Below the pieces are notes generated by a model, which had not been told where the DNA came from, made no database searches, and saw only the letters and a list, made by a program, of their open reading frames with translations. Below, piece by piece: positions 1 to 64,000 of a DNA stretch of 64,000 bases. How positions within the stretch are numbered: the first letter of the stretch is position 1; each line of letters begins with the position of its first letter. Origin of the DNA: an uncultured bacterium. GTDB taxonomy: Bacteria; Electryoneota; Tariuqbacteria; Tariuqbacterales; Tariuqbacteraceae. Both the position numbers and the translations under genes were made by a program. The stretch covers positions 8,747 through 72,746 of the forward strand of contig CAYQZD010000002.1 in assembly GCA_964421875.1 (NCBI GenBank). The letters run 5' to 3'.

Positions 1-2
1 AC

Positions 3-791
3 AGTGTTACCATCTGCACTAACGGCTGGGTCTCCTTCGTATCGACCTGGATGGCTGATTTTCGGAATTGGGATTTGCCTTCTCCGCTGGGTCCGCCCAC
101 GCTTATCGCCGCTTTCTGGGACGATTTAAAGGACATATACGATGACACTCTGGACATGTTTTACTGGTATGACAGCCCCGGACATCGTTTCATTGTGGAG
201 TGGAGCCGGGTGCAGAACCGTTTCACAGGTGTAGCTAATCGGGAGGAGACTTTTGAGTTGATTCTGTACGATCCTCAATACCGTTCAGGTCCTACCGGAG
301 ACGGGGATATCCTTATCCAGTTCAAAGTGGTCAACGATATCGATGAAGATAACAACTACTGCACCGTCGGCGTGGAGGATTATGAACATATGCGGGGATT
401 GGAATATGTTTACGGTTTGATATATCCGCCCACATCCGCCACTCTGCGCAATGAGATGGCGATATTAATCACCACCACACCGCCGGATAATTATTTAGGG
501 GTGGAAGAGCAGCCGGGGACTGCTGTTTATCGTTTTTCCCTGTCTCAGAACTATCCCAATCCCTTCAACGCCTCGACAGTCGCGAGCTTCGAGCTGCGGG
601 ATGCGAGTGATGTCAAGCTGATAGTGTATGATATCAGCGGGCGAGAGATTGCCCGGCTGGTGGACGGCTGGCTTCCCGCCGGGGCGCATCAGGCGGTATG
701 GGACGCGTCTGGAGCGGCGTCAGGGGTGTATTTCGCGCGGCTCAGCGCCGGGGATGCGCATCTGACAGAAAAACTTCTGTTAATTAAGTGA
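3..791 (+). CDS. Secreted protein carrying a T9SS (Por) C-terminal sorting domain; 5'-partial, the reading frame is open to the window edge
   Basis: No stop in frame from position 3. The C-terminal ~80 aa (YPNPFNASTVASFELRDASDVKLIVYDISGREIA...GVYFARLSAGD...LLLIK) matches the T9SS CTD pattern. Gene 788..2248 (also T9SS cargo) follows with an ATGA overlap. Confidence 0.7.
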   Translation, partial: SVTICTNGWVSFVSTWMADFRNWDLPSPLGPPTLIAAFWDDLKDIYDDTLDMFYWYDSPGHRFIVEWSRVQNRFTGVANREETFELILYDPQYRSGPTGDGDILIQFKVVNDIDEDNNYCTVGVEDYEHMRGLEYVYGLIYPPTSATLRNEMAILITTTPPDNYLGVEEQPGTAVYRFSLSQNYPNPFNASTVASFELRDASDVKLIVYDISGREIARLVDGWLPAGAHQAVWDASGAASGVYFARLSAGDAHLTEKLLLIK

Positions 792-2248
792 TGAGAAAAC
801 CGGTCATACTTATAGCAATCGTGTTTTTATCATTGTCCGCCTTTGGTCAGTACGGGCGGTGGGCGGAGCCGGTTAATATCTCCAATTCGCCGGGAGGCTC
901 TTACGATCCGGACATGGCGATTGGACCCGACGGGAAAATTCATGTGGTTTATGAAGATTGGACGCGGCTTAATAATTTCAATTACCGGGATATAATGTAT
1001 GTCGTTTTCGACAGTTACGAATGGCGGGAGCCGGTGCAGATTTCGGAATACGACACTACCTATGCGGCTGACCCACGAATAGCGGTCGATTCTCAAGGCA
1101 AGCCTCATGTGGTATGGTATGACCGTTTCTTATTTTACGATTCCGATATTTTATACGCCACCTTGACCGATTCCGGCTGGACGGAACCGCTCAGTCTAAC
1201 GGAGTTCAGCCCAGCATCTTTGGTGCCTGATATTGTTATCGACAGCCGCGACTATGTGCATATTGTCTGGGATGATTATTATTACGGCCGCGCGCAAATA
1301 TTCCACATATATTTTAACGGCAACAGTTGGTCTAATTTCGTTAATGTTTCCAATGACCCTATCGATTGTTGTTTTCCTCGAATAACGGTTGATTCAAATG
1401 ACAGCCTGCATATTGTTTGGCGGCAGATGACCGGCGGCGGATACGACAGTGAGATATTTTACTCAATGTATAACGGCGTTTCCTGGCGGCCGGGGATAAA
1501 TATTTCCTTTAGCGGGACATTGCAATCGCTCAGCCCTCAGGTTGAGGTCGACCGCTATAACAATCCTCATGTGATTTGGACCCAATCGCAATACAGCGGA
1601 TTCAAAGAGATAATCTATACATATTTCAACGGAGAATATTGGTCTCAACCGGACAGTCTTACCAATTTGGGAGTAAATTCAACTTATCCGAGTTTCGCAA
1701 TCTCCCGCGAAAGTATAAGATGCTTTATATTCAGCGCGCGGAGGCAGAGTTATAGTCCCTATATTTGTTATTCATTCAGGAGGGATTTGAGTTGGACCTG
1801 GCCTTTACCGATTTTCTATGATTATTTAGGCACTAAATCCGCAATCGCTATTGATACTTATGATGTCATTCATACTTGTTTATTACTATCTGATAACGAT
1901 TACGGAGAAATAATGTACACATATTATATACCTGATAATTCAATTAGCAGTCAAGCAGATGGACGCCCATCCTACTGTATTTATTTGAATAATCATCCCA
2001 ACCCATTTAATCAATCGACATCGATAAATTTCAACGTAAATATTGATTCACCAGTGAATCTTTCAGTTTATAATATCAGAGGGGAATTGGTAAAGGCTTT
2101 AAAAGAAGGAATCTTGTCAAGAGGAGATTATTCTGTAATCTGGGAGGGCGATAATTCATTGGGAACAGAGGTGGGTGGCGGGATTTATTTTGTTAGGCTA
2201 CAGGTAGATGGGGAATCGTATTTTAAGAAGTTGATTCTCCTGAAGTAA
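788..2248 (+). CDS. Secreted repeat protein (about five ~45-aa repeats with a P.HVVW/HIVW/HVIW core, possibly propeller-like) with a T9SS C-terminal sorting domain
   Basis: N-terminal signal peptide MMRKPVILIAIVFLSLSAFGQ. Repeated motifs DGKIHVVYEDW, QGKPHVVWYD, DYVHIVWDD, DSLHIVWRQ, NNPHVIWTQ. C-terminal NHPNPFNQSTSINF...VYNIRGELV...GIYFVRL...KKLILLK matches the T9SS CTD. Confidence 0.7.
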   Translation: MMRKPVILIAIVFLSLSAFGQYGRWAEPVNISNSPGGSYDPDMAIGPDGKIHVVYEDWTRLNNFNYRDIMYVVFDSYEWREPVQISEYDTTYAADPRIAVDSQGKPHVVWYDRFLFYDSDILYATLTDSGWTEPLSLTEFSPASLVPDIVIDSRDYVHIVWDDYYYGRAQIFHIYFNGNSWSNFVNVSNDPIDCCFPRITVDSNDSLHIVWRQMTGGGYDSEIFYSMYNGVSWRPGINISFSGTLQSLSPQVEVDRYNNPHVIWTQSQYSGFKEIIYTYFNGEYWSQPDSLTNLGVNSTYPSFAISRESIRCFIFSARRQSYSPYICYSFRRDLSWTWPLPIFYDYLGTKSAIAIDTYDVIHTCLLLSDNDYGEIMYTYYIPDNSISSQADGRPSYCIYLNNHPNPFNQSTSINFNVNIDSPVNLSVYNIRGELVKALKEGILSRGDYSVIWEGDNSLGTEVGGGIYFVRLQVDGESYFKKLILLK

Positions 2249-2286
2249 ATAATTATAATATAGAGATGTGCTAAAAGCTTTGATAA

Positions 2287-2487
2287 TTGCTTATGCACCA
2301 ACTCCACATCAAACTAACAATCTACGACATCGCCGGGCGGGAAGTGTATATCCTCGCTGAAGGCTTCTATCCCGCGGGAGCGCATCAAGCGGTGTGGGAT
2401 GCTTCGGGGGCGGCGTCAGGGGTGTATTTCGCGCGGCTCAGCGCCGGGGATTTTACACAAACACTGAAGCTGATACTGATGAAGTAA
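2287..2487 (+). pseudogene. Orphan T9SS C-terminal sorting-domain fragment (66 codons), a near-duplicate of the 3' end of gene 3..791
   Basis: YDIAGREVY...AGAHQAVWDASGAASGVYFARLSAGD is near-identical to residues in 3..791. About 80 nt at ~2370-2455 is near-identical to ~661-740. No signal peptide or cargo domain; a 40-nt gap separates it from the upstream stop. Confidence 0.55.
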
Positions 2488-2619
2488 TGTTCTTCAGATA
2501 TTATTGGTTTCTTTGAAATATTCATTATTGATTATGGCGTTTTAAGTTATGATACCTTTAACTGTTTATGCCTCCATACTTTTATTATGAGGCTGTGATT
2601 AATTTTAAGGAGAATTGTT

Positions 2620-4125
2620 ATGGTCAATGTTGCAGAGTTGCTGGAGAATAATCGGCAGGAAAATGGTAGCAAGGAAGCGTTGGTATGGGGGAATTCACGC
2701 GTGAGCTATGATGAATTGTTTGATGCTGTGCTCAGGCTGGGCGCAGGATTGAAACAGCGAGGTATAGAGAAGGGCGACAGAGTGTTGCTGATGCTGCCTA
2801 ATATTCCTCATTTTCCCATCGCATATTATGCGATTCTTTCCATAGGCGCCGTTGTGGTGCCGGCCAATATAATGTTCAAAGAGCGCGAGATCGCTTATCA
2901 GGTAGAAGATTCCGAGGCGATAGCCGCCGTGGGCTGGGAAGGATTCGCGGAGGATTTGAAACGTGCTCAGGAACTGACGGAATCTCTGAAGCATCTGATT
3001 GTGCTGGGCGACCGGATACCCCCGGAGGCGGATTCACTCACCAGAATGATAGGTGAGAATAAACCGCTTGACGGTTTCGAGAAACTTGATTCTCAAGATT
3101 CCGCGGTGATATTATATACTGCGGGTGTGACCGGTCATCCCAAGGGCGCGGAATTGTCCCATGGGGCGATGATGCACGGGATGAGGGTTCTGTCGGAGAC
3201 TTTGCGTTTCACCGACCGGGAGCGGATTATGGCCGTAGTGCCTTTCTTCCACTCTTTCGGCGGCGGTGTGGTAATGAATGCGGGTCTTTTCGGTGGAGCT
3301 ACTCTGGTGCTTTCTCCCAAGTTCAATCCCCAGGAAGCTCTGGAGATGATTGCAGGAGAAAAGGTGACCGTCTTCGCCGGTGTGCCCACGATGTTTCAAT
3401 ATCTTTTCAACCGTGACAATACCTCGGAATACGACCTGTCAAGTTTGAAGTATTGTCTTTCCGGGGGGAGCGCCCTTTCGGAGGAATTACTGAAAAGGTT
3501 CGAAGAGAAGTTCAACACCTATGTTCTCGAAGGCTACGGGTTATCCGAGACCTGCGCCGCAGCCTGTTTTAACAACTTTAAGCGAGAGCGTAAACCCGGC
3601 TCGATAGGTTACCCTTTGGACGGGGTGGAGATGCGGATTCTCGACGACGATGACAAGGAAGTTGCCATTGGCGAAATCGGCGAGATTGCCATCAAGAGCC
3701 CTACTCTGATGGCGGGATATAGAAACCGTCCCCAGGCTACTGCTGAAGCAATACGCGACGGCTGGTTCCGCACCGGCGATATTGGGCGGATGGATATGGA
3801 CGGTTACTTCTACATCGTGGACCGTAAGACCGATATGATTCTAAAGGGTGGTTTTAAAGTTTTCCCCCGCGAGATTGAAGAAGTTATAGCGGCGCATCCC
3901 CAGGTTCAGGAAGTGGCGGTTATCGCCATCAGCGACTCCATAATGGGCGAGGAAATCAAGGCTTGCGTGGTTCCCAGGGAGGGTGAGCGGATTAATCCCA
4001 AAGCTTTGATCGATTATTGCCGGGGCAGGATGGCGAATTATAAGTGCCCCGCGGTGCTGAAATTCTACCGGGAACTTCCCAAGGGCCCCACCGGACGCAT
4101 CTTGAAGAAGGAACTCAGAAGATAG
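2620..4125 (+). CDS. AMP-dependent acyl-CoA synthetase / fatty-acid--CoA ligase (ANL superfamily)
   Basis: AMP-binding motif YTAGVTGHPKGAELSH, 501 aa. The C-terminal ...GRILKKELR lysine region is typical of adenylate-forming enzymes. Confidence 0.85.
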   Translation: MVNVAELLENNRQENGSKEALVWGNSRVSYDELFDAVLRLGAGLKQRGIEKGDRVLLMLPNIPHFPIAYYAILSIGAVVVPANIMFKEREIAYQVEDSEAIAAVGWEGFAEDLKRAQELTESLKHLIVLGDRIPPEADSLTRMIGENKPLDGFEKLDSQDSAVILYTAGVTGHPKGAELSHGAMMHGMRVLSETLRFTDRERIMAVVPFFHSFGGGVVMNAGLFGGATLVLSPKFNPQEALEMIAGEKVTVFAGVPTMFQYLFNRDNTSEYDLSSLKYCLSGGSALSEELLKRFEEKFNTYVLEGYGLSETCAAACFNNFKRERKPGSIGYPLDGVEMRILDDDDKEVAIGEIGEIAIKSPTLMAGYRNRPQATAEAIRDGWFRTGDIGRMDMDGYFYIVDRKTDMILKGGFKVFPREIEEVIAAHPQVQEVAVIAISDSIMGEEIKACVVPREGERINPKALIDYCRGRMANYKCPAVLKFYRELPKGPTGRILKKELRR

Positions 4126-4183
4126 CCTCGAGGCAGATTAATTTTGGAGGAGCTTAGTTCGGCGGAATAATCCGAATGCGCAT

Positions 4184-5308
4184 ATGATTTTCACCGAATT
4201 AGCGTTGGGATCCTTAACGCTGCCCAATCGGCTGGCTCGTTCCGCCACCGCTGAAAGAGGGGCGGATGAAAAGGGCAGAGTATCGAAGAGTATGGCGCAG
4301 ATGTATGAGTCCCTGGCTCGCGGCGGAGTGGGATTGATAATGACGGGGCACGCTTATGTCAGGGCGGACGGAAAAACCAATCCTGCGCAGACCGGGATTC
4401 ATACCGACCGGACCATTCCCGGTTTGGCGATGACGGTTAGGGCGGTTCACCGCAATTCCGACGCTAAGATTTTCCTGCAGATGAGCCACGCCGGCCGCGC
4501 CGCCTCGGAGAAACTGATTGGCTCCAAGCCCGTCGCGCCCAGTGCGGTTCCGGTGCGGATGTCAGGGGAGCAGCCTCGGGAAATGTCGGGTGACGAAGTG
4601 TCGGAGCTGATCGAGTTATACGCGATTGCGGCTTTGCGCGCCCGGGAAGCCGGGTTCGACGGCGTCCAACTCCACTGCGCTCACGGCTATTTAATTTCGC
4701 AGTTTCTCTCCCCCTATACCAACAAGCGGGAGGATGAATGGGGCGGTTCGCCACAGAACCGTCGGAGATTCCTCCTGCTGATTACGGAGGAAATTACGCG
4801 GCAGGCGCCGGATTTACCCTTGACGGTTAAAATCAACTGCGACGATTTACTGCCGGGCGGAATTACTCTTGAAGAGTTCACCGAAACCTGCAGGTTGCTG
4901 GAGGGGGCGGGAGTAATAGCTTTCGAGGTTTCCGGCGGCATACCTGAAACCGCGGGCAGGATAATCAAAAAAGGGGTCGATTCTCCGGAGAAGGAAGGAT
5001 ATTTCCTTTACGGCGCCAAAGCCCTGAAAGAGGCTGGGATATTATCCACCATTCTCACTGTGGGAGGTTTTCGCACTCTTCCGGTATGCCGGGGAGCCGT
5101 TTCCCGCGGCGATACGGACATAGTTTCGCTTTGCAGACCCTTGATAACGGAACCGGATCTTCCCCTGAAATGGCGCAGAGGGGAGGCGTCGGGGAGCCGT
5201 TGTATTTCCTGCAACCGCTGTTTGAGGCTGCGCCGGGGGATGACGCACTGCGTTTACTGGGAAGAACAGACGGATAAAGACGGTGGCGGAGGTAATAGTA
5301 TAATTTAG
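4184..5308 (+). CDS. Old-yellow-enzyme family NADH:flavin oxidoreductase (2,4-dienoyl-CoA reductase-like FMN/Fe-S domain)
   Basis: HCAHGYLISQFLSPYTNKREDEWGGSPQNRRRF catalytic region. C-terminal CISCNRC...C four-Cys motif as in FadH-type enzymes. Sits next to the acyl-CoA ligase. Confidence 0.7.
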   Translation: MIFTELALGSLTLPNRLARSATAERGADEKGRVSKSMAQMYESLARGGVGLIMTGHAYVRADGKTNPAQTGIHTDRTIPGLAMTVRAVHRNSDAKIFLQMSHAGRAASEKLIGSKPVAPSAVPVRMSGEQPREMSGDEVSELIELYAIAALRAREAGFDGVQLHCAHGYLISQFLSPYTNKREDEWGGSPQNRRRFLLLITEEITRQAPDLPLTVKINCDDLLPGGITLEEFTETCRLLEGAGVIAFEVSGGIPETAGRIIKKGVDSPEKEGYFLYGAKALKEAGILSTILTVGGFRTLPVCRGAVSRGDTDIVSLCRPLITEPDLPLKWRRGEASGSRCISCNRCLRLRRGMTHCVYWEEQTDKDGGGGNSII

Positions 5309-5361
5309 TACATATAATTGTGTTATGTAATGGAAGAAGAATTGAAGAGACGAGTTAACAA

Positions 5362-6390
5362 ATGAATATAGGCATATTGACAGGGGGGGGCGATTGCCCC
5401 GGATTGAATGCGGTTATCCGCGCTGTGGTCCGGCGCTCTCGGATAACCTATAATTGGGATGTCATCGGTATCAGAAACGGATGGAAGGGATTGATAGAGG
5501 GGGAAGTGGTTCCTTTGACGATGTATGCCGTTTCCGGTATCCTGCATCGGGGCGGCACTATTTTGGGCACTTCCAGGAAGAATCCCACCAAGTCAGCGGA
5601 AGACATTGAAAAGGTTCGGGACAATATGAACCGATACGGCATAGACTCTCTGCTGGTGGTTGGAGGGGATGACACCCTTTCCGCCGGGCTTGATTTTCAC
5701 CGGCAGGGCATACCAGTGGTGGGTGTGCCCAAGACTATCGACAACGATATCGAAGGGACGGATTTTACCTTTGGATTCAACACTGCGGTCACCATAGTCA
5801 CCGAAGCCATCGACCGTCTGCACACCACTGCGGAATCGCATCACCGGATTATGGTGGTAGAGGTTATGGGTCGGCACAGCGGTTGGATTGCGGTAATGTC
5901 GGGTATCGCCGGCGGCGCCGATATGATTATTATCCCCGAAGTCCCCTATGACATCCAAGGCGTCTGCGACAAACTGAAAAAACGGCACGAAGTGAAGCGG
6001 TTCTCCATCGTGGTGGTGGCGGAGGGCGCTAAGCCGGTTAACGGCGAAAACCTAATTACTCAGGACCAGGAACTGGACGAATTTGGCAACGTCCGGCTGG
6101 GCGGGTTGGGACATATCGTCGCCAATGAGATAGAAAAAATCATCGGTATAGAAACCCGGGTCACCATCCTAGGGCATATTCAACGGGGCGGGAGCCCTAC
6201 CGCCTATGACCGGATTTTAGCTACTCGCTTCGGAGTCGCCGCCGTCGATGCGTTGAAACGGAAGGAATATGGTAAGATGGTGGCGCTGCGGTCGGAAAAG
6301 ATTATCACTGTCCCGTTGGAAGACGCGGTTTTGGAGAATAAGAAGGTGGATATGGAGCTTTACGATATCGCCGAGATATTTTTTGGCTGA
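5362..6390 (+). CDS. pfk: 6-phosphofructokinase, probably pyrophosphate-dependent
   Basis: MNIGILTGGGDCPGLNAVIRAVV N-terminus. GGDDT in place of the ATP-PFK GGDGS, and PKTIDNDI in place of PGTIDNDI; Asp and Lys at these positions are characteristic of PPi-PFKs. Confidence 0.85.
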   Translation: MNIGILTGGGDCPGLNAVIRAVVRRSRITYNWDVIGIRNGWKGLIEGEVVPLTMYAVSGILHRGGTILGTSRKNPTKSAEDIEKVRDNMNRYGIDSLLVVGGDDTLSAGLDFHRQGIPVVGVPKTIDNDIEGTDFTFGFNTAVTIVTEAIDRLHTTAESHHRIMVVEVMGRHSGWIAVMSGIAGGADMIIIPEVPYDIQGVCDKLKKRHEVKRFSIVVVAEGAKPVNGENLITQDQELDEFGNVRLGGLGHIVANEIEKIIGIETRVTILGHIQRGGSPTAYDRILATRFGVAAVDALKRKEYGKMVALRSEKIITVPLEDAVLENKKVDMELYDIAEIFFG

Positions 6391-6408
6391 TGGTTATTAA
6401 TAGGATTT

Positions 6409-6804
6409 TTGCAGGTTATAATGTCGAGAAGGCATCACGATTGGATGGCGCAGGCCGAGGCTGATTTTAAGCACGCCGTTAATTCCAAGGAATGGGGCGA
6501 TTACGAATGGGCTTGCTTTGCGTCTCAGCAGGCGGCGGAAAAAGCGATAAAAGCCTTGATTGAGAGCAGAAATGGGAAAGCGATTGGTCACTCATTGAAA
6601 AAGTTACTCCAGCTTATTAATGTTGACGATAAGAATCTTATCGAAGCAGCTATAAGACTGGATAAACATTACATTCCCGCCCGATATCCTAATAGTTTCG
6701 ATTCCGGCGCTCCCAGTGATTATTATACTATCAAAGATGCTGAACAAGCGGTAATAGATGCGGAATCGATAATAAGGTATTGCCAAGACAATTTAGCAGG
6801 TTAA
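6409..6804 (+). CDS. HEPN-domain protein (putative toxin of a HEPN/MNT pair)
   Basis: ...QQAAEKAIKALI...RLDKHYIPARYP matches the HEPN domain pattern with an R-x(3-6)-H-like motif. Its stop overlaps the start of the nucleotidyltransferase gene. Confidence 0.7.
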   Translation: MQVIMSRRHHDWMAQAEADFKHAVNSKEWGDYEWACFASQQAAEKAIKALIESRNGKAIGHSLKKLLQLINVDDKNLIEAAIRLDKHYIPARYPNSFDSGAPSDYYTIKDAEQAVIDAESIIRYCQDNLAG

Positions 6805-7140
6805 ATGTCTTCGGAAACATATATTGAGTATCTTCGTAAAGAAGATGTAATCCCCATTGTTAAAGACGCCGCCGAGAAGATAAAAAAACTGCCTAATGTC
6901 TTGCGCATCGGATATTTTGGCTCCTTTGTCCGCAACGACCAGATTCCCGGTTCGGACATCGACATCTTCATCGAATTGGCGGATGATGACCGCAGATGGT
7001 TCGACCGGGCGGGGGATTTCATAGAATATTTTGATAAAGTCCCCTGCGTGGTGGAAATCTTCGCTTTTACCCGGCAGGAGATGTCGAATAAGGATAATAA
7101 GTTCTATCAAGAGGTTTTGCAGGAATTGGTTGAATTGTAA
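6805..7140 (+). CDS. Minimal nucleotidyltransferase (MNT) domain protein (putative antitoxin partner)
   Basis: GYFGSFVRNDQIPGSDIDIFIEL is the GS-x(n)-D-x-D Pol-beta-type NTase motif. 111 aa, directly follows the HEPN gene. Confidence 0.75.
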   Translation: MSSETYIEYLRKEDVIPIVKDAAEKIKKLPNVLRIGYFGSFVRNDQIPGSDIDIFIELADDDRRWFDRAGDFIEYFDKVPCVVEIFAFTRQEMSNKDNKFYQEVLQELVEL

Positions 7141-7237
7141 TGGTATAGCTTAGGATGGTAATTATATCCCGGAAAACTGTTTTAAAGTAGAGTACATACT
7201 AATTTGGACAATATGAAAACGTGGTGTGGCGATAATA

Positions 7238-8336
<1,099 letters not shown>

Positions 8337-8399
8337 TAATAATGTTTATATTCCAAGCGCCCGTTAAAATTTTCAAAGATATTCACAGGAGGAGGCGCC

Positions 8400-9413
8400 A
8401 TGCCAATCCTTTTTAAGGGCAAGGCAGGGGATTTGAAAATGTCCCCCAGCGAATTCAGCGGCGAGGATGAGTTAAAGGGAATTCTGACCCAGAATCCGGA
8501 ATTGCTGCTCGCCGACGGCGAGCCTCCGGCTGCCGTAGCGGGGGAGGGGGTCAATTTATCCAGCGCCGGCGAAACGGATTTACTGCTGGTGGATTCCGAG
8601 GGATTCCCGATGACGGTGGATGTATTGGTGAGGGGGAGCGATTTCAGCGCGTTTATCGCCTGCGCCCTTGATAACGCCTCGTCTATATCACGCTTCAACG
8701 CTAAAGAACTCGACCGAAAGCTGGAAGGGAAACTGGGAGGGGCGTTGGAGTCTTTTTATAGCAGTCTTAATGATTACTTCGCGGTGGAGCGGCGGTGGGA
8801 AGCCTGTGAGGCGTATCTTTCCCAAGGAAAAATCCGAATTATACTCGCCGTGGATGAGGTTTCCCCGGATATGATTCGCCTGGCGAAGTTTATCGGTTCC
8901 AACGCCAATTTCTTTGTCAGGTTAGTGGCAATTAGGAAGTATGAGCTTAAGCGCGGGGAAAACCTTTTGATACCGGAGATGGTGGTTCGCGGAGGGAGTG
9001 TTTCCGACTGCCCCAGGGTGAGGTTTTTGGCGGCGGCGGACGCTTATTCGATTGTCGCTTCCGGGGGATTCAAGCTGTCGGGCCAGGGTTTCGACCGGCG
9101 TGAGATTCACCCTAACGGCTGGGGGAGCGCCGTTTATTATGGATTGCGGGACAGCGGGGCGGAGGATATCAGCGTAGGGGTTTATGTGACGGAGGAGGTC
9201 AGCGGTCTTAATGAAGAACTTAGCGCGTTGGAAGGGGACATAGCCGGAGCGGTGAAATGGGGTATAACGCGCTGGAGTAACGAGGGAGAAGATGAAACCG
9301 GCAGGCTGGAAATCGCCTTCAACCAATCAACCTCTTCTATGGGAGTGGCTAAGGCTTTAAAAATATTGGTCGATATGACCAAGGAGAAGATTTCTGCGGC
9401 TTTGGGGATTTGA
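8400..9413 (+). CDS. Hypothetical protein (337 aa) inserted between gap and pgk; the N-terminal region resembles a degenerate PD-(D/E)xK / NucS-like fold
   Basis: No recognisable catalytic motif. N-terminal E..ELK.ILTQNPELL...GE.DLLLVDSEGFPMTVDVLV pattern. Co-directional and tightly packed within the gap-pgk-tpiA-secG block. Confidence 0.4.
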   Translation: MPILFKGKAGDLKMSPSEFSGEDELKGILTQNPELLLADGEPPAAVAGEGVNLSSAGETDLLLVDSEGFPMTVDVLVRGSDFSAFIACALDNASSISRFNAKELDRKLEGKLGGALESFYSSLNDYFAVERRWEACEAYLSQGKIRIILAVDEVSPDMIRLAKFIGSNANFFVRLVAIRKYELKRGENLLIPEMVVRGGSVSDCPRVRFLAAADAYSIVASGGFKLSGQGFDRREIHPNGWGSAVYYGLRDSGAEDISVGVYVTEEVSGLNEELSALEGDIAGAVKWGITRWSNEGEDETGRLEIAFNQSTSSMGVAKALKILVDMTKEKISAALGI

Positions 9414-9551
9414 AGCAGTTTATAGTTGGAGGCAGCGGTTGGTAGTAGGAAAGTTGTGGTGTGGGTTTTAACTCACCGACATGATGTCAGTGTTAAAGAG
9501 TACCATATTAGATATTTGTTCTAATTATATCCCATCGAAAAGGGGGATTTT

Positions 9552-10748
9552 ATGAATAAACTCACCATCGACGATATTGAACTTGTGGGAAAGCGGGCGC
9601 TGGTGCGGGTCGATTTCAATATTCCGTTGGATGAGAACGGCTCGATAACCGACGACCTCCGTATCCGAGCCAGTCTTCCCACTATTCGTAAGATAATCGA
9701 GTCCGGCGGGCGGGCTGTTTTAATGTCGCATATGGGCCGGCCCAAGGGTAAGGTCGTGCCTGAACTCAGGATGACGCCCGCGGCGCTGCGCTTGTCGGAG
9801 TATTTGAAGAAGGAAGTGAAGCTCGCTCCCGACTGCGTCGGCGCAGAGACATTGAATATAGCGGAAGGATTGACGGACGGCGAGGCGCTGCTGCTGGAAA
9901 ACCTCCGCTTTCACAAGGAAGAGACTGAGAACGATCCGGAATTCGCTCGGCAGCTGGCGGAATTGGGGGAGGTTTACATCAACGACGCCTTCGGCACCGC
10001 CCACCGGGCGCACGCTTCGACCGAAGGGATTACTCATTACCTTTCCCCCGCCGCAGCGGGTTACCTGATGGAGAAGGAAATTGAGTTCTTAGGGAGGGCT
10101 ATTGAGAATCCGCCTCATCCTTTTGTGGCGGTTTTAGGGGGCGCTAAGGTATCGGGCAAAGTGGAACTTATAGAACGGCTGATTGGGCGGGTGGACGCTA
10201 TTTTAGTAGGAGGGGGGATGTGCTTTACATTCCTGAAAGCCCAGGGCTTGAATGTGGGGGATTCACTGGTTGAAGAGGATTTAATTCAGACTGCTTCGGC
10301 TACACTATCCAAAGCCGCGGCTCAGGGAGCGGAGATGTCATTGCTGCAGGATGTGGTTATAGCCCGGGAGATTAGCGCTGAGACTGACGTTAAAACTGTG
10401 AGCGCAAATGAGATTGAAGCGGGATGGAAAGGTTTGGACATCGGACCGCGCACCGCTGAGTATTTCGCTGAGAGGATAGCGGGAGCGCAAACCGTGCTCT
10501 GGAACGGGCCGATGGGAGTTTTTGAAACCTCTCCCTTCGCCGGGGGAACGGAGAGGGTGGCTTTAGCGATGGCGGCGGCTACGCAGAATGGGGCGACCAC
10601 AGTTGTCGGGGGAGGGGACACTGCGGCCGCAGCCCGGAAATTCGGCGTCGATGCTAAGGTTTCGCACGTGTCCACCGGCGGCGGAGCCTCACTTGAGTTT
10701 TTAAGCGGTCTCAGCCTTCCGGGATTGGAGGCTTTGACTGATAAATAG
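9552..10748 (+). CDS. pgk: Phosphoglycerate kinase
   Basis: RVDFNIPLDENG...SHMGRPKG N-terminal motifs and GGGDTAAA C-terminal motif, 398 aa. Confidence 0.95.
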   Translation: MNKLTIDDIELVGKRALVRVDFNIPLDENGSITDDLRIRASLPTIRKIIESGGRAVLMSHMGRPKGKVVPELRMTPAALRLSEYLKKEVKLAPDCVGAETLNIAEGLTDGEALLLENLRFHKEETENDPEFARQLAELGEVYINDAFGTAHRAHASTEGITHYLSPAAAGYLMEKEIEFLGRAIENPPHPFVAVLGGAKVSGKVELIERLIGRVDAILVGGGMCFTFLKAQGLNVGDSLVEEDLIQTASATLSKAAAQGAEMSLLQDVVIAREISAETDVKTVSANEIEAGWKGLDIGPRTAEYFAERIAGAQTVLWNGPMGVFETSPFAGGTERVALAMAAATQNGATTVVGGGDTAAAARKFGVDAKVSHVSTGGGASLEFLSGLSLPGLEALTDK

Positions 10749-10814
10749 GACTGTGTGATTTGGCTCGGTATATATTCGTAAGTACAATGACTTAGTAAAC
10801 GCGGGAATCGGACT

Positions 10815-11576
10815 ATGCGCAGATATTACATCGCCGGGAACTGGAAGATGAATCCGGCGGAAAATCCACGGGATTTGCTGGATAAATTGAAGGCAAGGCT
10901 GTCGGGGATGAGTAAAATCGATCTGATGGTCGCTCCCCCTTTCACCTCGATTCCCGAAGCGGTTGAAGCGCTGCGGGGGACGGGAATAGCTGTTTCCGGG
11001 CAGAACCTGTATTGGGAGGAAAAGGGAGCTTATACCGGCGAGATTTCCGCTTCGATGCTGATAGACGCTGGCTGCTCCTGCGTTATCATCGGCCATTCCG
11101 AAAGACGCCAGTATTTTAATGAGACCGATGAAACGGTGAATCGCAAGATACGGGCGGCGCTTAAAGCCGGTTTGACTCCGGTGCTTTGTATCGGCGAGAC
11201 TGAGAAGCAACGTGAAAACGGGGAAACCTTCAAGGTGGTGGAAAAACAGCTCCGCGGCGCTCTCCGCGGCATCGATGTAGAGGCTGTCGAAGGATTTATC
11301 ATCGCTTATGAGCCGGTGTGGGCTATCGGCACCGGGAAGGTGGCTTCGCCGCAGGATGCGCAGGAGGCGCATCGCTTTATCCGGGGACTGTTGGAACAGC
11401 TATACTCCCCATCGCTGGCGGAAAAGACCAGAATTCTCTACGGCGGTTCGGTTAAACCTGATAACGCTAAGGGAATACTTAGTCAGCCGGATGTGGATGG
11501 AGCCTTGGTGGGCGGAGCGAGTCTTTCGGAGGTGTCATTTGGGGAAATTGCCGCGGCGGCAGTGTCGCTGGCTTGA
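10815..11576 (+). CDS. tpiA: Triosephosphate isomerase
   Basis: YIAGNWKMN start, IGHSERR, AYEPVWAIGTG and GGS motifs. Confidence 0.95.
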   Translation: MRRYYIAGNWKMNPAENPRDLLDKLKARLSGMSKIDLMVAPPFTSIPEAVEALRGTGIAVSGQNLYWEEKGAYTGEISASMLIDAGCSCVIIGHSERRQYFNETDETVNRKIRAALKAGLTPVLCIGETEKQRENGETFKVVEKQLRGALRGIDVEAVEGFIIAYEPVWAIGTGKVASPQDAQEAHRFIRGLLEQLYSPSLAEKTRILYGGSVKPDNAKGILSQPDVDGALVGGASLSEVSFGEIAAAAVSLA

Positions 11577-11706
11577 TAAAATGTGAAAATATTGCTATAT
11601 TATAAGTTTGAAAATAGCGGCAGTTTATATGCGATAGTCTTTCTTTATTCCAGGTTAAGGAGGGTCGTGGAAAGGACTCTCTCTTAGCTTTTAGTTTGGA
11701 GAGTAA

Positions 11707-12105
11707 ATGATTTACGGAATTTTGTTATTAATTCACATCCTCGTCTGTCTGGCGTTGGTTTTGGTTATACTGATGCAGGCTTCCAAGGGGAAGGGACTTG
11801 CGGGAGCATTCGGAGGTGGAGGAGGGGCGGCAGCGGGATTTTTAGGAGCGCGCGGGACTGCGACCTTCCTGTCGAAGGCTACTACCTATCTGGCGATAGC
11901 CTTTATGGTGAATGCGCTCCTGTTATCACTACTGTCCCGAGGAATCGGCACTCCGAGGAGTGCGGTGCAGGATGCGATGCAGAACATGCAATCCCCCGCT
12001 CAGCAGCTCCCGGCTATACCGGGCACAGTGGGAGAATCCCCCTTGAGCGGCGAACAAACGCCTGCTCCGGCTGAGGAAAGCCCTGGGGGCGGCGAGGGGG
12101 AATAA
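11707..12105 (+). CDS. secG: Preprotein translocase subunit SecG (with a low-complexity C-terminal extension)
   Basis: Two TM helices and LMQASKGKGLAGAFGGGG typical of SecG. Canonical position after tpiA. Confidence 0.85.
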   Translation: MIYGILLLIHILVCLALVLVILMQASKGKGLAGAFGGGGGAAAGFLGARGTATFLSKATTYLAIAFMVNALLLSLLSRGIGTPRSAVQDAMQNMQSPAQQLPAIPGTVGESPLSGEQTPAPAEESPGGGEGE

Positions 12106-12235
12106 TTGCTGGAGATTATTCCTCTGAAGATGTTTGCGCCGAAACTGTGTGATTTTATTAGTAGAATAAGTTTCTAAAGGGGAGGAATAGAATCGATCTA
12201 ACGAATCGATAGGGATTGAGTGGAGGATTACACCA

Positions 12236-12319
12236 GCCGGAGTGGTGGAATAGGCAGACACACCATCTTGAGGGGGTGGCGCCTTAACGGGCGTGCCGGT
12301 TCAAGTCCGGCCTCCGGCA
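12236..12319 (+). tRNA. tRNA-Leu (anticodon GAG), type II with a long variable arm; CCA not encoded
   Basis: Acceptor GCCGGAG/CTCCGGC. D-arm GTG..CAC with a large loop. Anticodon stem CCATC/GGTGG, loop TTGAGGG (U33, G37). Variable arm CGCCTTAACGGGCG. T-arm GCCGG-TTCAAGT-CCGGC. Discriminator A. Confidence 0.85.
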
Positions 12320-12321
12320 CA

Positions 12322-12356
12322 AAAGCCCGGGATATGACTCCCGGGCTTTTTTTGGG
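12322..12356 (+). terminator. Rho-independent terminator after tRNA-Leu
   Basis: GCCCGGGA-tatgac-TCCCGGGC stem followed by TTTTTTT. Confidence 0.8.
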
Positions 12357-12375
12357 CTCTGTAATTGAGTATCGC

Positions 12376-12765
12376 TTATTCTAAGGCGCGAAGGTGTTTC
12401 AAAACGCTGATTTTACCATCGAAACCGAGGTTCAACACCCGGTTGATGATTTCCAGGTCAAGGTTTGAGAGGATGATGGGACGGGGCTGTGCAACCGTTT
12501 CTTTCATCGCAGGTTCCTGGACTTTTTCAATTCGGGGAGCGGGTGCGCTTACCGGCGCGCCTTCGCTCCGCCCGAATAGCTGCCCTTCGGTAATACCCAG
12601 CCCGTCGATTAGTTTATTTATTGTGTCCCTCCGAGCTTTTCTTTTTCCGGTCTCAATTTGACCGATGGTTACGGGGCTGACCCCTGACCTTTTAGCTAAC
12701 TCGTTTTGGGAGAAGTTCAATCGTTTTCTCCAAAACCTTAAGTTTTCGCCGAAGTTCTCATCCAT
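12376..12765 (-). CDS. XRE-family helix-turn-helix transcriptional regulator
   Basis: LRFWRKRLNFSQNELAKRSGVSPVTIGQIETGKR HTH_XRE pattern, plus a C-terminal extension of unknown function. Confidence 0.7.
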   Translation of the reverse strand: MDENFGENLRFWRKRLNFSQNELAKRSGVSPVTIGQIETGKRKARRDTINKLIDGLGITEGQLFGRSEGAPVSAPAPRIEKVQEPAMKETVAQPRPIILSNLDLEIINRVLNLGFDGKISVLKHLRALE

Positions 12766-12907
12766 AATTGACCTTTCTATTAAATTAGTTTCACAACAGT
12801 TGCCTCAAAAACACGGCAGCGTTAATAAACAGGGCATACTATAATCCGCGAAATATTCTATAAAAATTATGCGGAATACTGACACATTTCTGCGTGGAGT
12901 GATGTGC

Positions 12908-13456
12908 TTATGCGTTTATTATATTCTTGGAAAATCGCTGCAGGTACTTGACAAACTTTTGTTTTTTATCGTTGTCCAACGCCAACGCTCTATGGATAAT
13001 TTCGAGTTGAATCAGGCTGGCTCTGATTTTTCCGTCACCTTCGGAGTCGAGGTTTACCACCGATTTCATCGCTGTATCGAATTGCACCAGCCGCCGCTCA
13101 AATTCCTGCCGCATCATCTTCGCCCGTTCTCGTCCCACCCGGACTTTCTGCGCGCGGTCCCGCTTTTCTTTCAGCCTTTTCAAGCCTTTGCGGTAGATAT
13201 CGCGAATTCTTGCGGCGGAATCCTGGTGTGCGCTTTCCCATAACTTAGAATCCTCAATCAACTGCGAGATAGTCACCAGGGAGCGTCCAGTGCCGAATTC
13301 AAGGGCTATTTCACCCAGTATTTCATGCAGGAGAGGGGTATGGTAGGAACGTTCTACCGGATAGCAGTTATTCTTTAGAAAGAGAATAACCGTGGTGGTA
13401 GCGAGGTTCAACTTCTTCGATACGTCTATGACCCGGATTGGTTTTGCAGAAGGCAT
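12908..13456 (-). CDS. Hypothetical protein with an IF2_N-like N-terminal HTH segment and a charged coiled-coil-like C-terminus
   Basis: KPIRVIDVSKKLNLATTTVILFLKNN resembles the IF-2 N-terminal domain. The rest is K/R/E-rich. Confidence 0.35.
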   Translation of the reverse strand: MPSAKPIRVIDVSKKLNLATTTVILFLKNNCYPVERSYHTPLLHEILGEIALEFGTGRSLVTISQLIEDSKLWESAHQDSAARIRDIYRKGLKRLKEKRDRAQKVRVGRERAKMMRQEFERRLVQFDTAMKSVVNLDSEGDGKIRASLIQLEIIHRALALDNDKKQKFVKYLQRFSKNIINA

Positions 13457-13684
13457 TTTGAATACTCCTCTGCGGAGGCTTTCATTTTATTACATAATGT
13501 GAAAACAGCGGCGGCATTAGAACGCGAACTGCTATTTTCTTTCTTCGTTGTATAGGTTTACGATAGAAATCCTTTATGAGGATTTATCGTTCAAGTCTTG
13601 GTTTCGGAATACTACCTCCCTAGGTTAATATTTAAATTAATCGAAAACAGTTAGATTCTTATTCTAAATCCAAATATCCGGCAA

Positions 13685-15163
13685 TCAGCGAATGATAATC
13701 ATCTTGACCGATTGCATCTCCCGGTCAGTTTCTACCCTTAGTACATAGAAACCATTGGACAGATTCAGGGAATTCGCGGTTTCAGGCATTTTAGCGAATG
13801 AAACGGTATTTAGAAGCGCCACCCGCCGCCCTAAAATATCATAGAGCGAAGCTTTCTTTATGATAGACTCTCCCGCGTTGAATGATATTTCTTTGAGACT
13901 GAGGGGCTGATGACCATATGATGTCTGTGATGGTCTCTGCCACGCAGGATTCAGTCTATGCGCATAAAGCAGTTGATGGTATCCTCGGTCAACCCGGCCC
14001 CGGTCGAAGGATTGGGTTTGAACGCCGGTGTAGTACTTCAGTCCCGCTTCGGAAACGCTCCGCGATCCGCTGTCGATTTCACGGCTGAAAACTGTAAGCA
14101 AATATGACTCACCCAGATTGGGTTCGCGAACCTCCTCGCCGCGACCGTTGACGCCATTGGCGGGCAGCGCGGACCGGTACTGTGAAAACCTCTGCAAAGG
14201 CCTGCCGTCGAAGCCCCCGAAACTGAAGCAGACCGAGCCGCTCTGATTGAACCAGGTATTGTGATGAAATCGATTGCTTTGAATCTGCGCCATAGTGTAA
14301 TCGACGGCGAAGATGGGAGAAATTCCGGGGTCGTTTTTCAGGCATATATTGTCAAAGATTCCGCAGTGAACGCAAGGTTCCGAGTTGGGGTCGGTGCCTC
14401 GGTACAAATGAATCCCCGGCGCTCGAGAAGTAATGATGGTGTTGTTGAATACCTGAGTGTTAATGGTGCGGTAGATGGTTATCCCGCCCGCGGGTTCTTC
14501 CCATTCTCCGTTATGATACAGCAGATTGGCGTAAATTTGATTATCGACGCTGCCTTTGATTCTGATGCCGGCTTCACCGCAATCGCTGATTACATTCCCG
14601 TATATGCGGGCGCCGAAGATGGTATCTTCAGGATTAGACTGTCTGACAAATATCCCTATCTGGCATCCGTAAATATTATTATAACGAACCGTTACATTCG
14701 TACCCGCTATCTTCACCCCTGGAGTGTGTCCGTAGTATGAGTTTCCCGTGGCGTTGCTGAAATGAAAGTTTTGGATGACTACATTGTGAGTCGAGTATTC
14801 GACCGCGATACAAGGTTCAAGCTGCGAAGATACCGCCTGAATATGCGCCCGTTCGCATTCATTCCATTCCACTCCCTGAAACACAACCGGACTGCTTAAA
14901 GTATGACTTTGCTCGACAGAAATATGTATAGTGGACAGGGTCGAGCTTGAATCCACAGTATAGACGCCGGGAAGAACGTTCACAGTATCTCCGGGGAGCA
15001 GTGTGTGAAAACCGGGATGACAAGCGTATCCGGGATGGGGCCAGGGATTTTCATAAGTTCCGAGGAAAGGAGGAATACGATTGTTGTCATCCACCCAATA
15101 AACACCACCCCAGGAAATGCAGGAATACAGGATGCCTAGGAGAAATGCAATTTGCGGTCGCAC
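13685..15163 (-). CDS. Secreted right-handed beta-helix (pectate-lyase-fold) protein with a T9SS C-terminal sorting domain
   Basis: Signal peptide MRPQIAFLLGILYSCISWGG. Repeated N.xI..N / G..I.G parallel beta-helix rungs (VVIQNFHFSNATG, VTVRYNNIYGCQIGIF, IYGNVISDCGEAGIRI). C-terminal ...LYDILGRRVA...GFYVLRVE...KMIIIR CTD. Confidence 0.65.
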   Translation of the reverse strand: MRPQIAFLLGILYSCISWGGVYWVDDNNRIPPFLGTYENPWPHPGYACHPGFHTLLPGDTVNVLPGVYTVDSSSTLSTIHISVEQSHTLSSPVVFQGVEWNECERAHIQAVSSQLEPCIAVEYSTHNVVIQNFHFSNATGNSYYGHTPGVKIAGTNVTVRYNNIYGCQIGIFVRQSNPEDTIFGARIYGNVISDCGEAGIRIKGSVDNQIYANLLYHNGEWEEPAGGITIYRTINTQVFNNTIITSRAPGIHLYRGTDPNSEPCVHCGIFDNICLKNDPGISPIFAVDYTMAQIQSNRFHHNTWFNQSGSVCFSFGGFDGRPLQRFSQYRSALPANGVNGRGEEVREPNLGESYLLTVFSREIDSGSRSVSEAGLKYYTGVQTQSFDRGRVDRGYHQLLYAHRLNPAWQRPSQTSYGHQPLSLKEISFNAGESIIKKASLYDILGRRVALLNTVSFAKMPETANSLNLSNGFYVLRVETDREMQSVKMIIIR

Positions 15164-15390
15164 AATACAATTTTTAAATTTCGTTGAAATATAGTACTGA
15201 TTATTTTCAACTAAATTCGTGGGATAATATACACTAATTATAGGAAAAATGCAAATAGTAATAACGATATAATTAAAATTATTTGCATTATCACTGCTTT
15301 ATCAAGTTGCCTTTAGTTACTAATATGTTGAGAGTGTTGATAAATAACTTATGCTGTAACTTAATATTTATATTAACAAACACTTAGTCA

Positions 15391-16072
15391 TGTCATCCTG
15401 AACGAAGTGAAGGATCTCCATTTTTCAACAAGTATATAATTAACAAAGAGATTCTTCGCTTCGCTCAGAATGACAACGCTATCTATCAACGCTCTCATAT
15501 TAAGCGACTCAAACATAGTATTAATTAAAATGGATAATAGTGGACAGTGTAAGAACATAAAGGAATTTATCACCTGAATGTAGTGAAAGATTTCATCTTG
15601 TTTATTAACTTGAAATTAAGTATAGATTCTTCACTCCGCCTGCGGCGGGCTCAGAATGACAACATTAACGATGTACACTATTAAACGACGTGATTAATAT
15701 ATTTGGCTCTTCTCCATTTTAGTTGCAAGTATCAAGTACAAATCAAAGCTGGGGCATTAGCCCAAAAGAAGCGCGCTTGTCATTCCGAGCGAAAGCCGGA
15801 ATCCAGTTTTTTCTTAAAAGAGATTTTCCTGGACTCCCGCTTTCGCGGGAGTGACAACGTTTTGAGAATTAATCATCAGAGCAACGAGCGTTATTCCGAA
15901 AAGCAAGATATTTTGCAACTACTTTGGAGATGAACCATATATCTTATTAATCGAGCTTCATGCAAAAGTCAGGAATTTCCGAGTTTGTCATTCTGAACGT
16001 AGTAAAGAATCTATTGTTTATTAAGATGTTAGATAAAACTGAGACCCTTCACCTCGTTTAGGGTGACACTTC
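15391..16072. repeat. Array of four ~85-nt composite inverted-repeat (MITE-like) elements in an AT-rich non-coding region
   Basis: Elements at 15391-15476, 15571-15663, 15778-15858 and 15986-16072. Each has a ~27-nt arm TGTCA-NNN-TGAACGAAGTGAA-N'N'N'-TC, a ~30-nt AT-rich spacer, and the inverted arm. The NNN/N'N'N' positions covary (TCC/GGA, TTC/GAA, CCC/GGG, TTCCG/CGGAA). Confidence 0.75.
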
Positions 16073-16470
16073 GTGCCGATTTTTACCAGTAATTCAATCG
16101 AATAAATTAATGCGAGACCAATTGTAGATAAGTCTCATTTTCAGTAAAACGGAAATGCGATTAATATTATATGAAGTTAAGCAAAAAGGTTGTCATTATT
16201 TACCCACTTTGACGCGTGAAATTTTGAAATTTTAATCTAAAAAACTTAAATTAATTAGATTATCCCTCATAGGAGGATTTCGGCTGCGATTTCGCATCCC
16301 GAAAGATGAAAATATATGCTTTTCAAGGAAGCGGTAAGACCATTTTTCAAAGCGAAATCAGGTCTTCGCCCGATTAATCGAGCTAAAGCCCTGGCTTTAC
16401 AGAAAAAGACTCTTGGTAGATAAGGACTTAACCATAGGTCTGCCGCTATTAACAGTGAAATAAATGGAAT

Positions 16471-17787
16471 ATGCCGCAGAGTGATATAAGTTCCGGAGTT
16501 ATGGGATCCGGCGTGGTGGGAGCCGGAGGCGCCGGATTTCCTTCACACCTGAAACTCAAAGCGGCGGTGGACACGGTAATCGGCAATGGGATTGAGTGTG
16601 AACCGCTGTTGTCTCAGGATAGGGCGGTGATGGTTCACCGTCCCGAAACCGTAATCAAGGGACTGAGTTTACTGGCTGAAGTTGTGGGGGCGCGGAGAAA
16701 GATAATCGTTCTCAAGAAGAAGTATGCCGACGCGATGCGGGCGCTGGAACCTTTCTGCGATGAGTGTGAAATCATCTTGACGCCGGATTATTACCCCGCC
16801 GGCGACGAAGTCGAGATTGTGAAATTCCTCAGCGGCGAAACTGTCCCCGAAGCCGGGCTCCCTCTCGATGTCGGTGTGGTGGTCAACAATGTGGAAACCC
16901 TAACGAACATCGCCCGCGCCTGCGAGGGTATCCCCGTGACGCGCAGGTTCGTCACCGTCTGCGGTGAAGTAAAGAAACCAACGGTCCTAAGTGTTCCCCT
17001 CGGAACGAAAATCAGCGATATTGTGGACAGATGCGGGGGAGCGACCACGGACAATCCGGTCTATTACACCGGCGGGCCGATGATGGGGGAGATTGCCGGC
17101 GCCGATTCTCCGGCGCTGAAAACCACCACCGGCATCTTCGCGCTTCCCCAGGAACATGAGCTGGTCCGCGCCAGGTCGCTGCGGATGGAATACATCCTGC
17201 GCCAGGCGCAGTCCGCCTGCACCTCCTGCAGGCTCTGCACCGACGCCTGCCCCAGATACCTGCTGGGGCACGCAATCGAACCTCATCGCGTTATGCGCGC
17301 CATCGGCTTGACTCAGGATATATTCAAACGCGAACTCACCTCGGCTCTGTTATGCAGTGAATGCGGCGTTTGTGAATACGCCTGCCCTATGCGGCTATCT
17401 CCGCGAAGGATCTATCGGCAAATCAAAGAATATTTGGCCGCCGAGGGAATTGAGTATCCCCGCAGGATGACCAGACTCAGCGACCACCCGATGCGGGAAT
17501 CCCGCCGTATTCCCGGCGGGCGTCTGCTGGAAAGACTGGGGCTTAAGCGCTACGAGGTCCGGATGGACTACGACGATTCCGGCTGGTCTCCCCAGGAGGT
17601 CGCTCTTCCCCTCAAGCAGCATATCGGTCTTCCCGCGCAGCCGGTGGTCTCACCCGGAGACAGGGTGATTGAAGGAGAGGTGATAGCGGAAATTCCTCCT
17701 GGAGCGGTCAGCGCCCGGCTGCACGCTTCAATCGACGGTAAAGTGACGGCTGTTGACGATGACAAGATAATCATAGGGGCGGTATGA
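16471..17787 (+). CDS. PduS-like RnfC-family Fe-S flavoprotein (NADH-binding; two 4Fe-4S motifs)
   Basis: Begins almost directly with GVVGAGGAGFPSHLKL (NADH/FMN-binding motif shared by RnfC, PduS and NuoF) without the RnfC N-terminal barrel. SLBB-like region. CTSCRLCTDACP and CSECGVCEYACP ferredoxin motifs. 438 aa, matching PduS architecture. ATGA-coupled to a PduT-like gene. Confidence 0.7.
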   Translation: MPQSDISSGVMGSGVVGAGGAGFPSHLKLKAAVDTVIGNGIECEPLLSQDRAVMVHRPETVIKGLSLLAEVVGARRKIIVLKKKYADAMRALEPFCDECEIILTPDYYPAGDEVEIVKFLSGETVPEAGLPLDVGVVVNNVETLTNIARACEGIPVTRRFVTVCGEVKKPTVLSVPLGTKISDIVDRCGGATTDNPVYYTGGPMMGEIAGADSPALKTTTGIFALPQEHELVRARSLRMEYILRQAQSACTSCRLCTDACPRYLLGHAIEPHRVMRAIGLTQDIFKRELTSALLCSECGVCEYACPMRLSPRRIYRQIKEYLAAEGIEYPRRMTRLSDHPMRESRRIPGGRLLERLGLKRYEVRMDYDDSGWSPQEVALPLKQHIGLPAQPVVSPGDRVIEGEVIAEIPPGAVSARLHASIDGKVTAVDDDKIIIGAV

Positions 17788-18350
17788 ATCCATTCGAAGA
17801 GAAAAAAAACGCGCTGGGGATGGTGGAGTGGAACTCTATCGCCCTGGGAATTTTCGCCGCCGACGCGATGCTCAAAGTCTCCGAAGTGGAATTGATTTAC
17901 GCCAACACTATCTGTCCCGGTAAATACATTTGCGTGGTCAGAGGCGATGTGGCGGCGGTGAAGGCTTCGGTGGAAGCGGGAAAGGACGCTTCACCTGTGA
18001 GTGTGGTGGATGAGATGGTGATTCCCAATCTGCACTCCACGGTATTCCCCGCCATCAACTCCCTCACTTGCGCGGAGAAGGTCGACGCGGTGGGCATCAT
18101 CGAGACCTTTTCCGCAGCTTCAGCTTTGGTGGCGGCGGATCGAGCCGCTAAGACCGCGGAAATTCTACTGCTATCGGTGAGGCTGGCAACCGGATTGGGG
18201 GGGAAGTCTTTCGTGGTGGTGACCGGGGAAGTGGCGGCGGTGCGTTCTGCAGTGGAAGCCGGCGCGCGAACCGCTGAAGACAAGGGGCTGCTGGTGTATC
18301 GAACGGTGGTGCCTCAGCCGGAGCCCCGCTTGTTTGAAAAATTGAATTAG
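17784..18350 (+). CDS. Tandem BMC-domain shell protein, PduT-like (BMC-T with a conserved Fe-S-ligating Cys)
   Basis: Two BMC domains: ALGMVEWNSIALGIFAADAMLKVSEVELI...VVRGDVAAVKASVEAG and AVGIIETFSAASALVAADRAAKTAEI...VVVTGEVAAVRSAVEAG. TICPGKY matches the PduT cluster-ligating Cys strand. C-terminal GLLVYRTVVPQP matches the PduT tail. 188 aa. Confidence 0.8.
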   Translation: MNPFEEKKNALGMVEWNSIALGIFAADAMLKVSEVELIYANTICPGKYICVVRGDVAAVKASVEAGKDASPVSVVDEMVIPNLHSTVFPAINSLTCAEKVDAVGIIETFSAASALVAADRAAKTAEILLLSVRLATGLGGKSFVVVTGEVAAVRSAVEAGARTAEDKGLLVYRTVVPQPEPRLFEKLN

Positions 18351-18387
18351 AATACTAATAACTCAATAATCATCGGGAGAATCGACT

Positions 18388-18729
18388 ATGAAAATGAACG
18401 TTAGGGAACATGAACAGTTCGTAGTGGTAGAACTCAAGGGAAAGATTATGGGAGGACCTGACGCCACGGTTTTTCACGATATGCTTAAGGAATTAATCGC
18501 CCAAGGCCGGCGGCGGTTCATCTTAGATTTGAACAAGGTTGACTGGATGAACAGTTCCGGTCTCGGTATCCTGATTTCCGGGATGACTACTATCCGCAGC
18601 GCTCAGGGGGAACTGAAATTAGCCAGAATCTCGAATAAAATCAAGAGCCTGCTGATGATTACCAAACTGATCACAGTATTTGACAGCTATGAAACGGTAG
18701 AGGACGCCGCCGCCAGTTTCGCTAAATAA
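18388..18729 (+). CDS. STAS-domain anti-sigma-factor antagonist (SpoIIAA/RsbV-like)
   Basis: 113 aa. ...ILDLNKVDWMNSSGLGILI... STAS pattern with the conserved phospho-Ser region. Confidence 0.8.
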   Translation: MKMNVREHEQFVVVELKGKIMGGPDATVFHDMLKELIAQGRRRFILDLNKVDWMNSSGLGILISGMTTIRSAQGELKLARISNKIKSLLMITKLITVFDSYETVEDAAASFAK

Positions 18730-18805
18730 TCCCGGGTATTCAGAGAAAATTTATTCAGAGAACAAAAGCATCAATTGACGGCTGCTTAATGAGGTCCTAT
18801 TCGCG

Positions 18806-20188
18806 GTGAGTGAGATTATCGATTTACTGCAATCGGTCCGCCTTGGCGTTGCTGATTTTTCCGGCAAGCTCTTATCCAAGGAGGATTCGGAGGACTGCGC
18901 GTTTCTGGTAAAGCGCGTGGAAACGGGCTTGCTCCGAGCTGTCGAACTGACTCAAGAGCACGAGCGCAGGGACCGGCTCTTCGATGAGCTTTACTACAAT
19001 GTGGGCTCGAAACTCAACGCGACCTTCGACCAGAACGAGTTGCTTGATAACATCATAGATGCGCTGGGACAGCTTATAAGCTTCGATGCCGCCGGGATTT
19101 TCCTGGTAGATACGGATACCGGGAATATTGAGGCAGAAGTTATCAAGGGATACCGGAAAGAGTTCCTGGGCAGCGTGCATCAGAAAGTTGGCGAGGGCGT
19201 CCTCGGCTGGGTGATAGAAAGCGCCCAATCGGTCAGACTTGCCGACGTCCGAAATGACGACCGTTATATCGACGCCCGTCCCGAAACCCGTTCGGAGGTC
19301 GCGGCGCCGATGGTTAGCGAAGGTAAGGTGATTGGCTGTATCAACCTGGAAAGCGATAAAATCGCCGCCTTCAGCGAAGAGGATGTCGCCCTGCTGGAAA
19401 CATTCGCCACCCAGGCTTCGCTGGCGGTGCAGCGAGCCAGATTGTACCGTGAGTTAGTCGATACCAAGCGCTTGGAAGAGGAGGTGGCGCTGGCGAGGAA
19501 GATTCAGACCTCGCTTCTGCCCAAGAAGCCGCCTCAATTTCCGGGGTACGATCTGGCCGGAATGAACATTCCTTCAACTGAAGTCGGGGGAGATTATTAC
19601 GATTTCATTCGTTTAATAGGCGGGGGTTTGGGATTGGCAATCGCCGACGTCTCCGGCAAGGGAATCGGAGCCGCGTTTATTATGTCCGGCGTGAGGGCTT
19701 CGCTCAGGGCGGAAATCCGTCACAACCTTGACCCCAGTATGTTGATGCACAAAGTCAATCACTTTGTTTATGAGAGCACCGACTCCGGCAGTTTCGTGAC
19801 CGCTTTCTACGGAGTTTTGAATGGCGATGAATTCAATTATGTCAACGCCGGACATAATCCGCCTATTTTGATGCGAGGCGACCAGAGTTTCATTATGCTG
19901 GAGGACGGCGGATTGGTGCTGGGGCTGGCGGAGGAACAGCATTTCCGCGAGGGGAGGATACATCTGGAACCGGGTGATACGCTATTGCTATACACCGATG
20001 GCGTGTCGGAGGCTATGAATCGTCAAGAGATGGAATTTGGCGCGGAACGTTTGATTGAGGCGTTAAAGGAATCTCAGGGAATGAGCGCCAATGTCAAGGT
20101 GGATTTCATCCACCGCAATGTAAGAGATTTCGCCGGCAGGTCGAAACAAGCGGATGATTTGACCATAATGGTGGTGAACAAAATATGA
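18806..20188 (+). CDS. GAF-domain PP2C-family serine phosphatase (RsbU/SpoIIE-like); GTG start
   Basis: N-terminal GAF (GVLGWVIESAQSVRLADVRNDDRY). C-terminal PP2C/SpoIIE domain (EVGGDYYDF, LGLAIADVSGKGIGAA, LLLYTDGVSEA, DDLTIMVV). Confidence 0.85.
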   Translation: MSEIIDLLQSVRLGVADFSGKLLSKEDSEDCAFLVKRVETGLLRAVELTQEHERRDRLFDELYYNVGSKLNATFDQNELLDNIIDALGQLISFDAAGIFLVDTDTGNIEAEVIKGYRKEFLGSVHQKVGEGVLGWVIESAQSVRLADVRNDDRYIDARPETRSEVAAPMVSEGKVIGCINLESDKIAAFSEEDVALLETFATQASLAVQRARLYRELVDTKRLEEEVALARKIQTSLLPKKPPQFPGYDLAGMNIPSTEVGGDYYDFIRLIGGGLGLAIADVSGKGIGAAFIMSGVRASLRAEIRHNLDPSMLMHKVNHFVYESTDSGSFVTAFYGVLNGDEFNYVNAGHNPPILMRGDQSFIMLEDGGLVLGLAEEQHFREGRIHLEPGDTLLLYTDGVSEAMNRQEMEFGAERLIEALKESQGMSANVKVDFIHRNVRDFAGRSKQADDLTIMVVNKI

Positions 20189-20625
20189 GAGAGGTCGAAA
20201 AATTGGTAATTCCCTCAGACCAGGATGAACTTCCCCGGGTCGACGAAGCCGCCGATAGAATCGCCAGGGAGATGGGTTTTAGCAAGGAGGAGCGCGATGA
20301 TATCGCTATTTCCGTATCAGAAGCGGTCAACAACGCTATCCTGCACGGCAATCGCGGCGACAAGAAGAAGAAGGTGATTATCACCTTCTTCAAGCGCGAT
20401 GATTCCCTGATAGTTAAAGTTAAGGACCAGGGCACCTGTTTCGATCCTGAGCGCGATTTACCTCAGGACCCCACCTCGCCGGATAATATTCTGAAGGAGA
20501 AAGGGCGGGGGGTTTTCATCGTGCGGCATTTGATGGACGAAGTAAGCTATAACTGCTCCTCCGACGGGACGGAGATGGTGATGGTCAAGTTGAAAACGCC
20601 CCGCGAAATTCTGTCTTCTAAGTAA
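20185..20625 (+). CDS. RsbW/SpoIIAB-type anti-sigma regulatory factor (Ser/Thr protein kinase, HATPase_c)
   Basis: 146 aa, EAVNNAILHGN N-box and GRGVFIVRHLMDEV G-box. Start overlaps the phosphatase stop. Confidence 0.8.
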   Translation: MREVEKLVIPSDQDELPRVDEAADRIAREMGFSKEERDDIAISVSEAVNNAILHGNRGDKKKKVIITFFKRDDSLIVKVKDQGTCFDPERDLPQDPTSPDNILKEKGRGVFIVRHLMDEVSYNCSSDGTEMVMVKLKTPREILSSK

Positions 20626-20696
20626 TGAAAGAAAATAACACAACCGTGGTGCCGGGTCTCCGCATTCGGCGCCAAATAATAATTATTATTGAATAT

Positions 20697-20722
20697 GCTG
20701 TCGACTGCGGAGAGTCGACAGC
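20697..20722. terminator. Hairpin (family C REP-like) plus T-run after the partner-switching operon
   Basis: GCTGTCGACT-gcggag-AGTCGACAGC followed by ACACTTTT. Confidence 0.45.
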
Positions 20723-20771
20723 ACACTTTTAGTATTTGGGCGAAGGCCCCTTTAGAAACCGCTAAGTTACT

Positions 20772-20813
20772 AACTTGCGGACTTGTAAACTTGTCAACTT
20801 GTTAACTTATTCT
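20772..20813. promoter_or_regulatory. Five tandem copies of the octamer ACTTGTNA upstream of the 3-hydroxyacyl-CoA dehydrogenase gene
   Basis: aacttgcgg/acttgtaa/acttgtca/acttgtta/acttattc. The same octamer also repeats at 57519-57556. Confidence 0.35.
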
Positions 20814-20830
20814 AAGATAAAGGTAAGCGA

Positions 20831-21784
20831 ATGGTCAATCAAGAGTTCGAAGAAATAATAGGCAAACCGCTGGAGATTGACGATAAGGATCCCCAGAATC
20901 TGGTTCAAGCCGGTATGGTTGGCGCTGGGACTATGGGTCAGGGCATAGCCCAGTTAATGGCTCAGAACGGAATCGATGTGCTGTTGGTGGAGAAGGATAA
21001 GGAATCGTTGGAACGCTCCCTCCAGGAGTTGGCTGAGAGTATGGATCGTGAAATCAGGCGTTGGGGAATGACCGCCTCGGAAAAACGAGCGGTGCTCTCC
21101 CGTATCGTGGGCACCGTAGATTACGAAGAACTGGGAAGAGTCCCTTTGATAATCGAATCTGTCCCGGAAGACCTGAAAATCAAGCAGGATTTATTTCAGC
21201 ATATCGATGAGGTCTGCCGTGAAGACGCCATTTTAGTCTCCAACACCTCAACCCTCAGCCTTTCGGAAATCGCCGCGGTGACCAGCCGCCCGGAAAATGT
21301 CATCGGTATGCACTTTATGAATCCGGTGACCAAAACTACATTGGTGGAAGTTATCCGCGGCTTGAAAACTGCGGAAACCACTTTCAATTATATCAAAGGC
21401 TTCGCCGAGCGCATCAACAAAGTGGTGGTGGAAGTCTACGAATATCCGGGATACGTAACTACCCGGATAATCATTCCTATGCTCAACGAGGCGATGTATG
21501 TTTTAATGGAGGGTGTCGCCACCGCCGAAGGTATCGACACCGCGATGAAGCTGGGCTACAACCTGAATTTCGGTCCCCTGGAATTTGCCGACATAATGGG
21601 GCTGGATGAAGTGATGAAATGGATGGAAACACTGTTCCACGAGCTGGGCGACCTTAAATACCGGCCCTGCCCCCTGCTGAGGAAACTGGTTAGAGCCGGG
21701 CACCTGGGTAAAAAGACCGGCGCAGGATTCTTCAAATACGACAAGGATGGCAACAAGATCAAGAGCCCGGGTTTAGGGATTTAA
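20831..21784 (+). CDS. 3-hydroxyacyl-CoA / 3-hydroxybutyryl-CoA dehydrogenase
   Basis: GMVGAGTMGQGIAQ Rossmann motif and NTSTLSLSEIAA...GMHFMNPV; C-terminal 3HCDH domain. Confidence 0.85.
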   Translation: MVNQEFEEIIGKPLEIDDKDPQNLVQAGMVGAGTMGQGIAQLMAQNGIDVLLVEKDKESLERSLQELAESMDREIRRWGMTASEKRAVLSRIVGTVDYEELGRVPLIIESVPEDLKIKQDLFQHIDEVCREDAILVSNTSTLSLSEIAAVTSRPENVIGMHFMNPVTKTTLVEVIRGLKTAETTFNYIKGFAERINKVVVEVYEYPGYVTTRIIIPMLNEAMYVLMEGVATAEGIDTAMKLGYNLNFGPLEFADIMGLDEVMKWMETLFHELGDLKYRPCPLLRKLVRAGHLGKKTGAGFFKYDKDGNKIKSPGLGI

Positions 21785-21947
21785 GGAAAGTCTGAGTAAG
21801 AATGTAATAGCCTATGATTTTTAAGTAATAGTCATATTGCCATTCCGGCTTGCTTCGCAGCCAGAATAATCCTATCACTTCAGGTGCGAGAGTGTTATAG
21901 TTTAATAAGAAATTGTTTAGTAACAGGAATTAACAGAATAAAATAGA

Positions 21948-23180
21948 ATGAAAATACTGATTCTCAACTGCGGTTCCTCCTCCGTGAAATATCAGTTGAT
22001 GGATATGACCGAGAGGAAGGCGCTGGCCAAGGGATTAGTGGAGCGTATCGGGATGAGGGGAGCCATCCTCACGCACTACCGCTATGACGGGGATAAAGTG
22101 AAAATAGCCGGGGAAATCATCGACCATCAGATGGCTATAGAATTCATCCTCGGAATTCTGCTGTCTCCCAATCACGGAGTGATAAAAGATCGGAGGGAAA
22201 TCGAAGCGGTGGGGCACCGCGTGGTTCACGGCGGCGAAAGGTTCACCGGCTCGGTGCTCATCAACGCCGATGTAATGGAGGGACTGCATGACTGCATCGA
22301 CCTGGCGCCCCTGCACAATCCCCACAACATCAAAGGCATCCGCGCCTGCCAGCGGCTGCTGCCCGGATTGCCGATGGTGGGGGTGTTCGACACCGCTTTT
22401 CATAGCACCCTACCGGATTATGCTTTTACCTACGGTATACCCTATCTGCTATACAAACGATACTCCCTCCGCCGCTTCGGCTTTCACGGAACCTCCCACT
22501 ACTATGTGTCCCAGGAAGCGGCTAAAATGATGGATAAGCCCATTACCGAATTGAAAATGATTACCTGCCATCTGGGAAACGGCTGCAGCGCCGCCGCTGT
22601 GGATAAAGGCCGGTCGGTCGATACCACGATGGGATTCACCCCGGTGGAAGGGCTGCTGATGGGTACCAGGTGCGGAGATTTGGACCCCAGCGCCATTTTG
22701 TACATCATCAGCCGCGAAGAGCTGACTATGGGAGAAGCTAACGCGCTTATGAATAAGCATTCCGGGATGCAGGGCATCTCCGGCGTATCCTCCGATATGC
22801 GGGAAATCCTGGAAGAAACTAATAACGGCAATAAGCGCGCCGAACTCGCTTTGGATGTATTCTGCTATCGTTTGAAGAAATATATCGGCTCCTACGCTGT
22901 CGCGATGAGCGGTTTGGACGCCATCATTTTCACCGGCGGTATCGGCGAGAAAGCCGCTGAAGTGCGCCGCCGCACCCTGCAGGGGATGGAATTCCTCGGC
23001 GTGAAACTCGACGAGGAGAAAAACGCCGCCTCAAAAGGTGAACAAGGCATCGTTTCCACCGAAGATTCCAGTGTCTCCGTGCTCGTTATTCCCACTAACG
23101 AAGAGTTGGTGATTGCGATTGACACTGAAAGAATCGTTAAGGAAATTAAAACGGAAACCGCCGCTGCAACGGAAAAGTAA
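21948..23180 (+). CDS. ackA: Acetate kinase
   Basis: MKILILNCGSSSVKYQL, HRVVHGGE, ITCHLGNG(C)S and FTGGIGE motifs. Confidence 0.9.
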   Translation: MKILILNCGSSSVKYQLMDMTERKALAKGLVERIGMRGAILTHYRYDGDKVKIAGEIIDHQMAIEFILGILLSPNHGVIKDRREIEAVGHRVVHGGERFTGSVLINADVMEGLHDCIDLAPLHNPHNIKGIRACQRLLPGLPMVGVFDTAFHSTLPDYAFTYGIPYLLYKRYSLRRFGFHGTSHYYVSQEAAKMMDKPITELKMITCHLGNGCSAAAVDKGRSVDTTMGFTPVEGLLMGTRCGDLDPSAILYIISREELTMGEANALMNKHSGMQGISGVSSDMREILEETNNGNKRAELALDVFCYRLKKYIGSYAVAMSGLDAIIFTGGIGEKAAEVRRRTLQGMEFLGVKLDEEKNAASKGEQGIVSTEDSSVSVLVIPTNEELVIAIDTERIVKEIKTETAAATEK

Positions 23181-23317
23181 ACCATCATCCGATGGCTTCT
23201 CTTTGCGAACCATCGAATAGCTTAGGATAAACCCTTGTGCGAGGGTCTCTTTCGCGACCTCGCGCAACTTAAGATGAAAATTACCGGCTCGCATATAGAC
23301 GCTGCCGCTATTTTCAG
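23181..23317. repeat. Conserved non-coding element, copy 1 (hairpin plus ~70-nt conserved block); copy 2 is at 26352-26441
   Basis: The block ...ttcgcgacctcgcRcaactWa..atgaaaattNNcggctcgcRtata..acgctgccRYtatYttcag is shared between the two loci. Both follow a stop codon and precede a gene. Confidence 0.6.
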
Positions 23318-23358
23318 GATAAATAAATATTAACTACAATAATAAGACTATTTCATCA

Positions 23359-24231
23359 ATGACTGTAAACCAAATCGTAAAAAAGCGTGTTTTGGTGGAA
23401 AGTATCATAGAGATTGAAGTCTATTCTCCGGTGATTGCGCGAAAGCACCGGGCGGGGCAGTTCATCATCCTCCGTATCCACGAGGAAGGAGAACGCATCC
23501 CCCTCACCATAGCCGATTCACATCCGGATAAGGGGACCATCACTCTGATCTATCAGATAGTGGGTAAAACCACGGAGCATCTTTCCACCCTTGACCAGGG
23601 GGATATGATTCAAGACCTGGTGGGACCCTTGGGGAATCCCACCCACCTTGAAAAATTCGGGACCGTAGTCTGTATCGGAGGTGGCTGCGGCGTAGCTCCC
23701 GTGTATCCCATCACCAAAGCGATGAAAGAAGCCGGAAACCACGTCATCGGCATCATTGGCGCCCGTTCCAAAGACCTCCTGATAATGGAAAACCGGATGC
23801 GGGCTGTCTGCGATGAACTGCAAATCTGCACCGATGACGGCTCCTACGGCGCTCACGGCTTCGTCTCAGATGTTTTAAAAAGACTGTTGGATGAGGGTGA
23901 GAAAATAGACATGGTGGTCGCTGTAGGCCCGGTGCCGATGATGAGGGTGGTGTCGAATCTCACTAAAGAATACGATGTCCCCACCGTAGTCAGCCTCAAC
24001 ACCATTATGGTTGACGGCACCGGGATGTGCGGCGCCTGCAGGGTCACAGTGGGTGGAGCCACCAGGTTTGTCTGCGTTGACGGCCCCGAATTCGACGGTC
24101 ATCGGGTGGATTGGGTGGAAATGAGTAAAAGGATGCGCGCTTACCTGCCTCAAGAGCGGGAATCACTGACGCGTTTCCGGGAACTGTGCAAATGCGAAAC
24201 CCAGTTGGAGAGTTGCGACTATGGCAAATAA
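23359..24231 (+). CDS. NfnA-like ferredoxin-NADP+ reductase subunit (dihydroorotate-dehydrogenase electron-transfer-subunit / SudB family; FAD, 2Fe-2S)
   Basis: FNR-like barrel (RKHRAGQFIILR) with NAD-binding fold (GGGCGVAP). C-terminal Cys cluster CGACRV...C. Overlaps the downstream GltD-like gene. Confidence 0.75.
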   Translation: MTVNQIVKKRVLVESIIEIEVYSPVIARKHRAGQFIILRIHEEGERIPLTIADSHPDKGTITLIYQIVGKTTEHLSTLDQGDMIQDLVGPLGNPTHLEKFGTVVCIGGGCGVAPVYPITKAMKEAGNHVIGIIGARSKDLLIMENRMRAVCDELQICTDDGSYGAHGFVSDVLKRLLDEGEKIDMVVAVGPVPMMRVVSNLTKEYDVPTVVSLNTIMVDGTGMCGACRVTVGGATRFVCVDGPEFDGHRVDWVEMSKRMRAYLPQERESLTRFRELCKCETQLESCDYGK

Positions 24232-25690
24232 TAAACCTGCTGAAGACAAAAAGAAACCACTTAAACCCAAAAAACCCAAAATCCCCCGCCAGGCGATGCC
24301 TCAGCAAACCCCGGAGGAGAGGGTTACAAATTTCAACGAAGTCCCCCTGGGATACTCTCCGGAAACCGCAATGATTGAAGCTGCCCGCTGCATTATGTGT
24401 AAAAAACCCAAATGCATCGATGGCTGCCCCGTGGAAATCGATATTCCCGCCTTTATAAACCTGATTAAGGAGGGTAAATTTTCCGAAGCGTCGCGAAAGA
24501 TTAAGGAGGAAAACGCGCTCCCCGCTATCTGCGGCAGGGTCTGCCCGCAGGAGGAGCAGTGCGAAATTGTCTGCGTGCTGGGAATCAAGCAGGAACCGGT
24601 GGCCATCGGACGCCTGGAACGGTTCGCCTCCGACTGGGAGCGGCGGGAAGATGATGTGCAGGTCCCCCATATTCCCCCGCCCACCGGGAAAAAGGTAGCG
24701 GTGGTCGGCTCCGGACCTGCGGGACTAACCGTCGCCGGCGAGCTGGCGCTCAAGGGTTATAAGGTTACCATCTTCGAAGCCTTGCACAAGCCGGGTGGAG
24801 TGCTGATGTACGGCATCCCCGAATTCCGTCTCCCCAAAGCGATTGTCCAAGCCGAGGTCGATTATGTAAAATCCCTGGGAGTGGATCTGACGCTGAACGC
24901 AGTCATCGGACGCTACCAGTCTGTGGATGAACTACTACGGGAGTACGACGCTATCTTCCTGGGGACCGGCGCCGGACTTCCCTACTTTATGCATATCCCC
25001 GGCGAAAACCTGAACGGGGTATATTCCGCTAATGAATACCTCACCCGCTCCAATCTGATGAAAGCCTATCGTTTCCCCGAATACGACACTCCCATCGCCA
25101 AGTCGCGCCGGGTGGTGGTTCTGGGAGGAGGGAATGTGGCAATGGATTCCGCCCGCACCGCGCTGCGGCTGGGAGCGGAGGAAGTTTACATCGTCTATCG
25201 CCGTTCTCGTAAAGAGATGCCGGCGCGGATTGAGGAAATCGAACGCGCCGAAGAGGAGGGAATCGTCTTCCATCTCCTCACTAATCCCACCCGCTTCCTG
25301 GGCGACGAGGAGGGCTGGGTGAAAAGTATGGAGTGCCTCCGGATGGAGTTAGGCGAGCCCGACCAGTCCGGCCGCCGCCGACCCATTCCAAAGGAAGGGA
25401 GCGAATTCCTGATAGATGTGGATACTGTAGTAGTCGCTATCGGGAACGGCGCCAATCCGTTGCTGCCGCAAACCACTCCCGGACTGAAAACTAATAAATG
25501 GGGCAACATCATCGCCAATGAAGAGACCGGCGCCACCACTAAGAAGGGCGTTTACGCCGGCGGGGACATCGTCATTGGCGCCGCTACCGTGATTCTGGCG
25601 ATGGGAGCGGGGAAAAAAGCCTCCCGGGCGATACACCGCTATATTATGGGCGAGGAAGAATTCGAAGCCCAGGCTCCGCAGGCGGAATAA
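24221..25690 (+). CDS. NfnB-like / glutamate synthase small-subunit (GltD) family NAD(P)H oxidoreductase with two 4Fe-4S motifs
   Basis: CIMCKKPKCIDGCP and CGRVCPQEEQCEIVC; VAVVGSGPAG and VVVLGGGNVAMD dinucleotide-binding motifs. Confidence 0.8.
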   Translation: MANNKPAEDKKKPLKPKKPKIPRQAMPQQTPEERVTNFNEVPLGYSPETAMIEAARCIMCKKPKCIDGCPVEIDIPAFINLIKEGKFSEASRKIKEENALPAICGRVCPQEEQCEIVCVLGIKQEPVAIGRLERFASDWERREDDVQVPHIPPPTGKKVAVVGSGPAGLTVAGELALKGYKVTIFEALHKPGGVLMYGIPEFRLPKAIVQAEVDYVKSLGVDLTLNAVIGRYQSVDELLREYDAIFLGTGAGLPYFMHIPGENLNGVYSANEYLTRSNLMKAYRFPEYDTPIAKSRRVVVLGGGNVAMDSARTALRLGAEEVYIVYRRSRKEMPARIEEIERAEEEGIVFHLLTNPTRFLGDEEGWVKSMECLRMELGEPDQSGRRRPIPKEGSEFLIDVDTVVVAIGNGANPLLPQTTPGLKTNKWGNIIANEETGATTKKGVYAGGDIVIGAATVILAMGAGKKASRAIHRYIMGEEEFEAQAPQAE

Positions 25691-25842
25691 AACACTCCTG
25701 CACTGCAAACTAATTGACTTTTTGCCTGTATTTTTATATATTGAAAGCTCAATTTTAAAATAACGGCGGCGTTTCTGCGCGAATCTGTTACGTAATCCCT
25801 TTCATACGTAATAAAAGCGCAGTCGTCCGTCTCCGATGGTCT

Positions 25843-26352
25843 ATGATAATAAAACTCCACGACCTCAGAAAGGGGCCCAACGAAATTGTCATTGCCGGCG
25901 TTCCCGAAGAATTGGAACTGCCGGTCAAGGTCTTTGCTCGTCCGGTGGAAGTGAAGCTCATTCTGGAAGAGATCGGCGGTTTGATTAAGGCCGATTTCTT
26001 GCTTAAGACCGTGACCAGACAAATCTGCGACCGCTGCGCCGCGGACTTTGAAATGCCGCTCGAGGTTAAACACCTGATGTATTTTATACCTGAAGGTGAA
26101 GGCAGCCTCTCCGGCCAGGACGAAGTGAAATACTTCCATCCCGACCGGCCTCAGGTGAACATCGGCGGCGACGTGCACGACGATCTGATGCTGGCTATCC
26201 CCCAGAAAATCCTCTGCAGCGAGGATTGCAGAGGGCTGTGCCCGCAATGCGGAGCGGATTTGAACTTAGAAGAATGCTCCTGCGCCCGGGAGAAAATAGA
26301 CCCTAGGTGGGAAAAATTAGCTAAACTCAGAGAGCAGTTAAAGACCGATTAA
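25843..26352 (+). CDS. yceD: YceD/DUF177 family protein (large ribosomal subunit accumulation protein)
   Basis: C-terminal C..C.DL...C.C zinc-ribbon-like CPQCGADLNLEECSC. Conserved position upstream of rpmF-plsX. Confidence 0.7.
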   Translation: MIIKLHDLRKGPNEIVIAGVPEELELPVKVFARPVEVKLILEEIGGLIKADFLLKTVTRQICDRCAADFEMPLEVKHLMYFIPEGEGSLSGQDEVKYFHPDRPQVNIGGDVHDDLMLAIPQKILCSEDCRGLCPQCGADLNLEECSCAREKIDPRWEKLAKLREQLKTD

Positions 26353-26441
26353 TCCATCATTCGATGGATTCTCTTCGCGACCTCGCACAACTAATAATGA
26401 AAATTCACGGCTCGCGTATATATACGCTGCCATTATCTTCA
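26352..26441. repeat. Conserved non-coding element, copy 2 (see 23181-23317)
   Basis: Hairpin atccatc-attc-gatggat, then the conserved block with the perfect palindrome gcgtatatatacgc. Confidence 0.6.
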
Positions 26442-26462
26442 GAACAAACGGAGGAGTTATAA

Positions 26463-27050
26463 ATGTTGAGAAACGCGTTCATTTTTGTCATTGCTTTGGC
26501 ATTGACTTTTCCCGCCCACGCCGGCGAGCAGACTCTCATCACCGGAGAAATCGAGAGCGGCGGATTCGGAGGCCCGGTTCTGAGAATCGGCGGTATCAAT
26601 GGGGAAACCGGAGTCTGGATGGGCGGCCGGGGCGGCTGGATTATCAACCATCGCTTCATCCTCGGAGGCGGCGGCTGTGGACTGGTGAGCGATGTCGAAG
26701 CCTTCAAGGAAGCGGGGGAAACTTACTATATAGAAATGGGCTACGGCGGAATGGAATTGGAATTCATCATTAAGTCCGACCAGATGGTTCATTTCTCGGT
26801 GATGTCCCTTTTCGGCGCCGGAGGGATTACTATCAACCGGCATGGAGACGTTGATCAGACCGCCAACGACGACGCGGTATTCGTGATGGAACCGGCCGCA
26901 GCCCTGGAAATAAACATCGTCGAGTTCTTCCGTATCAATATCGGCGCAAGTTACAGGTATGTCAGCGGTTTCAAAACGGTTCATGGAATTTCCGAATCGG
27001 ACCTTGCAGGCGTCAGCGGAGTGCTGACGCTCAAGTTTGGCGAGTTCTAA
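26463..27050 (+). CDS. Small outer-membrane beta-barrel protein
   Basis: Signal peptide ending AHA. Gly-rich amphipathic beta-strand pattern. C-terminal Phe (…LTLKFGEF), typical of OMP barrels. Confidence 0.55.
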   Translation: MLRNAFIFVIALALTFPAHAGEQTLITGEIESGGFGGPVLRIGGINGETGVWMGGRGGWIINHRFILGGGGCGLVSDVEAFKEAGETYYIEMGYGGMELEFIIKSDQMVHFSVMSLFGAGGITINRHGDVDQTANDDAVFVMEPAAALEINIVEFFRINIGASYRYVSGFKTVHGISESDLAGVSGVLTLKFGEF

Positions 27051-27168
27051 TCCTTACTTCGGTTTGATGATTTTATTTCAGGCCTTAGTTGAAACAACAA
27101 GAACGCCTTACGATTGTGCAATTGAAGAATTATCGATAATTGATTATATCTTATGGAACGGAGAAATA

Positions 27169-27351
27169 ATGGCTGTACCTAAGAGACGTACAAGTAAAGC
27201 GAGAAAGAATAAAAGACGCTCCCATAACGCGTTAACCGAACCCTCATTATCCAAGTGTTCAAACTGCGGAGCAGTGGTATTGCCGCACCGGGCCTGCCCC
27301 AGCTGCGGATACTATAACAAGCGTTCCGTTTTCATTCCCAAAGAGAGTTAA
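27169..27351 (+). CDS. rpmF: 50S ribosomal protein L32
   Basis: MAVPKRRTSKARKNKRRSH; GGAG RBS 8 nt upstream of the ATG at 27169. The ORF track merged it into a longer ORF starting at 27037. Confidence 0.9.
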   Translation: MAVPKRRTSKARKNKRRSHNALTEPSLSKCSNCGAVVLPHRACPSCGYYNKRSVFIPKES

Positions 27352-27391
27352 TAACTTAATCCCGATAGGTAATCAGCGCGGGGATACTCCT

Positions 27392-28486
27392 GTGAAAATC
27401 GCTGTGGACATTATGGGAGGAGACTATGCGCCGGGAAATCCCCTCCAGGGCGCTCGGATGGCGCTGCAAAGCCATCCGGACCTGGAACTGTTTCTGGTTG
27501 GTCAGCGGGACTTGATTGAAGCGGAGATGAAGCGGTTTGATTTCCCGCAAAGCAGGGCGCATCCGGTTCACGCGCCTCAGGTGGTGTCGATGCTCGACCC
27601 GCCCACCTCCGCGCTGCGGCAAAAGAAGAATTCATCCATAGCCGTCGCGCTCTCCCTTCACAAAAAGGGAGTTGTGGACGCGGTAGTCAGCGCCGGGAAC
27701 ACCGGCGCCCAGATGGCCGCTTCGGCTTGGAAGCTGGGCCGGATTGAGGGGGTGTTGAGGCCGGTTATCGGGTCGTTTCTCCCTACATTGAAATCGCCCT
27801 GCCTGATGCTGGATGTGGGAGCCAATCCCGATTGCCGGGGAACCCATCTCTTCCAATTCGGAATAATGGGGGCAATTTTGATGGAATCCTGCTTTGGTCT
27901 GAAAAATCCCAGAGTGGGATTGCTTTCGATTGGGAAGGAGGCTACGAAAGGGAATAAGATTTCCCTCTTCGCCCATCAGCTCTTTTCCGAGAGTCATCTG
28001 AATTTCGCCGGCAACATCGAAGGCTCCGATTTGTTGTCCGGAAAAGTCGATGTGGCGGTCTGCGACGGATTTGTAGGTAATCTGCTGTTGAAGTTTGGCG
28101 AAGTTTTTCCTCGGTTTATGATGGAGAAACTCTGCGCCTCGGATAACGGTTTCGATTGTCAGGGACTGATTGAATTTGTTAAAAAGAACCTGAATCCGGA
28201 TAATTTCGGCGGAGTGCCGATTCTGGGGGTGAAGGGAGTCTCGGTGGTATGCCACGGAGCTTCATCGCCGCTGGCAATCGCCAACGCCATTCAGGTGGCG
28301 GTGGATATGGCGGAGAGAGAATTGGGTGACCTCATCGCCGAACGGATTTCCGATATCCGGCGTTTCTATGAAATGAACAAGTATTTTCGAAGTCTGAAGA
28401 AACGGTGGGAGCGAAGGCGCACTGAGGTGTATCGCAGTCCGCGGCGTTTCTTCACCTGGTTTTTGGAAAGAGAATCGGAGGAATGA
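27392..28486 (+). CDS. plsX: Phosphate acyltransferase PlsX
   Basis: MKIAVDIMGGDYAP and GNTGA motifs; followed by fabH. Confidence 0.9.
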   Translation: MKIAVDIMGGDYAPGNPLQGARMALQSHPDLELFLVGQRDLIEAEMKRFDFPQSRAHPVHAPQVVSMLDPPTSALRQKKNSSIAVALSLHKKGVVDAVVSAGNTGAQMAASAWKLGRIEGVLRPVIGSFLPTLKSPCLMLDVGANPDCRGTHLFQFGIMGAILMESCFGLKNPRVGLLSIGKEATKGNKISLFAHQLFSESHLNFAGNIEGSDLLSGKVDVAVCDGFVGNLLLKFGEVFPRFMMEKLCASDNGFDCQGLIEFVKKNLNPDNFGGVPILGVKGVSVVCHGASSPLAIANAIQVAVDMAERELGDLIAERISDIRRFYEMNKYFRSLKKRWERRRTEVYRSPRRFFTWFLERESEE

Positions 28487-28637
28487 GGCCGTGGTCGGCG
28501 GTCGGCAATCGGTAGTTGGTTGTTGACAGTCGGTAGTCTGTGAAATTAAAATTGTCCGATTCACTAATCACCAACGGTTTTTTTCAAGTTATGTTGAGTG
28601 AGGTTACAACGGAGAGGCTCGTATTAGGAATTAACCT

Positions 28638-29636
28638 GTGAGAAATTTGCATAAAAGACCATATTCGATGGTGGTCGGCACCGGCCATTACGTCCCGGAC
28701 AAGGTTTTGTCCAATTACGACTTGGAGAAGATGGTCGATACCTCCGATGAGTGGATAGTCACCCGCACCGGAATCAGGGAACGGAGGATTTGCGCCCCCG
28801 ATGAGACCACTTCCGACATCTCCGCCAAAGCGGCGCTGGCGGCGCTCGACAAAGCCGGCATCGAACCGGCAGAGGTCGAGCTTATTATCACCGGAACCAT
28901 CAATCCCGATATGAAATTTCCTTCCGCCTCCGTTTTCGTCCAGAAAAAACTCGGCAACACAAAAGGAGTCGGCTTCGATTTAGCCGCGGCCTGCTCCGGT
29001 TTCCTATATTCTCTGACGGTGGCGGATTCCCTGATTGCTACTGGAATGTTCAACAACGCTGTGGTCATTGGCACCGAAATTCTCTCGCGAGTCGCTGACT
29101 GGAATGACCGGAATACCTGTGTCCTGTTCGGAGACGGCTCAGGGGCGGTGGCGCTTGAAAAATCCGACGGAAAGCGAGGACTGTTGTCTTCCACCCTGCA
29201 TACCGATGGTTCCCTTACCCATCTGCTCTATTACCTCGGCGAAGGCACCAAATACCCCGCCAGTCATGAAACCATCGACAAAGGATATCATTTCCTCCGT
29301 ATGAACGGCCAGGAGGTTTTCAAGCATGCGGTGCGGGAGATGGCTGAGTCATCCCTGGAAGCAATTGAAAAGGCGGGATTGAAACCCGCCGACATCGATA
29401 TTATGATACCTCATCAAGCGAATATACGCATCATCGACGCTACTGCCAAACGATTGGGATTCACCACCGACAGGATTATGGTCAACATCGACAAAACCGG
29501 AAACACCTCCTCCGCTTCTATCCCCATCGCCCTTGACCAAGCCGCACGAGAGGGGCGGGTAGTCCCGGGGATGAATGTGCTGATGGCTGTTTTTGGAGGG
29601 GGATTGACCTGGGGCGCCGCGGTTTTGAAGTTCTAA
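28638..29636 (+). CDS. fabH: 3-oxoacyl-ACP synthase III
   Basis: AAACSGF active-site Cys, and the His/Asn C-terminal motifs (HQAN, GNTSSAS). Confidence 0.9.
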   Translation: MRNLHKRPYSMVVGTGHYVPDKVLSNYDLEKMVDTSDEWIVTRTGIRERRICAPDETTSDISAKAALAALDKAGIEPAEVELIITGTINPDMKFPSASVFVQKKLGNTKGVGFDLAAACSGFLYSLTVADSLIATGMFNNAVVIGTEILSRVADWNDRNTCVLFGDGSGAVALEKSDGKRGLLSSTLHTDGSLTHLLYYLGEGTKYPASHETIDKGYHFLRMNGQEVFKHAVREMAESSLEAIEKAGLKPADIDIMIPHQANIRIIDATAKRLGFTTDRIMVNIDKTGNTSSASIPIALDQAAREGRVVPGMNVLMAVFGGGLTWGAAVLKF

Positions 29637-29672
29637 GAAATGACTGTAATGACAATGAAGGTTTGTTCAGAT

Positions 29673-29749
29673 GTCGGGTTCGAGGATGAACCCGACTCCA
29701 CACATAAGTATTAGTAAAACAGTGGAGTCGGGATGGTCTCCATCCCGAC
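29673..29749. repeat. Family G hairpins (GTCGGGTTCG-agga-TGAACCCGAC type) between fabH and fabD
   Basis: GTCGGGTTCgaggatGAACCCGAC at 29673-29696 and GTCGGGATGGtctCCATCCCGAC at 29727-29749. A related copy, GTCGGGTTCGtcctCGAACCCGAC, is at 35929-35952. Confidence 0.65.
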
Positions 29750-29811
29750 AATATTCCTACTTGTATCCTAACCTTAAATGCCAATACAAATAACCGTTAA
29801 TTTTCAATAGA

Positions 29812-30723
29812 TTGAAAAAATACGCTTTCATTTTCCCCGGTCAGGCTTCCCAGGAAGTGGGGATGGGCCAGGATTTCTATCGGGAATTTTCCCGAGTGCG
29901 CGAACTTTACGACGCCGCGGAAACTTTCTTAGGATTTCCCCTTAAGCGGCTCTCCTTCGAAGGACCGCTGGAGGAGCTTACTCAAACCCGGATTACCCAG
30001 CCCGCCATCTTTGTGATGAGTGTCACGGTGGATATGCTCTTGAAAGAGCGGGGGATAACTCCTGTCGCTGCCGCAGGTCACAGTCTGGGCGAGTTCTCGG
30101 CGCTGGTATCGGCGCAGGCGCTGACTTTTGAACAGGGACTAAAGCTGGTAAAACTTAGGGGGGAACTGATGGCTCGAGCGGGGGAGCTTAATCCCGGAAC
30201 TATGGCGGCGGTGATTGGACTCGAGGGCGGGAAAGTCGAGGAAGTCTGCCGCGAAACCGAGGGTGTGGCGCTTCCCGCAAATTACAATTCACCGGGACAG
30301 TTGGTCATCTCCGGCGAAATTGAGGCGGTGAAAAAAGCGATGGCTCTGGCCAAGGAAAGAGGGGCGAAAATCGTAAAGGAACTAAACGTCTCCGGAGCCT
30401 TCCATTCTCCGCTGATGGAATCAGGTTCCGAGGAACTTTTCGAGGAGATAGATAATACCGAGTTTGCGCCTCCCGTTTTCCCGGTCTATCATAACGCCGC
30501 CGCAGAGCCGGCTTCTTCACCTGAGCAAATAAAAGAAATGCTGAAAAAGCAATTGACTTCCCCGGTTCTTTGGGAACAATCTATATTGAGTATGATTCCC
30601 CTGACAAATGCGTTCCTGGAAGTCGGACCGGGCAAGGTTTTGACCGGGCTGCTTAAACGGATAGATCGGGAGGTGCAGGTCGATTCCATCGGCTGTGTCG
30701 AAACATTGAATACTATCGAATAG
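29812..30723 (+). CDS. fabD: Malonyl-CoA-ACP transacylase
   Basis: FPGQASQ, GHSLGEFSAL active-site Ser, and GAFHS motif. Confidence 0.9.
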   Translation: MKKYAFIFPGQASQEVGMGQDFYREFSRVRELYDAAETFLGFPLKRLSFEGPLEELTQTRITQPAIFVMSVTVDMLLKERGITPVAAAGHSLGEFSALVSAQALTFEQGLKLVKLRGELMARAGELNPGTMAAVIGLEGGKVEEVCRETEGVALPANYNSPGQLVISGEIEAVKKAMALAKERGAKIVKELNVSGAFHSPLMESGSEELFEEIDNTEFAPPVFPVYHNAAAEPASSPEQIKEMLKKQLTSPVLWEQSILSMIPLTNAFLEVGPGKVLTGLLKRIDREVQVDSIGCVETLNTIE

Positions 30724-30816
30724 AAATTTCAGGGTGGATTATGACCCACTAAAATACTAATTCTCAGTAAAAAAAACAAAAAAATAGAATTCCACAAAAT
30801 CTTGGAGAAAAATACT

Positions 30817-31050
30817 ATGGTCAACGAAGAAAGGGTCAAGGAAATCATCGTGGATCAGCTTGGTGTTGATCCCGCTAAGGTCGTTCCCGAAGCGTCTTTT
30901 ATCGATGATTTGGGAGCCGATTCGCTCGATACGGTGGAGCTGATAATGGCCTTTGAGGAGGAATATGGGATTGAAATCCCCGATGAAGAGGCGGAAAAGC
31001 TCACCACTGTCGGCGCAGCTCTAAAGTACCTCGAAAGCAAAATTGGGTGA
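30817..31050 (+). CDS. acpP: Acyl carrier protein
   Basis: [15 protein letters not shown] phosphopantetheine-attachment motif. ATG at 30817 is preferred over the TTG at 30802 because of the GGAGA RBS. Confidence 0.9.
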
Positions 31051-31056
31051 GACTCA

Positions 31057-32307
31057 ATGACTGACTACCCAAAAAAGGTGGTCGTGACCGGGATGGGAGT
31101 GGTGACTCCCCTGGGAACCAATGTGAAAGACTACTGGGATGGGCTGCTCGCCGGCAAAAGCGGAGTGGGCCCCATAACCAGGTTCGATTCCGATGGATTC
31201 GCCACCACCATCGCCGCCGAAGTGAAGGGATTCAATGCCGATAGTTTTTTGAATCCCAAAGAAGCTCGAAGGATGGATCCCTTCAGTCAATTCGCTATCG
31301 CTTCAGCCCAGATGGCGATTGAAGACGCGGGATGGGATCTGAATTCGATAAACAAAGACCGGGTGGGCGTGATAATCGGATCCGGCATCGGGGGGATGTA
31401 CGTTTTCGAAGACCAGGTGATAACGATTAAGGAAAAGGGGCCCCGCCGGGTGAGTCCCTTCTTCATCACCACTATGATAATCGATATCGCCGCTGGACAC
31501 ATCTCAATGCGCTATGGCCTGAAGGGACCCAACTTCGGCACGGTCTCCGCCTGCGCCACCGCCAGCCACGCCATTGGAGTGGCTGTGGACCACATCAGAC
31601 TGGGACGAGCCGACGCCATCATCACCGGCGGGACCGAATCGCCAATCTGCAAGCCCGGTATCGCCGGCTTCAATTCAATGAAAGCCCTCTCTACAAGAAA
31701 CGATGAGCCGGAAAGAGCCAGCAGACCCTTCGACCGCGAAAGGGATGGTTTTGTCACCGGGGAGGGGTGCGGACTACTCATCCTCGAATCCGAGGAGTTC
31801 GCCAGAGCCAGAGGGGCGCGGATTTACGCTGAACTTGCGGGAGTTGGTTTCACCGCCGACGCCTACCATATCACCGCGCCCGCGCCCGGGGGAGAAGGAG
31901 CGGTGCGAGCGATGAAAATGGCGGTGGATGAGGCGCATCTCAAGCTCACAGATATCGATTACATCAACGCGCACGGAACCTCAACCCCGCTCAATGACAA
32001 GAACGAAACCGAGGCTATTAAAAACCTATTTGGAGAGCACGCCTACAAACTGAAAATCAGTTCCACCAAGTCGATGATTGGGCATCTGCTGGGAGCTTCC
32101 GGGGGGGCGGAGTCGGTGGCTACAGTGATGACTGTCTGCCATGATAAAATCCATCCCACCGTAAACTATGAATATCCCGACCCTGATTGCGACCTCGACT
32201 ATGTGCCCAACCAGGCTGTCGATTATAAGGTTAAACATGCTTTATGCAACACTTTCGGTTTTGGTGGGCACAATGCCTGTCTGCTGTTCTCAAAGTACTC
32301 TCGTTAG
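31057..32307 (+). CDS. fabF: 3-oxoacyl-ACP synthase II
   Basis: Active-site Cys in SACATASHAIG, and the HGTSTPLND and GHLLGASG motifs. Confidence 0.9.
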   Translation: MTDYPKKVVVTGMGVVTPLGTNVKDYWDGLLAGKSGVGPITRFDSDGFATTIAAEVKGFNADSFLNPKEARRMDPFSQFAIASAQMAIEDAGWDLNSINKDRVGVIIGSGIGGMYVFEDQVITIKEKGPRRVSPFFITTMIIDIAAGHISMRYGLKGPNFGTVSACATASHAIGVAVDHIRLGRADAIITGGTESPICKPGIAGFNSMKALSTRNDEPERASRPFDRERDGFVTGEGCGLLILESEEFARARGARIYAELAGVGFTADAYHITAPAPGGEGAVRAMKMAVDEAHLKLTDIDYINAHGTSTPLNDKNETEAIKNLFGEHAYKLKISSTKSMIGHLLGASGGAESVATVMTVCHDKIHPTVNYEYPDPDCDLDYVPNQAVDYKVKHALCNTFGFGGHNACLLFSKYSR

Positions 32308-32310
32308 CCG

Positions 32311-33072
32311 ATGATGGTTATTATGCCTTCTCTGAAACGGAAATTGTTCAAAAAAATCTCCGGACCGGACCGGGAAAACCTGCGCCGCTTGGAGAAGAAA
32401 ATCGGCTACCGTTTCAAGAATCCCTCGCTGGCGCTTAAAGCGCTAAGGCATCGGTCTGTACTCACACAGGAGAATTTCGACCACACCGATTCCTATGAAA
32501 GGCTGGAGTTCCTGGGCGATGCGGTCATAACTCTGGTCACCTCCAAATACCTGATGAAAAAATTCCCCGAAGCTGGCGAAGGTGAATTGACCAAATTAAA
32601 ATCGCTGGTGGTTTCCGGAGAGGTTTTAAGCGAACAAGCGCAGGCGCTGCAACTTGGTGATAACATCTTTATGAGCGAAGGGGAGGACCGTTCCGGAGGC
32701 CGGGAGAAACCCTCGATTCTGGAGGATGTGTTCGAAGCGTTGGCGGGCGCGGTTTTCCTCGACGGTGGATTATCAGCCTCGGAAAAATTTATCCGGAAAA
32801 ATCTCCTGAGATACACTGAAAGTATTTATCACTCTGAAAATCATGTCAATTACAAGAGCATCCTGCTGGAGTACGCTCAATCTGAACATTCGGTTCAACC
32901 CAAATATCGAGTGATTTCCGAGGAGGGACCGGACCACAACAAAATATACCGCATCGAAGCCTCGATTGAAAACAGGGTTCTCGGTGTAGGCGAGGGAACC
33001 AGCAAGAAACGAGCGGAACAGCAAGCCGCTAAAGCCGCCCTTCAAGAGTTGGGGGTGAAAATCGGAGAATGA
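32311..33072 (+). CDS. rnc: Ribonuclease III
   Basis: ERLEFLGDAV catalytic signature and a C-terminal dsRBD. Confidence 0.9.
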   Translation: MMVIMPSLKRKLFKKISGPDRENLRRLEKKIGYRFKNPSLALKALRHRSVLTQENFDHTDSYERLEFLGDAVITLVTSKYLMKKFPEAGEGELTKLKSLVVSGEVLSEQAQALQLGDNIFMSEGEDRSGGREKPSILEDVFEALAGAVFLDGGLSASEKFIRKNLLRYTESIYHSENHVNYKSILLEYAQSEHSVQPKYRVISEEGPDHNKIYRIEASIENRVLGVGEGTSKKRAEQQAAKAALQELGVKIGE

Positions 33073-33186
33073 ACCTGACAGGGGCGGGAAGTTTTATAAA
33101 TAAATATATCCGGAGACATTTGGGGAGGAAACCGTTAGTGACGGTTCTTAAGATACAAAACCTCATCTAAAACGATTGGGAGAAAA

Positions 33187-34338
33187 ATGGATTATTTGCT
33201 TACCGAAGAACAGGAGGAACTGAAAAAGATAGCGCGCCGAATCGCGCTGGAAAAGGTCAAACCCGTCCGCGAAAAATATGACCGTGAAGCGATTTTTCCC
33301 TGGGATATAGTGAAAGTCTTCGCTGAAGCGGGATTCTTCGAATTGTACATACCCGAAGATTACGGCGGCGCCGGAGGCGGTGTGTTCGAACTCTGTTTGG
33401 TAACCGAAGAACTCTCCCGCATTTGCGGCGGAATAGCCCTGGCTGTAGCTGCCACCGCTCTGGGAACCTTCCCCATAATTATCAGCGGAAACGATGAGCA
33501 GAAGAAAAAATACCTGCCGGACCTGGCGGCGGGAAAGATGATCGCCGCTTTTGGATTGACCGAACCCTTGGCCGGGTCCGATGCCGGAGCTATCCGAACC
33601 ACCGCGGTTCGAGACGGGGACTACTATATTCTCAATGGGAGTAAGTGTTTCATCACCAACGGAAGCGAAGCCAAGATTTATACTGTAATTGCCTCTACTG
33701 ACCCTGGAAAAGGCACCAGAGGCGCCTCCGCCTTCATCGTGGAAGAAGGATTCGAAGGATTCAGTTACGGTAAAATAGAAGACAAAATGGGTATCCGAGC
33801 CTCCGCAACCTCCGAACTTATCTTCCAAGACTGCAAAGTGCCGGTGGAAAATCGGCTGGGTAAAGAAGGCCAGGGATTCATAGTGGCGATGAAAACCCTG
33901 GATAAATCCCGTCCCGGCGTAGCCGCTCAAGCCCTGGGTATAGCGCAGGGCGCCTTCGACCTGGCGGTGGAATACACTATGCAGCGGGAGCAGTTTGGGC
34001 GGACAATCGCTTCCTTCCAGGGAATCCAGTGGATGCTGGCGGATATGGCTGCTCAGATTGAAGCGTCCAGAGCGCTGGTCTATTCCTCAGCCAGAATGAT
34101 CGACGCCGGTAAATCCAACGTAGCTAAGGGAGCCGCCATCGCTAAATTAGTAGCTTCCGACACCGCGATGAAGGTCTCCACCGACGCGGTTCAACTGTTC
34201 GGAGGATACGGCTATATGCGCGATTATCCCATTGAAAAGTTTATGCGGGACGCAAAAATCACGCAGATTTACGAAGGCACCAATCAAATTCAACGTGTGG
34301 TTATCGGAAAGAGTATCATCCGCGAAGCCGCAAGCTGA
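33187..34338 (+). CDS. Acyl-CoA dehydrogenase (short/butyryl-CoA type)
   Basis: 383 aa, ACAD N, middle and C domains; ...QLFGGYGYMRDYPIEKFMRDAKITQIYEGTNQIQR C-terminal signature. Confidence 0.85.
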   Translation: MDYLLTEEQEELKKIARRIALEKVKPVREKYDREAIFPWDIVKVFAEAGFFELYIPEDYGGAGGGVFELCLVTEELSRICGGIALAVAATALGTFPIIISGNDEQKKKYLPDLAAGKMIAAFGLTEPLAGSDAGAIRTTAVRDGDYYILNGSKCFITNGSEAKIYTVIASTDPGKGTRGASAFIVEEGFEGFSYGKIEDKMGIRASATSELIFQDCKVPVENRLGKEGQGFIVAMKTLDKSRPGVAAQALGIAQGAFDLAVEYTMQREQFGRTIASFQGIQWMLADMAAQIEASRALVYSSARMIDAGKSNVAKGAAIAKLVASDTAMKVSTDAVQLFGGYGYMRDYPIEKFMRDAKITQIYEGTNQIQRVVIGKSIIREAAS

Positions 34339-34742
34339 TTCCCTTATGACTAAAGGAACGCTTAAACTCTGAAATCGAGTGTGGAATCTCGAATAGCCCT
34401 GAAATAAGGCTCTATACTTAAACTCAACTGTCATACCGCATCCCGAGGAAAAAACGGCAGCGCTGCCTCGCGAGCCCTTGTTTTCACACTTCTGAATACA
34501 AAATCTCGATTTAAACCCCCGAATAAGGATTCAATCGTTAATCCGTCAGGATTGATACAAATTATTACCTTGAAAAAAACGGTAGCGTTAGTGCGCAAAC
34601 CGTAGGTTTTTCCGCAGTACAGCGGATTCCGAAGGGTCGCGATAAAGACCTTCTGAGAGGATTTATCTGAATTTGTGCTCGTGTTTTTCTGCTCGCTGTG
34701 GGTAAGGTTTAACATCACGGCACATCATGCCTGGAGAATGTT

Positions 34743-35876
34743 ATGAATTACAAGGTGTTGTTGGTTGATGACGACCAAACCATCCTTAAACTCTTCTCGG
34801 CTTATCTGGAAGCGCAGGGAATGGATGTTACCGAAGCTTCCGACGGATTGGATGCGCTTGAAGTGTTGAAGCAGGAAGAATTCGACCTGTTGGTTACTGA
34901 CATCAGGATGCCGAAGATGACCGGTATTGAATTGATACGCAGAAGCCGCGAGTATCAGCCGGATTTACCCTCGGTGATTGTTTCCGGAGAGGGAACTTTG
35001 TCGGAAGCCGCGGAAGCGGTGAACCTCAAGGTCCAATACTACCTGGAAAAACCGGTGGACAATCTCAGCACCCTGAAAGAGGTGCTGCTCGAAGCGGTTA
35101 AATCTGACCGGAAGAGTCTGGAAAGAAGAATTAAAAAACTGGAGGAGGAGCGGGAACTCTATCGCAGAGTCCTACGCGATGTGTACCGCCTGCCGACATT
35201 AGGCCCCATCGCAGTGGGTTTGGCGCATAACCTCAATAGCCCCTTGGGTGGGATAATAGGTTATACTCAACTGGGTAAGATGAAGAATCCGCAGCTTGAA
35301 GTGTTCGGCACTATAGACGGTCAAGCTAAAAAAATATCTAATTCCCTCAACGAAATTGCGGACAAGGGCAAAGCGGAAAACAACACTCAACCGGAAGAGA
35401 TTAACCTCAAAAGACTGGTGCAGAGCGAGGTCGAGTTTCTCAATTATAATCTGTTTTTCAAACACCAGGTTGAGTTCAGTCTGAAGTTGGAGGATGTGCC
35501 GCAAATTATGGGCACATATTTCCATTTCTCGCTGTGCTTGCATCACATTCTTCAAAATGCGCGAGACGCCGTCTTCAATTCCGAAAAAAAGTCCGTCGTG
35601 ATATCAACCAGTCATCAAGATGGAATAATCCTGCTAAAAGTGTCGGATACCGGCGTAGGGATTCCCCAAGAAAATATGGATAAGCTTTTCGAACCGGGTT
35701 TCTCCTCCAAACCCCTTCCCGCCCAAGTCTCCGCTCCTGAAATCCCCTCGGGCTATGGCCTCGGTCTAAGCATTGTCAAGGAATTACTGGAAAGCTACGG
35801 CGCGGAAATCTCGATTGAAAGCAAAGTGGAAGCAGGAACCAAGGTTAAGGTAAAAATTCCGGTCGAAAAGAAATAA
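34743..35876 (+). CDS. Hybrid response-regulator receiver / histidine kinase (REC-HisKA-HATPase)
   Basis: N-terminal REC domain (VLLVDDD...LVTDIRMPKMTG). Phospho-acceptor His in GLAHNLNSPL. C-terminal HATPase (DTGVGI, GYGLGLSI). Confidence 0.75.
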   Translation: MNYKVLLVDDDQTILKLFSAYLEAQGMDVTEASDGLDALEVLKQEEFDLLVTDIRMPKMTGIELIRRSREYQPDLPSVIVSGEGTLSEAAEAVNLKVQYYLEKPVDNLSTLKEVLLEAVKSDRKSLERRIKKLEEERELYRRVLRDVYRLPTLGPIAVGLAHNLNSPLGGIIGYTQLGKMKNPQLEVFGTIDGQAKKISNSLNEIADKGKAENNTQPEEINLKRLVQSEVEFLNYNLFFKHQVEFSLKLEDVPQIMGTYFHFSLCLHHILQNARDAVFNSEKKSVVISTSHQDGIILLKVSDTGVGIPQENMDKLFEPGFSSKPLPAQVSAPEIPSGYGLGLSIVKELLESYGAEISIESKVEAGTKVKVKIPVEKK

Positions 35877-35990
35877 TCTCCATGAAAACTATCCCGACTT
35901 CACTTTATTAATTATACTTATGTACGGAGTCGGGTTCGTCCTCGAACCCGACATTTGAACTGACTTTCAATGTCAGTCCTCTAACATTGT

Positions 35991-36926
35991 ATGGTAGGTT
36001 TTACTATGGATTCAAGGCGAGTCGTAATATTGGGTTCGGGACCTGCGGGATACACCGCAGCGATTTATACCTCCAGAGCTGAACTGAAGCCGATGATGTT
36101 CGAGGGATATCAGGTCGGCGGGCAAATCACCATCACCACCGAAGTGGAAAATTTCCCGGGCTTTGAAGAAGGCATCCTGGGGCATGAATTGATGAACAAG
36201 ATGAGGCAGCAGGCTTTAAAGTTCGGAACTGAGATTGTGGCCGACCATGTCAAAGAAGTGGATTTTACCCAGCGACCCTTCACCATTAAAGCCGAGTACA
36301 ACGAGGTTTTAGCGGAAGCCGCCGTCATCTGCACCGGCGCTTCAGCCAGGTGGCTGGGGCTGCCCTCGGAAGCGAAGTTAAGAGGTTATGGCGTGTCGGC
36401 CTGCGCAACCTGCGACGGTTTCTTCTTCAAGGATAAAAAGGTAATGGTGGTCGGCGGCGGTGACAGCGCGATGGAGGAAGCAACCTACCTCACTCGTTTC
36501 GCCACCGAAGTCAGGGTCATCCATCGACGGGACCAGCTCCGCGCCTCCAAGTTTATGCAGCAGAAGGCCTTTAACAATCCCAAAATCAGCTTCATCTGGG
36601 ATTCGATTGTAGAAGAAATTGTCGGAGAACCGGAAATCGGCCTGCAAGCTGTTAGATACCGTAATGTGAAAACCGGCGAGGTTGCCACCGAACCCTTCAA
36701 CGGCCTCTTTTTAGCCATTGGCCACGTTCCCAATACCTCCATCTTTCGAGGACAGCTCGACCTAGACCAGGAGGGATATATCATCACTCAGCCCGACAGC
36801 GCTAAGACCAGCGTGGAGGGAGTCTTCGCAGCCGGCGATGTGCAGGACAAGGTCTTCCGTCAAGCAATCACCGCCGCCGGCTCCGGCTGTATGGCAGCCC
36901 TCGAGGTTGAACGCTGGTTGTCATAG
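35991..36926 (+). CDS. trxB: Thioredoxin-disulfide reductase
   Basis: ILGSGPAG and redox-active CATCDG motifs; the true start may be at 36006 (MDSRR). Confidence 0.9.
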   Translation: MVGFTMDSRRVVILGSGPAGYTAAIYTSRAELKPMMFEGYQVGGQITITTEVENFPGFEEGILGHELMNKMRQQALKFGTEIVADHVKEVDFTQRPFTIKAEYNEVLAEAAVICTGASARWLGLPSEAKLRGYGVSACATCDGFFFKDKKVMVVGGGDSAMEEATYLTRFATEVRVIHRRDQLRASKFMQQKAFNNPKISFIWDSIVEEIVGEPEIGLQAVRYRNVKTGEVATEPFNGLFLAIGHVPNTSIFRGQLDLDQEGYIITQPDSAKTSVEGVFAAGDVQDKVFRQAITAAGSGCMAALEVERWLS

Positions 36927-37166
36927 TATTATGAAAACAGCTTTACCGCTCCTTGCAAAGATATATCTTCATTCTTTTTTACGGATGGTCGCGAAAAGAG
37001 ACCATCTTTGATGCTTTATAAATATCTTCCACAGTGAATTCTTCTCTTCTAAACCTGTCCTGAAAACAGCCTCGCCAATTCGCGAGCCTGTATATATCAT
37101 TCCTGAAACCGTGAAATTGCGGAACAGCTCTTTTCTTGAAATTACTATATCATCGTATCCTGCTAA

Positions 37167-39146
37167 ATGGCGAAGACGGCGCAAAAATATCCCGTATGGT
37201 TAATTTTACTTCTTTTATTCATCATAACCGGAGTGACTGGAGCCCTCTTCGATTTCGGAAATGACTTTGCCCGCGGAGGGGAACTGGCTCGGATGGCCAC
37301 TGCCGAGTCCTTAGTGGAGCGGGGAACCTTCAGCATCGACGAATCGCCCGGTTTGGCCACCGTGGACAAGGTTTACATCGAGGGACGCTTCTACGGTTGT
37401 CAGACCCCGGTGATGCCGATGATGATGTCGGTCTCCTATTTTCCCTTATACAAAATCGGTTTGAGTTTCGCCCGTTATAGAGATTTTGTGGTATGGTTCT
37501 TGACCTGGCTTTTCACCGGAGCCGCCATCGCCGGAGCAGCCGCCCTTTTGGGGAAGGCGCATTTCATTGAGTATGAGCGAAGCCGCGAGGCGATAGCCTG
37601 CGCGCTCCTGTTTTTCTTCGGAACCCTATACATCGCTTATAGCTCTGTTCTGAGTAACCATATCTTCTCCGGATTCCTGGTTTTCGCCGCCTTCTTTGTG
37701 GTAATTTACAAACACGGGCAGAAAGCCTGGCTGCTGATTGCAGGTTTTGCGGTGTCGATTGCGGCGATGACCGACCCTCCCGCGGGATTCGCTTTCGGTG
37801 CGGGACTGCTGATATATCAGATAGCGGTGAACCGGTCGGTTTCAGGGGCGTTGTTGTTTCTGCTGGGCGCTGCGCCTCCGGCAGCGGCGCACGTTATCGC
37901 CAATGTCTCTTTTTCCGGTTCAATAATACCGGTCAATCTCAGGCCCGAGCTGTTCGCATACTCGGGGGCGATTTTCGACAAATCCAACCTTTCAGGCGTA
38001 GTGGCGAACACGAAAATCTCTGACATTATTTGGTACGGCTTCCATTCCCTTATAGGGCATCGGGGTTGGTTCAGTTACACTCCTTTGTTATTATTCGGTT
38101 TATGGGGATTGATTGCCGCCCTGCGTCAGCGCGAGTACCGGAACAGAGCCTTGCTCCTGATTATACCATTGTTTGCCGTAACCGCTTTTTATATCTGGAG
38201 AACGAAAAATTTCGGCGACTGCGCTTACGGAAACAGGTTTTTCCTCGCCATCACCCCGGCAATGTTCTATGGAATCGTCTTCCTGGGCGGCAGGCTGAAG
38301 CAGAAGGTTGTAAGTCCCCTCTTCAAGGTCGCAGTGGTATGGTCAATCATCGTCGCCCTGGTGGGAATGATTCGTCCCATATCCGACGCTAAGCTGGGAT
38401 TGAACACTTTCGCCACCAATCTATACTATCTGCAAACGATTACCTTCCCCCGGCTTTCACCCTTAAGCACGAACTGTATTGCCTATCTCTCAGGCTGCGA
38501 TCCGGATGTTATCCAGCGGCAGGGTCGCTGGTTATTCGATTTGGGGCAGTATTCAACAGCGTTAAAGATTTTGGATAAAACACCCTCCGACGTGGACAAC
38601 CGCATAGCAGAAAAAACCCGCGGTGAAATCAGTATGAGCAGGGGAGACTACGCCGCCGCTATCGCAAGGTTTGAAGCAGTATGGGAAAAGTTCGCAGACC
38701 CGGATTTCCTCTACCTTATCGGAAGGTCTTATACTTGGATGGGCGAGCGGGATTCCGGCAATCTATACCTTAACCGATACCTCGCGTTGTTAGACTCTGA
38801 AATCGAAAAAGCGCCGCCGCAACTGGCGCAGCAGGGATTGATATATTTCGACTCGCCCTATGACCGCGACCGCGCCTTAGCTATCCTCGCCGACAACCTG
38901 ATAGTTATGGGCGACATAGACAGCGCCGCCGCTGTTCTGCACCGAGGATTCACCTTCGGCGATTCACTTTTGGAGGTGAAGGTAGCCAAAGCTCGTTTTT
39001 ACGCAATGAAGAACGATGAAGAAGCGGTTTCAATGTATCTTACCAAGGCGGTGGAACAACACCCCCGATTGTATTCGGAATTACAGGGGGATTCATTACT
39101 GAGAAAATACCTCGAAAAAATGAATTGGGAGAAGCAGGGGAGGTGA
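37167..39146 (+). CDS. Polytopic membrane protein (GT-C / ArnT-PMT-like fold suspected) with C-terminal TPR-like repeats
   Basis: About 12 predicted TM helices in the first ~430 aa. The C-terminal ~200 aa is soluble and TPR-like. A paralogous architecture occurs at 46257..47756. Confidence 0.4.
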   Translation: MAKTAQKYPVWLILLLLFIITGVTGALFDFGNDFARGGELARMATAESLVERGTFSIDESPGLATVDKVYIEGRFYGCQTPVMPMMMSVSYFPLYKIGLSFARYRDFVVWFLTWLFTGAAIAGAAALLGKAHFIEYERSREAIACALLFFFGTLYIAYSSVLSNHIFSGFLVFAAFFVVIYKHGQKAWLLIAGFAVSIAAMTDPPAGFAFGAGLLIYQIAVNRSVSGALLFLLGAAPPAAAHVIANVSFSGSIIPVNLRPELFAYSGAIFDKSNLSGVVANTKISDIIWYGFHSLIGHRGWFSYTPLLLFGLWGLIAALRQREYRNRALLLIIPLFAVTAFYIWRTKNFGDCAYGNRFFLAITPAMFYGIVFLGGRLKQKVVSPLFKVAVVWSIIVALVGMIRPISDAKLGLNTFATNLYYLQTITFPRLSPLSTNCIAYLSGCDPDVIQRQGRWLFDLGQYSTALKILDKTPSDVDNRIAEKTRGEISMSRGDYAAAIARFEAVWEKFADPDFLYLIGRSYTWMGERDSGNLYLNRYLALLDSEIEKAPPQLAQQGLIYFDSPYDRDRALAILADNLIVMGDIDSAAAVLHRGFTFGDSLLEVKVAKARFYAMKNDEEAVSMYLTKAVEQHPRLYSELQGDSLLRKYLEKMNWEKQGR

Positions 39147-39150
39147 CAGG

Positions 39151-39423
39151 ATGATTGCGGCTCATATTTTAGTCGACGGCATTGTCCAGGGGGTCGGATT
39201 CCGCTGGTTCGCCCTTAATCTGGCGAATAAGCACGGTCTGGTGGGATGGGTCAGGAATCGGTGGCGGGGAGATGTGGAAATCTTCGTCGAGGGCGACAGG
39301 CAGGTGATAGAGAACTTCATCCAGGTAATCAGGGAGGGACCAAAATACGGCAGGGTGGATTCGGTGGATATCCGATGGAAAACAGCCTCAGGCAAATATA
39401 AAATATTCAATATCACCCGGTAA
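39151..39423 (+). CDS. acyP: Acylphosphatase
   Basis: VDGIVQGVGFRWF and GWVRNRWRGDVEI motifs, 90 aa. Confidence 0.85.
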   Translation: MIAAHILVDGIVQGVGFRWFALNLANKHGLVGWVRNRWRGDVEIFVEGDRQVIENFIQVIREGPKYGRVDSVDIRWKTASGKYKIFNITR

Positions 39424-39473
39424 TTTCAAAATTTTCGAAATCTGAAAAATTACGAAGAAACGGACTTATCCTT

Positions 39474-39998
39474 ATGCTCGACCTGAAAAACTATATCCGT
39501 TCCGTCCCCGATTTTCCCAAAAAGGGAATTATTTTTAGGGACATCACCACACTATTAAAGGACGGAGAAGCCTTCAAACATTCCATCGATGCGCTCTGTG
39601 AGCTCTTTCCGGATTCGGGAGCGAATGTGATAATAGGCCCGGAATCCCGAGGCTATATCTTTGGCGCGGCAATGGCTTATAAGATGGGAATATCTTTCGT
39701 GCCGGTGCGGAAACCGGGAAAACTTCCGGCGGAAACCATCTCGGAAACCTATGAACTGGAATACGGAACCGATACCATTGAAATGCACCGCGACGCCATC
39801 GGCGCTGACTCTAAAGTCCTGATGATAGACGATCTGCTGGCGACCGGGGGAACTATGGCGGCGGCCTGTAGGATGGTGGAGAAATTAGGGGGGAAAATTG
39901 TGGGAATCGGATTCCTGATTGAATTGAGTTTCCTTAAAGGAAGGGAGAAACTGCAAGATTATCCGGTTCACTCCTTGATAGACTACGATGCGGAGTAA
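39474..39998 (+). CDS. apt: Adenine phosphoribosyltransferase
   Basis: GPESRGYIFGAA and VLMIDDLLATGGT PRTase motif, 174 aa. Confidence 0.9.
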   Translation: MLDLKNYIRSVPDFPKKGIIFRDITTLLKDGEAFKHSIDALCELFPDSGANVIIGPESRGYIFGAAMAYKMGISFVPVRKPGKLPAETISETYELEYGTDTIEMHRDAIGADSKVLMIDDLLATGGTMAAACRMVEKLGGKIVGIGFLIELSFLKGREKLQDYPVHSLIDYDAE

Positions 39999-40070
39999 AT
40001 CGGAGATGGGAGAGATTTAATCATAAGGGACAGTTCGCGAACCGCCCCTACAGATATCAGATTCCGCGTT

Positions 40071-40104
40071 ATGTCAGGTCTTTAGCGAAGCGGAGACCTG
40101 ACAT
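40071..40104. repeat. Family D hairpin (perfect copy) between apt and gpsA
   Basis: ATGTCAGGTCTttagcgaagcggAGACCTGACAT, an 11-bp stem. Confidence 0.75.
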
Positions 40105-40157
40105 AACCTCATCCCTCCCTACCCATGTGAAAACGCAGACAACCCCCCGCAGTGCCC

Positions 40158-41189
40158 CTAATCCTCGACCTTCAAACGCCGCATCATAAGTTCTCCCACT
40201 GCCTGACGAGGGTCCTTGTCCTCAAACAAAATCTGGTAAACCACCTCCACAATGGGCATCGGGAGTTCGTATTTTCGGGAAAGGCGCAGGACGGCTTCAG
40301 TGGTTTTCACCCCCTCCGCCACCATCGACATCCCACTCAATACCTCCTTCAGTTTTTTACCCTGCCCGATCTGGTAACCGACATGATGATTTCGCGAAAG
40401 GTCGCTGACGCAGGTGGTGATTAAGTCTCCCATCCCCGACAATCCCATAAAAGTCTGAGGCTTGCCGCCCATCTTCACCCCCAGCCTGGCTATCTCCGAC
40501 AATCCCCGAGTGAGCAGCGCTCCTTTAGCGTTATCGCCGAACCCCAGACCGTCGGAAATACCGGCCGCAATGGCGATGACGTTCTTCAATGCTCCGCCCA
40601 ATTCCACACCCACAATATCGTCCGAAGCGTAAACCCTGAACAGCGGGGAAGCGAACGTACGCTGAGCCCATTCCGCATTAGCCAGCGATTGCGAAGCGAT
40701 GACCACGGTTGTGGGCACCCCTTTGTTAACCTCCCGCGAAAGCGAAGGCCCCGACAGCGCGCCGATTCTTTCCTGCGGTAGTTTCCACTCCTCGGCAATG
40801 ACTTCCGACATTTGCAGCAGGCTGTCGGTCTCTATCCCCTTGGTGGCGGATAATGCCATCGCATCTCCCACAAGTTCCCCTGAAACCTGCCTGATGGCGG
40901 TTCTCAACAGATGCGAAGGGACGGCGAGCAATACCATCTGTTTTTGTGAGACCGTTTGGGGAAGGTCTGAAGTGATGTTCATAGCCACCGGAAGTTCCAC
41001 GCCGGGCAGGAATTCGAAATTCTCCCGCCGCCGCCGCATCTCCGCCGCTATTTCCGGTCTGTATTCCCAAAGCGTAATACGATGCCCGTTTTCATGCAGT
41101 AGAAGCGCTAATGTAGTCCCCCAACTCCCCGCGCCCACCACCCCAACCTCGATGGGTTCCTGGATATTAAAATCACGGTCTGAATTCAT
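40158..41189 (-). CDS. gpsA: NAD(P)H-dependent glycerol-3-phosphate dehydrogenase
   Basis: GAGSWGTTLA Rossmann motif and NVIAIAAGISDGLGFGDN. Confidence 0.9.
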   Translation of the reverse strand: MNSDRDFNIQEPIEVGVVGAGSWGTTLALLLHENGHRITLWEYRPEIAAEMRRRRENFEFLPGVELPVAMNITSDLPQTVSQKQMVLLAVPSHLLRTAIRQVSGELVGDAMALSATKGIETDSLLQMSEVIAEEWKLPQERIGALSGPSLSREVNKGVPTTVVIASQSLANAEWAQRTFASPLFRVYASDDIVGVELGGALKNVIAIAAGISDGLGFGDNAKGALLTRGLSEIARLGVKMGGKPQTFMGLSGMGDLITTCVSDLSRNHHVGYQIGQGKKLKEVLSGMSMVAEGVKTTEAVLRLSRKYELPMPIVEVVYQILFEDKDPRQAVGELMMRRLKVED

Positions 41190-42190
41190 AATACCTCTCC
41201 TATAATCACCGGCGATTCGCCGTTATTGACCAATTCTGCGGACACTGCCTCGACCTCTGAAGTGTTCACCACTATCACCATCCCAATACCAAGATTGAAA
41301 GTGCGGCGCATATCCTCTTGGGGAACGCCACCCCATTCCGCTATGAGCCGGAAAATCGAGGGGATATCCCAAGCCTTCCAGTTGATTTTAAGCTCCCTTC
41401 CCACGGGGATAATCCGCTTCGTATTGCCCGTAATTCCCCCGCCGGTGATATGCGCCAATCCCTTGATATTGTACTTTTGCAGAAGGGGTCGGACAGCATT
41501 CAAGTAAGAGCGGTGAACTCGAAGCAATTCCTCCCCGATTGCGCCCTCCAAACCCTCGATTCTGTCGTCGACCTTGAATTTCATGATTTCGAAACAGACT
41601 TTCCGCGCCAGAGAATACCCGTTAGTATGAAGTCCGTTAGAGGGAAGTCCGATTAAAACGTCGCCCGCTGAAATCCACTTTCCGTCGATAATCACGCCAC
41701 GATCCACCATACCTACAATGGTGCCGGCAAGGTCGTATTCCCCCGGCTGATAAATCCCGGGCATCTCCGCGGTTTCGCCTCCGATAACCGCCACTCCGTT
41801 CTCCTCCGCCGCTCTGCATAATCCTTCAATCACCTTCAACGCTGCTTCCTCGTCCATCGAACTCATCGCCAGGTAATCCATAAAGTACATCGGGTCCGCT
41901 CCGGTGCAAAGGATATCGTTCACACAATGGTTGACCAGGTCCTGCCCGATAGTATGATGAATACCCGCCATCTGCGCCACCTTTAGCTTGGTGCCCACGC
42001 CGTCGGTGGAGGATACCAGCACCGGCTCCTTCATTCCCGTAAAATCCGGCTGAAAGAAAGCGCCGAAATGGCCTATCCCGGTTAAAACTCCTGGAGTGAA
42101 AGTGCCGGAGATGTTCTTCTTCGCCCTTTGCAGAAACCTGTCGGCGAGTTCAATATCCACGCCGGCGGATTTGTATGTTGTTGGCTTCAA
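41186..42190 (-). CDS. purM: Phosphoribosylformylglycinamidine cyclo-ligase (AIR synthetase)
   Basis: YKSAGVDIE N-terminus and PurM N/C domains; overlaps the gpsA start. Confidence 0.9.
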   Translation of the reverse strand: MKPTTYKSAGVDIELADRFLQRAKKNISGTFTPGVLTGIGHFGAFFQPDFTGMKEPVLVSSTDGVGTKLKVAQMAGIHHTIGQDLVNHCVNDILCTGADPMYFMDYLAMSSMDEEAALKVIEGLCRAAEENGVAVIGGETAEMPGIYQPGEYDLAGTIVGMVDRGVIIDGKWISAGDVLIGLPSNGLHTNGYSLARKVCFEIMKFKVDDRIEGLEGAIGEELLRVHRSYLNAVRPLLQKYNIKGLAHITGGGITGNTKRIIPVGRELKINWKAWDIPSIFRLIAEWGGVPQEDMRRTFNLGIGMVIVVNTSEVEAVSAELVNNGESPVIIGEVL

Positions 42191-42276
42191 TTATTCGCCT
42201 GCTGTGTATTATTAATTGTCCTGAAAATAAGTCTGCAAGTCTGTAAGTCTTCAAGTATTTAAGTCAGAAAAAAATT

Positions 42277-42528
42277 GTAGGGTGGGTTCTTAACCCACCA
42301 ATTTACAAGTCATTCCGGCGCAGCCGGAATCCTTCTTCATAGGGGCGAACGGCCGTTCGCCCCTACCGGCATCCAATAACTGGGAACCACTGTGTCGCAG
42401 AGTCCCCGCACTCTGCGACATCACCGGCGGCTCCGAATAGTTTGCCCTGCAGATTGGTGTTAAGTTATGCCTTTAACGAAACGGAGACCTGACGTTTGAC
42501 TTGTTCCCACCCTCCCGCGTGGGAATGC
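42277..42528. repeat. Mosaic cluster of REP-like hairpin modules (families B, A, F, C, D', E)
   Basis: B: GTAGGGTGGGTTcttAACCCACC (42277-42299). A: gtcATTCCGGCgcaGCCGGAATcc (42309-42332). F: GGGGCGAACGGCCGTTCGCCCC (42342-42363). C: tGTCGCAGAGTccccgcACTCTGCGACa (42392-42419). D': 42463-42498. E: TTCCCACcctcccgcGTGGGAA (42502-42525). Confidence 0.8.
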
Positions 42529-42936
42529 ATACTATAAAGTGATGTGTTCAATAATTGAACCTAAAATTAAGAAATTTTTCACCAAAATTCAACAGGAGAA
42601 GACAATTGAGCCGATATACCGCTTAAAATACTTGCATTATTCCCTATAATTAATTATATTAGATGCGTCTAACTTTTTGGTTCCTCGCTGTTCTGTGTGG
42701 GTAAAGTTCTTATAATAAAAAAATTCACCTAATTATCTATAAAACAAATCCCCCTAAATCCCCCTTTTCCAAAGGGGGACTTCCGGTTTCCCCCCTTAGA
42801 ATAAGGGGGGCAGGGGGGATTTCTAGCAACATACTATTGTCTAATTACCCATACAAAACAGCGAGGAACCTTTCTTATTATATCCATACAATTTAGCGAA
42901 GAGCCAACTTTTTTATAACCGCCATGTTCGGAACCG

Positions 42937-43419
42937 ATGCGTTACGATACTGTCGTAGAAGAATACATTGAAATCATAAGCGGACTCCTCACGGATAATC
43001 ATGAGGCGCGGGTCAAAGATATCGCCAAATCTCGTGGCGTCACCCTTCCCACAGCTTCCAGCGCAGTGGAACGGCTTAAGGAGATGGGACTGGTGAATCA
43101 TAAGCACTATGGAACCGTAACCTTGACCCGGAGCGGGGAAGAACTGGCCTCGGAATTGGACGAATATCACGCAGCCATCAAAAAACTGCTGGTGAACGTG
43201 CTGGGAGTATCCGAGGAAATCGCCGAGGAGGACGCCTGCAAACTGGAGCATCAAATCTCTGCGGAGACGGTGCAGTCGCTTCTCAGGCTGTTGAAATTCC
43301 TGGAAAAGTGTCCCCGAGGCGGCACGGATTGGCTGAAAATCCTCCACGATTGTTCCCTCTTCACTGATGGAGACGAACAAGGATGCCTCCAATGCCGATG
43401 GCTGGACCAGGCGGACTGA
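42937..43419 (+). CDS. DtxR/MntR-family metal-dependent transcriptional regulator with a Cys-rich C-terminal tail
   Basis: VEEYIEIISGL...DIAKSRGVTLPTASSAVERLKEMGLV...LTRSGEELA matches the DtxR wHTH and dimerisation region. Tail CPRGG...C...CLQC. Confidence 0.7.
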   Translation: MRYDTVVEEYIEIISGLLTDNHEARVKDIAKSRGVTLPTASSAVERLKEMGLVNHKHYGTVTLTRSGEELASELDEYHAAIKKLLVNVLGVSEEIAEEDACKLEHQISAETVQSLLRLLKFLEKCPRGGTDWLKILHDCSLFTDGDEQGCLQCRWLDQAD

Positions 43420-43461
43420 TGCTGAGTGAGATGCACTATGCCGAATTCTGAGGAATAGAAC

Positions 43462-45540
43462 TTGGATATGAATCTTGTTGATAAAGAAGACCGGAATCTG
43501 CAATTCGAGTTGGGTGAACCGCCGGGCCGACGCCGCCGCCGCAGATGCCGTGCGAGGAGAGGTCTGAGTACGGGGGAACGAAAGCCCCGCATAGTGCTGG
43601 TGGGTCACCCCAATGTGGGTAAAAGCGTCATCTTCAGCGCCCTCACCGGCAAATACGTCGATGTCTCCAACTATCCCGGAACCTCGGTGGAAATCGCCTG
43701 CGGCGGTATGAGTATCGGCTCCCAGAACTATGAGCTGATCGACAGCCCGGGTATAAACAGCCTGATTCCCCGTTCCGAGGATGAGCAGGTGACGCTGAAT
43801 ATTATCACCAATCCCGGCGTAGTCGGCGTGATTCACGTTATCGACGCTAAGAACATCAAACGCGGCCTGCTGCTCACTATGCAGTTGATTGAGCTGGGGC
43901 TGCCCTTAGTCGTGTGCCTCAATATTTTCGATGAAGCCCTGGAGCGGGGTGTAAATATAAATCCCGCCGAACTGACTAAGATTTTTGGCGTGGAATTCAT
44001 TCCGACGGTGGCCACCGAAGGCCGGGGCTTGGATAAACTGAAAAAGTCGATAACGGATATGCATCTCTCGGAGTTTCAGGCTAAGTTCGCCCCTGAAATT
44101 GAGAGGAGTGTCACTCGCATCGCTCAGCGAATCGAAGGAAGTCATCTCCGCCCGCGGGGAGTAGCGCTAAATGTCGTCGCCGGAGAAGGCAAAATCCCCG
44201 ACTTCCTCAAAGATAGTGACAACGGATTTAGAAGTTATCTGCGCGACGAAGTGCGGTCGCTGCAAAAAAAACTCCCCAATCCCCCGGGGTATGAAATCCA
44301 TTCCAGCCTGATTCATCAGGTGGAAGACACCTCCCCGGAATTCCTCACCCATAAAAAAACCACCCGCCGCCGCCTCAGAGAGCGGCTGGGGCTGCTCGCA
44401 ATGCACCGTTGGTATGGCATCCCTTTTATCATCATCACCCTGTTTATCCTCTATGAACTGGTCGGAGTTTTCGGCGCGGGAACCTGTGTGGACTATATTG
44501 AAAACCACATCTTCGGAGGAATAGACGACGCGGGAAACTTCTACGGCGTCATCAATCCCCTGGCGATTCAAATCCTCGCTTTCCTGAAAGGCTCCACAGT
44601 CGGCGGATTCTTCTATGAAATGCTGGTAGGAGAATACGGCGCTATTACGGTCGGACTCACCTACTCAATCGCAATTGTGTTTCCCGTGGTCAGTCTCTTC
44701 TTCATTTTCTTCGGCATCCTTGAGGATTCGGGGTACCTCCCGCGCCTGACCGTGATGTCCAACCGATTGTTCCAGAAAATCGGGCTCAACGGCAGGGCTA
44801 TCCTGCCCCTGGTGCTGGGATTGGGCTGCGACACTATGGCGACCTTCACTACCCGCATCCTGGAGACCAAAAAGGAGCGAACCATCGCCACCCTGCTCCT
44901 CGCCCTGGGAATTCCCTGTTCCGCTCAATTGGGAGTGGTGCTGGGGATGATGGCCTCGATTTCCTTCTGGCTGCTGCTGGTGGTGGTCTTAACCGTCATC
45001 TCGCAGCTCTGGGTGGTGGGATACGCAGCTTCAAAGCTGATTCGCGGTAAAACCGCTGCCTTAATCGCGGAAGTCCCCCCCATTAGAATCCCAAAGTTGA
45101 AAAATATCCTGATTAAGACTTATTTTAGGGTGAAATGGTTTATGCGGGAAGCGGTGCCGCTCTTCATCCTGGGCACATTTATCCTCTTCCTGCTGGACAA
45201 GCTTAAACTGCTGTCCGGGCTGGAAAAAGCGGCCTCCCCGGTAATAACCGGGATATTGAACCTTCCCCAGCAGGCGACTCAAGCATTCATCATCGGCTTC
45301 CTCCGCAGGGATTACGGCGCCGCCGGGCTTTTCAAATTGGCGGAAAAGGGGCTGCTGGACAACATACAGATTACGGTCGGCATAGCGGTAATGGTCCTCT
45401 TCATTCCCTGCCTGGCGAATTTCTTCGTAATCATCAAAGAACGCGGATTCAAAACCGCAATGGTGATGAGCGCGTTCATCATCGTTTACGCCGTCTTGGT
45501 GGGCGGAGTGCTCAACCAAATCCTGCGGCTGGTTCTATAA
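43462..45540 (+). CDS. feoB: Ferrous iron transport protein B
   Basis: G-domain GHPNVGKSV, DSPG and NIFD motifs; C-terminal polytopic permease with gate motifs. Confidence 0.9.
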   Translation: MDMNLVDKEDRNLQFELGEPPGRRRRRRCRARRGLSTGERKPRIVLVGHPNVGKSVIFSALTGKYVDVSNYPGTSVEIACGGMSIGSQNYELIDSPGINSLIPRSEDEQVTLNIITNPGVVGVIHVIDAKNIKRGLLLTMQLIELGLPLVVCLNIFDEALERGVNINPAELTKIFGVEFIPTVATEGRGLDKLKKSITDMHLSEFQAKFAPEIERSVTRIAQRIEGSHLRPRGVALNVVAGEGKIPDFLKDSDNGFRSYLRDEVRSLQKKLPNPPGYEIHSSLIHQVEDTSPEFLTHKKTTRRRLRERLGLLAMHRWYGIPFIIITLFILYELVGVFGAGTCVDYIENHIFGGIDDAGNFYGVINPLAIQILAFLKGSTVGGFFYEMLVGEYGAITVGLTYSIAIVFPVVSLFFIFFGILEDSGYLPRLTVMSNRLFQKIGLNGRAILPLVLGLGCDTMATFTTRILETKKERTIATLLLALGIPCSAQLGVVLGMMASISFWLLLVVVLTVISQLWVVGYAASKLIRGKTAALIAEVPPIRIPKLKNILIKTYFRVKWFMREAVPLFILGTFILFLLDKLKLLSGLEKAASPVITGILNLPQQATQAFIIGFLRRDYGAAGLFKLAEKGLLDNIQITVGIAVMVLFIPCLANFFVIIKERGFKTAMVMSAFIIVYAVLVGGVLNQILRLVL

Positions 45541-45597
45541 TCCTGCGGGGGGATGAATCCCGCTTAACATGTTATTATTAATTATTAAGGATGATGT

Positions 45598-46260
45598 ATG
45601 AATCATCATGAGCATAAATGCGAGCGCAGGAGGCACGAGGAAGTGGTCGAAATCATCGGACTGCATCTGGAGCAGGGCGAAGTTGGGATTCCGGACCTGC
45701 AGGAGCATGACATTACCCTTCCCCGGCTGCAGGAGTTGGTGGATAGTAATCACATCTTAATTGAAGACGACAAAGTCCAATTTCGGAAAAAAGGAAAGCG
45801 CGAATTTCTCAGCATCATCCGCCGCCACCGATTGGCAGAGAGGCTGCTGCACGATGTCCTGGATTACTCGGACGAAGACGGCTCCGAGGAAATCGTCGGG
45901 AAAATGGAACATATCCTCAACGAGGATGTGACCGACAGCATCTGCACCCTCCTGGGGCATCCCGCCTCCTGCCCCCACGGACTCCCCATTCCAAGGGGAA
46001 GGTGCTGTGAACTTAAACAGGACAAGATTCCTGCCCTGATAACCTCGCTGAACCGGATGGAGCCCGGCGAGGAGGGAGTCGTCGCCTTCATCTCCACCAC
46101 CGACCATGACAAGTCGGATCGGCTGGCGGCGATGGGAATCATCCCGGGCGTGAGCATCAAACTCCATCAGTTGAAACCCGCTGTAGTCGTAATGTTCGAT
46201 GAAACCGTGCTCTCTATGGATGAGGAATACGCACAGATAATATACCTCCGCCGAAAATGA
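45598..46260 (+). CDS. DtxR-family regulator with a fused C-terminal FeoA/SH3-like domain
   Basis: RRHRLAERLLHDVL...CPHGLPIP (DtxR dimerisation and metal-site region). C-terminal EPGEEGVVAFI...MGIIPGVSIKL...VVVMFDET FeoA-like domain. Confidence 0.65.
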   Translation: MNHHEHKCERRRHEEVVEIIGLHLEQGEVGIPDLQEHDITLPRLQELVDSNHILIEDDKVQFRKKGKREFLSIIRRHRLAERLLHDVLDYSDEDGSEEIVGKMEHILNEDVTDSICTLLGHPASCPHGLPIPRGRCCELKQDKIPALITSLNRMEPGEEGVVAFISTTDHDKSDRLAAMGIIPGVSIKLHQLKPAVVVMFDETVLSMDEEYAQIIYLRRK

Positions 46261-47756
46261 TTAAAACCAATTGGAAAGACTGGATAGAGCGGGACCTGTA
46301 CCGTGAGCGGATGTTCCTCAAAGGGCTCATCCTGCTCCTTTCAGCCTGGCATCTTGGGGTGATACTGTGGGTGGGATTCCACCGCTTTGCCTACCCTTTC
46401 GAGTTGGAATGGACTGAAGGCGCTGTAATCCAGACTGCAATCCGAATTCTGAATGGTCTTCCCATTTACACCAATCCTGGCCTGGAATGGGCCTCGCCGC
46501 TCTCGTCGCCGCTTTATTATTATTTGGGCGCGGCTTTAATGAGTGTGTTCGGAGAGGGATTCGCTGCGCTCCGAATTATCTCGCTCTGCGCCTCCATCGG
46601 AACTGGTCTCCTTATATACCGTTTCCTCCGGAACCTAGAAATCGAAGACCTCTATGCTTTCGCCGGATTCGGTCTCTATTTTGCCGCTTTCTCCGCCGCC
46701 GGAGGATGCTACGATCTGGCGCACCGAGATTCATTGGCCCTGTTGCTCGCCTTAAGCGCTTATTTCATTATCTCCCCGAAAGGAGGTTGGGAAAGAGCAG
46801 CTCTAAGCGCCGCAGCGGTGACTCTGTCAGTATTCACCTCACAATACTATCTTCTGATATCAATCTTATTAGGAATATTCTGGTTCGTTCAGGAACGCCG
46901 AAATTTCTATGTTTACCTCGTGACCTGTATGTTACTGGGCGCCGCCGGAGTTAGTCTGTTATACGCTAAAAATGGCTTGCCGTTTTTAAGAGTTATCATC
47001 ACTTTACCCCGCTTCGAACCGGGACATATCATCACTTTTTGGTTGACGGAATGTCCCGGAAGATTTCTGCCGTTATGCCTGATGAGTATACCGGCATTCT
47101 ATCTCCTGGCGAGAAAAATTAAACGGGAATTTAATAAGCAAGCCCTGCTGTTTATGATGTTATGCGCAGGGCTCATAATCGTATCCTATATTGGATTTAT
47201 CAACGGTTCCGAATATGGAAACGCCTTTATGCCCGCAGGATTGGCGCTGGCGGCTATAGCCGCCTGGACTCTGCAGTATTTCAAGCTGAATGATTACAGG
47301 CTGGGCTGGCTGTTACCGGTCGCAGTCAAGGTTTTGGTGATAGCGCAGCTTTGCTTGTTGATTGTGCCGCCTCAGACTATGGTTCCCACCGAAGCCGATA
47401 CCGGCGCGGGCCGAGGCTTGATAGACAAGATTGCCTCGATTGATGGTGAAGTTTATATCCCCAAACACGGATATTATGAATATTTGGCCGGGAAAGAAAG
47501 TCATTTCCCCTGGGCGCATCTGTCGCAAATTACCGGCAGGACAGGGGAGGAAGCGCTGAGCAGGATTCCCGAAGACATCAAACGGGAAATAAAGGAAAAA
47601 CGCTTCAGCGCTATAATACTCGATGAACCTGCGGAATTCTGGCTGGAGTTCATCAGCCCTTATTATTATCTTGATGAAGAAATCTTCGAACAGCCGGGAG
47701 TATTTAAAACCAAAGCCGGTGAAATCACCCGCCCCCAATTCATCTTCAGACCGTAA
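46257..47756 (+). CDS. Polytopic membrane protein, paralogue-like of the N-terminal part of 37167..39146 (GT-C-fold glycosyltransferase suspected)
   Basis: About 11 TM helices and a soluble C-terminal ~110 aa; start overlaps the upstream stop. Confidence 0.35.
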   Translation: MIKTNWKDWIERDLYRERMFLKGLILLLSAWHLGVILWVGFHRFAYPFELEWTEGAVIQTAIRILNGLPIYTNPGLEWASPLSSPLYYYLGAALMSVFGEGFAALRIISLCASIGTGLLIYRFLRNLEIEDLYAFAGFGLYFAAFSAAGGCYDLAHRDSLALLLALSAYFIISPKGGWERAALSAAAVTLSVFTSQYYLLISILLGIFWFVQERRNFYVYLVTCMLLGAAGVSLLYAKNGLPFLRVIITLPRFEPGHIITFWLTECPGRFLPLCLMSIPAFYLLARKIKREFNKQALLFMMLCAGLIIVSYIGFINGSEYGNAFMPAGLALAAIAAWTLQYFKLNDYRLGWLLPVAVKVLVIAQLCLLIVPPQTMVPTEADTGAGRGLIDKIASIDGEVYIPKHGYYEYLAGKESHFPWAHLSQITGRTGEEALSRIPEDIKREIKEKRFSAIILDEPAEFWLEFISPYYYLDEEIFEQPGVFKTKAGEITRPQFIFRP

Positions 47757-47786
47757 TGTTTAACGATTCTTGAAAATAGTCGCTGA

Positions 47787-47920
47787 TGTAGGGGCGAACG
47801 GCCGTTCGCCCCTAACAAAACACAGAACAGTCTTTTTGGAAATCGCTATAAACACTGTTTCATTATTATAGTGGAATATTAAAGCTTAAAGTGCAGCAGA
47901 GTCCCCGCACTCTGCTGCAT
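47787..47920. repeat. REP-like hairpins, families F and C
   Basis: GTAGGGGCGAACGGCCGTTCGCCCCTAAC (47787-47815); GTGCAGCAGAGTccccgcACTCTGCTGCAt (47891-47920). Confidence 0.75.
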
Positions 47921-48043
47921 AATCGCATATGTGCTGTTAACTTTCAGCAGTCGGTCCGGTTTGATTAAAAACTGGCGGAACATTCACCGGCGGGGGGAGT
48001 TAAAATACACAAACCTTAAAGCTGAAAAAATTGACCTAATACT

Positions 48044-48277
48044 ATGCCCTTCTACGAATATAGATGCCAAAAATGTGAACATGAATTCGAGGAACTCATC
48101 CGTTGCGAAGATGACCTGAAAAATCTCCGATGCCCCCAATGCGGCGGGGAAGAACTGGGAAAACTGCTCTCACTTTTCGGGATGAGGACGCCCGGCGGTA
48201 AAGTTGTTTCATCGGCGCCCGGAGGGGGAGCGGCCTGCGCCGGATGCGCTAAAACCTCCTGCGCCGGATGTAAATAG
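48044..48277 (+). CDS. FmdB-family zinc-ribbon protein
   Basis: MPFYEYRCQKCEHEFE...CPQCG signature. Confidence 0.7.
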   Translation: MPFYEYRCQKCEHEFEELIRCEDDLKNLRCPQCGGEELGKLLSLFGMRTPGGKVVSSAPGGGAACAGCAKTSCAGCK

Positions 48278-48329
48278 TGATTGGTGAATGGGGAATAGTG
48301 GTTGGTGAATAGAAGATGGTATTAGCAGA

Positions 48330-48585
48330 ATGTCAGGTCTATTATAAATCCGCAGGTTGGGTTCTTAAATGATGTGCCCGCCGGGTCCCCGCACCCGGCG
48401 GAAACCCGTAGGGTGGGTTCTTAACCCACCAATTTACAAGTCATTCCGGCGCAGCCGGAATCCTTCTTCGTTGAAGCGCTTTGCGAACCGCCCTATTATC
48501 AGGGCGTTCAATTAAACGCCCCTGCCGGCAACCGATAATATGTGCGTTATGTCAGGTCCTTAGCGAAACGGAGACCTGACATTCA
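48330..48585. repeat. Mosaic REP-like cluster (families C', B, A, D) downstream of mutS
   Basis: CCGCCGGGTccccgcACCCGGCGG (48377-48400); GTAGGGTGGGTTcttAACCCACC (48408-48430); gtcATTCCGGCgcaGCCGGAATcc (48439-48462); ATGTCAGGTCcttagcgaaacggAGACCTGACAT (48549-48582). Confidence 0.8.
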
Positions 48586-48625
48586 CCTCTACTTAAAGAG
48601 TATTAGCTTTCAAACGATCCTTCCA

Positions 48626-51196
48626 TCACGCCTTCCTAATCAACTCATATATCAAATCCAAAGCTTCCCTGGGACTAAGGCTGTCAGGATTTATCCCCTT
48701 CAACATCTCTTTTAACTCGTCCTTCACTCCGGCAAACAGGCTGAGCTGGTCCATCGTATGACCCGATACATAACCCGGACGCTGCATTTGCTCCCCTTCC
48801 AGCCCCGCCAACACCTCCAATGCCCGCTCTATCATCTTCTCCGGCAGTCCTGCCATCCGCGCCACCTGAATACCGTAACTCCGGTCGCAGCCTCCGGGTG
48901 CGATTTTGCGCAGGAAAATCACCCGGTTCTCGTACTCCTTGACCTGGATGTTGAAGTTCTTCACCCCCGGCAGCTTCTTTTCCAGTTCCGTCAATTCGTG
49001 GTAATGGGTGGCGAACAAGGTCTTCGACCGCAGCCGCGGATTGTCGTGCAGGTATTCGGTGAGGGCCCAGGCGATGGAAAGACCGTCGAAAGTCGAAGTC
49101 CCCCGGCCGATTTCATCCAGCACTATCAGGCTTTTAGTGGTGGCGTGGTTGATGATGTTCGCCGCCTCATTCATCTCCAGTAAAAACGTGCTTTCGCCTT
49201 CAGCCAGGTTATCCTGCGCCCCCACCCGCGTAAAAATCCGGTCCACTATGCCAATCCTGGCGCTTTTAGCCGGGACGAAACTCCCAATCTGCGCCATCAA
49301 TGTTATCAACGCCGCCTGCCTCAGGTAAGTCGATTTCCCCGCCATATTAGGCCCGGTTATCAGCATTATCCGCAGCCCGCCGCCAATATTCAAATCGTTG
49401 GCAATGAACTTCTCCCCCGGTGGCAGCAGCCTTTCCACCACCGGATGCCGGCTCTCCGAAAGTTCTATCGTATCCCCCTCGAAAACCTCAGGCCGGCAGT
49501 AACCGTACTCCTCCGCAGCCTCGGCAAAACCAAGGAAAACATCCAATTCCGCCAGCGAAGCCGCGTCCTGCTGAATCGTTTCAGCGAAGCCTGCGATGGT
49601 GTAGCGCAGTTCGTTGAAAAGCTCGACCTCCAGTTCCTTAATCTCCTCCTCCGCGCGAAGCACCTGCTCCTCGTGCTCCTTCAATTCTTCCGTTATGTAA
49701 CGCTCCGCGTTCACCAGCGTCTGTTTGCGGATATACTCCGGCGGAACCTTGCCTATCTGAGCCTTGGTGACCTCGATGTAATATCCGAAAACCTTATTGT
49801 AACCGATTTTCAGGTTCTGGATGCCGGTGCGGGAACGTTCATCCTCCTGCCGCCCGACAATCCACTCCTTACCGCTGCCCGATATCCGCCGCAGCTGGTC
49901 CAGCCGCTCATTATACCCCTCCCTAAAAACTCCGCCGTCTCCTGCAGTGAAGGGCGGGTCCTCCACCAGAGCCCGCCGCAGCCGGTCCGTAAGCTGAGGC
50001 AGCGGATCGATTGCTTTGCCGATTTCCCGCAGACAAGCCTCTTCCGCGCGGTGCAATATCTCCTTGATTTCAGGAAGAGCCTCCAGTGTCCTGAATAGTC
50101 CCAGCGCATCCCGCGGACCGCCCCGTCCTCCCGCCAGGCGGGACAAAGTCCGCTCGATGTCGCACAGCTTCCTTAACCGGGAAGACAATTCCCGGCGCAG
50201 CGTCCGCTCCTTCAAGCAAGCGTCCACCGCCTCCAGCCGGCGCTCCGCCCCCGCCGCCTCCAAAAGAGGCCGGCCCATCCACCGCCGCAGTAGCCTCCCC
50301 CCCATCGAAGTGAAAGTCCGGTCAAGCGTATGATAGAGCGTGGCTTCTTTGCGCCCGGAAAATGAGGTGAATAATTCAAGATTGCGCAATGTCGCCGGAT
50401 CCAGCATCATCCCTGACTTCGAAGGAGCCAGAAATACCCGCCGAATCTGCGAACAATCCCGCTTCAGTTCCTCCTTCAAATAAGTCAGAACCGCCCCTGC
50501 TGATTGCGCCGCCGCCGGAAAATGCTCCAGCCCCAGCCCTCGAAGCGAAATGACGCCGAAGTGAGTCTTAAGAGCGTCCACCGCGTAAGAGTGAGAAAAA
50601 TAAAGGTCGTTCACCGGGGATATAACTGTATCCCGATTGAGGTCAAGCGATTCGGAAAGGGAATCCGCGGTAGCTTCGGGAAGAATTATTTCGGCGGGAG
50701 AAAAATGCATAAGCTCCGCCCCCATCTCGGAAACGGAGCCCTGAGAAACGAAAAATTCGCCGGTGGAAACGTCGGTGAAAGCGATTCCCAGAACCTCCCG
50801 CTCCAAAACCGCAGCCGCTAAATAGTTGTTGCGATCCTCCTCCAGCAGGCTTTCCGAAAGCGAGCTGCCCGCAGTCACCACCTCGATGACCTCACGCTTA
50901 ACCAAACCCCGAGCCTTCTTAGGGTCCTCAACCTGCTCGCAAACCGCAACCTTGTAACCCGCGCGAACCATCTTCGCTTTGTAGTTTTCCAACTGATGAT
51001 GAGGAAATCCCGCCAGAGGTGTCTTACCGGAACCGCCGTGGTTGCGGGAAGTGAGGGTCAAGCCCAGCGCTTCGCTGGCGATCTTGGCGTCTTCAAAAAA
51101 CATCTCGAAAAAATCGCCCATCCGGAAGAACAAAACCGCGCCGTCATACTGAGCCTTGATGGCTGAATATTGCTGCATCATCGGAGTGCGGCTCAT
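48626..51196 (-). CDS. mutS: DNA mismatch repair protein MutS
   Basis: N-terminal TPMMQQY...FFRMGDFFE; Walker A GPNMAGKST; 856 aa. Confidence 0.95.
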   Translation of the reverse strand: MSRTPMMQQYSAIKAQYDGAVLFFRMGDFFEMFFEDAKIASEALGLTLTSRNHGGSGKTPLAGFPHHQLENYKAKMVRAGYKVAVCEQVEDPKKARGLVKREVIEVVTAGSSLSESLLEEDRNNYLAAAVLEREVLGIAFTDVSTGEFFVSQGSVSEMGAELMHFSPAEIILPEATADSLSESLDLNRDTVISPVNDLYFSHSYAVDALKTHFGVISLRGLGLEHFPAAAQSAGAVLTYLKEELKRDCSQIRRVFLAPSKSGMMLDPATLRNLELFTSFSGRKEATLYHTLDRTFTSMGGRLLRRWMGRPLLEAAGAERRLEAVDACLKERTLRRELSSRLRKLCDIERTLSRLAGGRGGPRDALGLFRTLEALPEIKEILHRAEEACLREIGKAIDPLPQLTDRLRRALVEDPPFTAGDGGVFREGYNERLDQLRRISGSGKEWIVGRQEDERSRTGIQNLKIGYNKVFGYYIEVTKAQIGKVPPEYIRKQTLVNAERYITEELKEHEEQVLRAEEEIKELEVELFNELRYTIAGFAETIQQDAASLAELDVFLGFAEAAEEYGYCRPEVFEGDTIELSESRHPVVERLLPPGEKFIANDLNIGGGLRIMLITGPNMAGKSTYLRQAALITLMAQIGSFVPAKSARIGIVDRIFTRVGAQDNLAEGESTFLLEMNEAANIINHATTKSLIVLDEIGRGTSTFDGLSIAWALTEYLHDNPRLRSKTLFATHYHELTELEKKLPGVKNFNIQVKEYENRVIFLRKIAPGGCDRSYGIQVARMAGLPEKMIERALEVLAGLEGEQMQRPGYVSGHTMDQLSLFAGVKDELKEMLKGINPDSLSPREALDLIYELIRKA

Positions 51197-51813
51197 TGAA
51201 CCTCCCTGACCACCCGAGTTTTGAGAGGTAGTCTCTTCTCTATCGCTCCGGAGACGGAATCAGCCCCGGACTCCTCCTTGAAACCGCCCACAAGAACCAA
51301 ATAAAGCATTTTGTTATTGACAATTTTATCCCGAATCACCACGGAATAGCCCATCCCTTCCAATCGCACATTCAGATTAGCAGCGTTGATGAAATCGGAG
51401 AAAGCCCCGACCTGAACCCAAAATGTCTCAATTTGACCGGGGAGTGAAGGAGAGGTGAGTTCAATCTGAGGACGTTTATTGAGTAACTGTAAAAGCGAAT
51501 CCGCCTTCAAGTAAGCGCCCCGGGCGTAGTAATACTCCTGGAGGCGGCTCAGCGATTCCCATCCCAGAGGATTCTCCGGAAACTGCTTCCAGATAGATTC
51601 GAAAAGCCCTGCTGCCCGTTCACCCTCCTGCTCGAACAACGCTTCCAGAAACTGCTTCTCAATCTTACTTGCCCCCGATTCGCGCAATTCCCGGAGTTCA
51701 TCTATCCGCCCGGCGCGCAATAATGAGATAATCTCCGAGGGTTCAGCGAAGCATAAAGTGGCGGTGAAAAACAACCATAACAATAACACTATTGGGTTGA
51801 AGCGTCGAATCAT
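51193..51813 (-). CDS. SPOR-domain protein
   Basis: Signal/TM N-terminus; C-terminal FWVQVGAFSDFINAANL...VLVGGF SPOR motif. Confidence 0.65.
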   Translation of the reverse strand: MIRRFNPIVLLLWLFFTATLCFAEPSEIISLLRAGRIDELRELRESGASKIEKQFLEALFEQEGERAAGLFESIWKQFPENPLGWESLSRLQEYYYARGAYLKADSLLQLLNKRPQIELTSPSLPGQIETFWVQVGAFSDFINAANLNVRLEGMGYSVVIRDKIVNNKMLYLVLVGGFKEESGADSVSGAIEKRLPLKTRVVREVQ

Positions 51814-51828
51814 CGCATTGCCCCGAGG

Positions 51829-52968
51829 CTATAACCTGAAAGAACGCCACCGTTTACATCTGGGGCAGCGCCATTGAGGCTGAGAATCGATGTAACCGCA
51901 TTCCTTGCAAACATAAGCTTCCCGCTCCTCCATCACCATATCCAGGATTTCAAGACCGAGACCGGCTGCCTCGGCGTGCTGCTTGTCAGCCGCCAGGAAA
52001 CGGAAAAGGTTCCGTCTTATCCAGAGCGATTCCGGGGAACGGTCCAAACCTTCACGGCAGATGTCGATAGCCTCCGCAGTTTCACCCTTACGGTCTAAAA
52101 AACGAGCCAGAGCCACCACCGCCCGAGTATTCTTAGGATTGTCCCGAACCAGTTCCCGGTAAATCGATTCCACCTCCTGGAATCTCCCAAGCTCAAAAAC
52201 CGCCTTCTCCATCTGGTCGAAGGCAAGATAAGACAGCAGGGGATTGTTCTTAAAAAACTTCCGCCACTCCGAAAGCGCGTCCTCTGTCCGATTTTCCAGG
52301 ATATAAGACCCGGCAAGCTCCAGATATGCCGGCGCTAATGAGTTATCCAGTTTCAAAGCCGCGCGGTAGCGCAGACGGGCGTCATGCTCCCTGCCACCTG
52401 AAGACTTGATCGCATTTCCCTCCATCACCCGATAAAGCGCCAGTTTCTCCCGGTCGTGAACGCCAATGATTGACTGAATTCGCTTCTCTACTTCAAAAGC
52501 GGACTTCCAATCACCCAGTGTCTCTTCTATTTCCAACCACTTACCCAGCGCCCAGACATCGTTCTTGTCGATGGAAAGAAGACCATTGATAAAGGGGATA
52601 GCTCCTCGAAGGCTGCCGCCCGCTAAATGGTCAAGCACCAGCGAACGAAGCAGCTTGGTCTTAAGACCGGGGGTGAGTCTTTCCCGCACTGTAAGTTCTT
52701 TGTGAACCTTAATCGCCAGTTGGCCCTGATCCATCTCCCGCAGGATGTCGCCATATAGAATGTAAGCCTCGATGTTCTCCGTGTCCTCCTTTACAACCTG
52801 CCGCAGTTTGTCCAAAGCCTTGCGCTTTTCGCCCGCGAGAAGAAGCGAAAGCGCCTGGGTGTAAGGAGGCTGCTGCCGGGAGCGCTGACGCTTGGTGTAA
52901 ACAAGCGTTCCCACAGAAGCAAGGATGAACAATCCCGCCGCCAATATGACTATCGCTTCCCAACTCAT
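51829..52968 (-). CDS. lapB: Lipopolysaccharide assembly protein B-like (TPR repeats plus a rubredoxin-type zinc ribbon)
   Basis: N-terminal TM; TPR repeats; C-terminal CKECGY...RCPRCKRW. The lapA-like gene lies immediately upstream on the same strand. Confidence 0.7.
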   Translation of the reverse strand: MSWEAIVILAAGLFILASVGTLVYTKRQRSRQQPPYTQALSLLLAGEKRKALDKLRQVVKEDTENIEAYILYGDILREMDQGQLAIKVHKELTVRERLTPGLKTKLLRSLVLDHLAGGSLRGAIPFINGLLSIDKNDVWALGKWLEIEETLGDWKSAFEVEKRIQSIIGVHDREKLALYRVMEGNAIKSSGGREHDARLRYRAALKLDNSLAPAYLELAGSYILENRTEDALSEWRKFFKNNPLLSYLAFDQMEKAVFELGRFQEVESIYRELVRDNPKNTRAVVALARFLDRKGETAEAIDICREGLDRSPESLWIRRNLFRFLAADKQHAEAAGLGLEILDMVMEEREAYVCKECGYIDSQPQWRCPRCKRWRSFRL

Positions 52969-52969
52969 A

Positions 52970-53311
52970 TCAGTCTTCCTCTTCCTCGCTCTCTAAAGAG
53001 GCCTCCGGAAATGTAGGAACCTCCTCCTCTATCGATAGGTTCCGAAGCCGGTCGAGTTCATCGCGAAGCCGGCGGTTTTCACGCTTATGACGCCCGATTT
53101 CCGTCTTCAACTGGAACAGATTGTAAATGGATATCAGGAAGAAAACCAAAACGCCCAGTGCAAAGGCGATATAGAGAGCAAAGTAGAGCGGCATCTCTGG
53201 CGTAATATAACCCCCGATGTGAATCTGCACTTTCTGGTCCTGATTCTGAAGGGAAAATCCCAGAATGGCAAGCAGGACGAGGATTATCAAACTCCAGCGG
53301 ATAATCCACAT
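52970..53311 (-). CDS. lapA: Lipopolysaccharide assembly protein A-like (DUF1049)
   Basis: Two TM helices with FSLQNQDQKVQIHI between them; charged C-terminus. Confidence 0.6.
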   Translation of the reverse strand: MWIIRWSLIILVLLAILGFSLQNQDQKVQIHIGGYITPEMPLYFALYIAFALGVLVFFLISIYNLFQLKTEIGRHKRENRRLRDELDRLRNLSIEEEVPTFPEASLESEEEED

Positions 53312-53326
53312 AATAGTTAACTCCGG

Positions 53327-54655
53327 TTATATTGTGATGTTGAATGCTTCTTTTCTCGAACTGCACCTGAGAGTGAATCCCGATACCGAGTTCACCGATA
53401 CTCTGACAAAGTCCCCCGGCGAATAGTCGCCTCGGGGGAAAATGGCTATCCGGTTGTATTCGGTGCGCCCCATCCAGTAATCCGAATCCTTCTTACTCGC
53501 GCGCTCCACCAGCGCCGTGAAACTTCTGCCGATTTGAGCCTCCAGGTTCTCCCGCGAAATCCTGCGCGTGAAGGTGATTACTTCCTCCAAACGCTCGATC
53601 TTCTCCGCCTCAGGCACGTCATCGGTAAGCCCGGCGGCGGAAGTCCCCTCCCGCGGTGAATAACGGTAAGTGAAAGCGTCGTCGAATCTGACCGCCTCTA
53701 TCAAATCTAAAGTCGCACGGTAATCCTCATCCCTCTCCGAGGGGAAACCGACGATGACGTCGGTAGTGAGCGAAATTCCCGGAATGATGCGGCGAGCCTT
53801 TTCCGTAAGCGCCAGGTATTCAGCGCCGCTGTAACCTCGCTTCATCAGCCCCAAAATCCGGTCGCTCCCCGCCTGGAAGGGCAGATGCAAATGCGGAGCG
53901 GCGCTGCCGCACTCCGCCATCGCTTCCAGTAGTTCATCGGAAAGGTCTTTGGGGTGAGAAGTCAGGAAACGCAGGCGCTCTACCCCCCCCACCTTATCCA
54001 CTTCCCTGAGTAACTTTGGAAAGTTTATGTCATTATGATTGTAAGAGTTAACGTTTTGCCCCAGCAGGGTAATCTCTTTTACCCCGGCCGCCGTCAAATA
54101 CTCGATTTCAGCGATAATGCTCTGAGCCGGGCGAGACCTCTCCCCGCCGCGGACATAAGGAACAATGCAGTAAGAACAGTAGTTGTCACAGCCCCGCGCT
54201 ATCGCTACCCCTGCGCTCACGCCGGAACAGACTGGAAGCAGATTCTCGTAGGTTTCGACGGGATTGTCCCCCATCCACACCCTTCGAGTGAATTCATCAG
54301 ATACTAAAAGTTCCGGTAGTTTACGGTATCCGTCAGGACCCACCACCAAATCAAGATGCGGAAATTCCTCCAGCAGCCTTTCCCCAAACCGGCTCCCCAT
54401 ACATCCCATCAGTATGATTCGCAGCCCCGGATTGGAACGCTTAAGCGCCTTGTATTGCGATAGAAGTGAAAATACCCGCTGTTCCGCATGACGCCGAACA
54501 CTGCAGGTGTTGATAAGTAAAAAATCAGCCGTCTTCCTGTCGCTTGCAGGAGTCATTCCGCGCAATTGAAGCAGATGCTCCACCAGCGCGGAATCGTAAT
54601 CGTTCATCTCACAGCCGTATGTCTCGATGAAGTATCTTCCCTTCAATACATCCAT
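53327..54655 (-). CDS. miaB: tRNA methylthiotransferase (radical SAM, MiaB family)
   Basis: YFIETYGCEMNDYDS; radical SAM CDNYCSYC; C-terminal TRAM domain; 442 aa. Confidence 0.8.
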   Translation of the reverse strand: MDVLKGRYFIETYGCEMNDYDSALVEHLLQLRGMTPASDRKTADFLLINTCSVRRHAEQRVFSLLSQYKALKRSNPGLRIILMGCMGSRFGERLLEEFPHLDLVVGPDGYRKLPELLVSDEFTRRVWMGDNPVETYENLLPVCSGVSAGVAIARGCDNYCSYCIVPYVRGGERSRPAQSIIAEIEYLTAAGVKEITLLGQNVNSYNHNDINFPKLLREVDKVGGVERLRFLTSHPKDLSDELLEAMAECGSAAPHLHLPFQAGSDRILGLMKRGYSGAEYLALTEKARRIIPGISLTTDVIVGFPSERDEDYRATLDLIEAVRFDDAFTYRYSPREGTSAAGLTDDVPEAEKIERLEEVITFTRRISRENLEAQIGRSFTALVERASKKDSDYWMGRTEYNRIAIFPRGDYSPGDFVRVSVNSVSGFTLRCSSRKEAFNITI

Positions 54656-54722
54656 AAGAATAATATAAGGAATTCATAAAGATAAATCAAAAATCGACTT
54701 GTGTTATTCAGGAGTGTCTTTC

Positions 54723-54948
54723 GTGCCGCAGAGTCCCCGCACTCTGCGGCACAACACCTGCGCTCTCAATTGTAGGTCGGCTTATTCAAAGCCGACAACC
54801 GGCAACAGGTAACCGGAAACCGGCAACCATAAACTTACTGAGCTGCCAGGTCCCCGCACCCGTTAGTGTTGCGTTATGTCAGGTCTTTAGCGTAGCGGAG
54901 ACCAGACATAATTTTTCCCTCCTTCCCACGCTCCCCCGTGAAAATGCA
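54723..54948. repeat. Mosaic REP-like cluster (C, GTAG-hairpin, C', D, E')
   Basis: GTGCCGCAGAGTccccgcACTCTGCGGCAC (54723-54752); GTAGGTCGGCTTattcaAAGCCGAC (54772-54796); D at 54874-54910; E' at 54923-54948. Confidence 0.8.
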
Positions 54949-54956
54949 AATATGAC

Positions 54957-55340
54957 CTAACTAATGCACAGAATCAGATAAATCACCCCTCCCAGCACGA
55001 AGATAACGGTCAAAACCAGCGACCGCACTTTGGTAATCGGGAAAAAGATGATTTGCAGCACCGCCCGGAAAAACCAGAAAAGCGCGATGAAGAACAGAAG
55101 CATTTTTCCCAGCCAGGTCGTCAATAATCCTTCCACCTGGATAAAGGAGAGGAATCCCATTATCAGGAAATAGTACATCAGGCAAAGATTCAGTATCTGC
55201 ATCACCTGACGATTGATAAGCGATAAACTTCTGAGGTCAGCTTTCCACCGAAAAATCTTCCAGAAAAAGGCATGGAATATGAAAAAAGCCAGGTGATAAG
55301 CTCCCCCGATATAGATCAAAGTCCTGGCGTAATCCGCCAT
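54957..55340 (-). CDS. Small integral membrane protein (four predicted TM helices), unknown function
   Basis: Hydrophobicity pattern only. Confidence 0.4.
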   Translation of the reverse strand: MADYARTLIYIGGAYHLAFFIFHAFFWKIFRWKADLRSLSLINRQVMQILNLCLMYYFLIMGFLSFIQVEGLLTTWLGKMLLFFIALFWFFRAVLQIIFFPITKVRSLVLTVIFVLGGVIYLILCIS

Positions 55341-55388
55341 ACGCTCCTCCGTAGTTATACTTGTTTTGAATTAGCTTCGAACCGCCGC

Positions 55389-56054
55389 TCATTTAACTCC
55401 CACCGGAATAATATAATACGGCTCCTCCTTGATCCCCAAAGCTTTCTGCACCTTCTTCTCGTAAAAAGCCCCCATCGGAACCGCCCCCAGCCCCAACGCC
55501 GCCGCTTGCAATAGTAAATTCTGCGCCGCGTGCCCTACCTCGATAAGCACATACTGCTCCGCCCGCTCCCCATACTTTTTCGCCGTCCGGGAAACCACCC
55601 CGGTCACTACAAAAGCCGCCGCGCATTTATGAATTGCGCTCTGACCCAAAGCCGCTCCCGCTAAATCATCCAGCAGCTTACCCTCCTTTACCAGCTTGAT
55701 TTTGTGACCCTTGGGGATATAGCGGTAAAGCCCAGGCGCCAAACCCTCCACCTGCTCCGCCACCGCGAAAAGCTCCAGCGGATAAAGCGCCCCCGCTGAA
55801 GGCGCTATCCGGTAAAAATCCTTCTTAGTCAATCCCTGCGCCGCCCAAAAAAGCTGAGAAAACTGCTGAAGCGTCAAAGCCTCTTCGCTGTAGCTCCGAA
55901 CCGAACGACGCTGGCTTAAAGCCTCCTCCAGAGATACTTCACCCTTCGTAACCGGCGCAGGAAGCTTAAATGTGGATTTCTTCATCTCCTCCCCCAGGCA
56001 AATTGTTGAAACTGAGAATAAAACTATCCAGATAAAACCTTGAGCAAAACGCAT
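55389..56054 (-). CDS. Nitroreductase-fold / SagB-type dehydrogenase family protein with a signal peptide
   Basis: ...LYRYIPKGHKI...YVLIEVGHAAQNLLLQAAALGLGAVPMGAF... nitroreductase-like signature. Confidence 0.5.
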   Translation of the reverse strand: MRFAQGFIWIVLFSVSTICLGEEMKKSTFKLPAPVTKGEVSLEEALSQRRSVRSYSEEALTLQQFSQLFWAAQGLTKKDFYRIAPSAGALYPLELFAVAEQVEGLAPGLYRYIPKGHKIKLVKEGKLLDDLAGAALGQSAIHKCAAAFVVTGVVSRTAKKYGERAEQYVLIEVGHAAQNLLLQAAALGLGAVPMGAFYEKKVQKALGIKEEPYYIIPVGVK

Positions 56055-56075
56055 AATCTAATCCTCCTTTTAACT

Positions 56076-56273
56076 CGTTCCACGCTCCGGCGTGGGAATG
56101 CATAATGGATTGTCATTGCCAACGATTTGTAGGGTGGGTTTCAACTCACCACCATCTGTCATTGCCAACGAAGTGAAACAATCGGTAAATTATACCGCGT
56201 TATGTCAGGTCTTTAGCGCAGCGGAGACCTGACATTTTACCTCGTTCCCACGCTCCCGCGTGGGAATGCAGAC
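56076..56273. repeat. Mosaic REP-like cluster (E, B variant, A variant, D, E)
   Basis: TTCCACGCtccgGCGTGGGAA; GTAGGGTGGGTTtcAACTCACC; TGTCATTGccaacgaagtgaaaCAATC (stem covariation); ATGTCAGGTCtttagcgcagcggAGACCTGACAT; TTCCCACGCtcccGCGTGGGAA. Confidence 0.8.
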
Positions 56274-56341
56274 GAGCGACCGATAGCGTTTTCATCCTAA
56301 GTTATGCGATGCAGCGAAAGAGACCCTCGAATGAGGATTTA

Positions 56342-57145
56342 TCAACCCAACGCCTCCAGTATCTTCCCCTGAATCTCCGGAGTCGCAGCCACTATATTAC
56401 CCGTCTCCAGATAATCGGGCTCCCCCCCAAATCCGCTGACTATCCCCCCGGCTTCCCGGACAATCAAACTCCCCGCCGCCATATCCCAGGGCGAGAGCCC
56501 CTTTTCCCAAAAACCGTCCAGCGCCCCCGACGCCGTCCAGCATAAATCAAGCGCCGCCGCCCCCGCCCGACGAATCCCGCTGACCGCGTGAAACAGCCGC
56601 GAAAATAACTCCAGAAAGTCCCCCAGATAATCCTTCTCCCGAAAAGGAAATCCCGTTGCTAATAGGCAGTCGCTGAATTCCACGCGATGGCTGACGCTGA
56701 TACTCTCCCCGTTGCGAAACGCTCCCAAACCCCGCCCCGCATAGGATAGCTCCCCCGACACAGGATTCAGCACCGCCCCCGCCTCAATCTCACCGAAACC
56801 CTCCACCCCGGAAGCCATCCGCTCCACCGCCACCGAAACCGCGAAAACCGGAAAGCTGTGAATGAAATTCGTCGTCCCGTCCAAAGGGTCGATTATCCAG
56901 CGGTAATCCTCCCCGGAAATCCCTCCGCCCCGCTCCTCTGCTAATATCCCGTGACTCGGGAAACGCTCCAATACATAGCTGACAATCGCCCTCTGAGACT
57001 CCAAATCCACTTCGGTCACATAGTCCTTTTCCGATTTATGCTCAACCTTGCCAATTCCGCCCTTCCTGTAATGCCGGAGTAAAACCTCCCCTCCAACCAG
57101 AGCCGCCCCCTTAGCCGTCTCCAATAACGCACTGACTTCAATCAT
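56342..57145 (-). CDS. Inositol monophosphatase family protein (SuhB/IMPase/CysQ family; subtype not resolvable)
   Basis: WIIDPLDGTTNF motif; family-level match only (the metal-binding region ...HGILAEE...). No gene symbol assigned because the specific subfamily cannot be distinguished from sequence. Confidence 0.85.
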   Translation of the reverse strand: MIEVSALLETAKGAALVGGEVLLRHYRKGGIGKVEHKSEKDYVTEVDLESQRAIVSYVLERFPSHGILAEERGGGISGEDYRWIIDPLDGTTNFIHSFPVFAVSVAVERMASGVEGFGEIEAGAVLNPVSGELSYAGRGLGAFRNGESISVSHRVEFSDCLLATGFPFREKDYLGDFLELFSRLFHAVSGIRRAGAAALDLCWTASGALDGFWEKGLSPWDMAAGSLIVREAGGIVSGFGGEPDYLETGNIVAATPEIQGKILEALG

Positions 57146-57194
57146 ATAATATAATCATTATGTAAATATTGACCTGTTGTGCTGCAGACTGTTC

Positions 57195-57470
57195 GAGAAT
57201 GCCCCGAATCTGTCATTCCCGCGCAGGCGGGAATCCGGAGCGTGGGCTGCAAGCGAGGACTTGATAATGTGCCCGCCGGGTCCCCGCACCCGGCGGTATG
57301 AGATTCAGCTCTGCAATATGCGTTATGTTATGCCTTTAGCGCTGCGGATACTACCGTGCTGTCGAGTCTCCGCACTCGACAGCTAACCATTGAAAAACCT
57401 CGTGCCGCAGACTCCCCGCAATTTGTCCGAGAATGCCCCGAATCTGTCATTCCCGCGGCCAGTGCGCCGT
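57195..57470. repeat. REP-like cluster with two ~45-nt direct repeats (gagaatgccccgaatctgtcattcccgcg) plus C' and C variants
   Basis: Copies at 57195-57243 (with hairpin TTCCCGCgcagGCGGGAA) and 57424-57458. CCGCCGGGTccccgcACCCGGCGG at 57272-57295. GCTGTCGAGTctccgcACTCGACAGC at 57357-57383. Confidence 0.75.
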
Positions 57471-57518
57471 ACGGCGTAAAACGGGAACCCGGAGAGCGGC
57501 GCGGTCTTCGAGCGCGGA

Positions 57519-57556
57519 CTTGTTACTTAACACTTGATACTTGTTACTTGTAACTT
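57519..57556. repeat. ACTTGTTA octamer direct repeats at the 3' end of gene 57544..58728
   Basis: acttgtta-cttaac-acttgata-cttgttacttgtaac; the same octamer family occurs at 20772-20813. Confidence 0.4.
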
Positions 57557-58728
57557 TTTTGCTTCCGAACCATCCTGTAAATAATCCATCCCAATACTAT
57601 CACCAGAATCACAGCCGCGCCGCCAATCCTAAATGGACGGTAAATCGTGGAAATCGCAGCCAAAGTCACAGTTGAATCCGCCAAAGTCTCCCCGTTGAAT
57701 TCCCAAACCAGCCATCGCCTCACTTCCCCTGTGCCGGTGCTGTCAACAACCATTGAATCGGCATTGGAACTGCGAATCACACCCGGAAGCGATACTTCAA
57801 CCTTAAAACCGTCGTCGCCCAGGTCCTTGGTTATATCGTACTCCCGAGCCAGCATCCGACCCACACTGCGCATATCCAGAAAGAAAGTGGTGTCACCCAG
57901 AAAATTCAACTGCTCCTCGATTATACCGTAACCGCTGTCCTGAACCGTGTTCCAAAGGTCGCAAACATCCTCTGCCTCCTCCACCCGGACATTGTCCATC
58001 GCTATGTGTAAAAATTCCACCAAAGCGGCTTCGGCGGAAGACAGCGTCTCCACTGATATTTCAATCTCAGGGTGCATCTCCAGAGATTTACGCACCGAAC
58101 TGAGGAAACGGGATTGGAAGACTTGGATTCCCCAGCGGACGTAGCCGTCGCGGAATTCCCCCTCAAGCCTCTCTTTGGTGGAATCGTCCAGGGATTCGGC
58201 TTCTTCCAACGCCCGGACTTCCTCCGGAATATAATCGAAGGGATCGCCGTAAAGCTCAGCCTTACGCCGGCTCTCAAATCGAAAATCGAGAATGTAATTC
58301 ACCATAAAAAACAGCTCCTGACGCTGAGCCTTTAAAGGATGGCGCAGGTCGAGCTGGGCGTAATCCACATAATCGACTCCGAAACTTTCCGGAAGAGGGC
58401 GCCGCTTGCTCGGACGGAAATGACGCCAAGCCCGGTAAAAGTAGCTGGTGTCGGGGCTGTCGCCGGAAGTGTCGATGTCAGTACCCTCCTCAACCTCCCA
58501 CATTACCGTGTCGGGCAGAGAATTCAGCCCGTCGTAAAGGTCGGCGCTGTCGCCGCTGGCAGTGTATTCGTAACTGACTCTTCCATCCTCAAGCGCCGTG
58601 ATTTTATACTCGTGCATCAAACAGGAATTGAGCAGTAATAAGCAGACCGAAAGAAAAACCACCATCTTGACAGCCAGTGGAAATGAAAACCGACTGAGCC
58701 CGAAAAATGAGTCCTCTGAAACTCTCAC
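57544..58728 (-). CDS. Hypothetical lipoprotein with a C-terminal TM anchor (394 aa), unknown function
   Basis: Lipobox-like LLLLNSC after the N-terminal hydrophobic segment; acidic soluble domain; C-terminal hydrophobic helix followed by KQKSYK. Confidence 0.4.
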   Translation of the reverse strand: MRVSEDSFFGLSRFSFPLAVKMVVFLSVCLLLLNSCLMHEYKITALEDGRVSYEYTASGDSADLYDGLNSLPDTVMWEVEEGTDIDTSGDSPDTSYFYRAWRHFRPSKRRPLPESFGVDYVDYAQLDLRHPLKAQRQELFFMVNYILDFRFESRRKAELYGDPFDYIPEEVRALEEAESLDDSTKERLEGEFRDGYVRWGIQVFQSRFLSSVRKSLEMHPEIEISVETLSSAEAALVEFLHIAMDNVRVEEAEDVCDLWNTVQDSGYGIIEEQLNFLGDTTFFLDMRSVGRMLAREYDITKDLGDDGFKVEVSLPGVIRSSNADSMVVDSTGTGEVRRWLVWEFNGETLADSTVTLAAISTIYRPFRIGGAAVILVIVLGWIIYRMVRKQKSYK

Positions 58729-58732
58729 TGGA

Positions 58733-60121
58733 TTATCCCTCCTCAGGAAAGATTTTTCCCGGATTGAGAAGATTCTTAGGGTCGAAAACAGACTTAATCC
58801 TCCGCTGAAATGCGATGCTTTCGGCCGAAAGCTGAAGTGGGAGATACTTACGCTTCGCCAAACCTATGCCATGCTCACCGGAAATCGTGCCCTCCAAACG
58901 CACAACCTCCTTTAAAACACGTTCCACTCCCCCAAGCGCACGAGCCTCCTGAACCGGGTCGTTACGGTCGAAAATGAAATTGACATGAAGATTGCCGTCC
59001 CCGGAATGTCCGTAAACCGGCATCGTCACCCCGATTTCCTCGGAAAGTTCCTCGGCGAAAGCCACCAAATCCGCGATCCTGCCTCGAGGAACCGACACAT
59101 CCTCGTTGATTTTGCCGCTCGCCAGCCGGGTAAGCGAAGGAGAGATTGAACGCCGCAGCTTCCACAGGTTCTCCCGTTCCGCCTCCGCTTCACCGATCTT
59201 TACCCGCATCGCTCCGAAATCACGGCATAATTCCTCAGTCCTCTCCCCCAGAATCCGGTTCAAATCATCGGATTCGTCATATTCTATCAACAGCGCTGCG
59301 TTAGTTGCTTCGGACACATCAAGTTCAACATAACTGGTGATTGCCTGAAGTGTAGTCCGGTCGATGAACTCCATTATCGAAGGAGTGTGCCCTGAATTCA
59401 ATATCGCCGTCACCGCTTTCGCTGCATCGACCGCCGCGCCGAACTCCACCAGCAGAGTCAAATGAGAAAGCGGCGCTTGAATCAACCTCAGCGCCGCCTT
59501 GACTATGATACCTAAAGTCCCTTCGCTACCGCACATTAAAGGAGTCAAATCCAAAGGAGAACGGTAATCGTCCAGCCAGCCAGCGCGCTGCGCTTCACCC
59601 TCCATACTTACGAATTCAATCCCTAAAACATAATCCGAGGTCACCCCGTATTTTAGACAGTGTAAACCGCCGGCGTTTTCAGCAATATTCCCCCCGATGG
59701 TGCAGACCTTATAACTCGATGGATCCGGCGGGTAAAAAAGCCCCAGCTTCGCTGTCTCGTCCTGTAATTTAGAGGTAATCACTCCGGGCTCAACTACAGC
59801 TACCCGTCGCTCCCCGTCGATTGATAATATCCGCTTCATCCGCTCGAAGGAAAGCGCAATACCCCCCCGCTGAGGAACCGCTCCACCGGACATACCAGTC
59901 CCCGCGCCCCGAACCGCAATCGGTATCCCAAACTTCGAAGCGGTCTTAACTGTATGGGATACATCGGCAGCGTCCGCTGCGAATACAACCGCCATCGGAA
60001 GACCGCGCTCCCGCCAGACATCTGCAGCGTAAACTATAGCCGCTTCCGGGGAACATTCCACCTTTCCTTCGCCTAATTTACGCTTTAATTCCTTTATCAC
60101 CGGGTTCTTGGGTGAAGCCAT
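58733..60121 (-). CDS. FAD-linked oxidase (GlcD / D-lactate dehydrogenase family)
   Basis: PCMH-type FAD-binding domain (RGAGTGMSGGAVP) and a C-terminal FAD-oxidase domain; 462 aa. Confidence 0.75.
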   Translation of the reverse strand: MASPKNPVIKELKRKLGEGKVECSPEAAIVYAADVWRERGLPMAVVFAADAADVSHTVKTASKFGIPIAVRGAGTGMSGGAVPQRGGIALSFERMKRILSIDGERRVAVVEPGVITSKLQDETAKLGLFYPPDPSSYKVCTIGGNIAENAGGLHCLKYGVTSDYVLGIEFVSMEGEAQRAGWLDDYRSPLDLTPLMCGSEGTLGIIVKAALRLIQAPLSHLTLLVEFGAAVDAAKAVTAILNSGHTPSIMEFIDRTTLQAITSYVELDVSEATNAALLIEYDESDDLNRILGERTEELCRDFGAMRVKIGEAEAERENLWKLRRSISPSLTRLASGKINEDVSVPRGRIADLVAFAEELSEEIGVTMPVYGHSGDGNLHVNFIFDRNDPVQEARALGGVERVLKEVVRLEGTISGEHGIGLAKRKYLPLQLSAESIAFQRRIKSVFDPKNLLNPGKIFPEEG

Positions 60122-60128
60122 CAGGGCC

Positions 60129-60398
60129 CTATTTCTCGCTGGATGTGTCGGATTTTACTGTTTTCTGCGGCACGGTTTCGGTGGGTTTGTAGTGTTTCCG
60201 GCCGTTGCCGTCCGATTTACGCTTATAATCCGTCTCGTAGAAACCGCTGCCCTTGAAAATCAATCCCGCGCCCCCGGAAATCAATCGTTCAACCCGCCCT
60301 TTGCAGCGGGGGCATATCTTTATCGGTTCCGATAGAATACTCTGGAAAGCCTCGAACTGATAATGGCATCTGCTGCACCTGTACTCGTATGTCGGCAT
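60129..60398 (-). CDS. FmdB-family zinc-ribbon protein (second paralogue)
   Basis: MPTYEYRCSRCHYQFE...CPRCKG. Confidence 0.7.
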   Translation of the reverse strand: MPTYEYRCSRCHYQFEAFQSILSEPIKICPRCKGRVERLISGGAGLIFKGSGFYETDYKRKSDGNGRKHYKPTETVPQKTVKSDTSSEK

Positions 60399-60499
60399 CG
60401 TTGTGTCTTATGTTATTGTTATTGTTGTAGGTATTAAGAAATATCAGTGATTACACATATCTGAGAAAAGTCTGCAAGTTTGCAGGTCAACACGTTTTC

Positions 60500-60702
60500 G
60501 TGCCCGCCGGGTCCCCGCACCCGGCGGCATTGAACGGCGGATTTCTCGTTCCCACGCTCCCGCGTGGGAATACAGACATATCTGCTGTCGACTCTCCGTA
60601 GTCTAAAGCATATTCAGTATTAATAATAACTTAAATAAACGTTTTCGTAGGGTGGGTTCTTAACCCACCAATTTACAAGTCATTCCGGCGCAGCCGGAAT
60701 CC
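60500..60702. repeat. Mosaic REP-like cluster (C', E, B, A)
   Basis: CCGCCGGGTccccgcACCCGGCGG (60503-60526); TTCCCACGCtcccGCGTGGGAA (60548-60569); GTAGGGTGGGTTcttAACCCACC (60647-60669); gtcATTCCGGCgcaGCCGGAATcc (60679-60702). Confidence 0.8.
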
Positions 60703-60968
60703 TTCTTCCAGCTTTTACTCGGAATCCTCCTTCTGTTTCCCCCCTTTTTAAAAGGCGGGCAGGGGAGATTATAGCGGCTTTAAACGCTATTACCGCAAAA
60801 TCGCCCGGGCCTTCAAGTATAAGCCCCTAAGTATAAATCGACTTTTTTCACCAAAAACTTGACAAATGTGCAGCAATTTTGCATATTACCTGAGAGGGGG
60901 CTTTTAAAAACCGGGGGAGCGGCGGTCCCGGGTTAATCACCCCGCCCCCATCATTTCTATCGGAATAA

Positions 60969-62837
60969 TCACTTAAACCGCGAACTAACCATCCGCGGAG
61001 GTCTCAGCTTCATTTTGTCAGGGATGGTGATTTCGAATTCCGCCGGCCACTCGTCCAAATCCTTCTTGGATTCCTTATCTTCCATAGCTTCGGATGGAAT
61101 GTCGGCCGGGACCGAGACCCGGTCCTTCCGTTTGGGAGCGATTTTGAAGGAATCCTCCGCCCAGCGCTTGATTTCCGGGTTCAACCCCTCGGAATTTATC
61201 TCCTCCGTGAATTTACGACGGCCCTCGACCAGATCCTGAATGTAATGGTCGATTTGCTCCTGGCTGTAAAGGTTCTTCGCTTCGTATTGGTCCAGATTGA
61301 AATCCTCGCACTTAACCGGGTATTCCGTGCCCACTACCCCCATCGCGTATTCGTTGGAACGGCGCAAATCCCCCCGTTGCAGCGCCGCCATCAGGTTGAT
61401 GGGGACCCGCTGCACCTTGCGAATCAGATTCTTCCGACCGTCCTTGACCTCGATGATTTCACCTACGCCGCCAGTGTTGTACTGGAAGAAGTGAACCTTC
61501 CCCGGATATTTCTCCAGCATATTGAACACGATGTTGCGGAATCGATTGACCTTACGCGCCCGCGAACCGATGATGAAATCGTCGGTCCCTACAATCCGCA
61601 CCGAATCCCCCGCTTTCTCCGGGCGGGTGGCGAAACTGTGAGTCGATTCCCCCCACAGATACGCCAGCACCCCTTGCTCCGGGGTCAAACGCTGCGCGAA
61701 GGGCATAATCGTATTCCGGCGCGTAATGAAGGCGAAAACCACCCCGTCCAACTCGTCCAGATTGGGCATATTGATGGAGTTAGCCATAATGCCCACCATT
61801 CTCCCTTCGCTCTTCACCTTCAGCTTGTCCGGATGTATCACCGCCCGGCCGTTGGCGCAAAGGTTCTCGTCCAGGAAGTCGGGCTGTCCTTGAGCGTCTA
61901 TCATCACATTCTCGTAGAGGGCGCTCTTGTCGATGAGCGCGTTGTACATCGCCTCCTGAAGGTATTTATCCACGTCCGTCTTCACGAAAAAGCCCACCTC
62001 CGAACCGTAGGAGCTGCCGTCCGGCCGCAGGAATACGATGTCATCCTGCAGCGCACGCGTTTCCTCCTTTTTCCGCCCCTCCAATCCGAGTTGATGGCAG
62101 GACCAGGTCGATTTGCCGGTGGCGGTCAGCCCGAACATAAAAACGCCGTAGGTCTTGAGTTTATTATCCTTAGCGTCCTTGACCCGGACAATTTTGGTTC
62201 CGGCGTGGAGTCCCAGCATACCGTGTTCATCGGCGTACCACATCGCCTGCCGCAGAAATCCCTTTTTATCCTCCCCCATATAGTCTGAACCCAGACAGAC
62301 ATTCAGGTTATGCTCCGGCAGTGCCAGCACCTGCTGGCGAATGGAATGCTCCTCCGGGATGTGAATCATAATGAATTCCGGTCCCGGCTTCCGCTTATCC
62401 ACCTCCGCCATGGTGTTTCCCCACATATACGCAAGGCGGTAATTTTTGGGGTCGGCGATGGATATATAGAGTTCGCACACCGGATTATACTCATCGTTGT
62501 TCCCCATCCGGCGCCGAATCTTCACAAAGGGCAGAGTCCTCATTAAGTGCAGGACTTTGTGCAACTCTTCTTCGTGGTTGGTCAATATAATTCTATGTAA
62601 ATCAGTCAATTGCGGCAGCCTGACCGAGGGCGAACCGAGGTAAACCGTTTTCGCCCCCAAACGACTGGAAACCGCGCTCCGCCATCCATAGGAGCCGAAT
62701 ACCGACCGTTTGCCGGTTTTTTGCGCGAGGGGGCGGATTTCGTTTAGTCGCATCTCACGGATGTTCTTGCCGTTCAGACAGCTTTGCAGATTCTCGTAGA
62801 ACTGGTCATAAGACCTGGTATTGTAATAATCAGACAA
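60969..62837 (-). CDS. Phosphoenolpyruvate carboxykinase (ATP)-family protein, unusually long (622 aa)
   Basis: Kinase-1a-like FMFGLTATGKSTWS (compare PckA FFGLSGTGKTTLS); LQDDIVFLRPDG..FFVKT; ANGRAVIHP; FQYNTGGVG. Confidence 0.55.
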   Translation of the reverse strand: MSDYYNTRSYDQFYENLQSCLNGKNIREMRLNEIRPLAQKTGKRSVFGSYGWRSAVSSRLGAKTVYLGSPSVRLPQLTDLHRIILTNHEEELHKVLHLMRTLPFVKIRRRMGNNDEYNPVCELYISIADPKNYRLAYMWGNTMAEVDKRKPGPEFIMIHIPEEHSIRQQVLALPEHNLNVCLGSDYMGEDKKGFLRQAMWYADEHGMLGLHAGTKIVRVKDAKDNKLKTYGVFMFGLTATGKSTWSCHQLGLEGRKKEETRALQDDIVFLRPDGSSYGSEVGFFVKTDVDKYLQEAMYNALIDKSALYENVMIDAQGQPDFLDENLCANGRAVIHPDKLKVKSEGRMVGIMANSINMPNLDELDGVVFAFITRRNTIMPFAQRLTPEQGVLAYLWGESTHSFATRPEKAGDSVRIVGTDDFIIGSRARKVNRFRNIVFNMLEKYPGKVHFFQYNTGGVGEIIEVKDGRKNLIRKVQRVPINLMAALQRGDLRRSNEYAMGVVGTEYPVKCEDFNLDQYEAKNLYSQEQIDHYIQDLVEGRRKFTEEINSEGLNPEIKRWAEDSFKIAPKRKDRVSVPADIPSEAMEDKESKKDLDEWPAEFEITIPDKMKLRPPRMVSSRFK

Positions 62838-63116
62838 CTGTGAAGTCCTCCGAATGTTAATCGTTGATAATCTATAACAAAAGCGGCTTTAATGCATGAG
62901 TAACACTTTGTCGTTTGAAGCGCAAACGTCATCAGCCGTACGGCTGATCCTTCTTTTTCGGAGGGATTCCGGCTGCGCCGGAATGACGATATGGTGCGCG
63001 ATGCTTTTAGGAATACGGACTAACTCCGGGAATATAGTTCCATAATTTAATTTTTATAAATCAAAGCCCGCCTTATAATGCTATCCTTGACCTGTTGACT
63101 TGCAGGCCTGCCGACT

Positions 63117-64000
63117 CTAATATTCATAGCCGTCGATGGATACCGACCTTGCCAGCGGGTCCCAGAAGGGTAGTTTGACCGGTTTAGTATCCAGCATTTT
63201 CAACACATCTTCGTCCAGGTATTTTTTGTCGATGACAATGGAGAAGCCGAAATTCGTGAACCACTCGTCGGTCATCGCGAAGAAGCCCCCGTCGCCCCGG
63301 TCGGAGCCCCAGCTATTCTCCACCTTCCACTTCATAGGCTTGCCATCGACTACATCCACACCCACCAGCGCCATGGAATGGTTGGGGGCGCTTTCACGGG
63401 TGATAATCCAATCGGTTTTATCGAAGGGGAGTTCGACTCCTATCAGCGATTCGTAATCGAACAATCCCAGCGCCAGGTAGCCCTTTTTACTATCCCGTTG
63501 CTGTCCGACATCCACGCTGAATTGCAGCGGGACCGTATCTTGCAGCACTTTAAGGGCGTAATCTTTAATCACCTGCATATCCAGGTTGAGGAAGGTCCAG
63601 TCCATCCCTTCAAGCTGTCCCCGTCCCAGTTTTATCCGGTAGTTTTTATCGTAAGGCTGGCTGGGGCAGTTACAGAGCACCGCGTAATTGTTCAAATCCA
63701 CCCCTACGACCTCATCGTAGAAACTCTTGGGGGTATAGGTTTTCACCGGCTGCTTATTGCCGTCCTTGTCCACATATTTCCATTCGAATTCGGCGGGCGG
63801 TTCCCCCAGCATAAACACCAGGACTCGGTAGATATCTTTCAGCATTTCGATTTTAGCTTTCCGCAGCTTCTTATCGTTGGTTCCTTTCCGGGTCATTTGC
63901 AGCATTTCCGCAGCGTCGGAACGGAGGCGCATTTTCAGGATATTGTTCATTTCACGAGTGGCGGCGCTGTGTTTTGACTCCGGCATCGCTTCTTTGGGAA
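63117..64000 (-). CDS. pepC: Aminopeptidase C / bleomycin hydrolase (C1B peptidase); 5'-partial, the N-terminus lies beyond the window end
   Basis: C-terminal ...KVENSWGSDRGDGGFFAMTDEWFTNFGFSIVIDKKYL papain-family His/Asn region. The ORF is open to the window edge. Confidence 0.75.
   Translation of the reverse strand, partial: PKEAMPESKHSAATREMNNILKMRLRSDAAEMLQMTRKGTNDKKLRKAKIEMLKDIYRVLVFMLGEPPAEFEWKYVDKDGNKQPVKTYTPKSFYDEVVGVDLNNYAVLCNCPSQPYDKNYRIKLGRGQLEGMDWTFLNLDMQVIKDYALKVLQDTVPLQFSVDVGQQRDSKKGYLALGLFDYESLIGVELPFDKTDWIITRESAPNHSMALVGVDVVDGKPMKWKVENSWGSDRGDGGFFAMTDEWFTNFGFSIVIDKKYLDEDVLKMLDTKPVKLPFWDPLARSVSIDGYEY

Follow-up and report, generated by a model that had tools for sequence, protein, structure and literature searches.

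The mixed intergenic clusters of this window (the whole 64-kb stretch of DNA that was analysed) are REP-type extragenic palindromes from several superfamilies, and their host is an uncultured bacterium of the FCB group. Families B and F are GTAG-tagged, family A is of the CGTC/TGTC type and resembles Neisseria dRS3, and C, D, and E add three more kinds of hairpin. The clusters are a rich yet ordinary instance of an already known type of selfish DNA. The type of system is not new here; the repeats are the known REP kind in another host lineage. It is quite probable that the clusters represent accumulated, co-resident REP-type families that are non-autonomous and would be copied or moved by RAYT-like HUH/Y1 tyrosine transposases encoded elsewhere in the genome. 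In support of this explanation, the pattern in the window fits the published one: REPs fall into GTAG and CGTC superfamilies, a genome can carry several families, and Neisseria has mosaic clusters (PMC3733652).

Hairpin families in the window

All six families of the original prediction (A to F) are present as stable hairpins with no copies expected by chance (Table 1); for D and E, shuffled versions of the window gave an expectation of 0 matches. Every module folded into a hairpin as single-stranded DNA (z = -3.2 to -8.2). B, F, and the variant at 54772 are short imperfect palindromes (20-40 nt, hairpin-forming) of the kind seen in GTAG REP/RAYT systems, with single-stranded folding energies of -8.1, -13.4, and -9.2 kcal/mol, respectively (z = -3.8 to -6.9). 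An unpaired GTAG was found at the 5' side of every B copy, at one end of each F copy, and at 54772, and was absent from A, C, D, and E. This GTAG variant and the H palindromes are additional families. All copies are intergenic, and those neighbouring genes that were examined have housekeeping functions.

C hairpins, defined by loop and stem, numbered 33 in the window and fetched loci vs. 3.15 in shuffles. The covariation test used C sequences already filtered for stems of 6 bp or more; in these, the loop was invariant and 8 of 12 stem pairs presented double changes, a score reached by none of 500 shuffles. Template-switch correction can also maintain perfect palindromes, so covarying stems do not prove selection.

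A and B had been presented as separate families. Both exist, but in the window they are fused as a single 62-nt unit, identical in the three copies with the B-AATTTACAA-A spacer included. Besides, E comes after D in three of the four good D copies, with a partly conserved spacer; all other spacers are unrelated. Combinatorial shuffling thus stands in so far as module order varies from site to site and differs in a relative at one orthologous position, but not as free shuffling of six modules, since they are partly composite units (B+A, D+E). Some smaller sites had to be reassigned. What was taken for a mosaic at 20697-20722 is one member of a pair of inverted C-type hairpins, the supposed single copies at 29673 and 35929 both belong to a seventh family with an 85-nt unit, and the copy at 7238 has the D stem in common and nothing beyond it.

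Within 40-61 kb, all oriented copies lie on one strand, across genes of both strands. The original prediction was silent on this uniform orientation.

At the technical level, positions 42841-48399 and 48442-54750 were recovered at 100% identity in independent short-read assemblies, so the repeats are not an assembly artefact. The assembly breaks fall inside A, C, and C2: REP repeats account for short-read assembly breaks in these gaps of this organism, and they would also create spurious small ORFs during annotation.

Table 1. Repeat copies and clusters in the window, with their modules and neighbours
Feature	Position	Strand	Modules and context
A, exact copies	42309, 48440, 60679	+	
A, exact copy	62964	-	
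A2 variant	57212		
B, exact copies	42277, 48408, 60647		
C/C2/C3	42404, 47903, 54735, 48387, 57282, 60513, 57368		
C/C2/C3	20658	+	
C/C2/C3	20712	-	
D	40071, 48549, 54876, 56202		degenerate: 42452, 57315
E	42504, 54923, 56077, 56245, 60549		
F	42339, 47788		
Four head-to-head dimers, TGTC/GTC-tagged hairpins	15389-16068		~200-bp spacing, AT-rich 1.3-kb gap; tagged class shared with A
Inverted C-type pair	20644-20726		20644-20677 (+), 20693-20726 (-); loop shared, stems differ
F-like GTAG hairpin and exact D	40026-40104	+	F-like 40026-40051 in reverse orientation, then D 40071-40104; convergent genes flank
Mosaic 1	42277-42532	+	B 42277-42299, A 42309-42332, F 42339-42366, C 42392-42421, degenerate D 42452-42495, E 42504-42525; AIRS-family gene (-) and DtxR/FeoB operon (+) on either side
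H-type C/G-run palindromes (CCCCCCTTAGAATAAGGGGGGCAGGGGGGATT)	42756-42822	+	second copy 60735-60770; also in L090 and L048
Mosaic 2	47788-47920	+	F 47788-47815, C 47891-47920; downstream of 499-aa ORF
Mosaic 3	48330-48585	+	D half-site 48330, degenerate B ~48355, C2 48378-48401, B 48408-48430, A 48440-48463, D 48549-48582; gap bounded by Zn-ribbon gene (+) and mutS 3' end (-)
Mosaic 4	54723-54951	+	C 54723-54752, GTAG variant (GTAGGTCGGCTT..AAGCCGAC) 54772-54799, degenerate C2 54845-54862, D 54876-54909, degenerate E 54923-54944; neighbours miaB-like and 127-aa ORF
Mosaic 5	56068-56273	+	degenerate E 56077-56098, B variant 56129-56150, D 56202-56235, E 56245-56266
Mosaic 6	57190-57495	+	A2 (TGTCATTCCCGCGCAGGCGGGAATCC) 57212-57236, C2 57273-57296, degenerate D 57315-57358, C3 57358-57383, degenerate C 57400-57425
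Mosaic 6, second A2 left arm	starts 57446		enlarged loop
Mosaic 6, 34-nt direct repeat	57190 and 57424		
Mosaic 7	60500-60708	+	C2 60504-60527, E 60549-60570, degenerate C3 60583-60616, B 60647-60669, A 60679-60702
Head-to-head dimer, CGTC-tagged hairpins	62927-62987		CGTCATCAGCCGTACGGCTGATCC (+) 62927-62950; exact A with CGTC tag (-) 62964-62987

Spread of the repeats and link to Y1 transposases

The exact 23-nt B hairpin was found at 68 loci in at least 14 genomes (Planctomycetota, Ca. Tariuqbacter, Proteobacteria, and unclassified MAGs), when chance alone would give ~0.02 copies across 596 Gb by arithmetic from the search. In line with the original prediction, it is a dispersed family rather than a set of modules confined to the window. 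Among sampled loci, other MAGs contained 12-25 exact B copies, and viral contigs gave 0 hits for B. For D, a search with the exact 5' half gave 0 hits in JGI metagenomes, and a stem-only pattern search of metagenomes retrieved one true relative (L072) and ~14 unrelated palindromes.

A syntenic relative (L090, MutS 78% identical) has gene order and hairpin families in common with the window, and partly different intergenic sites. Presence/absence polymorphism, which the original prediction proposed to look for in close relatives, was found against this relative in both directions. The L090 gap orthologous to mosaic 1 has 161 bp and no hairpins, mosaic 2 is absent from its orthologous place, and the gap corresponding to 40026-40104 is empty (77 bp). 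The L090 gap that corresponds to mosaic 3 contains A-B-C, a module order different from that of the window. At the level of sequence comparison, these filled and empty sites, together with reordered modules at one shared site, are evidence of mobility.

The expected association of GTAG hairpins with RAYT genes was confirmed in other genomes. Four independent contigs carry a RAYT gene flanked in inverted orientation by B or a close variant: B itself in L050 and L087, its tags pointing away from the gene, and B variants in L093/94 and L095. The first RAYT/IS200 queries (YafM, IS608) were approximate sequences that served as leads only; the RAYT match was then confirmed with Pfam (PF01797, Y1_Tnp) and PDB (TnpA_REP 4ER8, E = 5e-34) for the L050 protein. 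In L088, a 59% identical RAYT is flanked by a related yet distinct GTAG hairpin. Across phyla, then, the same GTAG hairpin is conserved to the letter, and the RAYT that goes with it has diverged to ~60% identity. Another Y1 clade, which shares 23% identity with the RAYT clade above, has D-like hairpin flanks in three contigs (L072, L096, and L097), and these hairpins have multiplied around the Y1 gene in L072. D, a non-GTAG family, gains in this way a candidate enzyme.

No RAYT/IS200 homologue was detected among all ORFs of the window, which holds no transposase gene within its 64 kb. As the window itself has no RAYT, the enzyme link comes from other organisms; by analogy with them, the source genome would encode the enzymes for these hairpins. 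A, C, E, and F may likewise be mobilised as B and D would be. No candidate mobiliser for these four families was found in the window and loci examined, and none has been reported for CGTC-type repeats (PMC3733652). Two arrangements considered as further REPtrons were discarded: the only A pair inverted around an ORF encloses a PEPCK-like housekeeping gene, and the inverted E pairs in BS750 enclose ordinary genes.

Proposed mechanism

In the mechanism that we propose, RAYT-like HUH/Y1 enzymes encoded outside the window would copy or move short hairpins formed by single strands. Each family would have a dedicated enzyme that recognises it via tag and hairpin (GTAG and GGGTGGGTT for B; the TGTCAGGTC stem for D). 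New copies would insert into permissive intergenic DNA, often next to existing hairpins, and their accumulation would give mosaics whose composition and order vary by site and lineage. Some pairs (B+A, D+E) may now travel or convert as composite units.

The uniform orientation within 40-61 kb may mean that copies entered one and the same replication strand. Near 40 kb there is a switch in GC skew and also in gene strand; L090 shows little GC skew, and a search for a dif-like site near the 40-kb skew switch gave no convincing match.

A more elaborate scenario seems to us rather doubtful. One genome would host at least six hairpin families, each with its own Y1 clade (one for the untagged TGTCAGGTC-type D), with strand-specific insertion during replication into shared intergenic landing pads. 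In pairs like B+A, hairpins lacking an enzyme would be carried along by the RAYT of their GTAG partner, and the repertoire would be exchanged horizontally across phyla. REPIN-RAYT systems offer a mostly vertical picture, to which such cross-phylum exchange, if true, runs contrary.

Alternative explanations

The hairpins could be RNA elements selected by the host (terminators, 3'-end stabilisers, or small RNAs) and retained for their action on transcripts of neighbouring genes. Their intergenic location, stability, and covarying stems would fit, A plus a downstream CCTTCTTC gets a weak terminator score, and many REPs are argued to be transcribed (PMC3733652). We consider it improbable. Terminator-like sites were not enriched (32 vs. 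25 ± 5.6 in shuffles), most modules lack a T-run, and only A scored, so the terminator-like role of the original prediction was not borne out. The same scan also covered promoters and gave no enrichment linked to the modules. The orientation of B relative to its neighbour genes was unbiased (++ 16, -- 14, -+ 12, +- 8) and 12 of 50 copies lie between divergent genes, as do some clusters; in the window, copies hold one orientation over genes of both strands. Against Rfam 15, no module matched a family at gathering score or at E <= 1, with two chance-level hits elsewhere (E ~0.9). Finally, sites are gained or lost between relatives beside the same genes.

Less likely still, the hairpins would be mainly landing pads or footprints of other mobile elements and not copied by Y1 transposases. 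The modules do cluster side by side, and there are known insertion sequences that target REPs (PMC8450116). However, neither the window nor the 22-kb loci of relatives contain an insertion sequence or transposase, and the Y1 genes flanked by B and D are in REPtron arrangement.

Local segmental duplication inside a 20-kb stretch, suggested by most window copies lying within 40-63 kb and by B+A being 100% identical across three copies, is hardly credible and already contradicted by sharp unit boundaries with unrelated flanks and by the same modules in other genomes, in other phyla, and at other sites in the relative.

Comparison with known systems

GTAG-tagged REP elements, RAYT (TnpA_REP) transposases, and REPtrons were reportedly described by Nunvar 2010, Bertels & Rainey 2011, and Ton-Hoang 2012. 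The mobile unit of a REPIN is one long hairpin, made of two closely spaced REPs that face opposite ways. B, F, and the 54772 hairpin resemble the GTAG REPs of REP/RAYT (REPtron) systems (Di Nocera 2013, PMC3733652) in being extragenic 23-28-nt palindromes with a 5' GTAG. As in REPtrons, inverted copies of B with their tags facing outward lie on both sides of RAYT genes (L050, L087, L093-95), and related RAYTs carry related hairpins (L088). Unlike GTAG REPs, B in the window is a single hairpin fused to an A hairpin with no inverted REPIN doublet, and an identical 23-mer is common to several phyla whose RAYTs are just ~60% identical. B, C, D, and E within 40-61 kb are single and co-oriented, not REPINs; inverted hairpin pairs occur in the window only at 20644-20726, 62927-62987, and 15.4-16.1 kb.

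In the BIMEs of enterobacteria (Gilson, Bachellier), successive units alternate in orientation, are Y and Z variants of one REP family, and have defined linker motifs. The window shares with them extragenic mosaics, more than one type of palindromic unit, and short, partly conserved linkers (B-A; D-E), but has at least six unrelated families that are co-oriented. The BIME-like label proposed for these clusters is therefore apt in a loose sense and not in the strict one, as modules in 40-61 kb are co-oriented instead of alternating.

TIRYTs (TIRtrons) are Y1 transposases with non-GTAG inverted repeats as flanks (PMC3733652). The distinct Y1 clade flanked by D-like hairpins without GTAG (L072, L096, and L097) resembles them, although these flanks are short hairpins with a conserved loop (TTAGCGNAGCG) rather than long terminal inverted repeats.

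The CGTC/TGTC REPs have a CGTC or TGTC tag, an 8-9-bp stem beginning with AT, a 4-5-nt loop, and a short CC(A) tail; they are mostly head-to-head dimers, and CGTC-1 is Neisseria dRS3 (PMC3733652). Family A at 62964 (-) reads CGTC-ATTCCGGC-GCA-GCCGGAAT-CC and A2 reads TGTC-ATTCCCGC-GCAG-GCGGGAAT-CC, so that both present the tag, an 8-bp stem beginning with AT (ATTCCGGC or ATTCCCGC), a 3-4-nt loop, and the CC tail. A2 also includes the ATTCCC-N8-GGGAAT form of dRS3. The window has one head-to-head dimer at 62927-62987 and another four in 15.4-16.1 kb; A2 stands alone, as does each of the three B+A copies. The proposed kinship between A and the 15.4-16.1 kb arms holds, as one tagged class of this superfamily (PMC3733652). 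Differences are the AGTC tag in three of five A copies and, compared with Neisseria, a window without RS units bounded by dRS3. As in the intergenic mosaics of Neisseria, copies occur in clusters, intermingled with repeats of other families (PMC3733652). The host belongs to an FCB-group lineage outside the 2013 survey (PMC3733652), and tagged REP families with their RAYT partners now extend to this uncultured lineage.

Hairpin families of the window

Direct reading of the regions and repeat searches recovered all six palindromic families of the original prediction (A to F) where it had placed them in the window. A pattern search with up to three mismatches retrieved five matches for E and four for D, and none for either in the shuffled window. 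Folded as single-stranded DNA, all modules formed the proposed hairpins (-8 to -14 kcal/mol, z -3.2 to -8.2). Short-read assemblies made independently for this organism reproduced 42841-48399 and 48442-54750 exactly and end inside copies of A, C, and the C variant C2, as expected of true repeats.

B and A form a single 62-nt unit that is 100% identical across its three window copies, and D is usually followed by E. The C loop is invariant (C[CT]CCGC, closed by T-A, with 5' GTG), and C stems differ by paired changes: among sequences preselected to have stems of 6 bp or more, double changes occurred at 8 of 12 pairs, and none of 500 shuffles reached the observed score. No module matched an Rfam family. 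The loops of D (e.g., 40081-40093) and A contain GCGAAGC, GCGCAGC, or GCGAAAGC, which match known DNA mini-hairpin motifs of very high stability; they hint at selection for single-stranded DNA folding.

Two assignments were revised. The presumed mosaic at 20697-20722 contains a C-type hairpin, but as one arm of an inverted C-type pair. The repeats at 29673 and 35929, listed as single module copies, are present but belong to a separate 85-nt family. Its two inverted copies are 87% identical over 70 aligned nt, with three predicted helices (-23.8 kcal/mol, z = -6.9), and the first stem (TGTCGGGTTC) resembles the hairpins flanking D-type Y1 transposase genes. Additional families were a C/G-run palindrome (H) and a GTAG variant.

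Positions of repeats and state of intergenic gaps in the window and in other genomes
Feature	Window	Other genomes
feoB-feoA gap	57 bp, empty	L090: 571 bp, filled
PRT-acylphosphatase gap	empty	L090: E copy
dtxR-AIRS gap	746 bp, filled	L090: 161 bp, empty
gpsA-PRT gap	159 bp, filled	L090: 77 bp, empty
Gap upstream of Zn-ribbon gene	filled	L090: empty
Zn-ribbon/mutS gap	filled, order C2-B-A-x-D	L090: filled, order A-B-C
H	42756, 60735	
GTAG variant	54772	
Head-to-head dimers of A's tagged class	62927-62987; four in 15.4-16.1 kb	
AT-rich gap with dimers	15164-16470	
~100-nt post-stop element	23181-23330 (+), 26345-26445 (+), 56270-56345 (-)	L090: 21340-21554, about 5768-5850
8-nt-unit tandem runs	42229-42275, 60468-60490, 57520-57550, 20775-20815	
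~85-nt unit	29665-29750 (+), 35891-35960 (-)	
93-nt direct repeat	663-755, 2359-2451	
B-associated RAYT gene		L087: 529-1074; L093: 2464-3009

Dispersal and turnover

The species-representative genome set contains the exact 23-nt B hairpin in 68 stretches, with about 0.02 chance matches expected by our own arithmetic. The hosts were Planctomycetota MAGs (Pirellulales, Phycisphaerae/Sedimentisphaerales, and others), Ca. Tariuqbacter arcticus (Electryoneota, FCB group), BS750m-G18, and one unclassified bacterium, with single copies in Burkholderiales, Rhodospirillales, and Paracoccaceae. Since B adjoins E-, A-, and C-type hairpins in BS750m-G18 and Tariuqbacter, in other orders and relative orientations, the modules are dispersed families and not confined to the window. 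D is rarer than B: JGI metagenomes gave no match to its exact 5' half and one true relative by stem-only pattern.

Window proteins are singletons at 90% identity. The closest MutS is 78% identical; relatives that have a name are entered as "FCB group bacterium", followed at about 52% by KSB1 and Calditrichota. C-terminal sorting-type domains are common to the window, Ca. Tariuqbacter, and the MAG BS750m-G18. These affinities place the host as an uncultured member of the FCB group.

The relative L090/L091 (MutS 78% identical) keeps the gene order of 39.4-54.7 kb, with A, B, C, E, H, and a CGTC-type dimer occupying partly different gaps. The proposed comparison for presence or absence revealed filled and empty gaps differing both ways (see table), and, once the relative is turned to the window's orientation, 8 of its 10 oriented module copies point as in the window.

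Transposase genes

No transposase, integrase, or Y1 gene was found within the 64-kb window. Elsewhere, the predicted association of the GTAG hairpin B with RAYT (TnpA_REP-like Y1 transposase) genes was borne out. In Tariuqbacter (L050), a 183-aa ORF shows homology to E. coli TnpA_REP (4ER8, E = 5e-34; Pfam Y1_Tnp) and has three copies of B at one flank and an inverted copy at the other. Its homologues (55-68% identical; 5509 proteins at E <= 1e-20) have the B-flanked arrangement in L087, L093/L094, and L095. Exact B copies flank the L087 RAYT with tags outward, and B variants flank those of L093/L094 (GTAGGGTGGGCTTCAGCCCACC, covarying) and L095 (GTAGGGTGGGTTTCAACCCACC); the L088 RAYT (59% identity) has a different GTAG hairpin. 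The L087 and L093 contigs come from different sample sets, and their RAYT genes share 62% and 61% identity, respectively, with that of Tariuqbacter. In L087 and L093/L094 the RAYT is followed by an enoyl-CoA hydratase (ECH) gene, which is its immediate neighbour in L093 and is separated from it by one small ORF in L087; upstream, L093/L094 has an HMGL-like gene. The RAYT and ECH neighbourhood in these loci suggests a fixed, vertically kept chromosomal position.

For D, a 204-aa Y1 protein in L072 (Pfam 3e-7; 4ER8 2e-6) is a candidate enzyme: its gene is surrounded by at least seven D-like hairpins, GATGTCAGGTCTTAGCGNAGCGAGACCTGACA and a covarying TGTCGGGTC form, and TGTCGGGTC...GACCCGACA hairpins flank the genes of its 71-73% identical homologues in L096 and L097. 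The B-type and D-type clades share only 23% identity. Thus, two window families have a matching enzyme clade in other organisms.

Gene setting, orientation, and function

The genes tested between clusters were housekeeping (gpsA, AIRS-family, feoAB/dtxR operon, mutS, lapAB, miaB-like, suhB-like, nitroreductase, and PEPCK-like), as were ackA, fabH, fabD, and gap further left; four tested ORFs had no Pfam match.

The clusters had also been read as terminator-like structures. This terminator and RNA reading is weak because terminator-like sites were not enriched (32 vs. 25 +/- 5.6 in shuffles), B had no preferred orientation to neighbouring genes at 50 loci (++16, --14, -+12, +-8), and divergent genes flank several clusters.

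A feature overlooked in the original prediction is that within 40-61 kb all oriented copies of all families lie on one strand, with neighbouring genes on both. This co-orientation coincides with a switch near 40 kb that resembles a replication terminus: GC skew falls from positive values to negative ones, and genes pass from the + to the - strand. Almost every hairpin mosaic is to one side of this switch. IS200/IS605-type enzymes perform strand-specific single-strand insertion, which the co-orientation would fit. Since no dif-like site was found near the switch and the relative L090 has little GC skew, we only infer such insertion here.

Other repeats

A conserved ~100-nt element (..CCATCATTCGATGGATTCTCTTCGCGA.C.TCGC..TTAGGATGAAAA..ACGGCTCGCGTATA..ACGCTGCC..TATTTTCAGG) directly follows stop codons and, unlike the hairpin modules, always has the orientation of the upstream gene. 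It had no match in Rfam and could represent a structured RNA, either of the 3' or of the leader type.

The AT-rich 1.3-kb gap between divergent genes contains four head-to-head TGTC/GTC-tagged dimers (arms like GTCATCCTGAACGAAGTGAAGGATCTC), which are ~200 bp apart and thus array-like. Tandemly repeated 8-nt units (AAGTCTGN / ACTTGTNA) form short runs next to mosaics; similar runs lie beside B in BS750m-G18 and Tariuqbacter loci, and GGGTTTAGGG-like runs precede E in L090.

The 93-nt direct repeat, whose copies are 86% identical, looks like a sorting-type C-terminal domain, with similar domains in BS750m-G18 and Tariuqbacter loci. The first ORF (51-791) has one copy close to its 3' end; the other is just downstream of the second (788-2248, weak FlgD_ig match), within a 66-aa ORF (2287-2487).

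Comparison with known REP systems

The survey of Di Nocera et al. splits REPs into GTAG- and CGTC-tagged superfamilies and notes that one genome can carry several families (PMC3733652). CGTC-1 is equated there with the Neisseria dRS3, which alternates with other repeats in mosaics between genes, and no transposase is reported for CGTC repeats (PMC3733652). B, F, and the 54772 hairpin fit the GTAG superfamily. A and its variant A2 fit CGTC-1: the tag is CGTC/TGTC, or AGTC in three copies; the 8-bp stem begins with AT; the loop measures 3-4 nt; and the tail is CC. A's tagged class also makes head-to-head dimers.

The window clusters consist of several REP-type hairpin families accumulated between genes, a kind already known; REP-type repeats were previously undescribed in this lineage. 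Only three points are mildly new: that B is identical across phyla, that D has a candidate enzyme, and that B and A make up a composite unit. The mosaics had been called BIME-like, but Neisseria-style mosaics are the best comparison, rather than true BIMEs.
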